In this document: positions 1-64,000 of the stretch, piece by piece | Layout: each line of letters starts with the position of its first letter | Numbering within the stretch: position 1 is the first letter of the stretch | Position numbers and translations under genes: made by a program | The notes under the pieces: model-generated | The model's database searches: none | Seen by the model: the letters and a program-made list of their open reading frames with translations, nothing else | Told to the model about the DNA's origin: nothing | DNA from: Myxococcales bacterium | Lineage (GTDB): Bacteria; Myxococcota_A; Polyangia; Polyangiales; DASUME01 | Length of the DNA: 64,000 nt | Direction: 5' to 3' | Assembly (NCBI GenBank): GCA_047601445.1 | Contig: JASGJH010000001.1 | Location: 1,184,001 to 1,248,000 of the forward strand

Positions 1-675
1 GCTTGTGCTCCGACGCTCCTGGCCTGTGGCGAGGACGCTCTGGTCGGGGAGGGCGACAAGAGCGGAGAGCCCCACGGGAATGGTGACCCCGGTGATCCAG
101 AAGCCGACTGTTGGCGGGTCGAAGACTTCGCATCCGTGCCTGCTAGTGACGCCGCTTTCGCACAGAGTCCTGCGGTAAGCATCGAGACCGCGCGCGGCAG
201 TTGGGGCAACTCCCTTGGAGATTCCTTGCTGGTCGAGATCCCCGGCGCTGGCAAACGTCGCGAATGGATTTGCTACGACGACCAAAACACGCCGGCCCCC
301 CCGGGCCCCATGCCCTACGTGGAGTTCGAGCTCCCGGCCGTACTCACGCTGCGCACGGCCGACGGCGGCTGGGACGAACGATTCGACACCAAGCTCGCGC
401 TCCATTCCTACGGACCCGATACGGGCGACAACGTGTTCAGCCTCCGGGGCGGCGGGTCTATTCCGCTGGCTGATTTGCACGGCACCTTCGTCGTCCCCGA
501 GGATCCGCAACATCCAGCGGCGGACAGCGTGTACATCAGCGCAAGCTTCGAGAGCGGTGGCTGGTTGGTGAGCCGAACGGTCAACCAAGCGCGCAACGAT
601 GGCGAGTCCTGTGGCTGCCTTGCCGACATCGGCCCCGCGTGGGAAGGCGAACCGCTGGCCTTGGTGCGGAAGTAA
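1..675 (+). CDS. Hypothetical lipoprotein, 5'-truncated by the window edge
   Basis: Frame of ORF 136..675 is open back to base 1 (ACAPTLLACGEDALVGEGDK...), with an LLAC lipobox-like motif. Confidence 0.6.
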   Translation, partial: ACAPTLLACGEDALVGEGDKSGEPHGNGDPGDPEADCWRVEDFASVPASDAAFAQSPAVSIETARGSWGNSLGDSLLVEIPGAGKRREWICYDDQNTPAPPGPMPYVEFELPAVLTLRTADGGWDERFDTKLALHSYGPDTGDNVFSLRGGGSIPLADLHGTFVVPEDPQHPAADSVYISASFESGGWLVSRTVNQARNDGESCGCLADIGPAWEGEPLALVRK

Positions 676-898
676 GGCGCGAACCCGCCGCTGGCTGGCG
701 CCCCTAGGTCGCTGCGCTAGCCCCTTCGGCATCGCGGCCCGCCGAAGGTGGGCATGAATACGACTGTCGCCCTTTCTCGGAGTCAGCGACGACCATGGAC
801 ATGGTGTAAGGAAGCACTGCCCTGGTTGACGCAAAAATCCTTCGCGTGAGGCCGACAACGATGGAACCGCGACCGCCGGTGTACGCCAAGCAAGCTTC

Positions 899-1595
899 TT
901 GCGAAACCGTGGAGTGAAGAGGGACGCTTGGCTCATGGGAGCGCTCTTGGCCGTCACTGGCCTCTCCTGCCTGTGGTGCTTGATCCACTCCAGACGCAGA
1001 CTTCGCTTACAAAAACAGCAAGAAACGGCGGTGTTTGAATCCGCCCAGCTAAAGCTTGCCGTGCATTTCCCCTCGATGACGTGGGCGAACTGGTCCCTCG
1101 GCGGAGGCGGCGTCCTGGTGACGGGGCCCGTCCGACGCAAAGGCCGACGACAGTGGCTGCTGGGCCACCGCGAGAAGCCGGCAAGGACGCCCGTCTGGCA
1201 GGCCATCGATCCGGCGCTCGTGGAGACCATCGAGGCCGCCTATCAACGCTTCGCACATGCGGAGTTCGAGTCCGAGATCGCCAATCAGTTGGGCAGTGCG
1301 TGGCTCGAACAACTGCGCCAGCGCGTCGGCAAACCCGACCAGCGCCCTGCAATCGTCCTCATCAGCCACCTTCGCCTGGCGAAGGCGCAAAAGAACGACC
1401 GAGCACGTCCGCCTAGCTAGAGAGCGAGCGGCAACATTCGCGCCGAACAACCTGAAGGACCTCGAACAAGCCAAGGTGCCCGTGTTGAACATCGTGCGCG
1501 ATGAATGGACGCCAGCATACGTCCAGTTCGCCAAGGACTACGACGAAGCCAAGCTCCGCAAGGCATTCGCGGACGATCCGCCACCCCCGCCGTGA
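899..1595 (+). pseudogene. Hypothetical membrane-anchored protein, probably frameshifted near 1390-1400
   Basis: ORF 899..1420 has an N-terminal TM segment; protein-like sequence continues in ORF 1257..1595 (EHVRLARERAATFAPNNLKDLEQAKVP...). Confidence 0.4.
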
Positions 1596-1671
1596 CAGGC
1601 GGTAGCGCCGCGAGGCGGGGCATCGTTCAGCCTTACCGCCTCGCCATGCGCTTCTGCTTACCCGCTGTCGG

Positions 1672-2405
1672 CTACGGCCTGACGCACACGCTCGGACTTC
1701 CCATGCAGGTCCATCCGCTCTCGATACGACAGGGGGCGAGCAAACTGCTCGACATCACACAACCATCACCGCTCACGTTGTTGGCGTCGTCGCATTGCTC
1801 GGTGCCTTCTACGATGCCGTTGCCACAAGTGTGAATGCACGTGGTCCGGCCACCGCTGGGCGTCGTGCAGGTGTAGCCAAGCTCCAGCTTGCACAGGCTC
1901 GAGCAGCCGTCCGCTGGCGTACGGTTGCCATCGTCGCAGGCCTCTCCAGCGTCGAGCGAGCCGTTGCCACAAAGCGTGGTGCACACGCTCCTCCCGCTCG
2001 CGTTGGTCACACAGGTCCAGGTGGCTTCCACGAAGCACGAGAGGGTGCATCCGTCACCGTTCACCCCGTTCCCGTCGTCGCACATCTGTCCGGGGTCGAC
2101 GATCCCGTCGCCGCAGCGGTAACAATGACTCTTCCCGCTGGCGTCGCTCGTACAAGTCCAGCCACTGTCGATGCGACAGGTCGCATCGCATCCATCGCCG
2201 ACGATCGCATTGCCGTCATCACAGTTCTCGCCGACTTGCACGACGCCATTGCCGCAATTCTTCGTGCAAGTGCTCCGCGCATCGGCGTCGACCGCGCAGC
2301 TCCACCCGGTCTCCACAGCACAAATACCGGAGCACCCGTCGCCGGTCGCCATGTTGCCGTCATCGCATGCCTCGGAGCTCCGCATGACGCCGTCGCCACA
2401 GGTAT
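1672..2405 (-). repeat. Five myxococcal cysteine-rich (DUF4215-like) protein repeats
   Basis: Five units of CG[DN]G-x7-CDD[GA]N-x4-DGC...[WY][ST]C in the translation. Confidence 0.85.
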
Positions 2406-4724
2406 TCGGACACGCGCCGTGCAGCACCTCGACAGTGGCCTGCCGGCCGTCCGACGAGAAACCGTTCACGCGCACCGCGAGGCGCCGGTATTTGTCGCAG
2501 AACGTATCCCCAACCTGCATCGCGCGGCCGAATCCAGCCGGGCGAACGAAACGGGTGTCGGCATCGCTGTTGACGACCGTGTTGTCGTACAGCCCCACGT
2601 AGACCCCCCTCGCGTCGATCTCCTCGTTCGTGACACCGGGCGGAGGCTGGTTGAAGCCTTCGTCGGTGCGGTACTCAACGAAGTAGAAGGCGTTCTTGTC
2701 GAGCGGAATGCGGAGCTGCTTGGATCCGCGGTAAACAGCTCGGAAAGGGTCCACGTCCCTCCCAGCATGTTCGTGTCGCTCACGATCTCGGCCGGCTGGA
2801 GCCAATTCATGTTCCAGAGGTGATGCGTGCTGAAGAGCGAAATCGTCTGCCTCACACCGCCCATGGGTTCGAAGTAGCCGTACTTCAGTGCTTGGCAGCC
2901 GCCGGCGGACAGGTCCGCGAGCCACGGTCCGGTGTCGCCATTGGGGCAGCTCCAAGACCCCGAGTGCATCAGGTTGCCGATGCCGTGTCCGATCATCTCG
3001 TGAACGAAGGTCGAGCGGTCGATCGTCTCGTAGGCGAGCGCATCGGGGCTCAGCTTGCCTCTCATGACGGCCGAGCCCGCGGTGACACCCGCGTCGGCGC
3101 TGCCCTGGAGGAAGTAGATCAGACGCTCGTAGTTGTCGACGGGAACGCCCGCCGCGCGGACGCGCGCCAAGATGTCGGCAGGCAAGGCACATTGATTTCC
3201 GACGCGGCCGATGGGAGCTGAGGGAGGCGCGCTGCACGTCGCCCAGTTCTCGGGCGTGCACTGGCAGTTCTTGGCGATGGTCTCACCCGCAAGCGTGATC
3301 CAATCGCCATTGGCGTCGCCGTGCACGTCTCCGATAATCCCCGCCTTTCCGCGCGACACGGTGCTCACGTACTGCCCCACCGTGTATCCCTGCCCGAAAA
3401 TCAGATCCCGGACCTCCTGAATGGTGTGCGGGCGGTTTCCGCCGGGGGCGTCCTCGTAGCGCACCAGAATCACGCCGAGATCAGCCTTGCTCGGCTGGTC
3501 CGTGGAGGTCTGCACGTTCGCGTATTCAGGATTCAAACACGGTGCCGGCGAAGTCGCGGTGAGCGAGGCCAGATGACTCATGGGCCCGCCGTTGGACGAG
3601 TAGCCGACCTGGAACGTATAGGTGGTGTTCGGCACTACGTTATACGAAATGGCGAAGGGGTTCTTCGTGATGCCTAGCGGCTGACCGTCGCGGAAGACCT
3701 GGTAATCGGGCGATGCAACGCCGGCGGGCGGATTCCAATCGACCCTCATGACGAGGTCGTTGCACGCCTCGTTGGTGGTCAAGCGCAGGTTCGTGGGCGC
3801 GGCCGCACGTGAGGCATACGGCAGGTAGCTGCAACTGAACGGCCCCTGGTACTCCCAGATGAGCCCGGACGCCGTGAGCCAGTTGCCCGAAACGGCCGGC
3901 GGCTGAAACGGTGCGGTGCCCTTGAGTTTGGTGTGGATCGTGACTCGGTCCGTGTGGAGCCCGGCAAAGCCTACGTCGGTGCCGAGTGGCTGGTTCGGCA
4001 CAACGACTGACTTCACGAGGGCGTTGTTCTTATAAAACTCAACCGTCAGGTTCGGACTGTCGCCGGCCCAAGCTTTCGCCAGGATGCGATACGTCGTCCC
4101 ATCGTTGACGAGCGGCGGCAAGACGTTCAGGCCGTTGTCCTGCGCGAGGAATACGCTGTTTTCCCCAAAGCGAGAGAGGATCTCGCAGAGTTCTTCATGG
4201 TCCTGTTCGGGGCGCCCGGGGGACTCCAATCGTTCGATGGTCCAGCCACCGTCGCCATGCCAACACGCCTCGACGAGCTTACAAGCGCTTCGTGCCGCGA
4301 GCTGCGCGCAGACCTGGCGACGCGGGCCGTTCGCCACTGTGTTGTACTGCGTCGCGCTGCTCGTAACCTGAAACTCGAGGTCGGTCTGCGCGGCCCATTG
4401 CGTCCAGCCCACACCCGTCCCGCCCAGAAATGCCGTCCCCTGCGGGCGCGTCACGTTGATCCAGCCGTCTCCGGGGGCATCGAAGCCGCTCGATACATCG
4501 AGCATACAGAGGGCCGATGGCCACGTAACGACTGGAGCCACGAGCGCCTGTTCGCTCGACGCGACGGTCGACTCGTTTGCGATCGTCGACTCGCTTGTCG
4601 GGGACTCCTCCTCTACACCGCATCCTGCAGCAAGCGCCAGCACGCAGGTCAGAAGCTGCCAAGACCGTCGGACCTTACCGCCACAATCAACGGAAGTTCG
4701 TCTGAGAGATACCTTTTGAACCAT
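1672..4724 (-). pseudogene. Large secreted lipoprotein: FN3-like domain + metzincin-like (M11/M6-like) metalloprotease + 5 myxococcal Cys-rich repeats; split by a frameshift at about 2720-2735
   Basis: ATG at 4724 with GAGGTGG RBS, lipobox LAAGC, HEMIGHGIGNLMHS zinc-site variant and EPMG Met-turn in ORF 2466..5270; continues as KQLRIPLDKNAFYFVEYR and CGDG..CDDGN..DGC repeats in ORF 1672..3261. Confidence 0.75.
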
Positions 4725-5194
4725 CTTCCACCTCAGCGCCCAACCATGCCCATCGGATGAAGCGTTGCTGCGAAGTTCCTGAAACAGCCCGCTTACGCAT
4801 CGGCGCCAACCACCACTAGAATTCAGGGGTGAACGCGAACGCGTGAAGGCGGTGCATGAAATCTCGCTGCACCGTGCGTCAGGGTGAACGCGTGACGCGG
4901 CCATCGTCCATGGAGGTACAGCTCGCAGGCTGCAGTAAGGTCGACTCGTCTGCCGTTGGAAGGGAGCAACCGGTGGTGCCGAGGATGAACGTCTCCGACG
5001 TGAAGGCGAGCCTCCGCCGCGTCGATCGGCAAGTCCAGGCCCCGCCGGCCCCAGCTGTTGATAATTATTGAAGAACTCGACCACAGCGCCGCCCCGAGCG
5101 CAAAAAGGCTCGGATTCGGTCACACTTGGGGGAGTAGCTGCTAGGAGCTCGGGTAGGGCAAAAGACTGCCCCCGGCGCAGCACCGCCCACTCCG

Positions 5195-5656
5195 ATGACC
5201 CGAGGCCCCCACGTCCCCCCGCGCAATTCCGACATCGGCCGCCCCCCGTGGCTGGCGATCCTGCGGGCATGGGCTCTCCTCGCCATCGCGCTGACCGGTA
5301 CCGCGCGAGCTCAAGGGCCCCTCGATCTCTTTCAGTGCTCGTTCACGGGCGCGGTTCTTACGGAGTGCTGCTGCCCGGCCAAGCAGCCAGCCCCTGTAGC
5401 AACGCTCTCGCAAGCGTGCTGCTGTGAACACCTGCACGTTGAAGCGGCGCCCGCCCCGAGCGCGACGATGTCCCAGGCGGCGCCCGCGCCAACCACGCCG
5501 CCGTGTGTGCTGCCATCGCGGCAGCCGACGGCGACTCTCGCACTCGCTGTGCCCGCGCGTGGCGCGCCTCGAAAACGCGACCTGGCACGACCTACGGCGC
5601 TCCGCTCCCGTGCGGGACCGCCGCTAACCATCGCCCACTGTCGCCTTCTGATTTGA
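5195..5656 (+). CDS. Small Cys-cluster exported protein preceding the cus operon
   Basis: Signal-like segment, CC and CCC clusters, Pro/Ala-rich tail; position typical of leaders of heavy-metal RND operons. Confidence 0.55.
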   Translation: MTRGPHVPPRNSDIGRPPWLAILRAWALLAIALTGTARAQGPLDLFQCSFTGAVLTECCCPAKQPAPVATLSQACCCEHLHVEAAPAPSATMSQAAPAPTTPPCVLPSRQPTATLALAVPARGAPRKRDLARPTALRSRAGPPLTIAHCRLLI

Positions 5657-5731
5657 GATCCGACCTTGCTCTGAATCGCTGGGGACCGCGCTTGCGCGCG
5701 GGCGAACCGAAATTCTGAGTTGGAGGTCTGT

Positions 5732-7054
5732 GTGCGAACCCGAGGGGTGTTCGCCGGGCTGTCGTTCTGGCTAGCGTCGACGCTGACGTACGCCCAGACG
5801 ATCGCGCCGGTGTCGATGAATGAGCTGGATGCGAGGCTCGCGCAGGAGGCGCGGCTCGAGTGGATCGAGCGCGTGGCGTTGGCGGGGCAACCGTCCCTGG
5901 CAGAATCCAGAGCGCGGGCGCTGGCAGCGGAGGAACGGGCCACGGGCGCCGCTCGTCTGCCTGATCTCGAGTTCAAGTACGAGCAGTGGGCGGTGCCGCT
6001 CAATCGCCCCTACGCGCTGAACCGGGCCGACACCGTGATGTTCGGCCTCAGGCAGGCCTTCCCCGCACCGGGCACGCGACAGGCGCGAGAACGAATCGCC
6101 AACGAAGAAGCTCACATGTTCTCGGGCCAGACGCGCGTCGCCACCCGGGATCTGATGGTTCGCGTTCGGAGAGCGTTCTTCGAGTACTACGTCGCGGACC
6201 GCGTCCTGCGCCTACACCTCGAGCACGTCGGCGTGGCAGAGCAAATCGTCGCCCAGGTCCGAGCCAACTACGAGGTGGGCCGCGGCGATCAGCAGGACGT
6301 GCTGAAAGTCCTGGTGGAGCTTTCGCGCCTGCACAACGACCTCGCGGAGATTCGTCAACAGCGTGAGTCCAGTCGCCTGCTGCTGAACGCACTGATGGCG
6401 AGAACGCCGCAGGCCCCCCTCGGTCCCCCTTCCGAACCGAGTCTTTCCGGCGCGGCTCCGTCGGTTGCCGAGCTCGAAAAGGAACAGGCTACCGGTAGGC
6501 CCGAACTCGAGCTCGCGCGCCGCGCCATCAGACGTTCTGAAGAGACGTTATCGCTGGCGCGAAGCGCTGCGCGCCGACCGAGCTTCGTGGTGGGGGCGGA
6601 CTACTGGCTCATGCCGACCGAGAACATGCCGCACGCCTACGGCGCCATGGTGATGATGTCGCTGCCTTGGCTCAACGGAGCTCGCCGCGCCGACGTACGA
6701 GAGGCCGAACGACTCTTGGCCGCCGATCGCCACGCGGCCGAAGCGACCCACAATACAACGGCCTTCCAGCTTCACGACGCCGTGGCCCGGCTCGACGCTG
6801 CGAGAACTTCGTTCGAAGCCATCGACCGCTCCGTGCTACCGCAAGCGGAGAAGAGCATGGTGGCGACCCGCTCGGCCTTCGCTGTCGGGCAATCCTCGCT
6901 CCTCTCCCTGCTGGACTCCCTGCGCGCGTACTTCGAGGTGCGGCTCGAGCACAGCCGGGCGTGGTCACGCGTGATGACCGAGCTTGCCAATGTCGATTTC
7001 GCCTCGGGTGGACGCGTGATTCCGACCCCGAGCATCGTGGAGGACAAGCCGTGA
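5732..7054 (+). CDS. cusC: TolC-family outer membrane factor (CusC/CzcC-like)
   Basis: OEP-type helical repeats; GGAGG RBS before GTG 5732; first gene of the RND triplet. Confidence 0.85.
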   Translation: MRTRGVFAGLSFWLASTLTYAQTIAPVSMNELDARLAQEARLEWIERVALAGQPSLAESRARALAAEERATGAARLPDLEFKYEQWAVPLNRPYALNRADTVMFGLRQAFPAPGTRQARERIANEEAHMFSGQTRVATRDLMVRVRRAFFEYYVADRVLRLHLEHVGVAEQIVAQVRANYEVGRGDQQDVLKVLVELSRLHNDLAEIRQQRESSRLLLNALMARTPQAPLGPPSEPSLSGAAPSVAELEKEQATGRPELELARRAIRRSEETLSLARSAARRPSFVVGADYWLMPTENMPHAYGAMVMMSLPWLNGARRADVREAERLLAADRHAAEATHNTTAFQLHDAVARLDAARTSFEAIDRSVLPQAEKSMVATRSAFAVGQSSLLSLLDSLRAYFEVRLEHSRAWSRVMTELANVDFASGGRVIPTPSIVEDKP

Positions 7055-8610
7055 CTGACCGAGATTCCCCGAACGAACCTGGTGTAGGCGCGGAGCTCGA
7101 GCACTTCGAAGAAGGCGTGGAGGCAGCACCTCCGGGCACGCGCGTGATGGCTGTCCTCCGCTGGGCACTGGTGGCCCTGATGGCTGGCGCCGCCGTCCTG
7201 TCGTTCGTCTATGCTTTCGGAGACACCAGTCACGCCGAGGGCGGCGGCCCGGTGCAGTACTACTGCCCGATGCACCCGTCGGTGGTGCAAGACCATCCGG
7301 GCGAGTGTCCGATCTGCAGCATGACGCTGGTTCAGCGCGAAGGCCCCGACGAGCACCAGGCAGAAGCGACGAAGCCAGGTCATGAAGGACACCGGCACGA
7401 GCCAAGCGATCCCTACTTCTGCCCAATGCATCCCGAGGAGACGGGTGACGAGGCGTCGGACCGGTGCCCCTTGTGCAGCATGAAGCTGGAGCAGCGCACG
7501 TCGACGGCGCCGCCGCCGACGGGAACGAGACCGTCGGCCCAAGCCGCCTCCAAGCCTGCGAGCGGCGACGCTCCAGCTCTCGCCGAGCCCCTTTCGCCCC
7601 TCGAGCTCACGCAGGACCGCGTGCAGCTGATCGGGATGAAGACGGCCCAAGTCACACGGGAAGGCCTCTCCGCCGATGTCCGCGCCGTTGGCTACGTGAC
7701 CGCTCCCGAATCCGGTCTGGCCGTGGTGCAGACGCGGTTTTCCGGTTGGATTCAGGAGCTGCACGTGGCGCAGACCGGACAGCTCGTGCAGCGCGGTCAG
7801 CTCCTCGCCCGGGTCTATAGCCCAGAGCTCCTGGCCGCCCAACAAGAGCTGCTGAACGCAAGACGCTGGAGCGCCAGTGCCACCGGCGAAGGGGCCGGCA
7901 CACCGGCGGTGAGTGGCCTCGCCCAGAGTGCCCGCGACCGACTCGAGCTGCTCGGGATGCATCCCGAAGAGATCACCCAAGTCGAGCGTGCAGGTACGCC
8001 CCACAAGTTGGTCGAGCTCCGATCCCCCACGCGCGGCTACGTGGCCCAGAAGAACGCCATCGAGGGGCTCTACATCCAACCCGGTACGCGCCTCTTCGAC
8101 ATCGCCGACCTCTCGAAGGCCTGGGTCATCGTCGAACTCTTCGAGCGAGACGCCGGACGGGTAAGCGTGGGCCAGCGGGTCAGCCTCCACCTCACCGCCT
8201 ATCCCGGAGAGGAGTTCGTGGGGACGGTTCAATTCCTCTATCCCATGATCGATCCGGAAACCCGAACCCAGCGCGCGCGCATCGAGTTTCCGAATCCTCG
8301 CTTCCGGCTACGACCCGGCATGTTCGGCGAGCTGCTCATGCGCATGCCCAGCACAGATTCGCTGGTCGTGCCGCGAGAGGCGGTCATCGACACCGGCGAC
8401 TACCAGTACGTGTTCGTCACCCAGGGAGAGGGCCGGTTTGCGCCGCGCGCTGTGCGCCTGGGCATGCGTTCCGACGAGCGCGTGCAGGTGCTCGCGGGGC
8501 TCTCCGAGGGCGAGTCCGTGGTGACCACCGGTAACTTTCTGCTGGACTCGGAGAGTCGGCTCCGCTCCGCGATCGAAGGGGCTTCACATAAGCCCGCTGG
8601 CACGCACTGA
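7051..8610 (+). CDS. cusB: RND periplasmic adaptor (CusB-like) with two heavy-metal-binding YxCPMHP domains
   Basis: GTGA overlap with cusC; YYCPMHP..CPICSM and YFCPMHP..CPLCSM; RLRPGMF and GNFLLDSES motifs. Confidence 0.9.
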   Translation: MTDRDSPNEPGVGAELEHFEEGVEAAPPGTRVMAVLRWALVALMAGAAVLSFVYAFGDTSHAEGGGPVQYYCPMHPSVVQDHPGECPICSMTLVQREGPDEHQAEATKPGHEGHRHEPSDPYFCPMHPEETGDEASDRCPLCSMKLEQRTSTAPPPTGTRPSAQAASKPASGDAPALAEPLSPLELTQDRVQLIGMKTAQVTREGLSADVRAVGYVTAPESGLAVVQTRFSGWIQELHVAQTGQLVQRGQLLARVYSPELLAAQQELLNARRWSASATGEGAGTPAVSGLAQSARDRLELLGMHPEEITQVERAGTPHKLVELRSPTRGYVAQKNAIEGLYIQPGTRLFDIADLSKAWVIVELFERDAGRVSVGQRVSLHLTAYPGEEFVGTVQFLYPMIDPETRTQRARIEFPNPRFRLRPGMFGELLMRMPSTDSLVVPREAVIDTGDYQYVFVTQGEGRFAPRAVRLGMRSDERVQVLAGLSEGESVVTTGNFLLDSESRLRSAIEGASHKPAGTH

Positions 8611-8620
8611 GGGAGGCGTC

Positions 8621-11600
8621 ATGGTCGAGCACATCATCGAGTTCTGCGCCAGGAATCGCTTCCTCGTGCTCCTGGGGGTAGGGTTCGCCACCCTCGCTGC
8701 CCTCTGGTCCGTCGAGCGCGTCAAGCTCGATGCGATCCCCGACCTCTCGGATCCGCAGGTGATCGTCTTCACGGAGTGGATGGGGCGCAGCCCCACGCTC
8801 GTCGAGGACCAGGTGACGTATCCGATCGTCTCGTCCCTGCTTGGCGCTCCTCACGTGACCGACGTGCGCGGCTACTCGATGTTCGGCATGTCGTTCGTCT
8901 ATGTGATTTTCGATGAGGGCACCGACGTGTACTGGGCGCGCAGTCGCGTGCTCGAGTACATGAACGGGATCCGGAGTCGGCTCCCGCCCGCGGTCGACCC
9001 GGTAATAGGGCCAGACGCCAGCGGCATCGGCTGGGTGTTTCAGTACGCCCTGGTCGACAAGAGCGGCAAGCACGGCCTGGACGAGCTGCGCACCTTTCAG
9101 GACTTCAACCTGCGCTACGCGCTGGGGAGCGTTCAAGGGGTTGCCGAAGTGGCGAGCGTCGGAGGGTACGAAAAGCAGTACCAGGTTACCGTGGACCCGA
9201 ACCGGCTGCGCGCCTTCGGCGTGACGCTGGATGACGTGATCGCAGCGATTCGTGATTCGAACAGCGACGTCGGCGGGCGCATCCTCGAGATGTCCGGCCG
9301 CGAGTACTACATCCGGGGTCGCGGCTATATCCAGGACCTGGCCAGTATCGAGAGGATTGCCCTGAAGGCTGCACCCCCCACGGGGACTCCGGTGTTGGTG
9401 CGGGACGTGGCCCAGGTGCGCTTCGGGCCCGAGATCCGGCGCGGGCTTCTGGAGTGGAATGGGGAAGGGGAGGCGGTCGGGGCGATCGTCGTGATGCGGT
9501 ATGGCGAGAACGCGCTGGAAGTCATCGAGCGGATCAAGCAAAAGCTCGTGGAGATCAAGTCGAGCATTCCGGAGGGAGTGGAGCTGGAGATTGCATACGA
9601 TCGGTCGGGCTTGATCCAGCGCTCGGTCGACACGTTGAAAACCGCCCTGATCGAAGAAGCCGTGGTGGTGAGTCTCGTCATCGTGCTGTTCCTGCTGCAC
9701 GTGCGGAGCTCGCTGTTACCCATTCTCTCGCTGCCGATCAGCGTGGCGCTCTCGTTCATCCCGATGTACCTGCTGGATATCCCGTCCACGATCATGAGCC
9801 TGGGTGGCATCGCGATCGCAATTGGAGCCACCGTCGACGCCGAGATCGTGATGATCGAAGCGTCCCACAAGAAGCTCGAGGAAGCCGGGCCGAACGCGGA
9901 CCGACGCAAACTTCTCGCCGAGGCTGCCAAGGAGGTGACGCCGGCGATCTTCTTCTCGCTGCTCATCATCGCGGTGGCGTTCTTGCCAGTATTCACGCTC
10001 ACGGGACAAGCCGGTCGGCTATTCAAACCACTCGCCTACACCAAGACCTTCGTCATGCTGTTCTCGGCGCTCCTGTCCATCACCTTCGCTCCGGCGCTTC
10101 GGGACGTCTTGATTCGCGGGCGCATTTTTCCCGAGAAGAAGCACCCGATCTCTCGCTTCATGGTCGCGCTCTACAAGCCATTCGTGTTCGTGGCGCTGCG
10201 CAACCCACTCTCGACCATCGCAATCGGTGTGCTCGCCCTGGCTTCGGCCGTCCCGCTGGCAAGCAAGCTCGGACACGAGTTCATGCCGCCGCTCAATGAG
10301 GGCGACATCCTGTACATGCCGATCACGTTTCCGAACATCTCGATTGAACAGGCCAAGCAGCAGCTGCAGCAGCAGGACCGCATCTTGAAGACGTTCCCGG
10401 AGGTCGAGAGCGTCTTCGGCAAGGTGGGCCGCGCGGAGACGCCCACCGACCCGGCACCGATTACGATGGTCGAGACCACGGTGCGCCTGCGCCCCCGCGA
10501 ACATTGGCGCAAGGTCATGGTGCAGCGCTGGTACTCGTCGTGGTGTCCAGAGTGGCTCAAGCCCGCGCTGCAACCTCTGTGGCCCGAGCTCGAACCGATC
10601 AGCTGGGATGCGCTCACGAGCGAGATGAACCGGCAGATGCGATTCCCGGGTTGGACGAATGCGTGGACCATGCCGATCAAAACGCGCGTGGATATGTTGA
10701 CGACAGGCATTCGCACGCCCATCGGGATCAAGGTATTCGGTAGCGACCTGGCGAAGGTCGAGGCTGTCGGCGTCAAGCTGGAGGAGCTCCTCGCGCCGGT
10801 GCGCGGTACGCGCAGTGTGCTCTATGAACGCAGTCTCGGGGGGCTCTACCTCGATATCGAGCCAAACCGGGAAGCGCTCGCGCGCTATGGCCTGCGTGTT
10901 GGCGACGTGCAGCGGGTGATCGAAACGGCCATCGGCGGAACGCCGATCACGATGACGGTTGAAGGCCGTAGCCGCTTCACCGTGAACGTGCGCTATCCCC
11001 AGGACCTTCGCAGTGACATCGAACGGCTGCGACAGGTGCTCGTGCCCGTGCCGGCCGGAATGCAAGGGCCTGCGCCGATGACACCCGAGAAAGGGGCGCA
11101 GCTGGCCCCCGACGTGGAGTCCCGCGTGTACCTCGCGCAAGCGATGCCGGGAATGGAGAACGTCGCAAGCCGCCCGGCAACGGCAACGTCGGGACTTCCC
11201 GCTCCCATGACGCAGTCCGATGCTCCGGCCATGGACTTGGGGGGAGGGGGCATGGGACCTTCACAGCCGGCCACTGGCGCGCAGGGCGCCGTTCCACTCG
11301 AGCCGGGCACCGGCCGAACCGCGGGCAAGACCTACATCCCGCTCGGAGAGCTCGCGTCGATCCGCATAGTCGGCGGTCCTCCCATGGTGCGCGACGAGGA
11401 CGGCATGCTGGTCGGTTACGTCTATGTGGACATCGACCAGGTCGCTCGCGACATTGGCGGCTACGTCGACGACGCCAAGAGAGTCGTCCAGGAGGCGATC
11501 GCCCAGGGAGAGCTCGTCCTTCCGCCCGGCTACAGCCTGCGCTGGACAGGACAGTACGAGCTGCTCCAAGAGACCGCTGCACGCATGAAGGTCGTCATCC

Positions 11601-12346
11601 CGGTGACCCTCATGATCGTCGTGCTTTTGCTGTTCTTGCACTTCAAGAACCTCATCGAGGTCTTGATCGTCCTGCTCTCGATCCCCTTCGCCTTGGTGGG
11701 CAGCGTATGGTTGCTGTGGCTCCTCGACTACCGCGTCTCGACCGCCGTCTGGGTGGGCATCATCGCCCTGGTCGGCCTCGCAGCCCAGACCGGGATCGTG
11801 ATGATCGTCTACATCGACCATGCCTACGAGCGCCGCAAGCGCGCAGGCAAGATTCGCGACCTCAACGACATCATCTGGGCGCACATGGAGGGCACGGTGC
11901 TGCGCGTTCGACCCAAGCTCATGACCGTCTCCACGATGCTGATCGGGCTGGTCCCGCTCCTCTGGGCGAGCGGTTCGGGCTCCGACGTGATGAAACGCAT
12001 CGCTGCTCCCATGGTCGGCGGCCTACTGACTTCGGCTTTCCTGACGCTCGAAATCATCCCGGTGATCTACACGTACTGGCGGCAGGAGCAGCTGCTCTGG
12101 GAGCTGCTGCCTGGTCACGACCGCGAACGGCTCGTGCGTCTCAAGGCGTTGGCGACGCTTCACGGTGCCGCGTGGCTGTCGCTGGCGGCGCTTGGTGTCA
12201 CGTTGGTCTACGTGCCACTGCCCGAAAGCCCCCGCGTCACCTGGCTAGCGGGTTCCTTGCTGCTCATCCTTGGCAGTGCGACGGGCTACCTCGCCCTGAG
12301 ACCTGCCGCGCGGCAGCTGGTGTGGCCGCGGGCCTCGAGCGGCTGA
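8621..12346 (+). CDS. cusA: CusA/SilA-family Cu(I)/Ag(I) RND efflux pump
   Basis: LDAIPDLSDPQVIV, EFMPPLNEGD, TDPAPITM, LRVRPKLMT, GSDVMKRIAAPMVGG motifs. Confidence 0.95.
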   Translation: MVEHIIEFCARNRFLVLLGVGFATLAALWSVERVKLDAIPDLSDPQVIVFTEWMGRSPTLVEDQVTYPIVSSLLGAPHVTDVRGYSMFGMSFVYVIFDEGTDVYWARSRVLEYMNGIRSRLPPAVDPVIGPDASGIGWVFQYALVDKSGKHGLDELRTFQDFNLRYALGSVQGVAEVASVGGYEKQYQVTVDPNRLRAFGVTLDDVIAAIRDSNSDVGGRILEMSGREYYIRGRGYIQDLASIERIALKAAPPTGTPVLVRDVAQVRFGPEIRRGLLEWNGEGEAVGAIVVMRYGENALEVIERIKQKLVEIKSSIPEGVELEIAYDRSGLIQRSVDTLKTALIEEAVVVSLVIVLFLLHVRSSLLPILSLPISVALSFIPMYLLDIPSTIMSLGGIAIAIGATVDAEIVMIEASHKKLEEAGPNADRRKLLAEAAKEVTPAIFFSLLIIAVAFLPVFTLTGQAGRLFKPLAYTKTFVMLFSALLSITFAPALRDVLIRGRIFPEKKHPISRFMVALYKPFVFVALRNPLSTIAIGVLALASAVPLASKLGHEFMPPLNEGDILYMPITFPNISIEQAKQQLQQQDRILKTFPEVESVFGKVGRAETPTDPAPITMVETTVRLRPREHWRKVMVQRWYSSWCPEWLKPALQPLWPELEPISWDALTSEMNRQMRFPGWTNAWTMPIKTRVDMLTTGIRTPIGIKVFGSDLAKVEAVGVKLEELLAPVRGTRSVLYERSLGGLYLDIEPNREALARYGLRVGDVQRVIETAIGGTPITMTVEGRSRFTVNVRYPQDLRSDIERLRQVLVPVPAGMQGPAPMTPEKGAQLAPDVESRVYLAQAMPGMENVASRPATATSGLPAPMTQSDAPAMDLGGGGMGPSQPATGAQGAVPLEPGTGRTAGKTYIPLGELASIRIVGGPPMVRDEDGMLVGYVYVDIDQVARDIGGYVDDAKRVVQEAIAQGELVLPPGYSLRWTGQYELLQETAARMKVVIPVTLMIVVLLLFLHFKNLIEVLIVLLSIPFALVGSVWLLWLLDYRVSTAVWVGIIALVGLAAQTGIVMIVYIDHAYERRKRAGKIRDLNDIIWAHMEGTVLRVRPKLMTVSTMLIGLVPLLWASGSGSDVMKRIAAPMVGGLLTSAFLTLEIIPVIYTYWRQEQLLWELLPGHDRERLVRLKALATLHGAAWLSLAALGVTLVYVPLPESPRVTWLAGSLLLILGSATGYLALRPAARQLVWPRASSG

Positions 12347-12394
12347 AGCGGTCCTCGGTGAGCGCAGGCTTTGGCGCTCTCATTTCTTGCCTCG

Positions 12395-13075
12395 CTACGA
12401 GCGGACTGGTTGGGGATCGAACCGTGGCAATGCGTCTCGACTCCGGTCGATTCGGGCGCCAATCCACAGCACCACAAGCAAGAGCAAATTGGTCGCCGCC
12501 ATAGCTTCGACTCCAGGCGGTGGTGGTCCGAAGTAGGCCCCGACGTTCACCGCAACCAGGAACGCGCTGAGCACCGCAAGCGCGATGACGCTACCGCGTC
12601 CGCGAGGCGAAGTGCTTCTCAGGTAGAGCGACATTCCAACCGCGAACAGCACCAGTTCCACGGAGAGAGCGGTTACCGGATAGTTCCAGAGGCCTAGCCC
12701 GAAGCGCGGACCGTGTGGAACCAGCGGCATGTCCGGTCCGTGGGAGATCCAGTCGAGAACGAAGTGGCTGACGACGCCGAGGAACAGCACCACAGCGATG
12801 CGGAAGGCACCGCGATGCAGTGCGAGATATCCCGCGCCGACCAGGAGTCCCCAGACGATCGACATCACGAAGCTATGGCTCACCCCCGTGTACTGGAGGT
12901 CGAGGGGCATGGCCTCGGTGATGCCCGGAACGATGCGAGCCTGCTCGATGCCCGTCACGATGAACACGCCCCACAGCAGGTCGAGGAAGACCGGCGCGAA
13001 GAGAAGCCAGCCCAACGAAGCGTCTCTGGCCCAACGCTTCGACGCGAAACCCACAGCGAGATGACCGATGCCCAT
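12395..13075 (-). CDS. Membrane-bound metal-dependent hydrolase-like protein
   Basis: MGIGH...DLLW...SHS...SHFVLDWISH pattern with several TM helices. Confidence 0.75.
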   Translation of the reverse strand: MGIGHLAVGFASKRWARDASLGWLLFAPVFLDLLWGVFIVTGIEQARIVPGITEAMPLDLQYTGVSHSFVMSIVWGLLVGAGYLALHRGAFRIAVVLFLGVVSHFVLDWISHGPDMPLVPHGPRFGLGLWNYPVTALSVELVLFAVGMSLYLRSTSPRGRGSVIALAVLSAFLVAVNVGAYFGPPPPGVEAMAATNLLLLVVLWIGARIDRSRDALPRFDPQPVRS

Positions 13076-13178
13076 GGCGCGCAGTGTACCGCACCGATCT
13101 CGGTCCGCTTCGACGCGCTCGCCAATCACCCCGTCGCAGCGAAGCGCAAGATGCCGCGCGGCGCTGGCCCCTCATGTC

Positions 13179-14657
13179 TCAGGGCGCGCTTGCCTTCCAA
13201 TCCGGCGCATAATTGTTGCCGCCGTAGGCCATGCAGAAGGCAGTGTTATCGTCGGCGTAGGTGGGGTCGGCGTTCACGACGGCGGGCCGAAGAGCGTCCC
13301 ACAGCTTGGCAGGGGAGTTCTGCTGCGCGAGATCTTCCAGTGAGAGCATGGCGGGGTCGAAGGTGTTCACGGGCGTGAGGTTGACGCCGACGACCACGAG
13401 ATCGAGGCCCGGATGGCCCTGGATCACCTGACCTCCCACGCCAATCGCTTGCCACACGCCCACGTCATACTGCTGCGAGCACGTGTACGGAAGGGTGTAG
13501 CCGCAGTTCGGTGATTCCATGAGCGGCGGGTGGGGATAGCTCTTGTGCAGTGCCACAGGCGCGCAGGAGCCTGGAAGCAAGGGCCCGACGGGCAGGGGGC
13601 CTGTCGCGAGATCGGCGATGCCGAGTCCATATCCTGAAGCGGAATTGAGCCAAGTCAGGTACCCGTACCCCGTGTTCGCGTCCTCGAAGGATGGGTGCGT
13701 CATGCGATAGATCCACTCGGCATCGAGAAGGCGCTCGCCCTTCCACACACCTCCGCGCAGCATGAGAAGGCCGACTTTGGCCATGTCATAGACGTCGGTG
13801 ATCCAACTGAAGGCGAGGACCTTATCCGGCGAGCCGTTGTTCCATGAGGAGTGTGCGAGGCCCAGCTTCTTGAAGAGGAAGCGCTGCGTGAACTCCTCGA
13901 GGTTCGCGCCCAGCCGTGCTGGGTCTTGCGCAATCGCAGTGTTCAGGACGTCGCTCAAGCTATTGATCTGCACCGTGCCCAGTGTGTCGTACTGCATGGA
14001 GCGCTTGCGCAAGCCGCTCGGGTCGTAGCTGAGGTCGGTATTGTGCGCGATCATGGCGAGCACGTGAGCGATCTTGGCGTCTTTGTTGTAGGTGAACTTC
14101 TCGTTGTCCGCGTCGAGCCAGTGATCGATGCGATCGGCGTCGCTCAGGGGGCCTTTCTTCAGCTCCGCGGTCGCCGGGATCTCGCGGGTCTGATAGGCCA
14201 CCATGCCGGTCACGAGGGCGCCAAGCGTCTTGGTCGCGGACCACGCACCGACCAGCGGCATACCTTCCACCTTGTATTGATGGCAGAGCTTGCCGTAGCG
14301 AACCACGGCCCAAGGCGTATTGAGGATGGCGTCGGCTGCCTTGAGCGCTTCAGGATCGAGCTTGCAGGCTTCGCGCACCTGGTCTTCAGGCACGAGCTCC
14401 CAGGGCATGGTGTCGAGGTTCTCGGTGGGCATCTCTTCGGATGCGTCTGGCTTGTCGAAATACCAGGCCCGCCCGGCGTCCTTGGCGGGTTCGCCTGCAT
14501 CCTCGTTCTGACGGGGCAGCGCGGCGGCGTCGGCTGGACCACCATCATCGGGCTCCTCGTGGGTACTCTTGTGACTGTCCCCTCCGCACGCGGTAGAGGC
14601 CAAGACCGTCAGGAACAGCAAGCGAGAACACCTTAGGCCAAGCGAGTCGAGCTTCAT
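13179..14657 (-). CDS. Serine hydrolase (beta-lactamase-like) lipoprotein
   Basis: Lipobox STAC, SxxK (SATK), DMAKVGLLMLRGGVW, GYGYLTWLN. Confidence 0.8.
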   Translation of the reverse strand: MKLDSLGLRCSRLLFLTVLASTACGGDSHKSTHEEPDDGGPADAAALPRQNEDAGEPAKDAGRAWYFDKPDASEEMPTENLDTMPWELVPEDQVREACKLDPEALKAADAILNTPWAVVRYGKLCHQYKVEGMPLVGAWSATKTLGALVTGMVAYQTREIPATAELKKGPLSDADRIDHWLDADNEKFTYNKDAKIAHVLAMIAHNTDLSYDPSGLRKRSMQYDTLGTVQINSLSDVLNTAIAQDPARLGANLEEFTQRFLFKKLGLAHSSWNNGSPDKVLAFSWITDVYDMAKVGLLMLRGGVWKGERLLDAEWIYRMTHPSFEDANTGYGYLTWLNSASGYGLGIADLATGPLPVGPLLPGSCAPVALHKSYPHPPLMESPNCGYTLPYTCSQQYDVGVWQAIGVGGQVIQGHPGLDLVVVGVNLTPVNTFDPAMLSLEDLAQQNSPAKLWDALRPAVVNADPTYADDNTAFCMAYGGNNYAPDWKASAP

Positions 14658-14824
14658 GGAAATGCACCCCAGCCCGTGACCTATCACGCAGCCTGCTCCG
14701 GCCTGAGCGGGTGGGACCTCTCTATCAACGAAAGGGCCGCTCCCTGCCAACCGCCCTCTGCGCGTGTGACCTCCGGGACCCAAATCTTGTCTCCCTGGAG
14801 CCCTCTCTTCGACGCGGTGCCTTC

Positions 14825-15844
14825 TCAGGGGCATCCCTCGACTGGCTGGATATTGTCGACGAACACGCCCGCGATTCCGCCGCCAGGAGCCGCAGCAAAT
14901 CGAATGTGGTCAAAAGCCTCCTTGGCTGTGAACGTGACGCAACTTGTTTGCCAATCACTGGTCGCAACCGCCGACGTGGCCACTAGCTGGTCTTGTCCGC
15001 AAGCTTGGCCTCCGACCCAAATCTCGGCGGCGCCAGCGCTTGCTCCAAAGAAAGCCCCCTGGGTTCGGAACGCCAGGTCGAACTGGAAGCTGTAGCTCTT
15101 GCCAGGCATCAAAGGGCTACACAACTTGGCCCCGACGGATTCGCGATTCCCCAGGACGTTGTAGACGACGAGGTAGGTGGCTCCGTCGCTCGCCGCAGGA
15201 GCCCCTTGAGACCCACTCCAACTCTGGTGCTCGTCCCAGATGTCGGGGCTGAACGAGCACTCTTGCCACGCCGCTGCGTCGAACGTGACGCCTGCGGACG
15301 CACCGGGCGTGCCAGGAGCCACGGCGCCCGCGGACGTGTTCACGCCCGGCACCCCTTCGAACGACGGATTCGACAGGCAGAGTTCGGCTGCTGGGCCGCC
15401 ACACCTGAGAACCTCCGCGGCCACCTCCGTGCTCGCGGTTTCAGCAGGACGCCCCAACTCGATACCTTCGATAGCGGTGTCGGTGGCGCTCACCGAGAGC
15501 TTGGCGCTGGCATCCAGACAGACATGGCGCTTCGCGCTCGTCGAGCCGTCCTCCCATAGGAACGTATAGGGGGCATTGCCCCCTTTCGCGACGGCTTCAA
15601 TGTCAGCGCAGTCACCGGTACAGGCCAGGGTGATGACCTCAATGGTCATCTTGTCCTGGTCTTGAACACGCACACGGAGCGCCTTATCGTCCCCGGCCCC
15701 CTGGTCGCCCGGGTCGTCAGCTCGCTCGTCGTCGCCACCATCATCCGGCTGACCGCGCTCAGGCCCTCGGTTGCTGTCGGTGTTCTGGCCGGAACAGGCG
15801 AACAAGAGGGCCACGAGCATCAGGGGAAGGGCGGTCCGCGTCAT
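14825..15844 (-). CDS. Hypothetical lipoprotein (NPSFE carbohydrate-binding-like C-terminal domain)
   Basis: LFAC lipobox, GGNAPYTFLW, LSNPSFEG, VFVDNI. Confidence 0.7.
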   Translation of the reverse strand: MTRTALPLMLVALLFACSGQNTDSNRGPERGQPDDGGDDERADDPGDQGAGDDKALRVRVQDQDKMTIEVITLACTGDCADIEAVAKGGNAPYTFLWEDGSTSAKRHVCLDASAKLSVSATDTAIEGIELGRPAETASTEVAAEVLRCGGPAAELCLSNPSFEGVPGVNTSAGAVAPGTPGASAGVTFDAAAWQECSFSPDIWDEHQSWSGSQGAPAASDGATYLVVYNVLGNRESVGAKLCSPLMPGKSYSFQFDLAFRTQGAFFGASAGAAEIWVGGQACGQDQLVATSAVATSDWQTSCVTFTAKEAFDHIRFAAAPGGGIAGVFVDNIQPVEGCP

Positions 15845-16102
15845 ATCTCTTCATGAGCCCACGCGCCGGATCCTTGGCGCGGGGGGCCGATGAAGCGACG
15901 AAGAGGCTCATCGAGTCGTTCGACCCTCCGGGGGCTCGCTAGCGCCCGGGTAGGACGTGTCGTGACGACATATGTACTGCCGACGAGAGAATCGGGGCGT
16001 TTTCATGAATTTTTTATGAGGCGGGAAAGCGACCTTCCGTCTGATCAAGTGCGCCCGCCCCGAGCTCAGGAGCAGTACATGGAAGTCGGCGCTCGCCGAA
16101 AC

Positions 16103-16837
16103 TCACCCCGTTGGACTCAGGTCGACGTTGAGCACCTTCAGCAAGACATTTGCTTGTGCGAGCTCGGTTTCGCTGGCGAGCACGCCGAATGCGAGCCGTA
16201 GCATGGTGTCGCGCGTGCCCTTCCAGCTCGCGTCGCTCCCATCCGACTCGAGCTGATAGCGATAGCCGAGAAACTCGATCCCGTGAATCAGCGCGTCGAG
16301 CACGTGCTCCTGCGTGGGTGGGCGACCAAGGGCCGCGGTCGCGTCGACCCAGCTCCGCTTCAACACTTGAATGCTCTCGCGGCGATAGTGCGATACCGGC
16401 GAGTACTCGTCGTGGAGCTCCGAGAACAGCGGGCGCAGCATAGGTCCGAGTTGCTCGCCCCAGCGCCGCCAGGCCAAGAGGCCGGCTTCGACCTTCTCGT
16501 AGGGTGCACGCGCTTGTGCGATCGCGCTGAGTATTCCGTCGATGAGCGCCTGGTTGACCTCGGCCAGGACCAGCTCGATGGGCTCGTCTACCGAGGTGAA
16601 ATACTTGTAGAAGGTGGGCCGCGACAGACGGGCCTCGGCGATCACCAGCTCCACGCTCATACCGTGATAGCCGACCCGTGTGAACACCGTGCGCGTCGCG
16701 TCGACCAGCGCCCGCTGCATGAGTGCTTGTTCGTCGGCACTCTTGAGCGGGCGACCGCGCGGCGGCGAGCGCCGAGTGCTTCGGCCGGTCGCCGCGTGAA
16801 CGGTCGCGCGTTTGGGCTTCTTGCGGGGCGAAGGCAT
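16103..16837 (-). CDS. TetR/AcrR-family transcriptional regulator
   Basis: HTH GYHGMSVELVIAEARLSRPTFYKYF. Confidence 0.9.
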   Translation of the reverse strand: MPSPRKKPKRATVHAATGRSTRRSPPRGRPLKSADEQALMQRALVDATRTVFTRVGYHGMSVELVIAEARLSRPTFYKYFTSVDEPIELVLAEVNQALIDGILSAIAQARAPYEKVEAGLLAWRRWGEQLGPMLRPLFSELHDEYSPVSHYRRESIQVLKRSWVDATAALGRPPTQEHVLDALIHGIEFLGYRYQLESDGSDASWKGTRDTMLRLAFGVLASETELAQANVLLKVLNVDLSPTG

Positions 16838-16851
16838 CTCACACGAATTAC

Positions 16852-16908
16852 GCTAACACGACTGTTAATGCAACTGCCTCTCGCAGAATTGTGCTAACAC
16901 GTTAGTTA
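16852..16908. promoter_or_regulatory. Two candidate TetR operators (GC-TAACA-N4-[T/A]GTTA)
   Basis: TAACAcgacTGTTA at 16854-16867 and TAACAcgttAGTTA at 16895-16908, in the AT-rich gap between divergent tetR and SDR genes. Confidence 0.65.
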
Positions 16909-17009
16909 GTTTAATTATGCGACGCAGGATCAGCCTTCTGCCGTCGCGGCAGGCGCCCCTGTTTTGCGGGTTTCCTCGCCAGAGCGGGTCCTCGTTACCG
17001 GAGTGCAAC

Positions 17010-17855
17010 ATGCTCAACGATCAAGTCATCCTCCTCACAGGCTGTTCCGCGGGCATCGGACATGCGCTCGCGCTCGAGCTCGCACAGCGGGGAAACCGCG
17101 TCTTTGCCAGTGCCCGCAAGCTCGATGGTTTGAAGGACCTCGAGGGCGAACCCAACATCGAAATTGTGCAGCTGGATGTGACTGACCTGGCGTCGATGGA
17201 GCGGGCAGTGGCCGAGGTTGTGAAGCGCGCGGGGCGCGTCGACGTGTTGGTGAACAACGCAGGCTTCAACTTGATTGGGCCCTTGGCCGAGGTTCCACTC
17301 GACGGTGTACGGCGCCTGTTCGAGACCAACGTGACGGGCCCTTTGGCCCTCATCCAGATGGTCTTTCCGCACATGGCGGAGCGGCGCTCGGGTCGCATCG
17401 TGAACGTGGGCAGCGTGGTTGGACTCTTGCCCACTCCGTTCGCGGGACCTTACTGCGCCACGAAGGCCGCCGTACACATGCTCTCCGAAGTGCTGCGAAT
17501 GGAACTCACCCCCTTCGGCATCGAGGTGGTGGTAGTCCAACCCGGTGGTGTGCGCTCCGGTCTCGCGGATGCCGCCGCCCAGGACTTGGCGCGCTACGCC
17601 GCACCTAGCTCGCGCTATCACCGCGCCTACGCGGGAATCGAGAAACGGGCGCGCGCCTCCCAGGATCGCCCCATGGAGAGCAGTGCCTTTGCACGCGAGA
17701 TCGCCGCAGCCATCCTCGCCGTAAGAGCGCCACGTGTCGTGCGGGCCGGCCGCGGCGCACGGCTGTACCCTGCGCTGAGCAGGGTGCCGGCACCGTTGCG
17801 GGACCGGCTCTTGATGAGGAACTTTGGACTCGAGCAGCTCAAGGCGCGCGAGTGA
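17010..17855 (+). CDS. SDR-family oxidoreductase
   Basis: TGCSAGIG, NNAG, YCATK. Confidence 0.92.
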   Translation: MLNDQVILLTGCSAGIGHALALELAQRGNRVFASARKLDGLKDLEGEPNIEIVQLDVTDLASMERAVAEVVKRAGRVDVLVNNAGFNLIGPLAEVPLDGVRRLFETNVTGPLALIQMVFPHMAERRSGRIVNVGSVVGLLPTPFAGPYCATKAAVHMLSEVLRMELTPFGIEVVVVQPGGVRSGLADAAAQDLARYAAPSSRYHRAYAGIEKRARASQDRPMESSAFAREIAAAILAVRAPRVVRAGRGARLYPALSRVPAPLRDRLLMRNFGLEQLKARE

Positions 17856-18196
17856 GCCACGAGCGCTGGCACCGTCGCGCCTGGTTTCCGGCGGAAACGC
17901 AATCAAGCCGCTTCTACGCCGCCGGGCATGGACCATCCACCGCCTCCGCTACTCGATCCCGTTGGCCGCGTTGCGGGCCAAGATGCACCACGGCGAGAGT
18001 GGCGTCGCTATCTCGTCTTGCTGCCCGTCGGAATCCTCTGCCCGAGCCATCCCGGCCAGCGGAGGGGGAGGACCGACCGCAGGATCACGAACCGCTTCTC
18101 CGAACGCTCCCCACCGTGGAGATGCTCGAGCATCACGATGACCGCGGCGAGGCTGAAGCTAGTGGCGCCCGCGCACAAGACGGCCCAGCTTGCTTC

Positions 18197-19081
18197 ATGC
18201 GGGGATCCCTTCGACGACCAAGCGCCCGGCGTCAGCATGGGCTGCTGGCGCTCCTATTCACGTGCTTGGTGGCCAGTGCCAGAGCGTCCGCGGAGGACGC
18301 CACCGACCTTCAAAAGAAGACGCAGAACCCGGTCGCGGACCTAGCCTCTGTGCCGTTTCAGTTCAACTTCAACTCCGGCGGCGACCTCAAAGATCGAACC
18401 CAATCGGTCGTGAACTTCCAGCCTGTCGTGCCCTTGCCAGTGACCGATCGTTGGAACGTGATCGTACGACCCGTGATCCCCATCGTGAATACCCCGACGG
18501 CCGGGGGAGGGCGCAAGCTAGGCCTGGCGGACATTCAACCCCAACTGTTCTTCACGCCTGCAGACGCGGGCAAGATTGTATGGGGACTCGGACCCGTGCT
18601 CTCCTTCCCGACCGCCACCAATGACGCCCTCAGGACGGGACAGTGGGGAGCGGGGCCGGCCGGCGTTCTGGTCATCTCCACGGGGCACTGGGTCGTGGGC
18701 CTGTTGAGCAACAACGTGTGGCGCGTCGCCGGTTCAAGGCGAGAACCCAAGCTCAATGCCTTTACCCTGCAGCCCTTCATCAACTTCAACTTCGGTCACG
18801 GCTGGGCCCTCTCGTTTGCCCCTCTCATCACCGCGAACTGGACCGCTCCATCACGCAACACTTGGACCGTGCCGCTCGGTGCGGGCGTGTCCAAGGTTCA
18901 TGCGATCGGCAAGCAGCCGGTCAATCTGTCGCTGCAGTACTACCGCAACGTGGCGTACCCGGACGGGTCCGGTGCAAACCAGCTGCGCATCGTTGTTGCG
19001 TTTCTCTTTCCGAAGGTCCCAATGGGGGCCGGTCCGATGGCCGCACCCGCGCCAGTCGGCGCGCCAGCGGAGCCGCACTGA
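18197..19081 (+). CDS. Putative outer-membrane beta-barrel (family often annotated 'neuromedin U'/transporter); start uncertain
   Basis: QNPVADLASVPFQ, FQPVVP, GPVLSFPTAT, WTVPLGAG motifs; signal peptide. Confidence 0.75.
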   Translation: MRGSLRRPSARRQHGLLALLFTCLVASARASAEDATDLQKKTQNPVADLASVPFQFNFNSGGDLKDRTQSVVNFQPVVPLPVTDRWNVIVRPVIPIVNTPTAGGGRKLGLADIQPQLFFTPADAGKIVWGLGPVLSFPTATNDALRTGQWGAGPAGVLVISTGHWVVGLLSNNVWRVAGSRREPKLNAFTLQPFINFNFGHGWALSFAPLITANWTAPSRNTWTVPLGAGVSKVHAIGKQPVNLSLQYYRNVAYPDGSGANQLRIVVAFLFPKVPMGAGPMAAPAPVGAPAEPH

Positions 19082-19128
19082 CGTCGGACAGGACTCGGCC
19101 CCACGGACCTTCGCGGCGCGACGACGGC

Positions 19129-20664
19129 TTACCGGCCTTGCTCGACGGCGGGCGGGGTCCAGGCTCCGCTGAGCACTTCGGGTTTCGGCCAGTATGTGCG
19201 AATGGTCATCTCGAAGTCGCTCATAGGCGCCGGCAGCCAGTTGGGTTCCTGGTCCTTTCCAGGCGAAGCGTGCTGGATGTAGAGCGTGAGTGAACCGTCG
19301 GAGTTGAGCTTCATGCTTTTCAGGTTCTTCGTCCCCACCGAATAACGGTTCATGGCATTGGGCACGAAGAAGTGGCGCGGGTCGTACATGCTCAGCGACC
19401 AAAAGCCGTCGACTGGCGGGATTCGGCCCTTGGCGAACGTAATCGTGTACTTCTTCTCGCCGTTCAATCGCTTCCCTTGACTGTCGACTTCCACGAAGAA
19501 GTAGCGGGTTTCTTCGGGCTTGTTGACATACATATTCGATTTGGCGGTGGCTGTACGCGTGAGGTAATCGAGACCAAAGCGTGCTCCGTTCGGCGGCGTA
19601 TTCCAGCCTCCAGGCAGCGCGATACCATTCGTGCGGAAGTCGAGCAGCGGTGCAACGACCTCTCGCTCCGTCTCCACAGCCGCCTTGGTTATCTTCGCTT
19701 TGACCTCCGGATTCTCCTGAGCGGCCTTCAACACCGCGCGAGCCATGGCGTAGCGACTCTTCTCGCCAGGCAGCGGCGGCACCTGTTCGAGCACCTGGGG
19801 CAGCTGGTCGAAGAACGTCTTCGGGTCCACCCACTTGGTCTCCGAGGAGGTCTTCTCTCCTGCGGAAAAGTGCGGTGTGTTCTTCCAGTCCTTGGTGACC
19901 TGCTTGCCCGTGTACTGGCTCAACGGGTAGACCACCACCTTGCTCAGCAGGCCTTGAATCGCTTCCCGATCTTCGGGGCTGTCGTCCATGAAGACACGTG
20001 GCCCCATCGCTACCAAATCGGTTGGCGCGCGTACGACCCCAGCAAAGCCATCAGGCCTTTCGCCGTCCCAGTTCGGGCCGACCACCAGGTAGTTTCCAGG
20101 CTTGGTGCCGTACTGTTGTCCAAGCGCTGAGAACTCGTCGCTCCGTGCGTCATAAAGCGAGTACACCCAGAAGCGGTCCCCGAAGTCTGGGATTTGAAGC
20201 ACGACCGGTTCTCTGTCCACAGCGCCGAACCCGAATCCGTAGACCACGTCTTGATTTGGATGCGCGACCCAGCGCTGCTCCGGGGACACGTAGTCGGTCA
20301 GCATCGACACGTAGCCGGTTGGTGCAACCGGCAGGATTCCGCCCTTGAGGCCAGGTTCCGGCGCCTTCGCAAAAGACTCACGTCGGTTGAACGCGTTGAC
20401 GAGGGCCCAACCCCAAACGTACAGGTCGCGCGCCGTCATCTCTGCGAACTCGGGCGTCATCACGGTGCCGTCGGGAACCCCTGGAATGGGCTGTGCTGCT
20501 GCAGAGGTCGCCACCGACGAGCTCTGGGGCTCCTTTGTCGTCGCGCTTTCGGGATCCGCACACTCGGGCGCAGCCGCTCCCATTGCGGGGCGTTGCTGCG
20601 AACTACAACTGCACAGCAGTAGAGCTAACGAGCGGCTGGCAAACTTCGATGCGCTCCGAGTCAT
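19129..20664 (-). CDS. DUF1254/DUF1214 domain lipoprotein
   Basis: [28 protein letters not shown]; lipobox-like LLCSC. Confidence 0.88.
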   Translation of the reverse strand: MTRSASKFASRSLALLLCSCSSQQRPAMGAAAPECADPESATTKEPQSSSVATSAAAQPIPGVPDGTVMTPEFAEMTARDLYVWGWALVNAFNRRESFAKAPEPGLKGGILPVAPTGYVSMLTDYVSPEQRWVAHPNQDVVYGFGFGAVDREPVVLQIPDFGDRFWVYSLYDARSDEFSALGQQYGTKPGNYLVVGPNWDGERPDGFAGVVRAPTDLVAMGPRVFMDDSPEDREAIQGLLSKVVVYPLSQYTGKQVTKDWKNTPHFSAGEKTSSETKWVDPKTFFDQLPQVLEQVPPLPGEKSRYAMARAVLKAAQENPEVKAKITKAAVETEREVVAPLLDFRTNGIALPGGWNTPPNGARFGLDYLTRTATAKSNMYVNKPEETRYFFVEVDSQGKRLNGEKKYTITFAKGRIPPVDGFWSLSMYDPRHFFVPNAMNRYSVGTKNLKSMKLNSDGSLTLYIQHASPGKDQEPNWLPAPMSDFEMTIRTYWPKPEVLSGAWTPPAVEQGR

Positions 20665-20733
20665 GCACACCAGGCTGCAATCGCGGTGCCAGCTTTTGTG
20701 CTGAACCGTGCACCTCCAAAAGAAACGTGCCGG

Positions 20734-22107
20734 CTAGTTGCGGGCCGCTGAGTTGGGCGCGGCACGCCGAATGACCGGCGGTCGCCAGGATCCATCGAGG
20801 ATGGGGGCCTTGCCCCAGTACGCCCGGATGTAGAGCGAAAAGGGGCCTTCGGGGGCCGGTAGCCAATTGGACTCCCTGTCGGGGCGCGCCGGTTGCGCGC
20901 CGACGTATAGAGTCAAGGAGCCGTCGTCCATTCGCTTCAAGTCCTCGTTCTTGGTACCGATTGAATAGCGACCCAGACTGTTTGGAAAGAAGAAGTGCTC
21001 TTCGTTGTAGAGTGTCAGCGACCAGAAGCCATGCACCGGCGGTTCTTGACCAGGCGCGAACACGACCTCGTAGGCGTTGCCGCCATGGAGCTTCGCTCCC
21101 GACGAATCGACATCGGTGTAGAAGTACTGCGTCTCACTGGGCCGGTTGTCGAACATGTTCGACTTGGCAGTGCCAGTGCGATCGAAGTAGTCGAGGCCCC
21201 ACTGCGCGTTGTTCACGGAACGGTTCCAGCCGTTGCCCGCTGGCCGGCCGTTGTGCCTCCATGCGAAGAAGGGCGCGATGACGTCCTGCTCTGCCGCGAC
21301 CGCCTCTGCCGCGATCGCGCGCTTTAGCTCTGGATCTCGGGCCGCGACCTGCAGGAGCCAGCGGAACTGCGCGTACTGCGCCTCCTCTCCGGCGAGCGGG
21401 GGAACCATCTCTAGCACCTGCGGCAAATCGTCGAAGAACTTGTCTGGAACCACCCATCCGGTTTCCCTCTTTCCCTGCGGCTCGGGGCTCGGAAGACTTG
21501 GCGCTTCGCTCCAATCAATGTACTTCATCTTCCCGTCGAACTCCCCGAGCGGGTAGGCGGCGATCTGGTCGATGACGGGCTGGATCGCGGCGCGGTCGCT
21601 GTCGCTACTCTTCATGAAAACGCGAGGGATGGCATTGGCCAGCGTCGTTGAGGATCGGATCACGCTCGCAATCCCGTTGGGCACATCGCCCTGCCAGCTT
21701 GGTCCCACCAACAAGTAGAAGCCCGGCTTGGTGCCGTAGGGCTGACCGAGTTCACCAAACTGATCAGTCCGCTGATCGTACAGCGCGTATACCCAGAACC
21801 GTTCGCCAAAGTCGGGCACCTGAATGACGACGGGCTCGCTATCGAGATCGAAGAAGCCCAGGCCATAGACCACGTCCTGGTTTGGGCACACTACGAAGCG
21901 CTCACTCGGCTCGATGTAATCGTGGAGCATGCACAGGTGCCCGCGCGGCGCGACAGGCAGGACCCCGCCCAGCAGGCCGGGGCGAGGCGCGCGCGTAATC
22001 TTGGCCCTGCGGTTGAGCATGTTGACCATCGGCCAACCCCAAATGTACGCAGCCCTCGCGACCGTCCTGGCGTACGCGGAATGTGCCACTGCGTCCTCGT
22101 TCGGCAT
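20734..22107 (-). CDS. DUF1254/DUF1214 domain protein (paralog)
   Basis: [27 protein letters not shown]; probable start MPNEDAV at 22107. Confidence 0.85.
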
Positions 22108-22428
22108 TTCGCCCTCCCGGCAGCGACGACTTTGTCGAACACAGACGCACGACCCGAAGTCGCCAGCTTTGCACTGAGACGTACTCGCGCCGCGCGAGTC
22201 GCCAAGTGGTTCGAGCCAAGTCCGCGCCGGCAGGTGGACCGTGCACCGTCGAGGCCGGGGGATGACCGCGACGCAACTGCACTGCGTGAGCGACGAGGAA
22301 CCGCGAACTGTGGAAGCCCGGTGACACGGGGGAGGGAACGGCTGACACAACGTACTGCACGGCCGACGCATCGATAGACATCCTGACCATCTAGGTTCGT
22401 GCACGTGTGCCGACGACCAGGATGCGTC

Positions 22429-23202
22429 TTAGAGAGTCACGTCGGGAAACATGCTGTCCTCCGGGAAGTCCGAGCCTAGACATGCTTCGCGCGTCGGTTC
22501 GGTGGGCGGCATGTCTTCCACCTTGCGCAGCGTAAGCGTCGCGCTGCCGCCCAGGTCTTCCCCAAGCGCGGTTGGCTCTCGCACAGCGAACTTGATGTTT
22601 GGAAAGGCCTTCATCGCGGGATCGTACTTACCCTTGATGCGTCCCTTGTAGAAGTACTTCCGTTCGCCGACCAGGCTCGTTGCGTGATAGAAGCCGCGCG
22701 ATTCCCCCTCGAACTCGCCGGACAGACAGTCCACGACTCCTTCGATAAAGGACCGAGCTTTGCCGTCGTCGACGTTGGTCTCTGGGTTCACGACATGCAC
22801 ACAGCCGGTGCCGACCGTGCTGAACTCGCCCGGCTCCGGATCTTGCAACGTCAAGGTGTAGGCGCTCTTCATCTCCACCGGGAAGATCAGGAGGCCGCCA
22901 AAGGTTGCTGCCGCGGAGCGATACGTGCCTGTTGCGTTTCCCTGATAGGTCCCGGGCACACAAAGCAGCGGCACGGGCTCACAGCGGTCGTCGGCACACG
23001 CGTCGGTCGCTTCTTGGTCGCCATCTCCGTCGCCATCTCCGTCGCCGTCACCGACGCTACCGTCACCGTCACCGTCACCGTCGCCCTGCAAAGAGGCGTC
23101 TGGCCCCTCGACGCGGCCGACCGTGCCTTGGGTACATGCCATGCCGGCAGTGGTCGCGAGCAAGAGTTGCCAGGTTCGTGTCAACCGCGAGATTCGCTTC
23201 AT
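22429..23202 (-). CDS. Lipoprotein with Gly-Asp repeat linker
   Basis: GMAC lipobox, (GD)n tract. Confidence 0.8.
   Translation of the reverse strand: MKRISRLTRTWQLLLATTAGMACTQGTVGRVEGPDASLQGDGDGDGDGSVGDGDGDGDGDGDQEATDACADDRCEPVPLLCVPGTYQGNATGTYRSAAATFGGLLIFPVEMKSAYTLTLQDPEPGEFSTVGTGCVHVVNPETNVDDGKARSFIEGVVDCLSGEFEGESRGFYHATSLVGERKYFYKGRIKGKYDPAMKAFPNIKFAVREPTALGEDLGGSATLTLRKVEDMPPTEPTREACLGSDFPEDSMFPDVTL
23019..23085 (-). repeat. Hexamer-type tandem repeat encoding (Gly-Asp)n
   Basis: Repeated ccgtca/ccatct/ccgtcg units. Confidence 0.8.
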
Positions 23203-23231
23203 GTCATCCTCTCGCCGTGAATGTCTCGAGC

Positions 23232-24215
23232 ATGACCGGCCTTGGAGAAAACGCGCGCGCGAACGGACTCATGTTCATCCTCTTCCTCGCGTGCTTCGGC
23301 GGCGGCGATGCCGCACGCGCGACGGCGCAAGATCACGGTGGGGGCACTGGGACTGCTGAAACTCTCGCTTTGGAGGTCACACCAGGAGCAACCTGCTTGA
23401 TGCGCACGAGGCTCATGGAGCGGCTCACAGAATGGATGACCGGGCGGCCCATGGCCCCTGGCTTGCGCGCAGAAGTCATCGGATCCCCTGACGATCCGCA
23501 AGGGGTGCACTTCGTGCTCTGGCGTGATCTCGAGAGGCTGACCGAGCGCCGCTTTGCTCCTGGTCCAACCGATTGCGCACAGCTCCATGCCGTGGTTGCG
23601 CTGGCGATCGCCATAGCCCTGCGCACCACACTGCTCCACGATCTCGCCGTTATCCCGCCGCCGCTCCCACCGGCAGTACCTGCACCAGCCCACCCTCGAG
23701 TCGCGATAGGCGTGGACGCGCTCTTGGGTAGTGGGCTGGCTCCGGGCCTGGGCGCAGGGCTCTCGGCGCACGCCTCGTATGCGCCGCGACGGTGGTTCGG
23801 AGCGCGCTTCGGCGGGCTCGCCTCATTCGGACATCATGGACAAATTTCGGGTACTTCCGGCGGCTACAGCGCCGACCTGGTCGCCAGCCTGCTCGAACTC
23901 TGCTTCCAGGGGCGCGGCGCCGCCTGGCTTGAGGTTGCGACGTGCACTGGACCCGCGCTTGGTGCGCTGTTTACCGAAGGCGAAGGCTTCACCACGAACA
24001 GCTCGGCCTCCATGCTGTGGGCGCGCTGGCTGGCCAACGCCGAAGTTGTGCTGCGCATTGGCCCCCGCCTGGGGATTGCCCTCGGGGTCTTGATGGGGGT
24101 TCCGCTGATGGCTCCGCGCGCCGTGGTCCGCGACCAACGAGGCGGAATCGCGCACCATTCCCGGGTGGACGGCTTGGGTAGCGCAGTCACCGCCGGCCTG
24201 CGCGTGGACCTCTAA
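23232..24215 (+). CDS. Hypothetical exported protein with a C-terminal beta-barrel-like region, ECF cluster
   Basis: Signal-like N-terminus, Pro-rich linker, amphipathic strands; directly upstream of the ECF sigma factor. Confidence 0.65.
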   Translation: MTGLGENARANGLMFILFLACFGGGDAARATAQDHGGGTGTAETLALEVTPGATCLMRTRLMERLTEWMTGRPMAPGLRAEVIGSPDDPQGVHFVLWRDLERLTERRFAPGPTDCAQLHAVVALAIAIALRTTLLHDLAVIPPPLPPAVPAPAHPRVAIGVDALLGSGLAPGLGAGLSAHASYAPRRWFGARFGGLASFGHHGQISGTSGGYSADLVASLLELCFQGRGAAWLEVATCTGPALGALFTEGEGFTTNSSASMLWARWLANAEVVLRIGPRLGIALGVLMGVPLMAPRAVVRDQRGGIAHHSRVDGLGSAVTAGLRVDL

Positions 24216-24272
24216 CCGGTCACCCCGCTTTTTCTCCAAGGCCGCGCCCGCCGGCGACATATATGTCGCACG

Positions 24273-24839
24273 ATGGCGGAGTTGCGGCCCGAAGGGCCAA
24301 TCGACACGGAGGCCCTCTTTCGAGGCTATGCCCCCTTCGTCGCACGCTTTTTGTATCGACTCGGGATACAGCGGAGCGCAGTGGAGGATCTCGTTCAAGA
24401 GGTCTTCCTTGTCGTCCATCGAGATGGCGGGTACCAGCCGGGACCAGCAAAGCCGAGCACCTACCTTGCGACCATTGCGGTCCGGATCGCCGCGAATCAT
24501 CGACGACGGCAACGCGCGCGCAACCTGTTGCTACAAAGTCTCTGGGCGCGAAAGCCCTCGGCCACCTCCTGCGCTTCCCCGCTCCTCGTGCTCGAAGCAA
24601 CGGAGGCGCAGCGCCTCCTGCAGCAAACCCTGGAGATGCTACCGCCTCCCCTTCGCACGATCCTGGTACTCGCAGACCTGGAGGAAATCGCCTGCCCTGA
24701 GATCGCCCAAGTGCTTTCGCTACCTGTAGGCACGGTGTATTGGCGCCTCCATCAAGCGCGCGAGCGCTTTGCTCGTGCGGCCGAGAAGAACCAGCGCACG
24801 GCACGGTACATGCGAATGCAGACGCGGGAGGGCCAATGA
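24273..24839 (+). CDS. ECF RNA polymerase sigma factor
   Basis: VEDLVQEVFL (region 2), EIAQVLSLPVGTVYWRLHQAR (region 4). Confidence 0.92.
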   Translation: MAELRPEGPIDTEALFRGYAPFVARFLYRLGIQRSAVEDLVQEVFLVVHRDGGYQPGPAKPSTYLATIAVRIAANHRRRQRARNLLLQSLWARKPSATSCASPLLVLEATEAQRLLQQTLEMLPPPLRTILVLADLEEIACPEIAQVLSLPVGTVYWRLHQARERFARAAEKNQRTARYMRMQTREGQ

Positions 24840-25639
24840 GCACCGACCCAACACAGCATCGGCGTGACCTCGCGCACGACCTCATCGAGGCTGGCCGGGC
24901 GTCGAACGTCGTCCAGTACGATGTCGAAATCGGTCTCGCGCGACACCGCCGCCTCGTGGACCTCACCCTCGTTGCAGGTCCGCTCACCCTCGGCCAACGC
25001 ATGCTCCGCTGGAGCACCAGCAAACTTGGCCTTGGCTTTCTGAGCCTAAGCATGCTGGTCAGCGCATTCGTCGTGCTGCGATGGGCACCTGAGGAGCGAC
25101 CAGCGGAGAGGGCGCCTCCAAATCCGAGGCCCGTGCTCGCCCAGCCCATCGCCGTTTCTCTCGCGACAGCGGAGAGCCCTGTGCCTCCGCGAACCGCCCC
25201 TCCAGCCCCCGCGCAAGCTGCGAGGAGGCGGCCATCGCGCACAACGGTGCATGCCCATCGAGTCAAACCCGTGCCCAACGAGGGCGACCAGCCCGCGGCC
25301 AACGCCCCCGAACCGTCTCTCGCACAGCCATCACTCGCCTCCGCGTCTCCCGAGGACCCGACCGCGCGGGAAGTGCGAGAGCTCGCCGATGCGGAACGTG
25401 TGCTCGCCGCGGATCCGAGCCTCGCCCTACGTCTCGCGCGCACGAGCGACGCACACTTCGCCCCCGGCTTCCTGCGACAGGAGCGATGCTACGTGATTCT
25501 GCGGGCTCTTCTTGCGCTCGAGCGGCGGAGCGAAGCCGAGCACGAGGCGCGACGCTTTCGAGCGCTCGACCAGGATCCCGCCTTTGCGGCGCGCTTGCAG
25601 CGCATTCTGGACGATGCGAAGCGGAAGTTGACTCCATGA
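24836..25639 (+). CDS. Putative anti-sigma factor (TM, Pro-rich linker, C-terminal TPR-like helices)
   Basis: ATGA overlap with the sigma factor; single TM; architecture typical of myxobacterial ECF partners. Confidence 0.7.
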   Translation: MSTDPTQHRRDLAHDLIEAGRASNVVQYDVEIGLARHRRLVDLTLVAGPLTLGQRMLRWSTSKLGLGFLSLSMLVSAFVVLRWAPEERPAERAPPNPRPVLAQPIAVSLATAESPVPPRTAPPAPAQAARRRPSRTTVHAHRVKPVPNEGDQPAANAPEPSLAQPSLASASPEDPTAREVRELADAERVLAADPSLALRLARTSDAHFAPGFLRQERCYVILRALLALERRSEAEHEARRFRALDQDPAFAARLQRILDDAKRKLTP

Positions 25640-26127
25640 GCTGCGACAGACCTCAGGGCTAGCCACCGCGGCGGATGCGATTGCGGAGGCGCGTGTACGC
25701 GACCGCGAACACAGCACTTGGGCTGGTTAGGGTGCGTCAGCGCGCCCGCGCGGCGGCTGAGAGAGAAGAGGGCGGGGGCGGGGATCTTTCGCTAGGCGGA
25801 CCCCTTTCGAGGTCCCACGTGGGAGGGGCTCGACGCGAATCAACATGCTGCGCACTTTCAGCTCCCGGTAGCGCTCGAGAACCCGCGCACTCGAGCCGTC
25901 TCGAAAACGGTATCCAGGTCTGGACAGCAACTCGCGGAAGGCATGTCCTAAGCACGGGCGCGTTCATGGATGAATGTCGCTCGTTCGCCGAGCGCTTGTC
26001 GTCTTCAATGAGCATGCGACTCGCGAAGATTGAAAAAGGCCACGCAATCCCGGGCAGGCCACTCACACACCGCAATGACGCACGCTGGCTGCGCTGATGG
26101 GCTGGGTGCTGCGGCGATCTTCTCGCG

Positions 26128-26877
26128 TCATGGGCATGTAACACCCGCTTCGTTCGCTCGGCACGCTTCGAGACGACGCAAGAGAGCTCGATAGAAGGTG
26201 TCCAGGATTTCCGGTCTGGGCACTCGGAGCTCATTCCATTCGAAGGCAGTCCGGAGCACGTTGCGGATGCGGATGAGCTGTTCGCGGCGCGCGAAATGCA
26301 GCTCGCACAGCGAGACCGTGCGCGTCTTGGTGGCGACGCCGGGACCCGGCGCTGCCGTGTCGGGTGGATAGCCGTACTTGTCGGAACCTTCCCGAAGCGC
26401 CAGAGTCACGGACTTCCCATCGTCTGACAGCGTCATTTGGTCCACCAATGCGTTGTCCATGCGCCAGTACCCGCTGTTCTCGTGGGGCGTCAGCTCCAGG
26501 CGATAGCCACTGGCGAGCTCGTGGCGAAACGCGTCGCTTCGCGGAGCGCGCTTGGTGTTGAGGAGGAGGCCGTGGATCGTCCCGGCCTCGATGCGCTCGA
26601 TGTGTTGTGACGGGAAGTAGTGGGCCGACGAAAGGCGCAGATTGCGGTTCCAGAAGAGCAGGTGAGGGTATTTGTGATCATCGAGCGGAGGGGCCAGAGT
26701 GTAGGTGGTGATCAACTCACGACCCTGCGGGCAGATCTGTTCTGCCTGGGCCAGGGCCTGGGTGCTCAGGGCGGTGCCCTGAGGAAACGTCAGGTAGACA
26801 TCGTGGGATGGCCCGGACTCCGTGCAGCTCGTGACGAAGAGCGCGAGGGCGCCGATACCGATCGAGACCGGATTCAT
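26128..26877 (-). CDS. Hypothetical lipoprotein
   Basis: MNPVSIGIGALALFVTSC lipobox within ORF 26128..27720. Confidence 0.6.
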   Translation of the reverse strand: MNPVSIGIGALALFVTSCTESGPSHDVYLTFPQGTALSTQALAQAEQICPQGRELITTYTLAPPLDDHKYPHLLFWNRNLRLSSAHYFPSQHIERIEAGTIHGLLLNTKRAPRSDAFRHELASGYRLELTPHENSGYWRMDNALVDQMTLSDDGKSVTLALREGSDKYGYPPDTAAPGPGVATKTRTVSLCELHFARREQLIRIRNVLRTAFEWNELRVPRPEILDTFYRALLRRLEACRANEAGVTCP

Positions 26878-27006
26878 GTGCTGTTTCCCCTGTTCAGAGA
26901 CGAAGTTCGCGTGGTGCGGGATCCTAGGGGCGGGTTGCCTTTTTTGTTTCCGACCCGACTGGTGCGCGATAGGTTCGCGGTTCCCATGGTGACCAGAGGC
27001 GGCCAA

Positions 27007-27459
27007 GTGCGAAGAGTGATAGGTCTGGCCGCGCTCGCAGCAGTTGTGACTGGCTGCATGCGCATGTGGCACTGGATTGAGGGCGTCGAGGAGCTGGGCG
27101 CTGGATACGTGTTCGACGGCACTGACCTGATTGTGCATATTCAGACGGATCACTACGAGGGGGCTGGCACGATCGCCGTGCCGCCGAAGGTGATCGCGTA
27201 CGCCTACGACGACAAATTTGCGCTCGTTTCGTCGAAGGATTCTTGCAGCGGGGCCGTCGTGTACTGGCTGATTTTGAAGACGGAGCCGTCGACGCAGCAA
27301 GCCATCGTCAAGGTCGGCTTTCCGAGTGGGCCTGCGTGGGCCAGCGCGTGCATCCCGCCGTCGCACTACAAGTTCTCGAACGTGCTCGGCCCGATGACGC
27401 AGGCGACATTTAGTGAGGCTCGGACGCAATACGCCGTTCCAGCGGAGCTTGGTTTGTGA
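27007..27459 (+). CDS. DUF3997-like lipoprotein
   Basis: GTG start, VVTGC lipobox, ELGAGY...VPPKVIAYAYDDKF. Confidence 0.6.
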   Translation: MRRVIGLAALAAVVTGCMRMWHWIEGVEELGAGYVFDGTDLIVHIQTDHYEGAGTIAVPPKVIAYAYDDKFALVSSKDSCSGAVVYWLILKTEPSTQQAIVKVGFPSGPAWASACIPPSHYKFSNVLGPMTQATFSEARTQYAVPAELGL

Positions 27460-27725
27460 GGGGGTCTCCAAAATGGACAAAATGTCGGGGGAAGGGGCTC
27501 CCCGCTCTCCAAATGACATTGGCTCTACAAAGCTGGGATCGTGGATGGGGAGTTTCGACAACCAGCTCGGGTGCTCCGGGCGTTTGTTCAGACTATGAGC
27601 AAACGTGATTTCGTTTCCTGGATAGCGCCGGCGCCCTCGGCCGTTGGCACGAGCGAGGGCTTCCGCCTTGCCCACGGGCCTCGGGCCTGTGTCCCCGCTG
27701 CAAACTATTCTCAGGCCCACGAACT

Positions 27726-28706
27726 ATGCCAACCATGATGAAAGCCGCGCTCGTCACCCGTTATGGGAGCGCAGACGCCGTTCGCCTCGGCGAACGGCCC
27801 ACCCCGGTTCCCAAGGCTGACGAAGTCTTGATCCGTGTGCACGCCAGCACGGTAAGTGCCGCTGATTGGCGCATACGCAGCGCTTCCGTGCCCCGCGGCT
27901 TCGGCCTTTTGATTCGCTTCGTGTTCGGCTTCCGCGGACCGCGTCAGCCCGTGCTAGGCTCGGAGCTTTCGGGCGTCGTGGAATCCGTCGGCGCGCGCGT
28001 CAGCCGCTTCCGTCCGGGCGACCGGGTCTTTGCGTTCCCAGGCGTCAAAATGGGCGCCCACGCGGAGTACCTCGCGATGCCTGAAGACGGTAAGGTGCTG
28101 CCCATTCCGGCCGGTCTCAGCATGGCGGAGGCGGCCGCGATCTGCTTCGGTGGCACCACGGCGCTCTACTTCTTGCGCGACAAAGCCAAGGTTCAGGCGG
28201 GGGAGAAGGTGCTGATCGTCGGAGCGTCAGGCAGCGTGGGTAGCGCCGCAGTTGAGCTCGCCAAGCACTTCGGCGCCGCGGTCACGGGCGTGTGCAGCGC
28301 TGCCAACCTGGAGTTCGTGCGCGACCTGGGAGCGGACCACGTCATCGACTATCAGGTGCAGGACTTCACGCAGGACGGCCAGCGCTACGACGTGATCATG
28401 GACTGCACCGGCACCGCGTCCTTCGCACGCTGCCGCGATTCGCTGACGCCTGGAGGACGGCTGCTCTTGGTGGTGGCGACCATGGGCCAGACGCTGGCCG
28501 CTTTGACGCGGAGGCAAGTCATCACGGGTGGCGGGCCCGAATCAGTGGATGACATGGCGACTTTGGCCGAACTTTGTGCGCGGGGAGTCTTTCATCCGCG
28601 GATCGGCGCAACCTTGACCTTCGAGGAGATCGCTCGTGCCCACGCGTTGGTGGAAAGCCAACACAAGCGCGCCAACTTGGTGCTTACGATGCCTTTGTCG
28701 CACTGA
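27726..28706 (+). CDS. NAD(P)-dependent MDR-family oxidoreductase (quinone reductase/ADH-like)
   Basis: VLIRVHASTV, GSELSGVVE, GASGSVG, LGADHVIDY. Confidence 0.92.
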   Translation: MPTMMKAALVTRYGSADAVRLGERPTPVPKADEVLIRVHASTVSAADWRIRSASVPRGFGLLIRFVFGFRGPRQPVLGSELSGVVESVGARVSRFRPGDRVFAFPGVKMGAHAEYLAMPEDGKVLPIPAGLSMAEAAAICFGGTTALYFLRDKAKVQAGEKVLIVGASGSVGSAAVELAKHFGAAVTGVCSAANLEFVRDLGADHVIDYQVQDFTQDGQRYDVIMDCTGTASFARCRDSLTPGGRLLLVVATMGQTLAALTRRQVITGGGPESVDDMATLAELCARGVFHPRIGATLTFEEIARAHALVESQHKRANLVLTMPLSH

Positions 28707-29070
28707 TCGCCGAGAGCGCTTCGCAACCTGCGAAGCGCTCTACCTTTATGCCCGAAGAGGAAAACGCACCAGGCATTTCAGCAGGTGTTGTGTCGGTTGA
28801 CTTCAGCAGGCTGGATTTCTCCAAGAAGCGAGTTCTCCCCGGGTACGCCGCAGTTCGCAATGTCGCCTTCGCCCCGGGGCGAAACACGGCGTGTCTGGGC
28901 ACGGGTAGGCGTGGGAGACGAGTGTTACCTGGCTGCCGTCCACGCGATCAGAGCTCAATACTGTTGAGCTCGTTGCCCCGGCATATGCGCATGTGCGCCA
29001 AGCCGCTCAGTGGTTTGAGTTGGCACGCGACGACGCACGTGCCCTCGTGCCTCCCGGGAGAGCCGGGCGA

Positions 29071-29120
29071 CCCGACATTTCTAAAAACCGCGATCCCGAC
29101 ATCTCTATAAAACGCCAACA
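29071..29120. mobile_element. Orphan IS terminal end, IS1202/IS481-like
   Basis: CCCGACAT[T/C]TCTA at 29071 and 29095 (24-bp period), ending ...ACA at 29120 (TGT on the minus strand); no transposase seen. Confidence 0.55.
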
Positions 29121-29130
29121 CAACCACTTC

Positions 29131-29202
29131 GGAGAGTAGACGCCGGGATCGCTCCCGGGGCCCCTCGCAGAACCGTACGTGCGGCTTTCCCGCATACGGC
29201 TC
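29131..29202 (-). ncRNA. Group II intron domains V-VI
   Basis: GAGCCGUAUGCGGGAAAGCCGCACGUACGGUUC (29202-29170), then GGGG...CCGGGAGCGAUCCCGG...CUACUC. Confidence 0.93.
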
Positions 29203-29207
29203 CCAGC

Positions 29208-30086
29208 TCAGCGCATCCGCGTCGGGGAAGGGTACAGGTGATGGACGACTCGAGGCTTAGGGATGATGTATCCCTCTTTCCAAAGCTGCAGGAAGCGCGC
29301 CCATGAGAACGACTTGCGCTGACTCCGCCGATTCAGCCACTTAAACAGCAGTTTCGCCGCCTGTCGGAAGTAGGCCCGGAGCGATCCGGAGTTCCCGCTG
29401 ACGCCGTAGTACTGCTCGTAGCCGCGTAGGTGTTGCCGAGCGTAGTCGAGCATGGCGCGCCCACCATCGGTTCGCAGACTCTTCAACCGCTCCTTGAGCC
29501 CCTGCAGCTGCCGCCGCATTCGCTTCGCGTCCGTGCGCCGGCCGACCACGAACTGGCCGGCTTGGCTCTTGGCTGCGTAGTGAGTGAACCCGAGGAAGGT
29601 GAAGGTCTCTGGTCGTGTTCGATTTTCTCGGTGGCAGTGCTGTTGGGCGAAGCGCCCAAAGCGCAGCATCTTCGTCTTGGAGGGTTCAGCCTCCAGGGCG
29701 AACTGACCGAGTCGCGCCACAAGCTCCGAGTGGAACCGCGTCGCGTCTTCCTGCTTCTCGAAGCACGCCACGAAGTCGTCCGCGTAGCGGATGAGCTCGG
29801 CGTCTCCGGTGCAGGTCTTTCGAAAGCGTCCCTCGAACCACCAGTCGAGCACGTAGTGAAGGTAGATGTTCGCGAGCACGGGCGACACGAGTCCGCCTTG
29901 CGGCGTTCCCGTGTTCGTGATCTCGAACGCACCATCGTGCATGACGCCAGCTTTGAGAAACCGTCGCAGCGTCCGCACAAAGTGCGGGTCCGCAATCCGG
30001 TGCTCGAGAAATCGCAGCATGTGATCATGGTTGACCTCATTGAAGAAGCCTTTGATGTCGGCTTCGACGACCCAGCCGATTCTCTG
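29208..30086 (-). pseudogene. ltrA: Group II intron RT/maturase, N-terminally truncated (RT3-7 + X domain, no endonuclease)
   Basis: WVVEADIKGFF, GTPQGGLVSPVLANIYLH, RYADD, FTFLGFTH, WLNRRSQ; in-frame TAA immediately upstream of 30086. Confidence 0.9.
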
Positions 30087-30181
30087 TTACCCGGGCGCAC
30101 GCAAGGCTGGATACCGGGCTCCCGGCTACGGGCTTCCCGGGGAGGAGTCCCACCTCCTAGGCAAACATGTCTTAACCAGTC

Positions 30182-30209
30182 ACTTCGCAGAAGATAGATT
30201 ATGTAAACC
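30182..30209 (+). other. dif: dif (XerC/XerD recombination) site
   Basis: ACTTCGCAGAA-GATAGA-TTATGTAAACC: arms match B. subtilis dif (ACTTCCTAGAA/TTATGTAAACT) at 9/11 and 10/11; KOPS polarity inverts around it. Confidence 0.85.
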
Positions 30210-30349
30210 GACGGGGTCGGTAAAGGAAAGCCACGCCGGGCGCACGAAGCGCGAGCCTACGCTATTCGACCTAGTCCATCGTGCATGCGGCATCGGACTT
30301 CCGTCCCGTTGCGGCGAGTCATGTCGCCGATCCATGGTCGGCAGAGAAC

Positions 30350-30982
30350 ATGGCAAACTCGGAACAACCCACAAACCGTGATCTTGAAACCCTCACGACG
30401 CGGCTTGCGCACCTCGAACGGAGGGAGCGCAGACGTCGCAAGCGCGCGTGGACGCTCGCGGGGATAGCGGCACTCCTGTGCGCGGGACTCTGGGCAGATC
30501 GCGCGCTCTCGGAGCCCAACGCGCCCAACGCCAATCGCGGCCATGGCTGGCTCTACTACTTCAACGCTGGTAGCCCGGCGGTGGCCATTCATGTCAACAG
30601 CAACTTCGAGGAGCTCGCAAACAGGATCGATGGTCTCAGCGCAGCGCTGGCTGATACGAACAACGCCGTGAGCTCGCTCGGCGGCAGCCTGGCTGGAATC
30701 GGAGCTCGAACAGGCACGCTTGAGAGCTCCGTGGGTGGACTCTGGGGCCGGCTGAACGGGGGCCTGAAAATAGGCGAGCCCGTAAGGACGAATGGCCTGC
30801 ATGTAGCAGACCAGATCCGGCTGAAGCTCACAGGCGACAAGAGCTCATTTTGCGCGCTCGTCTACGCGAGAAACCTGAGTCAGCCAGACTCGCGTTGCTA
30901 CGTGTCACTCGAAGACGACGGTTGGTACGTCTATTCGAACTGGTACGCTGATTGCGAGGCTCGCTGCGTCTGGGGACCATGA
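30350..30982 (+). CDS. Hypothetical exported coiled-coil protein with FxAGxPAxAxxVNxNF motif
   Basis: ATG 30350; TM/signal segment; heptad-like stalk; Cys-containing C-terminal domain. Confidence 0.7.
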   Translation: MANSEQPTNRDLETLTTRLAHLERRERRRRKRAWTLAGIAALLCAGLWADRALSEPNAPNANRGHGWLYYFNAGSPAVAIHVNSNFEELANRIDGLSAALADTNNAVSSLGGSLAGIGARTGTLESSVGGLWGRLNGGLKIGEPVRTNGLHVADQIRLKLTGDKSSFCALVYARNLSQPDSRCYVSLEDDGWYVYSNWYADCEARCVWGP

Positions 30983-31022
30983 CCGTCGAGACCAACCGCG
31001 AACCAGTTGCACATAGTTTCAA

Positions 31023-31640
31023 TCACTTGGCCCGGCCGTCGGCCAGGCTCTCGTGTTCGCGCTCCTGGGTGAGACCGCGAGAGCTGGAGAGTTTGGCGTC
31101 CCCGTGCGGATTGGGCTCTGCCACCGAGTCGGCCTGGCTTCCGGTCGGGTCCGCGTCACTGAGCGCGCGACCCGTGGCTTGTGCCTCGGCGAGCGGCTTG
31201 GCGCTCCCGGGCCGTCCATCTGCCAACGTGTGTCCCGAGCCCAAATGAACCGGCGGCTTCGACGCGCTGTCGCCTGCTGACCAGCTCGCGAGGTTCGGCA
31301 GCTCCCGCTCGACGCGGCTCCGGGTCTCGTCGCTGCAAAGACCCATGACGGCCCGCCATGCCAGCTCGGCGTGCTCCTGGGCTCGGGCGCGCTCCACGTG
31401 GGCCGCGCGGGCCACGTCGGCGATCAAGCCGTCCAGCGTCGCGTCATGCGCACCGCTTGCGGGTCGGCACAGCCGTTGTGAAAGCTCGTTTGGAAGCTCA
31501 TCGCTCAGCGTCTCCTTCAGATGTTTCGGCAGGCGCCGGCCCAGCGCATCGAGCGTCGTCAGCAACGCGCGCTCGGCTTCGGCCCGGGGCCATGGGGCGC
31601 TTCGCTGCAAGTGATCCAAAAGTTGCGTATAGACCGTCAT
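31023..31640 (-). CDS. DUF2267-like protein
   Basis: AERALLTTLDALGRRL...LSDELP pattern. Confidence 0.65.
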   Translation of the reverse strand: MTVYTQLLDHLQRSAPWPRAEAERALLTTLDALGRRLPKHLKETLSDELPNELSQRLCRPASGAHDATLDGLIADVARAAHVERARAQEHAELAWRAVMGLCSDETRSRVERELPNLASWSAGDSASKPPVHLGSGHTLADGRPGSAKPLAEAQATGRALSDADPTGSQADSVAEPNPHGDAKLSSSRGLTQEREHESLADGRAK

Positions 31641-31763
31641 CGCTTGGGTCCTCCAGCTAGATGGTGGGAACGGCGCGGGCCTACGAAAGTCCGTGGCGAG
31701 CTGCCTGAGTCTTGGCGTGAGCAGCGCTGCGTAGGGAGTGGCCCTCACGACGCAACTCGAGCC

Positions 31764-32732
31764 CTACTCCCCGTATTGCGCTGACTCCGCTGCATGGGGT
31801 CCCTGGCGCAGCGCGGCTAGCGGTTGGCTCGAGACCGCAAGAGCCATGGTGTTCTCGGGCTCCGAGCTCGGGCTCTCGGGTCTCCCGGGCTGGGACTGCT
31901 CCTGTTCCGGCTCGGGCTTGTGATCGTTGGGTTTGTATTTGCCGATCGGGATGTCTACCCCGAAGGACACGCTCCAGTTGCGGATGGCCTTCTGCGGGTT
32001 GTCCTTCACCGTATCCACCAGCCCCAGCACGCTCTTCACCCGCACGCGAAAGCTCCGCATGTGCTCTCCCTTGGAGAACGCGTACTCCACGCTGCCCACC
32101 ACACCGATGTCATAGGGCGTGAGCTCCTTCCGGATGCCTTGCGAGAGCTCGTAGGTCTGGCCGGAGATCTTTTTCTTCACGGTGTCGCTCGCGTTGGTCA
32201 GCACGTTCAGCTGTGGACCCAGGCCGAGACCGATCGGTCCAACGACCCACTTGAGGATCACCGGCAGCGCCACCGCGCGCAGCTCACGTGTGTCTTCGCC
32301 CTGCGTGATGAGCGTGTCGAGCGTCGGCTCGCCCTCGGGTGGCACGAACGGATAGCCGGGCACGCTCGGGCTCAAGCCCCTGGCTCCGTTCGGGTTCTTC
32401 AGCATCAGCTCTGGCTGCAGCGTCAGGCTCCGGGTGAGCCGGATCTCGCCGTAGATCCCGAGGCTCCAGCTGAGCCTCATCTTGTTCGATATGCCCCAGA
32501 AACCGGTGCCCACGAAGCTCGCGGAGATGCCGGGCTGAAAGTTCTTGGTGACGATTTTGTCACCGACCAACAGCATCAGCATGGCCTGTGCCTGCGCGCG
32601 CTGCGGAGTCGCCCCGCCGAGGCCCATGAGCAGGATCCACGCCCAAAGCAAAACTGTTGGCGCGCGCACGCGCCCCCCGTGCACTGCTCGCTTCGCTGCA
32701 GCCATGGCGACAGCATGGGCCGCAACGCCCAT
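31764..32732 (-). CDS. Outer-membrane beta-barrel (porin-like) protein; start uncertain
   Basis: Signal AQA, LQPEL, LPVILK, GLGPQL amphipathic strands. Confidence 0.7.
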   Translation of the reverse strand: MGVAAHAVAMAAAKRAVHGGRVRAPTVLLWAWILLMGLGGATPQRAQAQAMLMLLVGDKIVTKNFQPGISASFVGTGFWGISNKMRLSWSLGIYGEIRLTRSLTLQPELMLKNPNGARGLSPSVPGYPFVPPEGEPTLDTLITQGEDTRELRAVALPVILKWVVGPIGLGLGPQLNVLTNASDTVKKKISGQTYELSQGIRKELTPYDIGVVGSVEYAFSKGEHMRSFRVRVKSVLGLVDTVKDNPQKAIRNWSVSFGVDIPIGKYKPNDHKPEPEQEQSQPGRPESPSSEPENTMALAVSSQPLAALRQGPHAAESAQYGE

Positions 32733-32806
32733 GTTCGACCAGCGGGCCCGCACGACACACCCAGATGCGGGAACACGATCCCTCACCAGGTCGCTGCCAG
32801 TTGTGT

Positions 32807-33439
32807 ATGCTCGGCGCCGTGGACGCCCGTCGTTACGCGATCGATCAAGTGGCCGAGCACTGCGATCTGAGTGAGCGGCTCAAGTTGCTGCCCCCTTCCG
32901 CTTCTTCACGTGGGTTCTTTTTCCGCAGCATCGACAACGTGCTTGAGCGCGCGGGTAAAATGGACCGCTTCGAGCGGATCTTCCCCGAGCGGATCTCCGG
33001 TCTGCGTTACTACCCCGTTTCGGAGCTCCTCATTCGACTGACGGTGGGCGCGGCGCTGCTCCGTGGTCCGGAACAGGTGCACGCAGGCATGTTCGAGATC
33101 GGACGTAACAACGTGTCCGCGGTGATGGGGAGTCTGCTCGGCAAAATGATGCTGAGGTTTCTGGCGATCGATCCACGCTTGCTCTTGCAACAGGGGGTCG
33201 CCGGAAAACGTCAGACCAGCAACTTTGGGCGCTGGGATCTCAGCTTCCCGGAGGAGCACACGGCGCAGGTCTCCATGACCGAGGAGTACCTCTATATTGA
33301 GTCCTACATGTTGGGCGCGGCCCAGGGTACGTTCGAAGCGGTCGGCGTCCCGGTTTCGGTCAAGGCCTCTTTGGTGGACAGGTTTACAGGAACCCACACC
33401 CTGCGCTGGGGACCTTCATGTGAGGATAGCCCCTCATAA
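32807..33439 (+). CDS. DUF2378 (TIGR02265) myxococcal family protein
   Basis: RGFFF, RYYPVSE, SLLGKMM, SNFGRW. Confidence 0.8.
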   Translation: MLGAVDARRYAIDQVAEHCDLSERLKLLPPSASSRGFFFRSIDNVLERAGKMDRFERIFPERISGLRYYPVSELLIRLTVGAALLRGPEQVHAGMFEIGRNNVSAVMGSLLGKMMLRFLAIDPRLLLQQGVAGKRQTSNFGRWDLSFPEEHTAQVSMTEEYLYIESYMLGAAQGTFEAVGVPVSVKASLVDRFTGTHTLRWGPSCEDSPS

Positions 33440-33517
33440 CCACAGCAGATTTTAGGTCCTGCGCTCCCCCCAATTGCGGCCCATCCCACAGTTTTCTAAC
33501 AGCCCTCAGTTTCGGAG

Positions 33518-35119
33518 TTGGTACCAGTGTCACAGGCAGGCTCACTGATCCTGGTTCAGCGTCCTGAGCTGCAGGCCGAGCTCTGTGCCCTGGCTTCCAG
33601 TTTGCCATGGGCCGCGAACCGCGGATTGAGCTTCCATGTGGCCGAGGGCGATCCCCGCGAGGCCATCGACCTGTGGCGGAGCCGCGACGTGGGGGTGCCG
33701 CTCGGGTTCATCGCCGCGGACGAGTCCAGCGCCCTCTTGGCCCTGGCGAGCGGTGCTGACGAAGCCTCCGTCATCCCTGCGGAAGCCGAGGCCCTCGCGT
33801 TCTTCGTCGAGCGCCTAGAGCTCCGTGCCCGGCTGCGGGCGGAGACCCAGCGTACCCACGAGCGCTTCGCTCATGCCGAGAAGCTCGCGGCGCTCGGCAC
33901 GCTCGTGGCCGGCGTCGGGCACGAGATCAACAACCCGCTGTCCGCCCTGCTGCTCTCCATCGAGGCCGCGCGTCGCTTGGTCCTCCCACAGCTCGAGGCA
34001 GCGCAGCAGCTCGTCACAGCCACGCGCGAAGGACGCGCGTTGCCGGAGCCCGATCTCTCGCGCGTCCAGGCGTCGTTCTCGAACGAGCGCCTCGGACGCG
34101 ACGCAACGCGCATGTTCGAGGACATGAACAGCGCGGCCGACGCCATCACCTCCATCGTGCGCGACCTGCGCATCTTCGCGCGCTCGGACGCCGAAGAGCC
34201 GGCGGAGCTAGTGGAGATCGATGCGCTGATCGATCATGCCATTCGTCTCGTGGGACGCGAGGTGTTCCAGCACGGCCTACTCGAGCGCGACTTCACGCCC
34301 GAGTTGCCCAAGCTGGTGTTGCCTCGCAACCGCGTGACGCAGGTGATCATGAACGTGCTCATCAACGCCTGTCACGCCATCCGCGAAGTGGAGCGCCCCG
34401 TGCATCGCGTGCGCATCTCCACGCGCGCTGACGAGGACTACGTGGCCATCGCGGTGAGTGACACCGGACCCGGCATCTCCCCGGACTGCCTGGGTCGCAT
34501 CTTCGATCCCTTCTTCACGACCCGCCGCAACGAGCTCGGCACGGGCCTGGGGCTCGCCATCTCACGCTCGATCCTGCGGCGCATCGGCGGTGACCTGGCG
34601 GTGGAATCGGTGCATGGCTCGGGGGCCACCTTCCTGTGCTTCCTGCCCCTCCCCAGTCGCGAGATGCTGAAGAACGCCTACCAGCGCACCAGCGTGGTGC
34701 CGCGCGAGAAGACGGCGCCCAAGCGCCTGTCGTCGGTGCTGCTCGTGGAAGACGACGAGCGCGTCTTGCGCGGCTACGTGCGCCTCCTGCACCCGGACTA
34801 CCGCGTGATCATCGCGCAGGACGCCACGGATGCCATCGGGCTCCTCGAGTCGGGCTCGAGCCCCGACGCGGTGTTGATGGAGCTCGACCTGCAGGGGTCC
34901 GACGGGCGAAAGCTTCTGAGCTGGTTGGAGGAGCACCGGCCGCACCTGCGGGAGTCCGTGCTGCTCGTGACGGCCGCTTCGGGCAAGCCGGAGTACGCGG
35001 AGTTCTTGCGGGACTACCGGGGGATGCTCCTGCACAAGCCGGCCAACGGTGCCGACCTGCTGCAGGCCGTGGAAGCCACGCTGACGCGCGCGAGCTCAGG
35101 CGCTGTTTCGGCCGAGTAG
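33518..35119 (+). CDS. Hybrid sensor histidine kinase with C-terminal (pseudo)receiver
   Basis: GHEINNPL H-box, INACHA N-box, DTGPG, FDPFFTT, GTGLGL; receiver VLLVEDD...HKP. Confidence 0.9.
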   Translation: MVPVSQAGSLILVQRPELQAELCALASSLPWAANRGLSFHVAEGDPREAIDLWRSRDVGVPLGFIAADESSALLALASGADEASVIPAEAEALAFFVERLELRARLRAETQRTHERFAHAEKLAALGTLVAGVGHEINNPLSALLLSIEAARRLVLPQLEAAQQLVTATREGRALPEPDLSRVQASFSNERLGRDATRMFEDMNSAADAITSIVRDLRIFARSDAEEPAELVEIDALIDHAIRLVGREVFQHGLLERDFTPELPKLVLPRNRVTQVIMNVLINACHAIREVERPVHRVRISTRADEDYVAIAVSDTGPGISPDCLGRIFDPFFTTRRNELGTGLGLAISRSILRRIGGDLAVESVHGSGATFLCFLPLPSREMLKNAYQRTSVVPREKTAPKRLSSVLLVEDDERVLRGYVRLLHPDYRVIIAQDATDAIGLLESGSSPDAVLMELDLQGSDGRKLLSWLEEHRPHLRESVLLVTAASGKPEYAEFLRDYRGMLLHKPANGADLLQAVEATLTRASSGAVSAE

Positions 35120-35671
35120 GAACTTCGCGAGCGGCATCGCGTCGAGGCGCGCGGTCTCGAGCAGGCCCTCGATCAAACGGCGTCCGAGCCGGGCCAAATC
35201 GAGCAAGCGTTGGATGCGGGCTTGCTGCGCCTGGGCGCGCGCGCGTACCTCGGCGTCGTCCGATTTGAGGTGCTCGTCCAGCGAGGCCAGCGCCTGCTCC
35301 ATCGCCGCGATGGCCTCGAGGACCTCGACCAGCTCACGCTCCCGGAAGACGCGCGAGATCATCTTCCAGAGGTTGCTCTCGGCCACGAAGAAGTCGCGCC
35401 GTTGACCGTGGATCCAGACGCGCTTCACCACGCCCCAACGCAAGAGGTCGTTGAGCGCCATCGACACGGAGCCGGCCGAGAGCTCGAGCCTGTCGCGTAG
35501 CTCGTTGGCGCCGAGCGGCTCGTCCGAGAGGTAGAGCAAGCTCCAGATGCGGCCCATGTGGCGCTTGAAGCCCCAGAACTCGATCAGACGCCCGACGGCG
35601 TCGCTCAGCAATTGTTCGCTCTGCCAAAGATCGGCACGACCTGTGGGTGCTTCTTCGGTTGGCGTGGTCAT
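35096..35671 (-). CDS. GbsR/MarR-family transcriptional regulator
   Basis: WGFKRHMGRIWSLLYL...LSAGSVSMALNDL. Confidence 0.85.
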   Translation of the reverse strand: MTTPTEEAPTGRADLWQSEQLLSDAVGRLIEFWGFKRHMGRIWSLLYLSDEPLGANELRDRLELSAGSVSMALNDLLRWGVVKRVWIHGQRRDFFVAESNLWKMISRVFRERELVEVLEAIAAMEQALASLDEHLKSDDAEVRARAQAQQARIQRLLDLARLGRRLIEGLLETARLDAMPLAKFLLGRNSA

Positions 35672-35707
35672 GTGCGCTCCGTGTTTGCGCGTGAATCGAA
35701 AGCCGAG

Positions 35708-36742
35708 TCAGGTCTTACGGCGAGTCAACACCAGGGCGAGGTTTCGCAGGAGTTCCCGCGGACGAGCTTCGGGGAGTAGCTCGAGTGCAGCCAGCGCTTG
35801 GGAGCTCTGTTCGAGAGCATAGGCGCGGGCTTCTTCGCAGGCACTCTGCACGAGCGGATGGAGACTGACCAGCCGAGCTGCTTCGGCCTTCCCCTGGCGA
35901 GCAGCCGCCAAATGCTCCAGCAAATCGCCGGCGCCGTCCCGTTCGAGGGCTAGCGCGAGCGGCAACGTGGTCTTGCCTTCGGCCAAGTCGGCACCGAGTC
36001 GCTTGCCCACTTCGCGCGGGTCTCCCGCAAGGTCGAGCACGTCGTCGATGATTTGAAAGGCCACACCGACCTGCTCGCCGAAGCGTCCAGCCGGCTCGAT
36101 GAGATCTTCCCGTTTGGCCACGCGTGCACCGCTGCGACAGGCGAAGCCAAAAAGGGACGCCGTCTTGCCGCGCACGATGTCCAGGTAGCCTTCGACGCCC
36201 AGGTCCTCGCGGCCGCGGGCCTTGAGCTGCGCCACTTCGCCCGCAATCAAGCGCTCCAGGGTACCGAGCATGTCGTGCATGGCGCCCGGGACGCCGGCGC
36301 CTTCCACCAGCTGCAGCGCACGCGTCAACAGCAGGTCCCCCGACAGCACGCTGACCAGGTTTCCCCACAGCACGCGGGTCGCGGGGCGATTGCGCCGCTC
36401 TTCGCCCTCATCGATCACGTCATCGTGGAGCAAGGTCGCCGAGTGGATGAGCTCGGCGGCCGCTGCGATGGCCACGGCGTCACGGGGATCTCCGCCGCAA
36501 GCTGCGGTGGTCAGGAGACAGGTCAGCGGGCGCACCCGCTTCCCCCCGGCCTCCACCAAGTGCAGCCCGGCTTCGGCCAACGGCACCGGGCCGTGAACTG
36601 CCGAAATCACGCGGTCTTCGAGAATGGGGAGCGCGTCCGAGAGCAGGGCGCTCACGGCGTCCAGGTGCTGCGCCGCCGCCGCCGAAGACGGGTGGAGACG
36701 TGCAGCGTCCTTGAGTGCTTCCTGTTGGGCCGCTGGGATCAT
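35708..36742 (-). CDS. Polyprenyl diphosphate synthase
   Basis: GGKRVRP, LHDDVID, FQIIDDVLD, GKT. Confidence 0.93.
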   Translation of the reverse strand: MIPAAQQEALKDAARLHPSSAAAAQHLDAVSALLSDALPILEDRVISAVHGPVPLAEAGLHLVEAGGKRVRPLTCLLTTAACGGDPRDAVAIAAAAELIHSATLLHDDVIDEGEERRNRPATRVLWGNLVSVLSGDLLLTRALQLVEGAGVPGAMHDMLGTLERLIAGEVAQLKARGREDLGVEGYLDIVRGKTASLFGFACRSGARVAKREDLIEPAGRFGEQVGVAFQIIDDVLDLAGDPREVGKRLGADLAEGKTTLPLALALERDGAGDLLEHLAAARQGKAEAARLVSLHPLVQSACEEARAYALEQSSQALAALELLPEARPRELLRNLALVLTRRKT

Positions 36743-36943
36743 CGCTGTCTCCGTCCGAAGCGCGCTGTCTCGCGCGCGAGCTTCATCGTCCGTGCAGAAG
36801 TTTCAAAAAACGTTGAACTATGGGCCCGGCCAGGGGACACGTCAACCTTGGCGGGCGCTTCCCAGCTCCGGGGCAAAAATGCGAGAGATCACGCAAAACC
36901 GCGGCTATCTGAGGTATGAAGGCGCCACCGGAGACGAACCTAC

Positions 36944-37534
36944 GTGCGTTTTTTCCTTGGTTTCCTCACTGCCTCGGTGATCTGGGGTGCCCTCGCGACG
37001 CTTGCCTACCTGGGCGTGCTCCCCTTTCCGTCCGCAGAGCCCCCCGAAGAAGAGGTGGTGGCTGCGGTCGAACCCGGCGTCGAGGAGGTTGACCCCAGCG
37101 GGAAGGGCAAGCGCCGCAAGCCGCGTCGAGCGAGGGCCGCGGGCAGCACTGCCGGTGGCCGGGACCGCAGCGGCGATCAGACCGAGGGGCAGGTCGGCGA
37201 CGATCTCGATTGGGATGGGACGCGCCAGGTCGATATGGGCGCCGGCGAAGAGCAGCTCTCGGGCAAGGAGATCGAGAGCGGGTTCGACAGCGTGATGAAC
37301 CGGATTCGTCGCTGTCTGATCCTGGTGCCGGCCGATGGGGAAATCAAAGGTCAGCTGTTGTTCGGCATGCGTGTGGGCGGCGATGGCAAGCCGCGCGCGG
37401 TGCAGCTCACGGGGCCTTCGGTGGTCATCAGTGGGGAGAGCGGGAGCTGTCTGCGTGAGGCCGCGCAGGGCATCCGCTTCGCGACGTTCGACGGCCCCGA
37501 GATGCTCTTCAAATACCCAGTGACGTTGCAGTGA
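36944..37534 (+). CDS. Membrane-anchored protein with AgmX/PglI (TonB-C-like) C-terminal domain
   Basis: N-terminal TM; IRRC...SCL...IRF...YP pattern. Confidence 0.7.
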   Translation: MRFFLGFLTASVIWGALATLAYLGVLPFPSAEPPEEEVVAAVEPGVEEVDPSGKGKRRKPRRARAAGSTAGGRDRSGDQTEGQVGDDLDWDGTRQVDMGAGEEQLSGKEIESGFDSVMNRIRRCLILVPADGEIKGQLLFGMRVGGDGKPRAVQLTGPSVVISGESGSCLREAAQGIRFATFDGPEMLFKYPVTLQ

Positions 37535-37543
37535 GTGCGAAGC

Positions 37544-38338
37544 CTAGCGCCCCTTGAACTCAGGCTTGCGCTTGGCAGCAAACGCTTCGAGGGCTTCCTT
37601 GCGGTCTTCCGAGGTCAGCACACGCTCGTAGCAGGCGCGCTCGCGGTTGAGCCCGGCCTCGAGTGGGAGCTCATCGGCGGCACGTAGCGCCTCCAGGGCC
37701 GCCGCCAGGGCCAAGGGCGCACCTTCGCGGAAGGGACGCGCCAGCTCGAGAGCGAACGCGAGCACGTCCTGGTCGGCTGGAGCCACACGATGCACGAGGC
37801 CGATCTGCCATGCCTCCTCGGCGCTGACGCGCTCGCTCAGCAGCACCATCTGCGTCGCACGTGAAAGGCCCACCACGCGCGGCAGGCGCTGGGTTCCGCC
37901 CGCGCCTGGGATGATGCCGATCGACACCTCGGGCAATCCCAGCGCGACGCCCGGGGCGGCCACGCGCAGGTCGCAGGCCAACGCGAGCTCCAGCCCGCCC
38001 CCCAAGGCGGCGCCGTTGAGTGCCGCGATCACCGGGCGGTCCAGCCGATCGATGGCCAGCAACGTGCGCTCGGCCGCGTTCAAGAACTCGCGTACCTGGG
38101 CGTCGCTCATGCTGCGCCGCTCCTTCAGGTCCGCCCCCGCACAAAACGCGCGCGTGCCCTGCCCCGTGATCACCACCGCGCGCACTTCCTTGGAGGCACG
38201 CGTCTCGTGCACCAGCTGCTCGAAGGCGCGCAGCATCTCTGTGGTGAGGGAGTTCATGCGATCCGGACGTGCCAGGGTCCAGATGGCGATGCCGTCGCGC
38301 TGTTCCACCAAGATGCCGACGTCCGACGCGTTCGTCAT
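37544..38338 (-). CDS. Enoyl-CoA hydratase/isomerase family protein
   Basis: FCAGADLKE, GGGLELALACD, PEVSIGIIPGAGGTQRL. Confidence 0.93.
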   Translation of the reverse strand: MTNASDVGILVEQRDGIAIWTLARPDRMNSLTTEMLRAFEQLVHETRASKEVRAVVITGQGTRAFCAGADLKERRSMSDAQVREFLNAAERTLLAIDRLDRPVIAALNGAALGGGLELALACDLRVAAPGVALGLPEVSIGIIPGAGGTQRLPRVVGLSRATQMVLLSERVSAEEAWQIGLVHRVAPADQDVLAFALELARPFREGAPLALAAALEALRAADELPLEAGLNRERACYERVLTSEDRKEALEAFAAKRKPEFKGR

Positions 38339-39201
38339 GGGTTCTCCTCGGGTTGCGACCCCGGCCGAGCCTGCGCCGAAAGGCCGAGTCGTTCGCGGTA
38401 GACGCGGTTTCTCGGATCGAGCTGCACGGCCCGCTCTAGCTCGACGGCGGCCTGCGAGGTGCGCCCGAGCTGCGCCAAGAGGAGCGCTCGGCCTACCCAG
38501 GCCGGCGCGAACTCCGGCGAACGCGCGAGGATCTCGCCGTAGATGGTCAGCGCCTCCTCGTAGCCCGCGCGGTTGATCACCAGCGCGGCCAGCCCCAGCT
38601 GGAGGCTGCGCTCCTCCGGAAAACGTTGCAGCGCATCGCGCAGAGTGCGCTCGGCGGCTTGGGGATCGCCGGACTGGGTGAGCGCGATGGCCAAGGCGTG
38701 ACGGGTCTCAGCGTGGTCGGGTTCGAGCGCGACCGCAGCGCGCAGCGGCTCCACGGCGTCCTGCGGACGTCCCCAGCGCAGGAGGCGTGTGCCGAGCACA
38801 CGGTGGGTCCACGCTCGTTGGGGCTCGAGGCTGACTGCGGCGCGATAGGCGGCTTCGGCCAGGTCGTACTGACGCGACAGCTCCAGGGCGTGGCCAAGGT
38901 ACACCTTCAGGCGGGCTTGCTCGGGGCCCAGCGTGCAGGCGTGCTCGAAGGCTCGTACCGCCTCGGGTCCCCTGCCCTCCCCCACATAGGCACGTCCCAG
39001 ATCTACCCAATAGGAGAGTTCCTCGGGCTCCTCGCGCACGGCTTGCTCGAGCGCTGCGCTGGCGGTGCCGAAGGCTCGGTCATCGAGGGCACGCCGCCCA
39101 CGCGCTGCCGCCGGGTGGACGCAGCCAGTTGTCCACAGGCCCCACGCGAGCGCGCACGACGCCACCAGAAACACGCGCAACCGACCCCGGCCTGGTCCCA
39201 T
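38335..39201 (-). CDS. TPR-repeat lipoprotein
   Basis: TTGC lipobox; multiple TPR units. Confidence 0.8.
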   Translation of the reverse strand: MGPGRGRLRVFLVASCALAWGLWTTGCVHPAAARGRRALDDRAFGTASAALEQAVREEPEELSYWVDLGRAYVGEGRGPEAVRAFEHACTLGPEQARLKVYLGHALELSRQYDLAEAAYRAAVSLEPQRAWTHRVLGTRLLRWGRPQDAVEPLRAAVALEPDHAETRHALAIALTQSGDPQAAERTLRDALQRFPEERSLQLGLAALVINRAGYEEALTIYGEILARSPEFAPAWVGRALLLAQLGRTSQAAVELERAVQLDPRNRVYRERLGLSAQARPGSQPEENP

Positions 39202-39249
39202 GTGCGCGGGAGCTTGACGAGTTGGGGCATCGCGCGGACGATCCGGGCC

Positions 39250-39531
39250 ATGACACGCGAAACGTTGCAATCCATCCTGCGCGCGGCCGAGGGACTGACT
39301 GACAAGGCCGGTGCATTCCGCGTCCCGAGCGAACATCGAGTGACGTTCTACCTCGGAAACGAGGGCCGAGGCATCGTTGTGAACGAGGTCGAGGAGATCA
39401 AGCTGGCCGACGACTACCTTCAGCTCACTGCACCCGAGCCCGGCCAGGTGTTCACACCGTACGCCGCCGTCTACGCAGTGTCGATCAAGCCGCCCAAGCC
39501 CAATGCGCCCAAGAAGGCGGGCTTCGCCTGA
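39250..39531 (+). CDS. Small conserved-looking protein (93 aa), translationally coupled to pilR
   Basis: MTRETLQ...KKAGFA; TGATG overlap; good codon bias. Confidence 0.75.
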   Translation: MTRETLQSILRAAEGLTDKAGAFRVPSEHRVTFYLGNEGRGIVVNEVEEIKLADDYLQLTAPEPGQVFTPYAAVYAVSIKPPKPNAPKKAGFA

Positions 39532-40946
39532 TGCCAGCACGGATCCTCGTCGCGGACGATGAGGCCGGTTTGCGCGAGATGCTCGGGGTCTTGCTGCGTC
39601 GTGCGGGATACGAAGTGGAGCTGTTCGAAGGCTGCCGCGCAGCGCTCGCGCGCCTGCAGGAGACACCTGCGTTCGATCTGGTGATCACCGATCTCGCGAT
39701 GCCCGACGGCTCGGGTATGGAGCTCCTGGAGGCCGTCAAGAAGCGCGACGATGCACTGCAGGTGATCATGGTCACCGCGTTCGCTACCACGGAGCAGGCC
39801 GTGGAGGCGATGCGCCTGGGGGCCTACGACTACATTCAGAAGCCCTTCAAGAACTCGGAGCTCCTGGCGCAGATCGAGAAGGCCCTCGAGAAGCGCTCCA
39901 TCGTGCACGAGAACCGCGCCCTCAGGGCCCAGGTCTCGGGCACCTTTCGCTTCGGGAGTCTCATTGGCAAGGGCCAGAAGATGCAGGGCGTGATGGAGCT
40001 CGTGCGACGCGTGGCGAGCGGCCGCTCCAGCGTGTTGATCACGGGCGAGAGCGGCACGGGCAAGGAAGTCATCGCACGCGCCGTGCACGACGCGGGGGAC
40101 CGCGCCAAGCACCCCTTCATCACTGTGAACTGCGGCGCCCTTCCCGAGTCCCTGATGGAGAGCGAGCTGTTCGGCCATGAGAAAGGCGCTTTCACCGGGG
40201 CCAACACCAAGAAGGACGGCCTGTTCCGGGCCGCCCAGGGGGGCACGCTGTTCCTCGACGAGGTCGGCGAACTCCCCCTACCCCTGCAGGTGAAGCTTCT
40301 GCGGGTGCTCCAGGAGCGCAAAGTGCGTCCAGTGGGCGCACACCAGGAACTCGAGGTGGATGTGCGCGTGGTGGCCGCCACCAATCGCGACGTCGAGCAG
40401 GCCGTTCAGGACGGCACCTTTCGCCAGGACCTCTTCTATCGACTGAACGTGATCCGCATCAAGCTGCCCCCCTTGCGCGAGCGCCTGGAGGACGTACCGA
40501 TGTTGGCAGCCCATTTCTTGCAAAAGCATTCGGCGTTCGAGGGCAAGAGGCTCAGTTTCTCGCCAGAGGCATTGCAGTGGATCGTCCAGCAGCAGTATCC
40601 GGGCAACGTGCGCGAGCTCGAAAACGTGGTCGAGCGCGCCGTGGCGCTGGCAAGCGAGCCATTCGTGGTGCGTCGCGATGTTCAGAGCAGCGCCTATTTT
40701 CAGCCCGTGGCGATGGAGCCGGAGCCGCTGCAGGTGCTGCCGCCCGAGGGGCTAGACCTCGATCAAGTGCTGGGAAACCTGGAAAAAAGTTTGCTCGTGC
40801 AGGCCCTCGAACGCACCGGGGGCAACCGCACCAGCGCGGCCAAACTACTCGGCACCACATTCCGCTCCCTACGCTACCGGCTCGCCAAGTACGGCCTGGG
40901 AGAGGATCCAAATTCGCCGCTCGGAGAGGAACCGGGCGAAACTTAA
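39531..40946 (+). CDS. pilR: Sigma54-dependent response regulator (PilR/NtrC family)
   Basis: Receiver, GESGTGKE, GAFTGA, Fis-type HTH FRSLRYRL; directly upstream of pilins. Confidence 0.9.
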   Translation: MPARILVADDEAGLREMLGVLLRRAGYEVELFEGCRAALARLQETPAFDLVITDLAMPDGSGMELLEAVKKRDDALQVIMVTAFATTEQAVEAMRLGAYDYIQKPFKNSELLAQIEKALEKRSIVHENRALRAQVSGTFRFGSLIGKGQKMQGVMELVRRVASGRSSVLITGESGTGKEVIARAVHDAGDRAKHPFITVNCGALPESLMESELFGHEKGAFTGANTKKDGLFRAAQGGTLFLDEVGELPLPLQVKLLRVLQERKVRPVGAHQELEVDVRVVAATNRDVEQAVQDGTFRQDLFYRLNVIRIKLPPLRERLEDVPMLAAHFLQKHSAFEGKRLSFSPEALQWIVQQQYPGNVRELENVVERAVALASEPFVVRRDVQSSAYFQPVAMEPEPLQVLPPEGLDLDQVLGNLEKSLLVQALERTGGNRTSAAKLLGTTFRSLRYRLAKYGLGEDPNSPLGEEPGET

Positions 40947-40995
40947 GACAACCCGCGCGCGGCCTCCTCGCCGTGGGCGATGGACGGGGCCTGCA

Positions 40996-41547
40996 ATGCA
41001 TCATCGACAGCTGAGTTCGAACATCTCCCAGGCCGACGCGCGGCGCCGCGCGGAAGGCTTCACGTTGATCGAGATGATGGTGGTGGTGGCCATCATCGGC
41101 ATCTTGGCCGGCATCGCCATCCCCAAGTACATCGGCTACTTGTACCGCGCGAAGACCACCGAAGCGGTGGGGTTCCTGGCCGACATCAAGGGGCGGCAGG
41201 AGGCCTACAAGAGCGAGTACTATCAGTACTGCAATGTCTCCAAGGACGACGATGACTACTACCCCACGGGTAATCCCATCGCGACACCGCGCTCCTGGGG
41301 CAACGGCACAGCAGGCTGGCGGTCGCTAGGCCTCTCGCCGCCCGGAGGCGCGGTGCGCTTCGTCTATCAATCCATCGCCGGGGCTCCGGGCACCAAGCCC
41401 GCGGGCGATCTGGGATACGACGGGACCGACTTCTGGTTCATCTCTCGCGCCAAGGCCGACCTCGACGCCGATGGCACCTTTGTGACGTTCGAGAGCTACA
41501 GCCACCGCGCGGCGCTCTACATCGACCAGGACCGGGGCTGGGAGTAG
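40996..41547 (+). CDS. Type IV pilin-like protein 1
   Basis: G|FTLIEMMVVVAIIGILAGIAIP prepilin motif. Confidence 0.9.
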   Translation: MHHRQLSSNISQADARRRAEGFTLIEMMVVVAIIGILAGIAIPKYIGYLYRAKTTEAVGFLADIKGRQEAYKSEYYQYCNVSKDDDDYYPTGNPIATPRSWGNGTAGWRSLGLSPPGGAVRFVYQSIAGAPGTKPAGDLGYDGTDFWFISRAKADLDADGTFVTFESYSHRAALYIDQDRGWE

Positions 41548-41661
41548 CGACTGACAATTCTCGGCACCCCTCGGCAGCTCGGGGTGACCAAAAGCGCCTT
41601 GAAGCTCGTTGGATTGGGCGCTGCTTCACAGAAACTCCAGGCCCTGCTGCTCAAACCCGCC

Positions 41662-41677
41662 TGGCACGACCGCTGCA
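41662..41677 (+). promoter_or_regulatory. Sigma54 -24/-12 promoter of pilin 2
   Basis: TGGCACGACCGCTGCA, GG-N10-GC. Confidence 0.8.
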
Positions 41678-41779
41678 ATAGACCCAATCACGAAGAACGC
41701 AGCAACGAAAGTTCACTCGGTCATCTTGAGGTGGCTGGTTGGTACGTATGGCGGGCATCCGCCGAAAAGGGGAATGGAC

Positions 41780-42352
41780 ATGCGCAAAGCAATCAACAAG
41801 AAGTCTGGTTTCACGCTCATCGAGCTCATGATCGTAGTCGCGATCCTCGGCATCCTGGCCGCCATCGCCATCCCCGCCTTCGTCACCTACGTGCGTCGCT
41901 CCAAGACGGCCGAGGCGAGCGAGCAGCTCAAGGCGTTGTTCAACGGCGCCAGCGTCTACTACACGAAGGAGCGCCCCTCCGCGACGCTCGGCGACGGCAG
42001 CACCCTGGTGCACTGCGTGACCACGGAAGGTAAGGGCCAGATCACGCTGCCCGCCGCCGAGAAGCAGAAGCCGCTCGACAGCGCCATCGAACAGGTCAAC
42101 ACGAACCCCTACTACATGCTCGGCTTCCGCATCGACAGCGCGTACTACCAGTACCTGGTCAAGCCCACCGCCACGTCGTCCACGGGCTGCAGCAACACGC
42201 CCACCACCGCGAAGGATGCCTACACGCTCAACGCGATCGGCGACCTCGACGGCGACACCACCTACTCGACCTTCACCCTGCTCGTGGGTGCCAACAGCGA
42301 CAACGAGCTGTACCACAGCGCTGGCGTGGCCATCGAGAAGGAAACCGAGTGA
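41780..42352 (+). CDS. pilA: Type IV pilin 2, probable major pilin
   Basis: [23 protein letters not shown]; strong codon bias; own sigma54 promoter and terminator. Confidence 0.9.
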   Translation: MRKAINKKSGFTLIELMIVVAILGILAAIAIPAFVTYVRRSKTAEASEQLKALFNGASVYYTKERPSATLGDGSTLVHCVTTEGKGQITLPAAEKQKPLDSAIEQVNTNPYYMLGFRIDSAYYQYLVKPTATSSTGCSNTPTTAKDAYTLNAIGDLDGDTTYSTFTLLVGANSDNELYHSAGVAIEKETE

Positions 42353-42381
42353 TTTGAGCTGAGTCTACTGGGGGGATTGAG

Positions 42382-42420
42382 GGGCGCTGCAACCGGGGGG
42401 TCGCAGCGCCTTTCGCTTTT
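42382..42420 (+). terminator. Rho-independent terminator after pilA
   Basis: GGCGCTGCAACC-ggg-GGTCGCAGCGCC hairpin followed by TTTCGCTTTT. Confidence 0.75.
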
Positions 42421-42460
42421 AACCCTGCCCACAATAGATTGGCAGTCTGCAGAATGGTCC

Positions 42461-42476
42461 TGGCACAGAGTCTGCA
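42461..42476 (+). promoter_or_regulatory. Sigma54 -24/-12 promoter of pilin 3
   Basis: TGGCACAGAGTCTGCA, GG-N10-GC. Confidence 0.75.
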
Positions 42477-42539
42477 GACTCCCTAAAAATGGGACTCCCG
42501 ATCTGACGGCGGCAACTCTTACTTAGGGCAAGCGCACGC

Positions 42540-43115
42540 ATGCAGGACGCGTCGAAAAGAGAAGCTGGCTTCACGCTCATCGAGCTCATGATCGTGGTGG
42601 CGATCCTCGGCATCTTGGCGGCCATCGCCATCCCGGCCTTCGGATCGTACTTGCGACGTTCGAAGACAGCCGAGGCTGGCGAGCTCCTCAAGGGGCTCTT
42701 CAACGGCGCCAGCAGCTACTACGTGAAGGAACGCCACGAGGCGGTGCTCCACGGCTCGCCCATCCTCAACTGCCTCGTGCCCACGGCCATCCCTTCGTTC
42801 GGCACGGGAGGCGACCCGAAGGCGAGCAAACAGACGGGCTCCTACGACGACAGCTTCCAGGCGCTCGGCATGTCCACGCCTACCACGTACTTCAACTACG
42901 GCATCACGAATACGGCCGGTGCCTCCGCCAGCGGGGGCAACTGCGGTCACACCGCGAAGACCGCCGGCAGCGCCAGCGGTGCCTACTTGTTCACGGCTGT
43001 TGGCGACCTCGACGACGACGACACCAACTCGCTCTTCCAGCTGGCGGTGGGAGCCAACGAGGAGAACGAGCTCTACCATTCCGCCGGCGTCGCGAGCACC
43101 CAAGAGACGGAGTGA
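42540..43115 (+). CDS. Type IV pilin 3 (close paralog of pilin 2)
   Basis: Identical hydrophobic helix; shared C-terminus [13 protein letters not shown]...ETE. Confidence 0.9.
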
Positions 43116-43192
43116 GGCGCCCGGGCGAGAGGCGCACTTTCCTGCGTCGAATTGCCCATTTGCCTGGGGTGATGGGTTAAACTGAGCACCTC

Positions 43193-44083
43193 ATGCTGAA
43201 GCGGGCAGCCGTGGTGTTGGCGCTAGGTGGAATCGCGCTGTTGGCGCGCACCACGCGGCTTGCGGCTTTCGAGGAACACCAGGCCCACGAGCGCTACGAG
43301 GACGTCTACTACCTGCCGCCGGCGAACTGGCTGCCTGCCGTGAGCCTCGGCTACACGAGCGCGGCGGCGGACCTCCTGTGGTGCCGGTCCCTGGTGTACT
43401 TCGGCGAAGAGATCGGCCAGCGCGGCAACGTGCGCCACCTATTTCAGTACATGGACGCGGTGATCGCCCTCGATCCCACGTTCCGTGCCGCCTACCGCTG
43501 GGCGGCCACGGGCATCATCTACCGACCCGTTCCGCCCACCATCGACGAAGTCACTCGCGGCGCCGACTACCTGCGTCGAGCGGTGGAGCGCTGGCCCAAC
43601 GACGGCGAACTGCGCTGGGATCTCGGCTCCTATTTGCGCTTCGAGCTCGCACCCATGGTGAAGAACGACCCGGCCCGCAAGGACCGGCTACTGCTCGAGG
43701 CCGCGCCCCACCTTCACGTGGCGGGCATCAAGGGCGCCGGCCCACCTTGGCTCGCGCTCAACAACGCCACCCTGCTCTCGCGGCTCGGTAAGAAGGAGCA
43801 AGCCATCCGTCAGCTCGAGGAGGTCTACGCCACTGTGAGCGACGAAGAGACCCGCTCGGACATCATGGCCAAGCTCACGCAGCTGCGCTCCGAGAGCTAT
43901 GCGGAGGCCGTCCAGGTAGCCGTCGAGCAGTTCGAGCGTGAACGCGAGGCGAGCTTCCCCTATATGTCCCCGGACTTGTTCCTCCTGCTGGGCCCCAAGG
44001 TGAGCCCCGGGTACCCGGCCGCCATCGCGGAACACTTCGCGCCGCCCGACATGCGGAGCCCGGCCTCCGGCGAGGATATGTGA
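43193..44083 (+). CDS. PilG/XapA-like TPR-type pilus accessory protein
   Basis: N-terminal signal, ADLLW.R...YFG, LDP.F..AY helical repeats; position downstream of pilins. Confidence 0.65.
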   Translation: MLKRAAVVLALGGIALLARTTRLAAFEEHQAHERYEDVYYLPPANWLPAVSLGYTSAAADLLWCRSLVYFGEEIGQRGNVRHLFQYMDAVIALDPTFRAAYRWAATGIIYRPVPPTIDEVTRGADYLRRAVERWPNDGELRWDLGSYLRFELAPMVKNDPARKDRLLLEAAPHLHVAGIKGAGPPWLALNNATLLSRLGKKEQAIRQLEEVYATVSDEETRSDIMAKLTQLRSESYAEAVQVAVEQFEREREASFPYMSPDLFLLLGPKVSPGYPAAIAEHFAPPDMRSPASGEDM

Positions 44084-45654
44084 GCGAGGAGGGCCGAGCC
44101 GCCGGGGCGCCTTCATCGAAGCAAGCCATGGTCTGGCGCTGGTTGCGTCTGCCGTTGGTGCTGCTCGCGGTGACTCTCGCTACCCTACCCGCTCTGCACA
44201 ACGAGTTCGTCTGGGATGACCTGGCGTTGATCGTCGAGAGCGACTTCATCTACGACCCTGCGAACCTCGGGCACGTGTTCGGCGTGGACACCATGTTCGC
44301 AGCCGACGGCGGTAAGTTCCAGGCGCAGGCGCAGCTCGACACCTATCGGCCCGTGACCATCGCGACGTTCTTCCTGGACGCATCGATGGCGGGCAAGGAG
44401 CCGTTTTTCTTTCACCTGAACAACATGCTGGCGCACCTGATCTGCGTCGCGCTGGTGTATTTCCTGGCGCTGCGCCTCTTGCCTGAGACCCGTCGCACGG
44501 CCGCTGTGTGGGCGGCCCTGTGGTTCGGCCTCCATCCATTGCTCGGTGAGGCGCACGTCTGGATCAACGGCCGCAGCGATCTCTGGTGCACGTTGTTCGG
44601 CTTGAGCGGCATCCTCGTGTGGCTCCGCGCCCGCGGAACCTCCCCGGGCGGGCGCAGTGCACTCCTGCATGGCGTCAGCGCGCTCTTGTTCTTGCTCGGC
44701 TTGTTGAGCAAGGAGACGTTGCTGCCTGCGCTCGCGGTCTTCTGGCTGTGGGATCTCGGCGTGTTCGTGCGCCCGCTCAAGGAGCTCGAGCGTTCGCGAA
44801 CGGTGCTGCTGCGCACGCTCGCCATCTGGTTGCCGGTTGGCCTGTATTTGGCGCTGCGCGGCCGCGCGCTGCAGGGCATGCACGTGAGCGCCGGCGGGAC
44901 CCAGCTGGGGTTGGCACTCGAACGCTTGCCGGTGCTCATCTTGGACGGCCTGGTCAGCGCGCTCGCGCCCACCATGGTGATGCCTCGCTATCTCGCCGAG
45001 GAGTACGCACGACTATCCCCGCCTCAACTGTTCGCCTGTGCCGCCGCGCTGGCTGCATTCGGCGCCCTGGTCTGGCTTCGACGCCAGCACTGGCCGCTCG
45101 GCGCCTTCGCCGCCACCTGGTTCACGGCGGTCCTGGGCCCGGCCTGTTTGATCGCCACGCTGCAGTGGTACGGCTTCAATCGGTACCTGTACTTGCCACT
45201 CACCTTGCTTTCCATCGCCCTGGCCGACGCCCTCGGCTTCGCGTTCGAGGGCCTGCGCGCACGCACTTCACCGACCGTGGTCCGCATGTGCCAGGTCAGC
45301 GTGGGGCTCTATCTGCTGATGTTTGGCGTTCGCCTGCTCGACAGCGTGAACCACTGGAACGGGTCGATCCCCTTCTACAGCCAGATCATCGCCGAGCAGC
45401 CACAGGCCTCCCATGGCTACGGCGGTCTCGGCAAGCTACTGGTCGAGCAGGGGCGTCCTGACCTCGCGCTCGAGCCGCTGCAACGCGCGGTTGAGCTCAA
45501 CGCTGGCGACTCGCGTTACCTCAACAATCTCGGGATTGCCTATCTGCGTTTGGGACGCGGCAAGGATGCCTTCGCCATCGCCAAGCGCGGGCAGCGGCTG
45601 TTCCCCGATTTGCCAAAGTTCGTGCGCCTGGAGCAGCAGGCTTCCCAGCTCTGA
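44080..45654 (+). CDS. TMTC-like GT-C glycosyltransferase with C-terminal TPR
   Basis: EFVWDD, YRPVT, FHLNNMLAH, HPLLGEAHVWINGRSDL, LLSKE, RYLYLP; many TMs; GTGA overlap. Confidence 0.82.
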   Translation: MSEEGRAAGAPSSKQAMVWRWLRLPLVLLAVTLATLPALHNEFVWDDLALIVESDFIYDPANLGHVFGVDTMFAADGGKFQAQAQLDTYRPVTIATFFLDASMAGKEPFFFHLNNMLAHLICVALVYFLALRLLPETRRTAAVWAALWFGLHPLLGEAHVWINGRSDLWCTLFGLSGILVWLRARGTSPGGRSALLHGVSALLFLLGLLSKETLLPALAVFWLWDLGVFVRPLKELERSRTVLLRTLAIWLPVGLYLALRGRALQGMHVSAGGTQLGLALERLPVLILDGLVSALAPTMVMPRYLAEEYARLSPPQLFACAAALAAFGALVWLRRQHWPLGAFAATWFTAVLGPACLIATLQWYGFNRYLYLPLTLLSIALADALGFAFEGLRARTSPTVVRMCQVSVGLYLLMFGVRLLDSVNHWNGSIPFYSQIIAEQPQASHGYGGLGKLLVEQGRPDLALEPLQRAVELNAGDSRYLNNLGIAYLRLGRGKDAFAIAKRGQRLFPDLPKFVRLEQQASQL

Positions 45655-45676
45655 AGCTGGGAGCGGACGTGCCCTT

Positions 45677-46507
45677 TCAGGGCGTTCCCACCGGATCGAC
45701 CACGCCGTAGAGCGGAATGGCAGGCGGGGCGGGCTCCTTGACCAGCTTGTCGGGTAACAGCCCCGCCAAGTCGCCGATGACGACGTCGTGCTCGTCCGTG
45801 AACACGGCTTCGCGACCGTAGAAGGTGTACACGCGCACGGGCCCGAGCACGTCGTGCACCATGTCGTCCTCACGGCGTAGGGTCACCAGCCCAATCTTCT
45901 CCAGCCCGCGCACGTCGATGGCCAGCTCGCGGACCTTCTCGCCCACCTTGAGCTTGGCGCGCTTGATCCACATGGAGATCAAGCCACGACCTGGACCGAT
46001 GACGACCACCGGGTGTCCGCCCTTGAGCAGCTCGAAGTCGATCGCACCCGACATCTGCCGGCGCTTCATGCTCACCGGATCCGTGCGCAGGTCGTAGCGC
46101 CGGATGTCGGCCTTCTCGCCCGCGTCGGGCAGTCCGGGCAGCGTCATGCGCTTCCAGATCCGGAGCGGCATCATGTCCTTGTCGTAGAGCACCTCGACGT
46201 CCGCCGTGCCCATGGGCCACTCCTGGCGCACGCTCACCGCGAACAGGCAGTCCCGCCGCTGGATGCTGTAGCGCTCGACGATGCCCTTGTCGGTGTGGGC
46301 GGGTCCCGAGCGCAGGTGTTGCTCCGCCACCAGCTCATCCGAGGCCGCGCCGGTGCTGCCGGGGCAAGTCGGATAGCCGAGCTCCTCCACCTTCTCCACG
46401 GGGACATGCTTGCGCTCGAAGCGCTTGCAGCCCGCCAGCGACCCGCTCAGCCCAAAACAAAAAGCCACCCCGAGAACGAGGTGGCCCCTGTGTGCATGCT
46501 TGAACAT
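45677..46507 (-). CDS. Hypothetical lipoprotein at the end of the cox operon
   Basis: LAGC lipobox; strong codon bias. Confidence 0.75.
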   Translation of the reverse strand: MFKHAHRGHLVLGVAFCFGLSGSLAGCKRFERKHVPVEKVEELGYPTCPGSTGAASDELVAEQHLRSGPAHTDKGIVERYSIQRRDCLFAVSVRQEWPMGTADVEVLYDKDMMPLRIWKRMTLPGLPDAGEKADIRRYDLRTDPVSMKRRQMSGAIDFELLKGGHPVVVIGPGRGLISMWIKRAKLKVGEKVRELAIDVRGLEKIGLVTLRREDDMVHDVLGPVRVYTFYGREAVFTDEHDVVIGDLAGLLPDKLVKEPAPPAIPLYGVVDPVGTP

Positions 46508-46518
46508 CACGCGAGCGC

Positions 46519-47004
46519 TCAGTGGTGCTCTGCGCCGTGTCCTTCGCCGTGCTCCGCGCCGTGTCCTTCGCCGTGTCCACCCTGGACGTGGATCTCCTGG
46601 AACAGGCCACGACCGGGCGCTTCCACGCCGTCGTCCGAGACCTCAGTGCCGTAGGCCTTGTCCCACTGACCGCGGTGCTGCGTGTCGTTCATCGTGTACA
46701 CGAAGAACACGCCCATGAAGAGCAGTGCGCCCACGAAGATGAGCACGTTGAAGCGGTTATCGTCCTTCAAATGCATGAAGAACATGGCCACCAGGCTGGC
46801 CTTGATGGTGGCGATGGCAACCGCCACGAAGAAGTTCCACTCCCCCAGGTGAACCTGCGCCACACCGATGGTGAGCAGCGTGAAGAACACCAGGGCGGCG
46901 AAGATCTTGTAGTAGGTCGAGGCGGGGTGTACATGCACGTGCACCAGGCCGTCGTCCGGAGCGTTGACGTGGTCGTGGCTGAGATGGTCGTTGTGTCCGC
47001 TCAT
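46519..47004 (-). CDS. coxD: Cytochrome c oxidase subunit IV
   Basis: IATIKASLVAMFFMHLK. Confidence 0.9.
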   Translation of the reverse strand: MSGHNDHLSHDHVNAPDDGLVHVHVHPASTYYKIFAALVFFTLLTIGVAQVHLGEWNFFVAVAIATIKASLVAMFFMHLKDDNRFNVLIFVGALLFMGVFFVYTMNDTQHRGQWDKAYGTEVSDDGVEAPGRGLFQEIHVQGGHGEGHGAEHGEGHGAEHH

Positions 47005-47011
47005 GGCTGCC

Positions 47012-47704
47012 TCAGTCGATCAGGTACAGGAAGGGGAACAGGTAGATCCAGATCAAGTCCACCAAATGCCAGTAAAGGGCAGAGAGGTCGACCGGGGTCC
47101 AGAAGTCCTTGGTGAACTCGCCGCTCTCGTTGCGACGCCAGATCCACAGCAGCACGCCGATGCCCACGATGACGTGGACGCCGTGGACGCCGGTGGCCAT
47201 GAAGTAGATGGAGAAGAACGAAGCCGAGCCGGGCGGGAACACGCTGGCGACGGTGTGTCCGGCCACCGGGGCGAAGAACTGCCCAGGCAGAAGACCCGCG
47301 TGGAACTTGTGGCTGTACTCGAAGTACTTGACCACCAAGAAGATGCAGGCACACGCCACGGTGATGAGTAGGAACGCGCTGGTCTTGCCCTTCTCACCGA
47401 GCTGCGCGGAGCGCACCGCGAGCACCGCGGTCAAGCTGCTGAAAAGCAGCACGAGCGTGTTGAGACCGCCCATCTTCCAGTCGAGCTCGTGCGAACAGAC
47501 CGACCAGGCTTCCGGGTACCACATACGGAAGACGAGATAGGCGACGAAGAGACCCGAGAAGAACAGGAGCTCCTGTGCCAGGAAGAGCCACATGCCCAAC
47601 TTGGCCGCGTCGAACTGCTGCGCGGGGGTTTCGAAGTGGTGCGCGAGATAGGCCGGGCCGTGGTGGCCGTGGGCGTCTCCGTGACCGTGTGCTGCTTCAC
47701 TCAT
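47012..47704 (-). CDS. coxC: Cytochrome c oxidase subunit III
   Basis: LGMWLFLAQE, TGVHGVHV, YWHLVDLIW. Confidence 0.95.
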   Translation of the reverse strand: MSEAAHGHGDAHGHHGPAYLAHHFETPAQQFDAAKLGMWLFLAQELLFFSGLFVAYLVFRMWYPEAWSVCSHELDWKMGGLNTLVLLFSSLTAVLAVRSAQLGEKGKTSAFLLITVACACIFLVVKYFEYSHKFHAGLLPGQFFAPVAGHTVASVFPPGSASFFSIYFMATGVHGVHVIVGIGVLLWIWRRNESGEFTKDFWTPVDLSALYWHLVDLIWIYLFPFLYLID

Positions 47705-47734
47705 GGGTAGATGCTCCGGGTTCGGTCACTCAGG

Positions 47735-49363
<1,629 letters not shown>

Positions 49364-49376
49364 GTTGGTGCTCCCA

Positions 49377-50351
49377 CTACTTGAGCGACTTGATGTATTC
49401 GATGAGGGCGTCGATCTTCCAGTCCTTCATGACGAAGACCGGCATCGTGGCGCCCCCGAAGCCCTTGGTGATCTTGGCTTGCGGCTGCAGGATCGACTGG
49501 CGGATGTAGTTCTCGTCGACGACGTTGGTGCTGCCGTCCTCGAACGACTCCGTCTTGCCGAAGAGACCCTTGAAAGAGGGGCCCACCAGCTTCGAACCGT
49601 CCACCGTGTGACAGGTGTTGCAGGCGTTCTTCTTGTACAGCTCGGCTCCCACCTCGGCGAGCGGCTTGCCCTCGGGGGGCACGTCCTTGCCAGCGATGAA
49701 GGCCTGGTAATCCTCGGGCGACACCACGTGCACCTTCGCCAACATCTGCGAGTGGCTGGTGCCGCAGTACTCGGTGCAGAACAGGTCGAGGGGCTCACCC
49801 TCCACCTTGTTCGCAGCCTTGTTGTAGGTCGACGTCGTGGCCGTGGCCTCGAACCACACCGAGCTGTACATGCCGGGGACCACGTCGCGCTTGACGCGGA
49901 ACTCGGGGATGTAGAACGAGTGCAGCACGTCGAGCGACGACATCTGCATCTTCACGGGCAGCCCCACGGGCACCACGAGCTCGCCAGGCGTGGGCTCGGT
50001 GTCGCCAGGGTAGTAGAAGTCCCAGACCCACTGCTTGCCGCGGGCGCGGATCTCGATGGCCTTGTCCGGCGCCACCATGGCCTGCACGTAGCCCTTGAAC
50101 CCGTAGTGGAACATCGGGATGAGCAGGATGAGCGGGGCGAACGTCCAGAACAACTCCAGCACGTCGTGGTGACCGGGCGGCGTGGAATGGGGGTTCTTGT
50201 CGCGGCGATACTTGATCAGGAACCAGATGGCGGCTCCGATGATCGCCACGAAGAACACCACGCTCACCCAGAAGATGAAGTAGTACATGTTGTCGATGTC
50301 CGCGGCGAGCGTGGACATCTGGCGTGGGAGCTGAACGGTTGCTTCTTTCAT
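49377..50351 (-). CDS. coxB: Cytochrome c oxidase subunit II with fused cytochrome c (caa3-type)
   Basis: [18 protein letters not shown]uA site, CNTCH. Confidence 0.96.
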
Positions 50352-50356
50352 GACCT

Positions 50357-51232
50357 TCAGACCTCGCGAACTTGAGGCTCGCTGGAGACGGATGGCTTGT
50401 TCGGCAGCGTGGTGGCGAGTCGCTTGGAACGCGCCTCACGTCGCCACATGACCAGCAGGAAAAAACCGAGCACGAAGACCGTGATCACGCCGCCGAGACG
50501 CATGACGTTTCGAGCGACGAGCACGTACTTGGCCCCGATGGGATCGTACATGTAGCAGTACAGGATGGCCTTCTCGATGGTGGAGATGCTGCGGCCCTGG
50601 GAGGCCTCGAGCAGACCGAGTCGGACGTCCTGTTGGGGAAACTCGAGCCCGTACAGATAGCGGGCCATCTCGCCGTTGGGCTTGGTGAGCATGAGCACCG
50701 CGGGGTGAGCGAACTGATCGTTGCGCTCGTCGTAGCGGTACTTGAAGCCAGTGGCCTCCGCGACCTTCTTGATGTTCGCGTCGTCACCGACCAAGAAGTC
50801 CCATCCCTCCGCGGACTTGCCGTACAAAGCCAGCATCTGCTTGCGCTTCTTGGCGGCGGTGGCCGGGGTGTCGCGCGAGTCGATGCTGATGGTGACCGCG
50901 CGGAACTCCTTACCCAGGGTCCAGGGCTGCTGCTTGAGGACTTCCACCTCGGCGCCCAGCACCATGCTGCACACGACCTTGCAGCCGTGATAGGCGAGCG
51001 TGAGGGCCACCGGACGCTTCCCGTCGAAGTAGTCCCCCAGACGCACCAGCTTGCCCGTGTGGTCGCGGAAGACCGCGTCCATGGGCAGCTTGTGGTCGAG
51101 CCGCTCGGTCACGTCCACCGCCTCGAGCTCGGCCGGCATGATGGCCGGCTGAGCACGCACGACGCCCGCCGTGAGCAGCACGCTCAGGCTCAGCAGCATC
51201 GCAAACGCGGATGAGGACAGGCGGCTCGACAT
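50357..51232 (-). CDS. SCO-family copper chaperone
   Basis: YHGCKVVC (CxxxC), FAHPA. Confidence 0.9.
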   Translation of the reverse strand: MSSRLSSSAFAMLLSLSVLLTAGVVRAQPAIMPAELEAVDVTERLDHKLPMDAVFRDHTGKLVRLGDYFDGKRPVALTLAYHGCKVVCSMVLGAEVEVLKQQPWTLGKEFRAVTISIDSRDTPATAAKKRKQMLALYGKSAEGWDFLVGDDANIKKVAEATGFKYRYDERNDQFAHPAVLMLTKPNGEMARYLYGLEFPQQDVRLGLLEASQGRSISTIEKAILYCYMYDPIGAKYVLVARNVMRLGGVITVFVLGFFLLVMWRREARSKRLATTLPNKPSVSSEPQVREV

Positions 51233-51234
51233 GA

Positions 51235-51669
51235 TCAGTGAGCGGCTCCGGGGGCCGGGGCAGCTTCAGGAGCGGCAGCGGGAGCCGCTTCGGGGGCGGG
51301 CGCGACAGCCTTGGGGGCCTCGGCCGCAGCGCGCGGGAGCTGGCTCCAGCCTGCGACGCCGGGAGCACCCTGCCCGCTCGCGGGAGCGATGACCGGCGAA
51401 GCGCTGCGACCGCGCTGACCGAGCAGCTTCATGGCCTGGTCGATGGGCATGCTGCCCTTCTGCAGGGTCTCCGCTTCCTTGGCGCGCACGGCGGCCACTT
51501 CGGCCATACCGCGGCTCCACACCTTCTCCTGGTACTCCGCGTTCATCATGCTCGCGAAGTAGGAGTCGAGCAGGAACTTCACGCCGATGAGCATGAAGAC
51601 CGTGAGCACGGTGTAGAAGAAGATGATGCCGTTACGTGGAGGACTGTCGTCGAAACCTTTGGCAGCCAT
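51235..51669 (-). CDS. Small single-TM protein (ActG-like position)
   Basis: One TM, located between actF and sco. Confidence 0.7.
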   Translation of the reverse strand: MAAKGFDDSPPRNGIIFFYTVLTVFMLIGVKFLLDSYFASMMNAEYQEKVWSRGMAEVAAVRAKEAETLQKGSMPIDQAMKLLGQRGRSASPVIAPASGQGAPGVAGWSQLPRAAAEAPKAVAPAPEAAPAAAPEAAPAPGAAH

Positions 51670-51757
51670 GGCCGAAGCTCCTATTGAATCCGCGAGGGTC
51701 GAGGCGGGCGGGCGAGCCCGCGAGCGAATCTGATAAGCGGGCGAACGAGCCTGGTAA

Positions 51758-53113
51758 TCAGGCGTTCAAGAAGTGGAGGGAGCGCGAGAGACGCGGGTCC
51801 TTCACCGGGATGATGGGGTGCTTGGTCATGCGCCAGAACACCAGCGCGAAGTAGGTCCCGCCGACGAACATCAGGCACGCCAGGTCCACCAGGCTGGGGC
51901 TCAGGCCGTGACCGTAGTAGGGCAGCACGAGCCAGTACACCATGGCGAAGTGGAAGCAGAGGATGATGGCCGCGCCGAGACCGAGTGGCGTGAGGGCACG
52001 CTTGGCGTTGCGCGAGAGGATGATGAAGAAGGGCACGATGAAGTGGCCGAAGATGAGCGCGATGCTCCAGGCCTTCCAACCGGCGCCGCCCTCGTCCCAG
52101 CGCTTGTGGTAGTACGTGGTCTCTTCCGGAATGCTCGCGTACCAGATGAGCATGTACTGGGAGAAGTTCACGTACGCCCAGAACACCAGGAAGCCGAACT
52201 GCAGCTTGCCGAGGTCGTGGAAGTGCTCGACGTTGACGGCCTTCTTGAAGTGCCCCTGACCGCGCAGCGAGAGGCCGATCAGGATCGTGGTCGCGAACAG
52301 CGACACGATGCACTGGGCGAAGAAGTTCACGCCGAAGATGGTGGAGATCCACGACGGCTCGAGCGACATCAGCCAGTCGAAAGCCGCGAACGTGGTGGTG
52401 AGCGCGAAGAAGATGATGGCGACGGGCGCGAAGCGCTGTGAGCTCACGGTGTGGGCCGGGTCGCCGTCGATGTCTTGCTTGGTGGAGTTCTGGAAGAACT
52501 TCCGCGAGATGAGGATCCAGGCAGCGAAGTAGATCACCGCGCGGATGATGAAGAACGTGAGGTTGAGGTACGGCTCCTTCTCAGCCAGCACCTTGGCGTG
52601 GGCCGCGTGCTCTGCTTCGGGGAGCACACCCTCGATGGCGGGGGCGTCGTGCTCGCCGCCGGAGTGCTCGCCACCCTTGGCCTCGCCGTGCTCGTCGTGA
52701 CCAGCGGCTTCGTCTGCGTGCTCCGCGCCGTGCTCGCCGTGTCCGGCGTGGTTGAGCCACGGGTAAAGCTGCTCGCGGAACCCGAACACCGGAATGAACA
52801 GGATCAGGAACACCCAGAGCGGCCAGTGCAGGAACTCGGTGAGGCGTCGAATGGTGACGCTCCAGCCGGCGTTCGTGAGCCACTGAAGGATGCCGAAGAA
52901 CACGCCTCCCAGCGCGATGGTCAGGAAGGCGATATAGGCGAACAGGTACGAGAACGCGAAGCGCTCGTGGTCGCTGAAGGCCGTGAACAACACGCCTGCC
53001 AGACCGACGGCACCCACCGCAGCGGCCACCTTCCACGCACCGGCCCAGGAGCTGTCCGCGGGCAGGACGTACGCTTGGCCCGCTGCATCTTGCGCTTTGC
53101 TCTGATTACTCAC
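51758..53113 (-). CDS. actF: Alternative complex III subunit ActF
   Basis: AGWSVTIRR, FDWLMSLEP.W.STIFG, HDLGKL..GF, YMLIWY. Confidence 0.92.
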   Translation of the reverse strand: MSNQSKAQDAAGQAYVLPADSSWAGAWKVAAAVGAVGLAGVLFTAFSDHERFAFSYLFAYIAFLTIALGGVFFGILQWLTNAGWSVTIRRLTEFLHWPLWVFLILFIPVFGFREQLYPWLNHAGHGEHGAEHADEAAGHDEHGEAKGGEHSGGEHDAPAIEGVLPEAEHAAHAKVLAEKEPYLNLTFFIIRAVIYFAAWILISRKFFQNSTKQDIDGDPAHTVSSQRFAPVAIIFFALTTTFAAFDWLMSLEPSWISTIFGVNFFAQCIVSLFATTILIGLSLRGQGHFKKAVNVEHFHDLGKLQFGFLVFWAYVNFSQYMLIWYASIPEETTYYHKRWDEGGAGWKAWSIALIFGHFIVPFFIILSRNAKRALTPLGLGAAIILCFHFAMVYWLVLPYYGHGLSPSLVDLACLMFVGGTYFALVFWRMTKHPIIPVKDPRLSRSLHFLNA

Positions 53114-53712
53114 TGTGCGGCCCCTGTGCTGTTGGCCTGGCTCAACTGAAGCGCGCGCACGTAGGCGACGATGGCCCAGCGGTCGTCCGCGGGCACCTGC
53201 ACGTAGGCGGGCATGTTGTTGTAGCCGTAGGAGATGACTTGATAGAGCTGTCCATCGGGCATCGTGCGGATGCGATCCTGATGGAACGTGGGCGGCTGGA
53301 AGGCCTGGTTGGCTGCGCGCTGGATCACGAGGCCCTTGCCGTTGCCCGTGCCGTCGTGGCAGGGCACGCAGTAGATGCCGTAGCGCCCCTGGCCGCGCTC
53401 AACCAGCTTCTCCATATCTCCTGCGCGCTGAATCACCACCGCGGGGATGGTGTCCACGAAGCCCTGGCCATCGGCCGTGCGACCTTCGGCCACCGCCGGG
53501 TTGAGCTCCATTTCACGCGCCACCGTGCCCTCCACCGGGGCGCGCATGGTGCGACCGTCGGCGAAGAACGCGCTGTAAGCCTGCGGATTGTACCGGGGTT
53601 GCTGGTACATGTTGCGCAGGATGGCGAGGGGCTCTTCCTTGCTCTGGCCGCCGCGGCAGCCGAGGGAGAGGGCACTCAGAGCGAGCACCGCGATTAGACG
53701 TGCGGGCTTCAT
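53110..53712 (-). CDS. actE: ACIII monoheme cytochrome c lipoprotein ActE
   Basis: LGC lipobox, CVPCH, MPAY, RWAIVAYVRALQ. Confidence 0.92.
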   Translation of the reverse strand: MKPARLIAVLALSALSLGCRGGQSKEEPLAILRNMYQQPRYNPQAYSAFFADGRTMRAPVEGTVAREMELNPAVAEGRTADGQGFVDTIPAVVIQRAGDMEKLVERGQGRYGIYCVPCHDGTGNGKGLVIQRAANQAFQPPTFHQDRIRTMPDGQLYQVISYGYNNMPAYVQVPADDRWAIVAYVRALQLSQANSTGAAQ

Positions 53713-54284
53713 ACCTCTTCCACCTCTTCAGAGAGCAGCTCCACGTTGGCGGGATGCAGCGTCTCGAGAAAGCGGCGCGTGTGCGCCACATCGAACTGGG
53801 GATCTGCGGCTTCCACGGAGATGAAGAACTTGTCCGTGGAGAAGGCCTTGAAGCGCTCCGACTCGAACACCGGATGGTTGTGCCGCGGCAGGGCGTTGAG
53901 GCCCAACATGCCGAAGAAGCAACCGAGCGCCGAGAACAGAATCGTGAGCTCGAAGCAGATGGGAATCATCGAGGGGATTGAGATCGGTGGCTTACCGCCG
54001 ATGATGATGGGGTACTCGATGCCGTTGGCCCAGATGATGAGGCCCGCCGCGGTCGCGAGACCCGAGAGCGCCATCACCAACACGATCCAGCCGAGGCGTG
54101 AGTCGCCCATGCCCATCGCGGCGTCCATGCCGTGGATGGGATACGGGGTGTGCACGTCCCACTTCTGGTAGCCGGCATCGCGCACCTTCTCGGCTGCGTG
54201 CAGGACGTCGTCGGGCTTGTCGAACTCGGCGAGGATAATCGCCGGGCGGACTTTCTTCTGGGGGATGGTTTGAGCGGCTGACAT
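53709..54284 (-). CDS. actD: ACIII subunit ActD (DUF3341)
   Basis: DVHTPYPIHG, IGGKP, PICFELTIL. Confidence 0.92.
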   Translation of the reverse strand: MSAAQTIPQKKVRPAIILAEFDKPDDVLHAAEKVRDAGYQKWDVHTPYPIHGMDAAMGMGDSRLGWIVLVMALSGLATAAGLIIWANGIEYPIIIGGKPPISIPSMIPICFELTILFSALGCFFGMLGLNALPRHNHPVFESERFKAFSTDKFFISVEAADPQFDVAHTRRFLETLHPANVELLSEEVEEV

Positions 54285-54299
54285 GACGTTCTGTTCCCC

Positions 54300-55718
54300 T
54301 CACTCCGCCACGACCGGCGCCCCGTGGGGAGCCGCGTGTTCGTCTTCTTCTTCGTGATGATGGGGCTGGGATTCCGGGAGCACGCCCTTCACTTCGGCCA
54401 TGGCGATCATCGGGATCCACCGGATGAACAGCAGGAAGAGCGTGAAGAACAGGCCCAGCGAACCGGCGTAGATGCAGATGTCGATGATGGTCGGGCTGAA
54501 GTTGCCCCAGGACGACGGCAGGAAGTCACGGTGCAGCGAGGTCACGATGATGACGAAGCGCTCGAACCACATGCCGATGTTGATGAAGATACTGACCACG
54601 AACATCACGGGGATGCTGGTGCGGAGCTTCTTCGACCAGAAGAGCTGGGGCGAGATGACGTTGCAGGTGACCATCGACCAGTACGCCCACCAGAGCGGAC
54701 CCGTGGCGCGGTTGATGAACACGTAGCGCTCGTAGGGGTTGCCCGAGTACCACGCGATGAAGAACTCCATCGCGTACGCGTAACCGACCAAGGTGCCCGT
54801 CACGAGCATGATCTTGTTCATCAGCTCGAGGTGCTTCATCGTGACCAGCTCCTGCAGACCGAACACCGAGCGGCAGATCAGCAGGAGGGTCATCACCATC
54901 GCGAAGCCGGAGAACACGGCGCCAGCGACGAAGTACGGCGGGAAGATGGTGGTGTGCCAGCCAGGCATCACGGAGGTAGCGAAGTCGAAGCTAACCACCG
55001 AGTGCACGGAGAGAACGAGGGGGGTCGAGATGGCGGCCAGGATGAGGTACGCGCGCTCGTAGTTGCGCCAGTGGCGGTTCGAACCGCGCCAGCCGAAGGC
55101 GAAGAAGCCGTACACCATCTGGCGGATCCGGCTCGAGGAGCGGTCGCGCAGCGTCGCGAAGTCGGGGATGAGACCCGTGAACCAGAAGAGCAAGGACACC
55201 AGGAAGTAGGTGTTCACCGCGAACACGTCCCAGATGAGCGGGCTCTTGAAGTTCGGCCAGATGCCCATCTGGTTGGGGATGGGCAGCATATAGTAGGCGT
55301 GCCAGAGGCGACCTACGTGGATGCCGGGGAAGATCAAGGCGCAGATAACTGCGAAGATCGTCATCGCTTCCGCGAAGCGGTTGATCGACGTGCGCCACTT
55401 CTGCCGGAACAGGAACAGAACGGCGGAGATCAGCGTGCCCGCGTGACCGATACCGATCCACCAAACGAAGTTGGTGATGTCCCAGGCCCAAGCGACGGGG
55501 CTGTTGTTGCCCCAGCTGCCGATGCCGGTCCACGCCAGGTAGCCGATGGCCAGGCCGAGCACACCCGTGAAGGTGGCGGCGATAAGGAAGAGAATCCACC
55601 ATCCCCGGGGCGCCGGCGTCTCGTTCACGCGACTCACGGAGTCGGTGATCGACTTGCACGTCGTACCCTCGGGCAGAAGCAGACTCTCGCCGATGGCGGT
55701 GATAGGTCCGTCGCTCAT
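54300..55718 (-). CDS. actC: ACIII subunit ActC (NrfD/PsrC family)
   Basis: [35 protein letters not shown]. Confidence 0.95.
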
Positions 55719-58700
55719 CCCTGCATCTCCGGGTTCGGATTGCGAATCTTGGCTAGGTAGCTGGTACGCGGCTGGGTGCCGATCTCGGGCAGCAGCTTGT
55801 ACTGGCGGTCGAGCTTGGTGAGCTTGGCCACGCGGCTCGAGGGATCGTTCAGGTCGCCGAAGCTGATGCAGCCCGAGGGGCATGCCTGCTGGCAGGCGGT
55901 CTTGATGTCGCCGTCGCGGAGCTTGCGGCCGTCGCGGCGGGCGGAGATCTTGGCCTCCTGGATGCGCTGCACGCAGTAGGAGCACTTCTCCATCACGCCG
56001 CGCATACGCACGGACACGTTGGGATTGAACTGCATGCGCGTGGTCTCAGCGACCTGGCCGGTGAAGTCGAGGAAGTTGAACCGACGCACCTTGTAGGGGC
56101 AGTTGTTCATGCAGTAGCGGGTGCCGATGCAGCGGTTGTAGGCCATGTCATTGAGGCCTTCAGGGCTGTGGGCGGTCGCGTTGACCGGGCACACGTTCTC
56201 GCAGGGAGCTTCCTCGCAGTGCTGACAGCCGACCGGCTGGAATGCCACCTGGGGGTCAGCCTCATCGGCGCCCACGAAGTAGCGGTCCAGACGCAGCCAG
56301 TACATGTCGCGACCGCGAGCGACCTGCTCCTTGCCGACGGTTGAGACGTTGTTCTCGGCCTGGCAGGCGACGAGGCAGGCGTTGCAACCCGAGCAGGAGT
56401 TGAGGTCGATCACGAGCGACCACTTGTGGCCCTCGTACTTCACCTCGGTCCAGAGCGGCAGTGTGCTGAGGGTCGGAGACTTGAACTTCGCGAAGTTCGC
56501 CTTCTCCTTGTACTCCTCCAGCGTGGCATCCAGAGCGATGGGACGGCCCTGCATGCTGTGGGTCTCCTGGGTCTGGGAAACCTTGTACTGACGGCCAACC
56601 TTCTCGACGGTGTAGCCGTCGCCGAAGCCAAAGGCCTGCGTGGTGCGCAGCGGGTAGACATCGACGCCGACGGTCGCACCGTCCTTGACGCCCACCGTAT
56701 CGCGCTGGGGGCTCGGGAGCGGACGTCCCCAACCGAGGTGCAGCGTGATGGTGTTGTCGGTCTGGCCGGGCAGCACCCAGGTCACCACCTCGATGGCGGC
56801 CCCGTTGGCGCCCTTGATGCGCACCAGGTCGAGATTCGCGATGCCCAGCGCCTTGGCCGTGCCGGCCGAGACGTAAGCCGCGTTGTCCCAGCTGATGCAG
56901 CTGAGCGGATCGGGCAGCTCGAGCATCCAAGGATTGTTCGCGTGGCGACCGTCGTAGAGCGCCGGGTCCGCCGCGAAGTTCACTTCGAGGTTGTTGGCGC
57001 CGAGAGCGTTTTTGCTCTCCGGAATCGCGGCCAGAGCCTGCGTGAGCGAGGCGTCGGCGAGCTTGGCGTCGGTGACGGGCTGCACGCTGAGCTCGCGCAC
57101 GAGGCCCAGGTGAAGCGACGCCTTCCACTGCTGCTCGAAGGATGCACCACCCATGCCCTCGCGGACCGTAGTGCGCGTGATGTTGTGGGCGCGCCAATAG
57201 GAAACCCCGCTGGCGAGGGCGAGCACTTCGGCGTCCGTGCGACCGCCGCGCATGGGCGCGATGAGCGGCTGCTGAACGCTGTACGTGCCGTCGCTGGCGC
57301 GTAGGTCGCCCCAGCTCTCGAAGGCGTGCGCGCGCGGAACGGTCCACGTGGTCAGCTGCGAGGTCTGGTTGCGGTGCTCGGAGAGGTGGATGCTGGTGCC
57401 GGCCTTCGAGACCAGCTCGGCAAACTTGAGGTCCGCAGGCGCCTCGAGGACGGGGTTGCCGCCGAGGATCAACAGCGTATCGACGTTGCCACCGGCCACG
57501 TCCTTGGCGAGGGCGGCGATGCCGGCCGTGGCGCCTTCGACGTTGGCGTCGAGCGCGGGCACGAGTTGCACCGAGCGACCGACGTTGCCGAGCGCGTGGT
57601 TGAGGGCGAATGCCAGGGCGTGAACCGCGGCTGGCTGACGGGTGCCCACCACGATGAGCGAGCGACCGCGGGCCTGGGCAGCGCCGATTTCCTTGGCGAT
57701 GGCGACGACAGCCTTCTCTGTGCCGGCCGGAGCCTTGGCTCCCTGCACGGCATTGCGGAGCGCCGCGTAGCTGGTCGGAGCCGCTGCTTCAGCAGCCGGG
57801 GCTGCGCCTTCGACAGGAGCCGGAGCGGCTTCGCCGTCCTTGATGGCACCTTGCGTGACGAGCTCGGCGGCGAGCGCCTTGAGGAAGGCGCCCATGTCAC
57901 GGGCAGGCAGGCGCACGCGGTTATCGGCCGACGCGCCGGTCAGCGTATAGCCGGGCTCGATCGCGTAGAGACGGTTCATGCCGTCGCCGGGCGAGGTCAG
58001 ACGGCGACCGTCCGAGAACTCGCGCGAAGCGCGGGGCGAACCAGGCTCGGTGCCGAGGAAGTCCGCGTCCACCGACACGATGGTGCGGGCGCGACGGTAG
58101 TTGAAGCTCACGTCGAGCGGCGCACCGAAAGCGGCGCTGGCGCCGGCCTTGCGCTCGGCGGAGCTCACGGGCTCGTAGGTGTAGACCTTGGCTTCGGGGA
58201 ACTTGGCCAGGAACTCCTTCTGCACGCGCACGAAGGTGGGCGACTGGCTCGGCTCTGCGAGCACGCGGAGCTTGGCCCCCTTGGTGGCCTCAGCCTTCTT
58301 GGCGAGCTCGGCGAACGCCGCGTCGAAGTCGGCGAACGTGGACTCCTTGAAGCCCTCCCCGCTCTTCTGCGCGGGAGCCGGCGAACGGCTCGCGTCGTAG
58401 AGGTCGAGGATGGACGCCTGGGCGTAGCCGTCCGTGCCGCCGAGGCTGCTCGGATGCTGGGGGTTGCCTTCGACCTTGGTCGGACGACCTTCGTGGGTGG
58501 TCACGAGCAGGCCGAGCGGCTCGCCCGCGCTGCGCACGACGGTGGCGTAGCGAAGGGCCACGCCGGGCACCACGTACTCAGGCTGCTTGGTGAAGGGGAG
58601 GATCTTTTCCTCCGGGCGACGCACGCACCCCTCGAGACCGAGCAACGCACCGGCAGCACCGGCGACGCTCATGAAGGTACGACGGTCGACCTGCAACGCA

Positions 58701-58852
58701 GCGGCCTTGCCATCGGAGCCGTCCACTCCATCGACGAACTCGGCTGAGGCGCGCTCCTGGAACGTCTCGGGATCGGCCTTGGCTTCGAGGCTGGTCCAGA
58801 AGACCTTGCCGTCGGAAGGCTTGGAGAACTGATACGGCTTACGCTTGCTCAT
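55715..58852 (-). CDS. actB: ACIII subunit ActB (molybdopterin-oxidoreductase-like + Fe-S domain)
   Basis: Tat motif [43 protein letters not shown]. Confidence 0.95.
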
Positions 58853-59484
58853 CGGTGACACCCCGAGCAGTGTTGTGGGGGATTGACTTCGGCGGCGCGG
58901 GCGAGCAGCTCGTCTTTGTCGGTCGGAGGCTCCCAAGCCATGTTGGTAATCTGGTCCTTCGGCCGCAGCGCGGGGCCCGGATCACGGTGACAGTCCAAGC
59001 ACCAGCTCATGCTGAGCGGCTGGTCCTGCCGAACCACTTCCATCTGGTCCACGCGGCCGTGGCAGCTCGTGCAGCCCACGCCGTTGGCCAGGTGCACGCT
59101 GTGATCGAAGTAAGCGTGGTCAGGCAGGCGGTGGATGCGCGTCCACTCCACGGGGTTGCCGGACTTCCAGCTCTCGCGGATGGCGGTGAGCTTGATGGAA
59201 TCGGGCTTCACCACTGCGTGGCATCCCATGCAGGTCTGCGTCGCGGGAATCATCGCCTCTTGAGAGCGTTCGATGTTCGCGTGGCAGTAGCGACAGTCGA
59301 TGCCGAGTTCACCCGCATGCAGCTTGTGGCTGTAGGGAACCGGCTGGACTGGCGCGAAACCCACTTGGGTATTTTTGGGCGAGCCGTAGTACCAGATCGC
59401 AAACGTCAGCCCTGCACCACCGAGGACCGCCGCCAAAGCGCCGATCAGGGGCAGGAAATTGAGCGACCGAGGAAAGATTTGCAT
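58849..59484 (-). CDS. actA: ACIII pentaheme cytochrome c ActA
   Basis: Five CxxCH motifs (CRYCH, CMGCH, CTSCH, CLDCH, CSGCH). Confidence 0.95.
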   Translation of the reverse strand: MQIFPRSLNFLPLIGALAAVLGGAGLTFAIWYYGSPKNTQVGFAPVQPVPYSHKLHAGELGIDCRYCHANIERSQEAMIPATQTCMGCHAVVKPDSIKLTAIRESWKSGNPVEWTRIHRLPDHAYFDHSVHLANGVGCTSCHGRVDQMEVVRQDQPLSMSWCLDCHRDPGPALRPKDQITNMAWEPPTDKDELLARAAEVNPPQHCSGCHR

Positions 59485-59871
59485 CTGCGCGTTCTTCTCG
59501 GGTGGGTGAGGTACAGACCGGAAAAGAGGTAACAGCCTCTTCCCGGAGGGATGCCTTTGGACTTCCCGACGCGGACATCCAACACATGTCCGCAAAGGCG
59601 TGATGCCTTTAGGGTCGGGTAACCGAGCGCGTCAAGGGGCACTGGGCACCTCACGTTTTCGGTCGTCAAAAAGCGCGCGGTTTATCCCCTTGGGAGGGAG
59701 CCACGTCAAGAGACTTTGCGAACATCGACGCGCAATTGGCCACGCTGCGACCCTTGCGGGGCGGTGTCGGGGCGGGAGCTCGCGATCGCGTTGGGAATTC
59801 GATTGCGAGTAGCCTGATTGGAGCGGGCTAAGGGCGCCCCCTTTCCAGGCTTGCTCGCATAGCTCAGTCGC

Positions 59872-60531
59872 TCAGCGCTTTAGCCCAAGCAGGAGTCCGT
59901 CTGGCGTGGGGATGCAGACCGTGTCGAAGGCGCGTGCCGCCTCTTCGTGGAACCGGCGCATCGCCTCGGCCTCGGCGCTCTCCTCCAGGAGCCTGCCGAA
60001 GAAGAAGGCGTTGTCCCCGAGCAGCACGCCGCCGCTCCTCAAATGTTCAGCGGCCCAGCGGCCATAGCGATTGTAGTTGCCCTTGTCGGCGTCGATGAAG
60101 ACGACGTCGAAGGGGCCCTCCCGCCGGGCGAGCTCGTCGAGGCCGCCGTCGAGAGCCTTCCCGAGTAAGCACGTGATCCGGTCCGACAGGCCCGCGGTCG
60201 CCACGTTGGCCTGGGCCAGCGCGTGGTGCTTCGGCTCGCTCTCGAAGGTCCAGAGGTGTCCGCCAGGCGCGAGACGCTGCGCCATCCGGATGGCCGAGTA
60301 GCCTGCCAGTGTTCCGACTTCCACCACCTTGCGGGCGCCGGCCAGCCCGATGAGCATCCCGAGCAATTTGCCCTCCGAGGGGGCCACCTGGATGGCAGGG
60401 ATGCCGCTCTCGGCCGGGGTGCCGAAGGCCTTGGCCAGGGAGGCGTCATGCGGAGCGTGGAGTTTCTCGACGTACGCGAGTAGCTCGCGTGTGGTGTAAC
60501 GTGCGCCGGCGCGAGACTGATTGTCTGCCAT
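59872..60531 (-). CDS. O-methyltransferase (COMT-like family 3)
   Basis: VEVGTLAGYS, FDVVFIDADK, GDN. Confidence 0.92.
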   Translation of the reverse strand: MADNQSRAGARYTTRELLAYVEKLHAPHDASLAKAFGTPAESGIPAIQVAPSEGKLLGMLIGLAGARKVVEVGTLAGYSAIRMAQRLAPGGHLWTFESEPKHHALAQANVATAGLSDRITCLLGKALDGGLDELARREGPFDVVFIDADKGNYNRYGRWAAEHLRSGGVLLGDNAFFFGRLLEESAEAEAMRRFHEEAARAFDTVCIPTPDGLLLGLKR

Positions 60532-60562
60532 GGTCCTGACCTCCAGCAGGTAGACTACCGCG

Positions 60563-62602
60563 GTGGTGGACCCACTCGCCCCCGATCAGCTCGGCCCCTA
60601 TCGGCTTGCGCAGCGCATCGCGGTGGGCGGGATGGCAGAAGTGTTCTCGGCGGCGTTACCCCAAGGTGCGGGCGCAGACCGCATGGTCGTGGTCAAGCGC
60701 ATGCTGCCGCGCATCGCGACCGACCCCAGCGCGCGAGCGATGTTCGGTGAGGAGGCCCGATTGGGTCGCCAGATTCGCCATCCCAACGTGGTGCAGGTCA
60801 TCGACCACGGGGGCTCCGAGCAGAACCCCTATATCGTGCTCGAGTTCGTGCAGGGCGTGGACCTGTGGCGACTGATGCGCTTCCTGACGCGCACAGGACG
60901 CCCTCTCACGGTGTCCGAAGCGGTGTTCATCGCGCGTGAGATGCTGCTGGGATTGCACGCGGTGCACGAGGCCACGGACGAGGAGGGACGCCGTCTCAGT
61001 GTGGTGCACAGGGACGTCAGCCCCTCGAACGTACTGCTCTCGGTGCATGGTGAGGTGAAGCTCGGCGACCTCGGCATCGCACGTTCCCGGCTGCGCGAGA
61101 AATTCCCGGACACCTCCATGCACGAGCGGGCCAAGGGGAAACTCGGCTACCTGGCGCCCGAACAGGTAGGCGGTAGCGGTGACGCCGACCGGCGCGCCGA
61201 CGTGTTCTCGGCTGGCGTGGTCTGCGCGGAGCTGCTGATGGGCCGCCCCTTGTTCGCGGGTGGCAGTGAGCTGGCGGTGCTGCTCGCGATCCGAGACTCC
61301 AAGGTGCATCCCTTCATCGAGTTCTCCCGGCAGCTCCCACCAGGCCTGGGCGAGGTGGTGGTGGACGCGCTGGCACAAAAGCCCACGCGTCGCCATGGCA
61401 CAGCCGAGATCTTCGCGGATCTACTATTGCCCTACCTCACCGAGCCGGTGGCCCGCGTGCGCGCGAACTTGGCGCGCTTGGTCATCGAAGCCCAGGAGGC
61501 CGGCCCCACCAACCTGCCCGCCCAGCTCACGCCGACCCGCACCCAGACCGACCCGCGCGGGTTCTTCGAGGGCCATGACGCATCTTTCGACGCGGCCACG
61601 CCGCTGTTCCCAGAGTCGCTGCTCACGCCCCTCGGCGAGCCCCTCGAGTCGGGCACGCTCAAGGTGGGGGCGGTCTATCGCGTCGATACCACTTCCCACG
61701 AACAACTCGGCCCGTGGACCTTCGCCGAGATCGTACAGGCCATCTCCACGGGTCGGCTCAACCCGCTCGATCACGTGTCGATCGACGAAGGTCCACCACG
61801 CGTGTTGTGCGAGATCGTGGAGCTCGCGCGGCATCTGCCGTCGTCGACTGCCACGAACGACATGGAGACGGGGCGACTGCGCCTATCGGGCGAACTGCTT
61901 CCCCTGGACGATGGGGGCATCGTGATCGCCCTGGGGCGAGCTGCCGTGGAGCGCAGCACGGCCCTGTTGCTGTGCGAGCTCGCGGGAGTGCGCAAGGAGG
62001 TCTACGTGAAAGACGGCGCCCCCGCCTTCGTGACCTCGAACGTCGCCGAAGAGCTGCTCGGCGAATACCTGGTGGCCCACAAGATCATCAGCCGCGGCGA
62101 GCTCGACATGGCGTTGGCGGTGATGCCGCGCTTCGAAGGGCGCCTTGGCGACACGCTGAGTGCGCTTGGCCTGGTGGAGCCGGTGATGCTCTTCCAGCAC
62201 ATCGCGGGCCAGGTCCGCGACAAGCTGATCGACCTGTTCCTTTGGACCAGTGGGACCTGCACCCACTATCACGGCGTCCCTCCGCCTCCGAGCGGCTTCC
62301 CCCTCAACATCGACGCGTGGGAGGTGCTGGATCAGGGCCTCAAGCTGCGCATCGAGCGCGGGCTCGAGGAAACTCGTATGCAACGGCTACGCACCAAGCG
62401 CCTGTTGCCGGCCACCGGCGCGAGCCTCTCGGCCATGCGAACCGCCCTTCCCCAGCGGATGCGGCGCTTCTTGACCGAACTCGACCGGCCGCGGAGCATG
62501 CCCGATTTGATCGTGCGTCTCTCGCAGGAGCAAGAACCCGATCAAATCGTACGCGACGCCGTGCTCCTGCTGCATTTGGGTGCCCTGCGCCTCACGGACT
62601 GA
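60563..62602 (+). CDS. Ser/Thr protein kinase with C-terminal GYF-like/DUF4388-like regions
   Basis: GGMAEVF, VVKR, HRDVSPSN, DLG, GYLAPEQ. Confidence 0.92.
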   Translation: MVDPLAPDQLGPYRLAQRIAVGGMAEVFSAALPQGAGADRMVVVKRMLPRIATDPSARAMFGEEARLGRQIRHPNVVQVIDHGGSEQNPYIVLEFVQGVDLWRLMRFLTRTGRPLTVSEAVFIAREMLLGLHAVHEATDEEGRRLSVVHRDVSPSNVLLSVHGEVKLGDLGIARSRLREKFPDTSMHERAKGKLGYLAPEQVGGSGDADRRADVFSAGVVCAELLMGRPLFAGGSELAVLLAIRDSKVHPFIEFSRQLPPGLGEVVVDALAQKPTRRHGTAEIFADLLLPYLTEPVARVRANLARLVIEAQEAGPTNLPAQLTPTRTQTDPRGFFEGHDASFDAATPLFPESLLTPLGEPLESGTLKVGAVYRVDTTSHEQLGPWTFAEIVQAISTGRLNPLDHVSIDEGPPRVLCEIVELARHLPSSTATNDMETGRLRLSGELLPLDDGGIVIALGRAAVERSTALLLCELAGVRKEVYVKDGAPAFVTSNVAEELLGEYLVAHKIISRGELDMALAVMPRFEGRLGDTLSALGLVEPVMLFQHIAGQVRDKLIDLFLWTSGTCTHYHGVPPPPSGFPLNIDAWEVLDQGLKLRIERGLEETRMQRLRTKRLLPATGASLSAMRTALPQRMRRFLTELDRPRSMPDLIVRLSQEQEPDQIVRDAVLLLHLGALRLTD

Positions 62603-62659
62603 CTATCCCCCGAAAGGGTTGCTTTCTGAGCGCCGACTGGCGACCCTCGTCAGGTCACC

Positions 62660-63916
62660 ATGTTGCAGCGACCTCCCCTCCTACCCTTCCTCGCGCTCTG
62701 CGCGTCCATCCTGCTTTGGCTCACCCCGAGCGCGCTGGCCGATGATCATGCTCCCGAGGCGCCGAGCAAGAAGGCGGTGACCCTGCATGAAGCGCACGTG
62801 TTCTACCTCTATCGCGGCGAGGGCGCCCTCTCGCTCGACGAGCGCGCACAACATGCCTCGCAGGCCCTGAGCCTGGCGGCGGGTTCGGCCACGGAGCCCG
62901 AGGTACACGTCGAAGAAAAGGGCGAGGTGGCCACCGTGCTGGCAGGCCCAACGCCCATCGTGGAGCTACGCGAAGAAGACGCCCATCTCGCCGGCGACTC
63001 CTCGCTCAAGGTACACGTGGCTTCCGTCGCTTCGCGCGTGACCAAGGCCATCGAAGGCGAACGCCGTCGCGTGTCGCTGGCCAACACGGTGTTCTCGATC
63101 TCGCTGGTGGTGTTCTTCGGCCTGATCACCGTGTATCTGGTCGGTCGCGTGTCGGAGCTGGGCGTGCGTGCCCGGCGCTACGTGAGCGAGCACCCCGAGA
63201 AGATCCCCGCGCTGCGCCTGCAGCGGCTCGACGTCATCGGCGCGGCCTCCGTGCGCAACGGCTTCCTGGTGTTCCTGGGGCTCGGGCGCTGGGCAGCCAT
63301 GTTCGGCCTGGCCTACGCCTGGCTCGTGCTCTCGCTGTCGTTGTTCGAGAGCACGCGCCCGTACACGGAGAAGCTCACGGGCATCGTGCTCTCGCCGCTG
63401 ACCGCCCTGGTGGGGCGCGTGGCCTCCGCCTTGCCGTTGTTCGCCATCGTCTTGGCGGCGGCAGCCTTGCTCGGCGTCATGATGCGCATCGCCGACCTCT
63501 TCTTCCAGAGCGTCGACCGTGGCGAAACCCACGTCGGCTGGCTGGCGCGGGAGACGGCGCTTTCGGCGGGGCTCGTGGTGCGGCTCGGTATCACGCTGTT
63601 CGCGCTGATCATCGTGGGACCCGTGATCACGGGCGATGCCGACGGATCGCTGTCGCGCATCGGCATGGTGCTGCTGGTGGCCATCGCGATCGCCGCCGTG
63701 CCCTCGTTGGCCTCGATCATCGCCGGTATCTCCACCGTGTTCTCGCGCAGCTTGGGTCTCGGAGACCTGGTCGAGTACGGCGGTGAGCGCGGACACGTCA
63801 AAGAAATCGGGCTCGTGTCGCTGACCCTGGAGGGCGACCATGGGATCGCCATCCGTGTGCCCCATGCGCGCTCGTTGTGGCATGCCACGCGCGTCGTCGA
63901 GCGGAGGCAGCGATGA
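62660..63916 (+). CDS. MscS-family mechanosensitive channel-like protein
   Basis: Several TMs, then SIIAGI...LGDLVEYGGERGHVKEIGL. Confidence 0.75.
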   Translation: MLQRPPLLPFLALCASILLWLTPSALADDHAPEAPSKKAVTLHEAHVFYLYRGEGALSLDERAQHASQALSLAAGSATEPEVHVEEKGEVATVLAGPTPIVELREEDAHLAGDSSLKVHVASVASRVTKAIEGERRRVSLANTVFSISLVVFFGLITVYLVGRVSELGVRARRYVSEHPEKIPALRLQRLDVIGAASVRNGFLVFLGLGRWAAMFGLAYAWLVLSLSLFESTRPYTEKLTGIVLSPLTALVGRVASALPLFAIVLAAAALLGVMMRIADLFFQSVDRGETHVGWLARETALSAGLVVRLGITLFALIIVGPVITGDADGSLSRIGMVLLVAIAIAAVPSLASIIAGISTVFSRSLGLGDLVEYGGERGHVKEIGLVSLTLEGDHGIAIRVPHARSLWHATRVVERRQR

Positions 63917-64000
63917 ACCCGATGCCCCTGCTCCTGGCGCTACTCGTGGTGGCGTACATCGGGAGCCTCTACACCTCGGCCGAGCGCAAGCGCTCGTTCG
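63913..64000 (+). CDS. Membrane protein, 3'-truncated by the window edge
   Basis: ATGA overlap; MNPMPLLLALLVVAYIGSL. Confidence 0.55.
   Translation, partial: MNPMPLLLALLVVAYIGSLYTSAERKRSF

Follow-up and report, generated by a model that had tools for sequence, protein, structure and literature searches.

Our analysis points with good confidence to a single dif site in this chromosome, flanked by KOPS, whose XerC arm was entered by a group II intron that rebuilt the arm with its own 5' end and that belongs to a clade homing into dif. The DNA analysed, hereafter the window, is a stretch of 64,000 nucleotides from a Myxococcales bacterium (assembly GCA_047601445.1, contig JASGJH010000001.1, positions 1,184,001 to 1,248,000), whose genome is one contig of 9,502,601 bp; its features are listed in Table 1. 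The convergence of KOPS on dif is textbook knowledge; what appears new is an intron that would target a dif arm and that rebuilds it. A literature search found no published report of a dif-targeting intron.

Table 1. Features of the window, in window coordinates
Feature	Position	Strand	Remarks
Left KOPS arm	46..29232	+	11 GGGNAGGG rightward, 1 opposite (3388)
Lone IS1202-like end	29071..29120	-	TGT terminus, inner repeat ending ATGTCGGG
5-bp spacer CAACC	29121..29125	+	between old XerC arm and IS end; same five bases beside the intron-free dif of genome G002
Displaced outer XerC-arm bases ACTTC	29126..29130	+	start of 3' exon; 3' end set by relatives ending CTACTCTCC before other bases
Intron domains V-VI	29131..29204	-	Rfam RF00029, 52.4 bits vs gathering score 40
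Group II intron remnant	29131..30186	-	1056 nt, GAAGTG...CTACTCTCC; full-length clade members 1942-1952 nt
RT/maturase frame, 5'-truncated, endonuclease-less	29208..30086	-	YADD intact; 77% identical to residues 150-439 of a 440-aa relative
Internal deletion junction	30086..30087	-	about 0.9 kb lost (898 nt vs relative L019)
Intron domain I, first 100 nt	30087..30186	-	87/98 aligned bases identical to L019
Predicted chromosomal dif	30182..30209	+	XerC arm 30182-30192, 6-bp centre 30193-30198, XerD arm 30199-30209
IBS1 (TTCTGC)	30187..30192	-	last six bases of 5' exon = inner six of XerC arm; EBS1 GCAGAA in L019 and L023
Right KOPS arm	34647..62452	-	11 motifs leftward, 1 opposite (37100)

An exact count of GGGNAGGG over the whole window gave 11 plus-strand motifs and one minus-strand motif left of 30.2 kb, and one and 11 to the right (Fisher p = 1.1e-4, for a split point picked after inspection of the data). 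The first-pass annotation had counted by eye: its 11 plus-strand positions on the left, its 10 reverse motifs on the right and the single opposite motif on each side are all present exactly, and one further reverse motif, at 62445, had been overlooked. The polarity flip that it described near 30.2 kb is also borne out by strand statistics of the whole genome, where 1372 of 1699 motifs, and 44 of the 47 within 100 kb, point toward dif. As is characteristic of KOPS, the leading-strand bias of GGGNAGGG increases toward dif, from 70% at 4-5 Mb to 86-96% within 1 Mb. The four variants of the motif occupy ranks 1-4 of 65,536 octamers by strand-bias z genome-wide, and six rearranged control patterns with identical letters reached 57-66% bias versus 81% for GGGNAGGG. 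Over the whole genome, the cumulative KOPS curve has its maximum at window positions 29,225-38,156 and its minimum at 5.78 Mb; the maximum-likelihood switch lies at 29,225-34,647, with 95% support extending to 38,157.

The dif-like sequence ACTTCGCAGAA-GATAGA-TTATGTAAACC falls inside this switch interval. With a matrix built from the sites of 20 relatives it scores 39.2 bits, within the 32.6-43.8 range of those sites, versus 22.0 for the runner-up; it has the 28-bp, 11-6-11 arm consensus, and no second dif-like site exists within six mismatches elsewhere in the genome. The names XerC and XerD were assigned to the arms by comparison with tables in PMC2731167 and PMC10132070. The first 23 dif bases are identical in two intron-free sister genomes, G004 and G008, and dnaA, at 5.772 Mb, lies at the opposite skew extreme. 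The genome has one match to XerD over the cut-off (TIGR02225, 361.6 bits), with a close XerC-like paralog at 289.5 bits, and encodes an FtsK gamma domain (PF09397, over cut-off). The first-pass annotation took the site for the chromosomal dif rather than a passenger copy, and a genome-wide search returned it as the single best match; this uniqueness, the position at the KOPS switch, the 23 bases conserved in G004 and G008 and the opposite dnaA all support that view. We conclude that, judged by sequence, the site is the one dif of this chromosome, with FtsK-orienting KOPS converging on it, and that its function would be that of the known Xer/FtsK system. In four other genomes (G001, G003, G007 and G009; drafts 72-99% complete), two patterns found no dif. 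Among 29 sites from this order, arm position 3 is T in 28, which the search pattern did not force, and the XerC-arm alleles are T in 21 and G in seven. The descriptions of the E. coli and V. cholerae dif/XerCD-KOPS systems (GGGNAGGG; PMC5357621, PMC2731167) that we compared fit the window well: the site is 11-6-11, unique, intergenic and at the convergence point, over 90% of nearby KOPS point toward it, and genes for XerD, an XerC-like protein and FtsK gamma are present. Unlike in those systems, positions 1-5 of the XerC arm are intron-derived.

The proposal that the window spans the replication terminus holds only loosely: the FtsK/dif convergence point lies in the window, but the raw cumulative GC skew, which had been suggested as a check, has its peak at contig position 1,120,881, which is 93 kb to the left of dif. 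Both the raw skew and a four-fold-site skew are flat between 1.10 and 1.25 Mb, a plateau that includes dif; the four-fold-site skew relied on a crude ORF filter (7804 frames) and shows the plateau only, its near-equal peaks at 1.125 and 1.25 Mb depending on crude gene calls. The dnaA antipode is at 1.021 Mb, and the replichores measure 4.56 and 4.94 Mb. The raw peak, the antipode and the unequal replichores would agree with forks that usually meet 60-190 kb leftward, the site being dif and the window not the terminus proper. We hold this reading as a tentative one, somewhat short of even, given the flat skew, the near-equal four-fold-site peaks and the account in PMC2731167 of dif-to-skew distances of up to about 200 kb arising from noisy skew. 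Forks may thus usually meet somewhat left of the convergence point, which is compatible with our preferred explanation of the site.

The same dif had been described as intron-embedded, and here the first-pass annotation needs correction: the intron starts within the XerC arm, at 30,186; of the 28 bp of the site, 23 belong to the 5' exon and only the outer 5 are intron sequence. The insertion point lies between arm positions 5 and 6, and the first five bases of the intron, GAAGT, restore positions 5 to 1 exactly, so that the intron now provides dif positions 1-5 (30182-30186). At the other end, relatives have A or C after CTACTCTCC, which identifies the G that follows it in the window as exon. 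The basal stem of domain I covaries by eye (ATTGG/CCAAT, ACTG/CAGT, CCGG/CCGG, GTTG/CAAC). The deletion took domains II-III, most of domain I (EBS1 with it) and about the first 150 codons of the RT; in contig X1-3 the two intron parts are separated by about 0.89 kb. With most of domains I-III missing, the window copy is probably dead. The full-length protein P0001 exceeds the TIGR04416 cut-off, and the window frame is a partial match. A 5'-truncated intron merely adjoining dif was rejected, the loss being internal, and alignment to full-length relatives ruled out intron starts at GTGCG 30,245 or at 30,100; a 3-nt microhomology considered at the deletion shrinks to about one common base against L019. 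The intron lineage of the window lacks the canonical GUGYG start and AY end. In the wider lineage, 58 of 61 sisters start with the hexamer GNNGYG, and ends are CC, CA or AC. The non-canonical ends are, on this comparison, a lineage trait and not evidence against intron identity.

Neither blastn nor tblastn found other copies of the intron in this genome, and in each of the five other genomes of the genus in which a dif match was found, the site is free of an intron. A search of 34 further loci with a dif pattern, about 3 kb in size, gave no RT match. A 198-nt contig from another soil run spans 30,152-30,212 with three differences and then diverges, its exon side comprising only 26 matching bases.

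The RT of the window belongs to a clade of nine sequences that is monophyletic in both trees (100 SH-aLRT; 0.927), the first a quick version with at least five wrongly cut rows and the second built from tblastn-cut proteins (75 distinct of 85). Six clade-specific RT residues, and no insertion, were found. The clade is rare: apart from a copy in genome G009, whose 5' end is off the contig, searches of 400 class, 400 order and 400 phylum genomes found no further members, nor were there any in viral contigs or, above 60% identity, in plasmids; the order match G641 (44% identical) falls outside the clade. All five members that have a 5' exon end it with TTMTGC, and all six that have a 3' exon start it with GAAR. 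A full XerD arm is present in three of the five 5' exons versus none of 57 in sisters, the clade scores being 20.0, 20.0, 13.4, -1.7 and -2.7 bits and the sister maximum 2.6. In this genome, two of 1541 TTMTGCG sites reach 10 bits for the XerD arm, and one of them is dif. The two 5' exons lacking a good XerD arm (L019 and L022) score 12.8 and 17.4 bits as whole sites. These counts come from five 5' exons only; L019 and L023 share a metagenome, and that of L020 has a similar number. L021 and L023 are known from 3-kb contigs, and the sites there are dif or dif-like.

In 53 of 65 loci EBS1 pairs at all six positions with the six bases that precede the 5' hexamer; in eight more it pairs at five. 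Within the clade the pairing is complete in L019, L022 and L023, and by eye also in L021 with one G-U. EBS1 follows the arm allele: GCAGAA accompanies TTCTGC (L019, L023), and GCATAA or GTATAA accompanies TTATGC (L022, L021). An EBS2-IBS2 pairing was not seen by eye in the clade, so RNA pairing would cover only about 7 bases and would not account for the rest of the specificity. It could be that ordinary homing to a target of about 10 bp (TTMTGC followed by GAAR), by an intron blind to dif, suffices, and that dif copies are over-seen, other insertions having been purged or dif regions gathering mobile DNA. The two of five 5' exons with a poor XerD arm and the missing EBS2 pairing fit such homing, and there are only 15 TTMTGCGAAR sites in this genome, which makes dif a fair share of the targets. 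Yet dif is one of those 15, whereas three of five insertions, together with contig X1-7, lie in full sites; at 1 in 15 the chance would be about 0.003 if loci were independent, which is only partly so. EBS1 has moreover changed in step with the arm allele. The two sites with a poor XerD arm could themselves be xrs that have degenerated; PMC5357621 describes natural sites that combine a good XerC arm with a divergent XerD arm. We regard short-target homing as unlikely, and prefer homing of the clade to the XerC arm, in dif as well as dif-like sites, as the pattern of insertions indicates. That the clade is a dedicated dif-hunting lineage, which recognises complete Xer sites, retunes EBS1 to the arm allele of the host and evolved an arm-rebuilding 5' end, we would give an even chance; such a hunter would perhaps be guided by XerC-bound DNA or by single-stranded DNA at the terminus.

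Clade introns start with GWAGTG and most sisters with GWTGCG. On the site of the window, the GAAGT start keeps the score at 39.2 bits; with sister-type starts it would fall to 21.6 or 27.4, under the training minimum of 32.6, and with GTAGT, the start of L022 and L023, which alters arm position 4, to 33.4. CGAAGTG stands at both junctions in the window, as would be expected of a target duplication or a repair-templated copy rather than an inherited intron end. This origin is highly improbable: L022 starts GTAGT and L019 GAAGT beside displaced arms of GAAGT and GAAAC, respectively, and the start hexamer aligns with the GWTGCG start of sisters. That dif lies wholly, as captured or carried cargo, inside an intron beginning for example at the canonical GTGCG that precedes dif on the intron strand (30,245-30,241) is hardly credible, since similarity to the full-length L021 and L023 begins at the XerD arm while spacers and flanks are different, since the stem and the EBS1 register fix the start of domain I at 30,186, and since the displaced arm end and IS spacer at 29,121-29,130 mark where dif was cut.

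We propose the following scenario. An IS1202-type element would have sat 5 bp outside the XerC arm, probably before the intron arrived. The endonuclease-less intron would then have entered the bottom strand of the arm by reverse splicing, at the junction of TTCTGC and GAAGT, with EBS1 paired to the inner six arm bases; comparison establishes the boundaries and the pairing, and the reaction itself we infer. The insertion would have destroyed dif had the intron start not returned ACTTC to positions 1-5, a restoration visible in the sequence. Later deletions presumably killed the intron and left one IS end. The shift of the 5' end from GWTGCG to GWAGTG leaves a usable site and may be an adaptation, one that would stem from a single evolutionary event. 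Targeting most likely combines EBS1 with protein-mediated reading of the GAAR 3' exon, about 10 bp in all, equal to the XerC arm; any additional preference for full dif sites could be due to contacts made upstream, to DNA-bound Xer proteins or to single-stranded terminus DNA. For the fork that copies the shorter replichore (4.56 vs 4.94 Mb), the intron strand would serve as lagging-strand template, as RmInt1-type retrohoming prefers.

RmInt1 and RmInt2 (class D) indeed resemble the clade in lacking an endonuclease domain, in homing into conserved repeated-element DNA and in that template preference, and RmInt1 is described as reading 20 nt of the 5' exon and 5 nt of the 3' exon (PMC5894124). 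Their targets as given there are insertion sequences, which are inactivated, whereas the clade targets and restores a host segregation site. In S. meliloti plasmids the best RT matches reach only about 46% identity, and they were not identified as RmInt1. By size alone, 440 aa and 1.95 kb fit the class F / g2-g4 endonuclease-less introns in Table S2 of PMC3552965. Group IIC introns, including IIC-attC, share the lack of an endonuclease and a recurring target tied to a tyrosine-recombinase site, attC (PMC4424553); unlike them, the clade has a 6-bp EBS1-IBS1 duplex and a length of about 1.95 kb, inserts within a recombinase arm and rebuilds the site. Class C was rejected on that duplex, the roughly 560-nt 5' ribozyme part and the lack of a hairpin plus T run before the site. 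A working dif is known to persist after IMEX insertion. IMEX (CTX, TLC, GGI) likewise insert at dif, but as presented in PMC5357621 they use XerCD recombination and a dif-like site of their own, whereas the window has an intron ribozyme, an RT and no second dif; an IMEX identity was discarded, two flanking dif-like sites being absent and the far side holding only 5 bp of arm.

The KOPS convergence matters here because it shows that the invaded site is the sole dif of the host and no spare. A site that acts as DNA cannot be rescued by splicing, and chromosome segregation should therefore suffer from an intron in dif; the clade appears to solve this with a 5' end that itself carries the missing bases, much as integrating elements rebuild a tRNA gene. 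If so, retroelements would join IMEX and IS1202 among the elements that exploit dif, and the conserved 5' end of the ribozyme would be under a second, DNA-level selection. It would also be a case of an endonuclease-less intron locating one site with about 7 bases of RNA pairing. As a harmless and widely conserved landing site, dif would become a fourth target specificity of bacterial introns, beside homing sites, terminators and attC, the only ones that the review PMC4424553 lists, and the intron may also serve as a tool for integration at a site that most bacteria possess.

The IS end next to the old arm recalls the ISAba32/ISAjo2 subgroup of IS1202, for which targeting of the XerC side of dif/pdif in one orientation is described (PMC10132070; bioRxiv 10.1101/2022.12.17.520857); in the window, an end of such type lies 5 bp from the old arm. 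The bioRxiv study concerns 125 insertions beside xrs. According to the same sources these elements are DDE transposons whose insertion point, 5 bp outside the arm, spares the arm itself, unlike the intron, a retroelement that cut into the arm and replaced its outer part. The segment has the end features of the xrs-targeting subgroup and is classed as a remnant only: transposase and 5-bp duplication are absent in the window, and two motifs found no second end in the genome. An IS1202-like end lies 5 bp outside dif in four of the five other genus genomes with a dif match, and in G005 and G008 similar ends lead into ISNCY transposase fragments (below cut-off) beside dif.

On a matrix built from the sites of 20 relatives, the 28-bp Xer site of the window scored 39.2 bits against 22.0 for the next best, and a search of the whole host genome found no other match within 6 mismatches. 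Matching sites are present in five of the nine other genomes of the genus (two of these identical over 23 bases), a looser dif pattern was matched in 126 of 151 genomes of the order (G476 counted in), and the host encodes XerD, a XerC-like paralog and FtsK-gamma. Because the site is unique, has counterparts in relatives and is accompanied by these genes, it is in all probability the chromosomal dif. The first-pass annotation had proposed this together with a flip in the polarity of the FtsK-orienting octamers (KOPS) around 30.2 kb, and the flip agrees with it: an exact count of the window recovered every KOPS position listed earlier, plus one reverse motif at 62,445, with 11 plus and 1 minus motifs on the left and 1 plus and 11 minus on the right (Fisher p 1.1e-4, for a split point picked post hoc). 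KOPS and dif are themselves already known. The next-best dif-like sites of the host (G000:C1 147,593; 165,935; 167,112) score 22.0, 20.7 and 19.4 bits; they cluster near genes for tyrosine recombinases (171 and 183 kb) and could belong to an island as secondary Xer or att sites. Among the other genomes, G324 (6 Mb) holds 129 dif-pattern matches, many of them one 26-mer, forming a multicopy dif-like repeat, and G212, G425, G438 and G453 hold several matches each.

Features of the window and their coordinates
Feature	Position	Strand	Sequence or content	Basis
dif	30,182-30,209		ACTTCGCAGAA-GATAGA-TTATGTAAACC	pattern search and matrix score
Predicted intron	30,186 to 29,131			EBS1 pairing, relatives' 3' ends, domain I stem
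Intron domains V-VI	29,131-29,204	minus	preceded by truncated RT frame	Rfam
Oxidase gene set	47,735-58,936	minus	cytochrome c oxidase subunits I and II, SCO, NrfD, 4Fe-4S protein
DUF1254/DUF1214 genes	19,129-22,404		two in tandem

The host sequence is a single 9.50-Mb contig, of which the window covers 1,184,001-1,248,000. On this contig the four GGGNAGGG variants take ranks 1-4 by strand bias among 65,536 octamers; control patterns with the same letters rearranged reach a bias of just 57-66%. The cumulative KOPS curve has its maximum at window 29,225-38,156 and its minimum at 5.78 Mb, adjoining dnaA (5.772 Mb). With these as switch points, 1372 of 1699 motifs in the genome point toward dif, as do 44 of the 47 within 100 kb of it, and the maximum-likelihood switch lies at 29,225-34,647. 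Compared with the wider region, KOPS are enriched about 1.8-fold in density within 32 kb (Poisson p 0.01, for a span picked post hoc). As for the suggestion that the window spans the terminus, it holds a dif with converging KOPS, and the forks may or may not meet exactly there; the GC skew is less sharp than KOPS, peaking at 1.121 Mb on a plateau from 1.10 to 1.25 Mb. A local rise in skew is due to the oxidase gene set, which looks like an operon for alternative complex III together with an oxidase. Octamers other than KOPS among those with the strongest skew are explained by a CRISPR-like array outside the window (G000:C1 from ~77,900; 66-bp period, ~110 copies of a unit with AGTGTAACCA).

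The description of dif as intron-embedded has to be reversed: the intron lies inside dif, inserted between TTCTGC and GAAGT. A metagenome scan supplied intron relatives (the best 80 of 410 confirmed), and the 5' end was readable in 65 of 81 loci. Among these 65, EBS1 pairs at 6/6 positions with the six bases preceding a conserved hexamer in 53 and at 5/6 in eight; the four lower loci include L021, where the wrong loop had been picked and pairing is 6/6 by eye. Relatives end in CTACTCTCC followed by A or C, and from position 7 onward covariation (by eye) is seen in the basal stem of domain I. The agreement of these three lines supports the predicted boundaries. The window copy corresponds to nt 1-98 and 997-1952 of a full-length relative (L019, 1952 nt) at ~90% identity, and the missing 0.89 kb is present in a soil contig. 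Throughout the lineage (L001, L026-L098) introns start with six bases, mostly GTTGCG or GATGCG, against canonical GUGYG, and often end in CC or CA, against canonical AY.

The reverse transcriptases of the window, G009 (same genus) and seven metagenome loci form a clade of nine, monophyletic in both trees, with 74-85% identity to P0001 (L021's own protein). The 5' exon ends in TTMTGC in 5/5 members having one, the 3' exon starts with GAAR in 6/6, and a XerD arm at the correct spacing accompanies 3/5 (L019 and L022 lack it) against 0/57 sisters. EBS1 goes with the XerC-arm allele, of which the order has two: it is GCAGAA where the exon has TTCTGC, and GCATAA or GTATAA where the exon has TTATGC. 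Judged from these exons, insertion into the XerC arm appears to be a habit of the whole clade. Alternatively, insertion at short targets with survivor bias could explain the copies in dif; we regard this as less likely, but as a serious rival. The seven-base target TTMTGCG occurs 1541 times in the genome and the ten-base TTMTGCGAAR 15 times, and no EBS2 pairing was seen by eye in the clade; a preference for complete dif might come from upstream contacts, bound Xer proteins or single-stranded DNA at the terminus. The intron would reverse-splice into the arm, guided by EBS1 and by protein contacts on GAAR, and priming might occur at the replication fork, as described for RmInt1 (PMC5894124). For the fork that copies the shorter replichore, the strand carrying the intron is the lagging template. 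In another soil run, a contig reaches from the start of the intron across all of dif and shows three differences, its exon side offering just 26 matching bases. None of 34 other dif-pattern loci examined has an RT within ~1.5 kb, so the insertion in the window seems to be a recent event and not an inherited one. L023 (1300-1390) has another, distinct group II intron, whose end lies ~28 bp upstream of the dif-like site that holds the clade intron, so that two introns surround one Xer site.

The intron split the XerC arm after position 5, and its own first bases restored an arm identical to that of G004 and G008. Clade members start with GAAGTG (three) or GTAGTG (two); the 61 sister starts, many near-copies, are GTTGCG (39), GATGCG (15) or other (seven). 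One changed position supplies arm T3, present in 28/29 sites of the order and not forced by the search pattern; the other supplies A1, which that pattern forces. Sister-type starts placed in the window site give 21.6 or 27.4 bits, below every training site. A copy of the target can be dismissed as the source of the 5' end, because the starts of L019 and L022 differ from their own displaced bases. We infer instead, with caution, that the clade 5' end is adapted to dif: the change counts as one event in evolution, and scoring against a matrix does not measure activity. A 2015 review lists three group II intron specificities, namely homing sites, terminators and attC (PMC4424553), and full-text searches, with most subscription journals outside their coverage, showed no report of introns in dif among the papers listed; passages of PMC6053426 proved unrelated. 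What the window adds is an invaded target that is apparently the sole chromosomal dif, rebuilt by the intron 5' end.

Past its 3' end the intron is followed by GAAGT and then, after a five-base spacer, by a TGT that is accompanied by an inner repeat. In four of five intron-free dif sites of the genus an IS1202-like end likewise lies 5 bp from the XerC arm, with the same spacer (CAACC) in G002 and running into ISNCY transposase fragments in G005 and G008. The xrs-targeting IS1202 subgroup is described with this layout (PMC10132070; bioRxiv 2022.12.17.520857). Since the old flank is kept and intron-free sites look alike, the empty allele would be IS end, CAACC, dif. The IS1202-like ends at L013, L015, L016 and L018 (G002, G005, G006, G008), mostly broken remnants, and at L133 (G507, another genome of the order; 5 bp from the XerC arm) extend dif targeting by IS1202 to these myxobacteria. 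In G009, whose dif was searched for and not found, an IS end (L002:1669-1712) with 24 bases identical to window 29,068-29,091 lies 670 bp past a 3'-truncated intron copy and perhaps represents the distal end of that same dif-intron-IS arrangement. A 2.2-kb intron contig of sequencing run X2 (contigs 16 and 17) aligns, gapped, into the IS1202-like end at 29,070, a hint that a further copy of the intron adjoins an end of this kind.

What the first reader, a model, noticed from the sequence alone, without database searches (positions are those of the whole stretch)
29131..30245. A dif (XerCD) site carried inside domain I of a group II intron
Seen: on the minus strand the sequence reads GTGCGCCCGGCGTGGC, then the 28-bp dif (30209-30182), then GCCTAGGAGGTGGGACTCCTCC...GGTATCCAGCCTTGCGTGCGCCCGGGTAAC, an RT remnant, DV and DVI. 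The dif therefore lies between a canonical GUGCG 5' end and domain I-like elements, apparently in the loop closed by GGC/GCC. Known: phages, plasmids and IS1202-family IS exploit dif, and some group II introns target attC sites or terminators. I know of no described intron that carries or targets dif. Inference: this may be a dif-associated retroelement that homes to the terminus and supplies its own dif so dimer resolution survives, or one that can also move by XerCD recombination.
Basis: partly seen in the sequence, partly recalled or inferred. Interest (0 to 1): 0.9.

Follow-up and report, generated by a model that had tools for sequence, protein, structure and literature searches.

The report
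Dead intron lodged in chromosomal dif
A broken mobile group II intron sits at the very edge of this bacterium's chromosome-untangling site (dif) rather than carrying that site inside itself, and its relatives elsewhere have landed at the same spot of dif-like sites.

Summary
Window 30182-30209 is the genuine chromosomal dif. It is unique in the 9.5-Mb genome, lies on the GC-skew terminus plateau, and is conserved across the order with a syntenic right flank.

The group II intron runs 30186 to 29131 on the minus strand (1056 nt). It keeps the first 100 nt of domain I, an RT lacking about 144 N-terminal residues, and DV/DVI. An internal deletion of about 894 nt at 30086/30087 removed the rest, so it is dead.

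dif is the intron's 5' exon, not an insert in domain I. In all six copies whose 5' end could be read, the intron begins right after TTCTGC, the inner half of the XerC arm of a Xer-type core. In two 88%-identical metagenome copies the EBS1 loop (GCAGAA) is the exact complement of TTCTGC. The intron's first five nucleotides recreate the displaced outer arm (ACTTC), so the 28-bp dif still reads intact.

The GTGCG at 30245 lies beyond dif in unconserved flank and is best read as chance. The 3' exon is the end of an IS1202-family IS, 5 bp from the XerC arm.

This scan reported introns homing to dif-like repeats in other genomes before. New here is insertion at the true chromosomal dif.

The parts
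30182..30209 (+). Chromosomal dif, read on the + strand as XerC arm ACTTCGCAGAA, centre GATAGA, XerD arm TTATGTAAACC. The outer 5 nt of the XerC arm (30182-30186) are also the first 5 nt of the intron.
   Evidence: The site is unique in the genome and lies on the GC-skew maximum plateau at 1.11-1.25 Mb. It matches the consensus of 27 order loci in 27 of 28 positions. The right flank is syntenic with G004 and G007, where dif sits beside the same gene cluster. XerD scores 361.6 bits, above the cut-off, and a paralogue is present.
29131..30186 (-). Group II intron remnant of 1056 nt, with an internal deletion.
   Evidence: The boundaries come from empty and filled sites and from the EBS1 complement. 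Similarity to L139, L140, L141, G009, G008 and G005 is 82-92%.
30087..30186 (-). First 100 nt of the intron (5' part of domain I). It starts GAAGUG, and the GGUGGGACUCC motif begins about 30 nt in.
   Evidence: This stretch is 90.8% identical to G009:C404:23-109, which hits RF02005 positions 1-86 (33.1 bits, E 2.4e-7). It is 87.9% and 88.5% identical to L139 and L140.
30086..30087 (-). Deletion junction. A hairpin loop of domain I (GGGUAAC) is joined to RT motif 2 (QRIGWVVEADIKGFF). About 894 nt are missing, with 1 nt of microhomology.
   Evidence: Window intron nt 15-101 align to L140 2181-2267, and nt 101-412 align to L140 3162-3473. The G005 copy continues into the RT N-terminus at this point.
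29208..30086 (-). RT/maturase remnant: 292 codons open, no start codon, about 144 N-terminal residues missing.
   Evidence: The L140 ORF starts at 2731.
29131..29204 (-). Domains V and VI, ending CUACUCUCC.
   Evidence: RF00029, 52.4 bits. It is 90% identical to two G009 intron 3' ends.
29126..29130 (-). Start of the 3' exon (GAAGT). These are the original outer 5 nt of the XerC arm, displaced by the insertion.
   Evidence: Joining 30187 to 29130 rebuilds TTCTGC+GAAGT, as in the intron-free dif of G004 and G006.
29068..29125 (-). A 5-bp spacer (GGTTG, 29121-29125), then the terminal ~53 bp of an IS1202-family IS. The end starts TGT and carries two GACATYT motifs at -28 and -52 from dif once the intron is removed.
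   Evidence: The same flank in the same register lies beside the intron-free dif of G007 and G114, and partly in G004, G021, G039 and G077. An ISNCY transposase N-terminus follows it in G004. This fits the abstract of PMC10132070.
30241..30245 (-). It is best read as a chance pentamer in the XerD-side flank.
   Evidence: No relative matched 30210-30300. The pentamer occurs 2.2 times per kb per strand. No RNA family hit covers it.

Best explanation
A group II intron of the Rfam D1D4-6 type, whose RT ends after the maturase part with no endonuclease domain seen, retrohomed into the genuine chromosomal dif of this Polyangiales genome. It inserted on the minus strand between TTCTGC and GAAGT, that is inside the XerC-binding arm, 5 nt from its outer end.

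Target choice is explained by ordinary EBS1-IBS1 pairing. The loop GCAGAA at intron nt 213 of close relatives pairs with the inner six nucleotides of the XerC arm.

The intron starts G-N-A-G-U, and GAAGU in this copy. Its own 5' end therefore re-creates the displaced outer arm, and the 28-bp dif stays intact in sequence and presumably in function.

The lineage's usual home is a multi-copy repeat of about 130 bp with a Xer-like core, found in sister species G008 and G009. This genome lacks that repeat, so dif was the only matching target.

Later an internal deletion of about 894 nt removed most of the ribozyme and the RT N-terminus, leaving an immobile relic.

Shown: the anatomy, the junctions, the deletion, the identity of dif, and the recurrent insertion position. 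Inferred: retrohoming as the route, EBS1 pairing for this particular copy, continued function of dif, and the order of events relative to the neighbouring IS remnant.
For: (1) dif identity. The site is unique and lies at the skew maximum. The core matched in 108 of 401 order genomes. In the 27-locus consensus the outer ACTTC is conserved in 27, 24, 27, 27 and 27 of 27 loci. The right flank, window 32804-44666, is syntenic with G004 and G007 beside their dif.

(2) Intron 5' end. Window 30087-30186 is homologous to copies with full D1D4-6 hits.

(3) Same insertion point in 6 of 6 readable 5' junctions:
- window: TTCTGC|GAAGTGACTGG
- G009:C404: TTCTGC|GCAGTGGTTG
- G008:C575: TTCCGC|GTAGTGACTG
- L139: TTCTGC|GCAGTGACTG
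- L140 and L141: TTCTGC|GTAGTGGTTG

(4) Empty sites. Of 18 repeat copies in G008 and G009, 12 are uninterrupted, and 11 of these read TTC(T/C)(G/A)(C/A)GAA followed by the flank. Two hold the intron and 4 diverge. Two G009 intron 3' ends continue CUCUCC|GAAACTGGCTGGCG, which is that flank.

(5) EBS1. GCAGAA occurs once in the first 560 nt of L139 and L140, at nt 213, in the hairpin loop at model positions 139-168. The same loop complements the last 6 exon nt in L052 (nt 211) and L025 (nt 184).

(6) 3' splice site. The distance from the branch A to the end (6 nt) equals that of the neighbouring intron A, whose ends are fixed by GUGCG and by empty sites.

(7) Ancestral flank. With the intron removed, the IS-type flank sits in the same register as beside the intron-free dif of G007 and G114.

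(8) Positive control. Full-length relatives give D1D4-6 hits of 97-193 bits. The window gives none at E<=1 over 6 kb.
Against: The proposed 5' end (GAAGUG, with position 2 being U, C or A among copies) departs from the canonical GUGYG.

In the window, GAAGTG stands at both junctions, so sequence alone leaves the boundary open by up to 6 nt. An alternative start at GUG, 3 nt further in, is not excluded.

EBS1 itself is deleted in the window copy and is off-contig in G009. It is read from 88%-identical metagenome copies.

No uninterrupted full-length copy was seen. L139 ends inside the RT, and L140 is hit by a third intron. Activity is therefore unproven.

The control intron A shows no EBS1 complement to its 5' exon.

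Only 1 of 401 sampled genomes has the intron at a canonical dif.

Most comparison genomes are fragmented MAGs. A DV-like fragment at G008:C175 has an unrelated flank.

Which arm is XerC and which is XerD rests on recalled knowledge plus the side on which the IS sits.
Confidence: 0.82

Rival explanations
1. First reader's model. The intron starts at GTGCG (30245) and carries dif inside a loop of domain I, so that it brings its own dif.
For: GTGCGCCCGGCGTGGC looks like a group II 5' end. Domain I-like sequence does follow dif.
Against: Five homologous copies (G009, G008, L139, L140, L141) have unrelated sequence upstream of their core, and that sequence belongs to a repeat found without the intron.

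No relative matched 30210-30300. The GTGCG pentamer is frequent, at 2.2 per kb per strand.

Counted from 30186, the GGUGGGACUCC motif is about 30 nt from the 5' end, comparable to L052 (about 28 nt) and L025 (about 31 nt). Counted from 30245 it would be about 90 nt.

EBS1 complements the nucleotides just before 30186.
Confidence: 0.03
2. The intron did not retrohome into dif. It reached dif when XerCD recombined the chromosomal dif with an intron-bearing Xer-like core on another element, swapping everything on the XerC side.
For: Flanks on the two sides of the cores are mixed and matched. G009:C440 has a repeat-type XerD flank with an IS-type XerC flank, and the window has a chromosomal XerD flank with an IS-type XerC flank. 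The left side of dif is not syntenic with G004 or G007 over 20 kb.
Against: The 3' exon has the same IS end and 5-bp spacer, in the same register, as beside the intron-free chromosomal dif of G007 and G114. This genome has no copy of the repeat family and no second dif-like site in the window. The arm nucleotides are the canonical ones.
Confidence: 0.1
3. Same picture, but the 5' splice site lies 3 nt further in, so the intron is GUGAC...CCGAA. The intron then abuts the arm 2 nt from its end, and G-N-A is exon.
For: GUG is closer to the canonical 5' end. One uninterrupted G009 core (C440) natively reads GCGCA|GTGG.
Against: Of 12 uninterrupted cores, 11 read GAA, whereas 5 of 6 filled ones read GCA or GTA. 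IBS1 would no longer abut the splice site. The distance from the branch A to the 3' end would be 9 nt, against 6 nt in intron A. The closest full-length relative, L052, also has a six-letter start, GUUGCG.
Confidence: 0.12

Closest known systems
Group IIC-attC introns of integrons (S.ma.I2 lineage; PMC3001079, abstract read)
   Same: A bacterial group II intron lineage specialised on the recombination site of a tyrosine-recombinase system, inserting in one orientation at a fixed position of that site.
   Different: The target here is a XerC/XerD core (dif and dif-like), not attC. Recognition appears to be a plain 6-bp EBS1-IBS1 pairing within the XerC arm rather than a folded bottom strand. 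The ribozyme type is Rfam D1D4-6. I did not test whether it is class IIC.
IS1202-family insertion sequences (ISAjo2 type; PMC10132070, abstract read)
   Same: Mobile elements that seek the XerC side of dif and pdif sites, including chromosomal dif. A remnant of such an IS lies 5 bp from the XerC arm in this window and beside the dif of several relatives.
   Different: Those are DDE-transposase DNA elements inserting 5 bp outside the arm, with 5-bp duplications. The element here is a retroelement inserting inside the arm, with no duplication.
RmInt1 homing into ISRm2011-2 and its fragmented remnants (recalled; PMC4181065 and PMC4496777 seen only as search listing and abstract starts)
   Same: An endonuclease-less group II intron that colonises a multi-copy mobile or repeated DNA target by EBS-IBS pairing and decays into fragments.
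   Different: The target there is an IS, not a recombination site. No mimicry of the target by the intron's own 5' end is described there, as far as I recall.
IMEX elements that exploit XerCD-dif (CTX phage, TLC, gonococcal island; recalled)
   Same: Selfish DNA lodged at dif that leaves a usable dif behind.
   Different: IMEX elements integrate by Xer recombination and are flanked by two dif-like sites. Here there is one site and RNA-guided insertion.

Membership tests
Group II intron (mobile, RT-encoding) | Domain V/VI catalytic hairpins at the 3' end | tested here: met
   RF00029, 52.4 bits against a gathering score of 40, at 29131-29204 on the minus strand.
Group II intron (mobile, RT-encoding) | Intron-encoded RT/maturase in domain IV | tested here: inconclusive
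   Only the C-terminal two thirds are present. TIGR04416 scores 194.8 bits, below the cut-off of 300, over profile positions 122-352 of 353. RVT_1 matches profile positions 69-204 of 205. There is no start codon.
Group II intron (mobile, RT-encoding) | Domains I-IV of the ribozyme | tested here: not met
   Only the first 100 nt remain. There is no D1D4 hit at E<=1 over 6 kb, and only 16.7 bits at E 0.17 in a 500-nt scan. Relatives score 97-193 bits. The copy is therefore a remnant, not an intact member.
Group II intron (mobile, RT-encoding) | Canonical 5' GUGYG | tested here: not met
   The window starts GAAGUG. Relatives start GUAGUG or GCAGUG. The nearest full-length relative, L052, starts GUUGCG.
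Group II intron (mobile, RT-encoding) | EBS1 loop complementary to the last nucleotides of the 5' exon | tested here: met
   This was met in the relatives L139 and L140 (GCAGAA at nt 213 against TTCTGC). Controls L052 and L025 also met it, and intron A did not. The loop is deleted in the window copy.
Chromosomal dif (XerC/XerD site) | A 28-bp site with two 11-bp arms and a 6-bp centre, single copy | tested here: met
   The only other genome hit needs 7 mismatches.
Chromosomal dif (XerC/XerD site) | Location at the replication terminus | tested here: met
   The cumulative GC skew has its maximum plateau at 1.11-1.25 Mb and its minimum at 5.65 Mb. The site is at 1,214,182-1,214,209.
Chromosomal dif (XerC/XerD site) | Conservation in relatives at a syntenic place | tested here: met
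   The core matched in 108 of 401 order genomes. The 27-locus consensus differs from the window at 1 position. The right flank is syntenic in G004 and G007.
Chromosomal dif (XerC/XerD site) | XerC and XerD encoded; recombination at the site | tested here: inconclusive
   The XerD model scores 361.6 bits, over the cut-off, at 2.36 Mb. A paralogue at 0.38 Mb scores 289.5 bits and was not tested with an XerC model. Recombination is not testable with these tools.
IS1202 family IS (the 3' exon flank) | End 5'-TGT placed 5 bp from the XerC arm, with a second transposase-site-like repeat inside the end | tested here: met
   The sequence reads GAAGT|GGTTG|TGTTGGCG, with GACATYT at -28 and -52. The features are as listed in the abstract of PMC10132070.
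IS1202 family IS (the 3' exon flank) | DDE transposase of the ISNCY/IS1202 group | tested here: not met
   None was found in this genome. It is present as an N-terminal piece beside the dif of G004 (NF033594, E 6.5e-21). The window holds only an end remnant.
IMEX | Element bounded by two dif-like sites | tested here: not met
   There is no second XerC- or XerD-arm-like pair in the 64-kb window.

The most novel reading that the evidence does not exclude
This intron lineage is a specialist of Xer recombination sites. Its guide loop reads the XerC arm, and its unusual 5' end (G-N-A-G-U instead of GUGYG) has evolved to mimic the outer half of that arm. Insertion therefore leaves a working Xer site.

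This would let the intron occupy the one site a chromosome cannot lose. It would also let the intron ride along when XerCD shuffles the dif-like modules seen in sister species. In this genome, the A at intron position 2 would have been selected because it restores a perfect dif.
Probability: 0.3. Interest if true: 0.8.

Novelty: new variant of a known kind. Interest (0 to 1): 0.6.

Why it matters
dif is a short, conserved, single-copy site that is hard for a chromosome to lose, which makes it an ideal refuge for selfish DNA. Phages, genomic islands and IS1202-family elements are known to exploit it.

Four full-text searches found no paper describing a group II intron that targets dif or dif-like sites. 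If the lineage is active, that would add a retroelement, guided by RNA-DNA pairing, to the list.

It would also give a natural case in which an insertion splits a recombinase-binding arm yet rebuilds it from the element's own end. Finally, it points to multi-copy Xer-like cores in myxobacteria that may behave like the dif modules of Acinetobacter.

For this genome itself the element is a dead relic. The practical message is an annotation: dif at 30182-30209, an intron remnant at 29131-30186, and an IS-end remnant at 29068-29120.

Tried and rejected
(1) Simple 5' truncation. This was my first reading. I rejected it when G009:C404:1-87 hit RF02005 and the 5' 100 nt aligned to L139 and L140.

(2) The conserved ~100 bp beside dif as an accessory sequence or IMEX attP. 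Rejected, because it is intron domain I.

(3) GACATYT x2 as an ancestral dif accessory element. I re-read it as the end of an IS1202-family IS.

(4) A second dif-like site in the window bounding an IMEX. None was found.

(5) A full-length copy of the lineage.
- The own genome has only this copy.
- G009 has no RT interior assembled.
- The scan of genome contigs gave at best a 60%-identical Verrucomicrobiae relative and the truncated G005 copy.
- The metagenome scan gave three partial copies.

(6) EBS2. I found no convincing complement to the central region.

(7) G008:C575 scanned for a whole intron. It holds only a ~190-nt 5' fragment with no RNA family hit.

(8) Canonical dif in G001, G002, G003, G008 and G009 at up to 3 mismatches. 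None was found. No dif-like site was found next to the orthologue of the right-flank gene in G009:C320 or G001:C2. These are fragmented MAGs, so this shows nothing either way.

(9) Earlier notes of this scan. Nothing was recorded near this place or by sequence. Related notes on other genomes were found by words.
Full report
**Where the window lies**

The window is G000:C1:1184001-1248000 of a single-contig genome of 9,502,601 bp. Record titles of matching contigs place the relatives in Polyangiales.

In 50-kb bins the cumulative GC skew peaks at 1.2 Mb and bottoms at 5.65 Mb. In 10-kb bins the maximum is a plateau from 1.11 to 1.25 Mb. The window therefore lies at the replication terminus.

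**The site is a real dif**

Window 30182-30209 reads on the + strand ACTTCGCAGAA GATAGA TTATGTAAACC.

I call the TTATGT half the XerD arm from recalled knowledge of known dif sites. The IS discussed below sits on the other side, which fits the XerC side as described in the abstract of PMC10132070.

- **Uniqueness.** The only other genome hit needs 7 mismatches. TTATGTWAAC occurs twice in 9.5 Mb.
- **Conservation.** A 156-nt query around the site matched 114 of 401 sampled genomes of the order at E<=0.01. Six of these matched only another part of the query, so the core matched in 108. For 27 nt this is a lower bound.
- **Consensus.** The best 27 loci give the consensus ACTTCGCAGAAGATAGATTATGTAAACT. 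The outer ACTTC is conserved in 27, 24, 27, 27 and 27 of 27 loci. One of the 27 loci, L096, comes from the unpublished genome G122. Without it the counts are 26, 23, 26, 26 and 26 of 26.
- **Synteny.** Window 32804-44666 is syntenic with G004:C117:8105-16336, whose dif is at 7898-7925, and with G007:C165.
- **Recombinases.** A XerD gene scores 361.6 bits, above the cut-off, and a paralogue scores 289.5 bits.

**The intron parts**

DV/DVI lie at 29131-29204 on the minus strand (RF00029, 52.4 bits).

The frame 30086-29208 is open for 292 codons. It matches the C-terminal two thirds of group II RT/maturase models. It has no start codon, and a stop lies just upstream.

This is the only copy in the genome, both by DNA and by protein.

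**A change of reading**

At first the copy looked 5'-truncated at 30086. G005:C194 is 92% identical up to that base and then continues into the RT N-terminus, whereas the window diverges.

However, window 30086-30208 is 85% identical to G009:C404:23-143. That G009 stretch hits RF02005 (group-II-D1D4-6) at model positions 1-86 and is cut by the contig end (33.1 bits, E 2.4e-7).

One metagenome scan with a pattern from this stretch returned three contigs. L139 and L140 carry complete D1D4-6 regions (108.3 and 106.9 bits) followed by the RT N-terminus. L141 is a truncated copy.

Aligned to L140, window intron nt 15-101 match L140 2181-2267 (88.5%), and nt 101-412 match L140 3162-3473 (88.1%). The window copy therefore has its 5' end and has lost about 894 internal nucleotides:
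- the rest of domain I;
- domains II to IV;
- RT residues 1 to about 144 (the L140 ORF starts at 2731).

The junction has one base of microhomology. As a positive control, full-length relatives give D1D4-6 hits of 97-193 bits. The window gives none at E<=1 over 6 kb and 16.7 bits in a 500-nt scan.

**Where the intron starts**

All six copies whose 5' end could be read abut a Xer-type core at the same place:

| Copy | Core and junction (intron sense) |
|---|---|
| window | GGTTTACATAA TCTATC TTCTGC\|GAAGTGACTGG |
| G009:C404 | TGTTAACATAA CCAATT TTCTGC\|GCAGTGGTTG |
| G008:C575 | TGTTAATATAA CCAGTT TTCCGC\|GTAGTGACTG |
| L139 | ...CCAATT TTCTGC\|GCAGTGACTG |
| L140, L141 | ...CCTATC TTCTGC\|GTAGTGGTTG |

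In G008 and G009 the core belongs to a repeat of about 130 bp. A 260-nt G009 query found 10 copies in G009 and 8 in G008, and none in G001, G005 or G006.

Of these 18 copies:
- 2 hold the intron;
- 12 are uninterrupted, of which 11 read TTC(T/C)(G/A)(C/A)GAA followed directly by a conserved flank and 1 reads GCGCA followed by an IS-type flank;
- 4 diverge at or before the core.

Two G009 intron 3' ends are identical to each other over 141 nt. Both continue CUACUCUCC|GAAACTGGCTGGCG, which is that flank. Filled and empty sites thus fix the insertion between TTCTGC and GAA, with one G of ambiguity.

Two further lines agree.
- The hairpin at RF02005 model positions 139-168 has the loop CUGCAGAA in L139. 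GCAGAA occurs once in the first 560 nt, at nt 213, and is the exact complement of TTCTGC.
- The same loop complements the last six exon nucleotides in L052 (UGGACA at nt 211, against UGUCCA|GUUGCG) and in L025 (UAUCCG at nt 184, against CGGAUA|GUGCG).

A second intron, 'intron A', sits in the repeat's other flank in L139 and L140. It shows no such complement, which I cannot explain.

Intron A's ends are fixed by GUGCG and by empty sites. Its 3' end lies 6 nt after the branch A, as CUACUCUCC| does here.

In window coordinates the intron is 30186 to 29131 on the minus strand, 1056 nt.

**What this does to dif**

The insertion split the XerC arm as ACTTC|GCAGAA. The displaced ACTTC now lies at 29126-29130.

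The intron's own first five nucleotides (GAAGU, reverse complement ACTTC) take its place, so the 28-bp core still reads as the order's consensus. In the relatives the rebuilt arm is ACTGC or ACTAC.

In the window, GAAGTG stands at both junctions. Sequence alone therefore leaves the boundary open there. A start at GUG, 3 nt further in, remains a minor alternative. Against it:
- 11 of 12 uninterrupted cores read GAA, whereas 5 of 6 filled ones read GCA or GTA;
- IBS1 would no longer abut the splice site.

**The GTGCG at 30245**

It lies 36 nt beyond the XerD arm. No relative matched 30210-30300 in a search of 40 relatives. No RNA family hit covers it. GTGCG occurs 2.2 times per kb per strand here.

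The copies in G009, G008 and the metagenomes have unrelated sequence at that position. That sequence is the repeat's 54-nt flank, which also occurs without any intron. I read the pentamer as chance.

**The 3' exon**

After GAAGT come 5 bp (GGTTG) and then TGTTGGCG...TAGAGATGTCGGG...TAGAAATGTCGGG.

With the intron removed, the two GACATYT motifs stand at -28 and -52 from dif. The same register is seen beside the intron-free dif of G007 and G114. One or both motifs occur in 6 of the 27 order loci.

In G004 an ORF follows that matches the ISNCY transposase model NF033594 at its N-terminus (E 6.5e-21, below the full-length cut-off).

The abstract of PMC10132070 describes IS1202-family IS as follows:
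- they lie 5 bp from the XerC side of pdif and dif sites;
- their ends begin 5'-TGT;
- they have a second transposase site near each end.

The window keeps only about 53 bp of such an end (29068-29120). No such transposase was found in this genome. Two different kinds of mobile element have therefore used this dif.

**Route of arrival**

This genome has none of the G008/G009 repeats. A 22-nt pattern at up to 2 mismatches found 0 copies here, 8 in G009 and 6 in G008, and matched 2 of 401 genomes. dif was therefore the only sequence here offering TTCTGC in that context.

I favour direct retrohoming, because the 3' exon keeps the arrangement seen at intron-free chromosomal dif sites.

A transfer by XerCD exchange with an intron-bearing core is not excluded. 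Flanks around cores are visibly mixed, and the left side of dif is not syntenic with G004 or G007.

**Comparison with what is known**

- The closest analogues are the group IIC-attC introns, a lineage that inserts into the recombination site of integron cassettes (abstract).
- The IS1202 family hunts the XerC side of dif (abstract).
- RmInt1-type colonisation of repeated mobile DNA, and its decay to fragments, is recalled. I saw only listings for PMC4181065 and PMC4496777.

Four full-text searches found no paper on a group II intron that targets dif. One paper holding both terms (PMC6053426, passages read) treats them separately.

Earlier notes of this scan on other genomes describe the same habit:
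- e1-7161894: an intron in the XerC arm of a dif-like site, with a matching EBS1.
- e1-8060126: two introns in a dif-like repeat of a myxobacterium.
- e1-6565777: reads such a case soberly, as ordinary base-pair-guided homing into a repeat.
- e1-1988238: an ORF-less intron in Xer-like sites of Priestia plasmids.

I reached my reading before seeing them. They agree with it. What this window adds is an insertion at the genuine, single chromosomal dif.

**Verdict**

The element is a dead, internally deleted group II intron whose 5' exon is dif. It does not carry dif. As a copy it is a relic. As evidence for a dif-seeking intron lineage whose own end rebuilds the arm it splits, it is a new variant of a known kind and of moderate to high interest.

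Noticed in passing
window 29068-29125: Terminal ~53 bp of an IS1202-family (ISNCY) insertion sequence, 5 bp from the XerC arm. It starts TGT and has two GACATYT motifs 24 bp apart. The same flank lies beside dif in G004, G007, G021, G039, G077 and G114. No transposase of this kind was found in this genome.
   Followed up: partly
G009 (e.g. L143 = C251:5868-5947 and 10178-10253; L144 = C440:6120-6205) and G008 (L142 = C272:3684-3729, 8638-8707, 10038-10093): A repeat of about 130 bp with a Xer-like core (TGTTAACATAA, then 6 nt, then TTCTGCGAA) occurs in 6-10 copies per genome, and in only 2 of 401 sampled genomes of the order. Several copies stand in direct orientation 1.4-5 kb apart, with cargo-type genes between them (lactonase, NUDIX, FecR, hydrolases, GDSL lipase). 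This resembles dif modules or IMEX arrays. Flanks on either side of the cores are mixed, as if exchanged at the core.
   Followed up: partly
L140 (metagenome contig), 84-3638: A pile-up of three group II introns. Intron A (GUGCG start, ends at about 2122) sits in the 54-nt flank of the repeat. Intron B sits at the core. A third intron (RF01999 D1D4-2, 65 bits) lies inside intron B's RT at the YADD codons. L139 shows the same A-B pair.
   Followed up: partly
window 30210-32800: 2.6 kb with three ORFs without Pfam or NCBIfam hits lies between dif and the syntenic right-flank genes. The gap is about 180 bp in G004 and 5.7 kb in G007, so this is a variable islet on the XerD side of dif.
   Followed up: partly
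window 30181-30186 and 29125-29130; G009:C404 and G009:C440: The intron's first 6 nt equal the first 6 nt of its 3' exon (GAAGTG). In G009, L140 and L141 the intron's first 11 nt (GNAGTGGTTGT) equal the outer arm plus spacer plus TGT of the IS-type flank. This is more than expected by chance and is unexplained.
   Followed up: no
L020 = G005:C194:4169-5876: The closest RT copy (92% identical) is itself broken. It is 3'-truncated at the equivalent of window 29609. An IS-end-like GACATTTCTA pair lies about 670 bp downstream in the opposite orientation.
   Followed up: no
G001, G002, G003, G008, G009 (whole genomes): No canonical dif was found at up to 3 mismatches in these five same-genus MAGs, although G004, G006 and G007 have it. 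G008 and G009 may use the variant core as their dif, or the terminus may be unassembled.
   Followed up: partly
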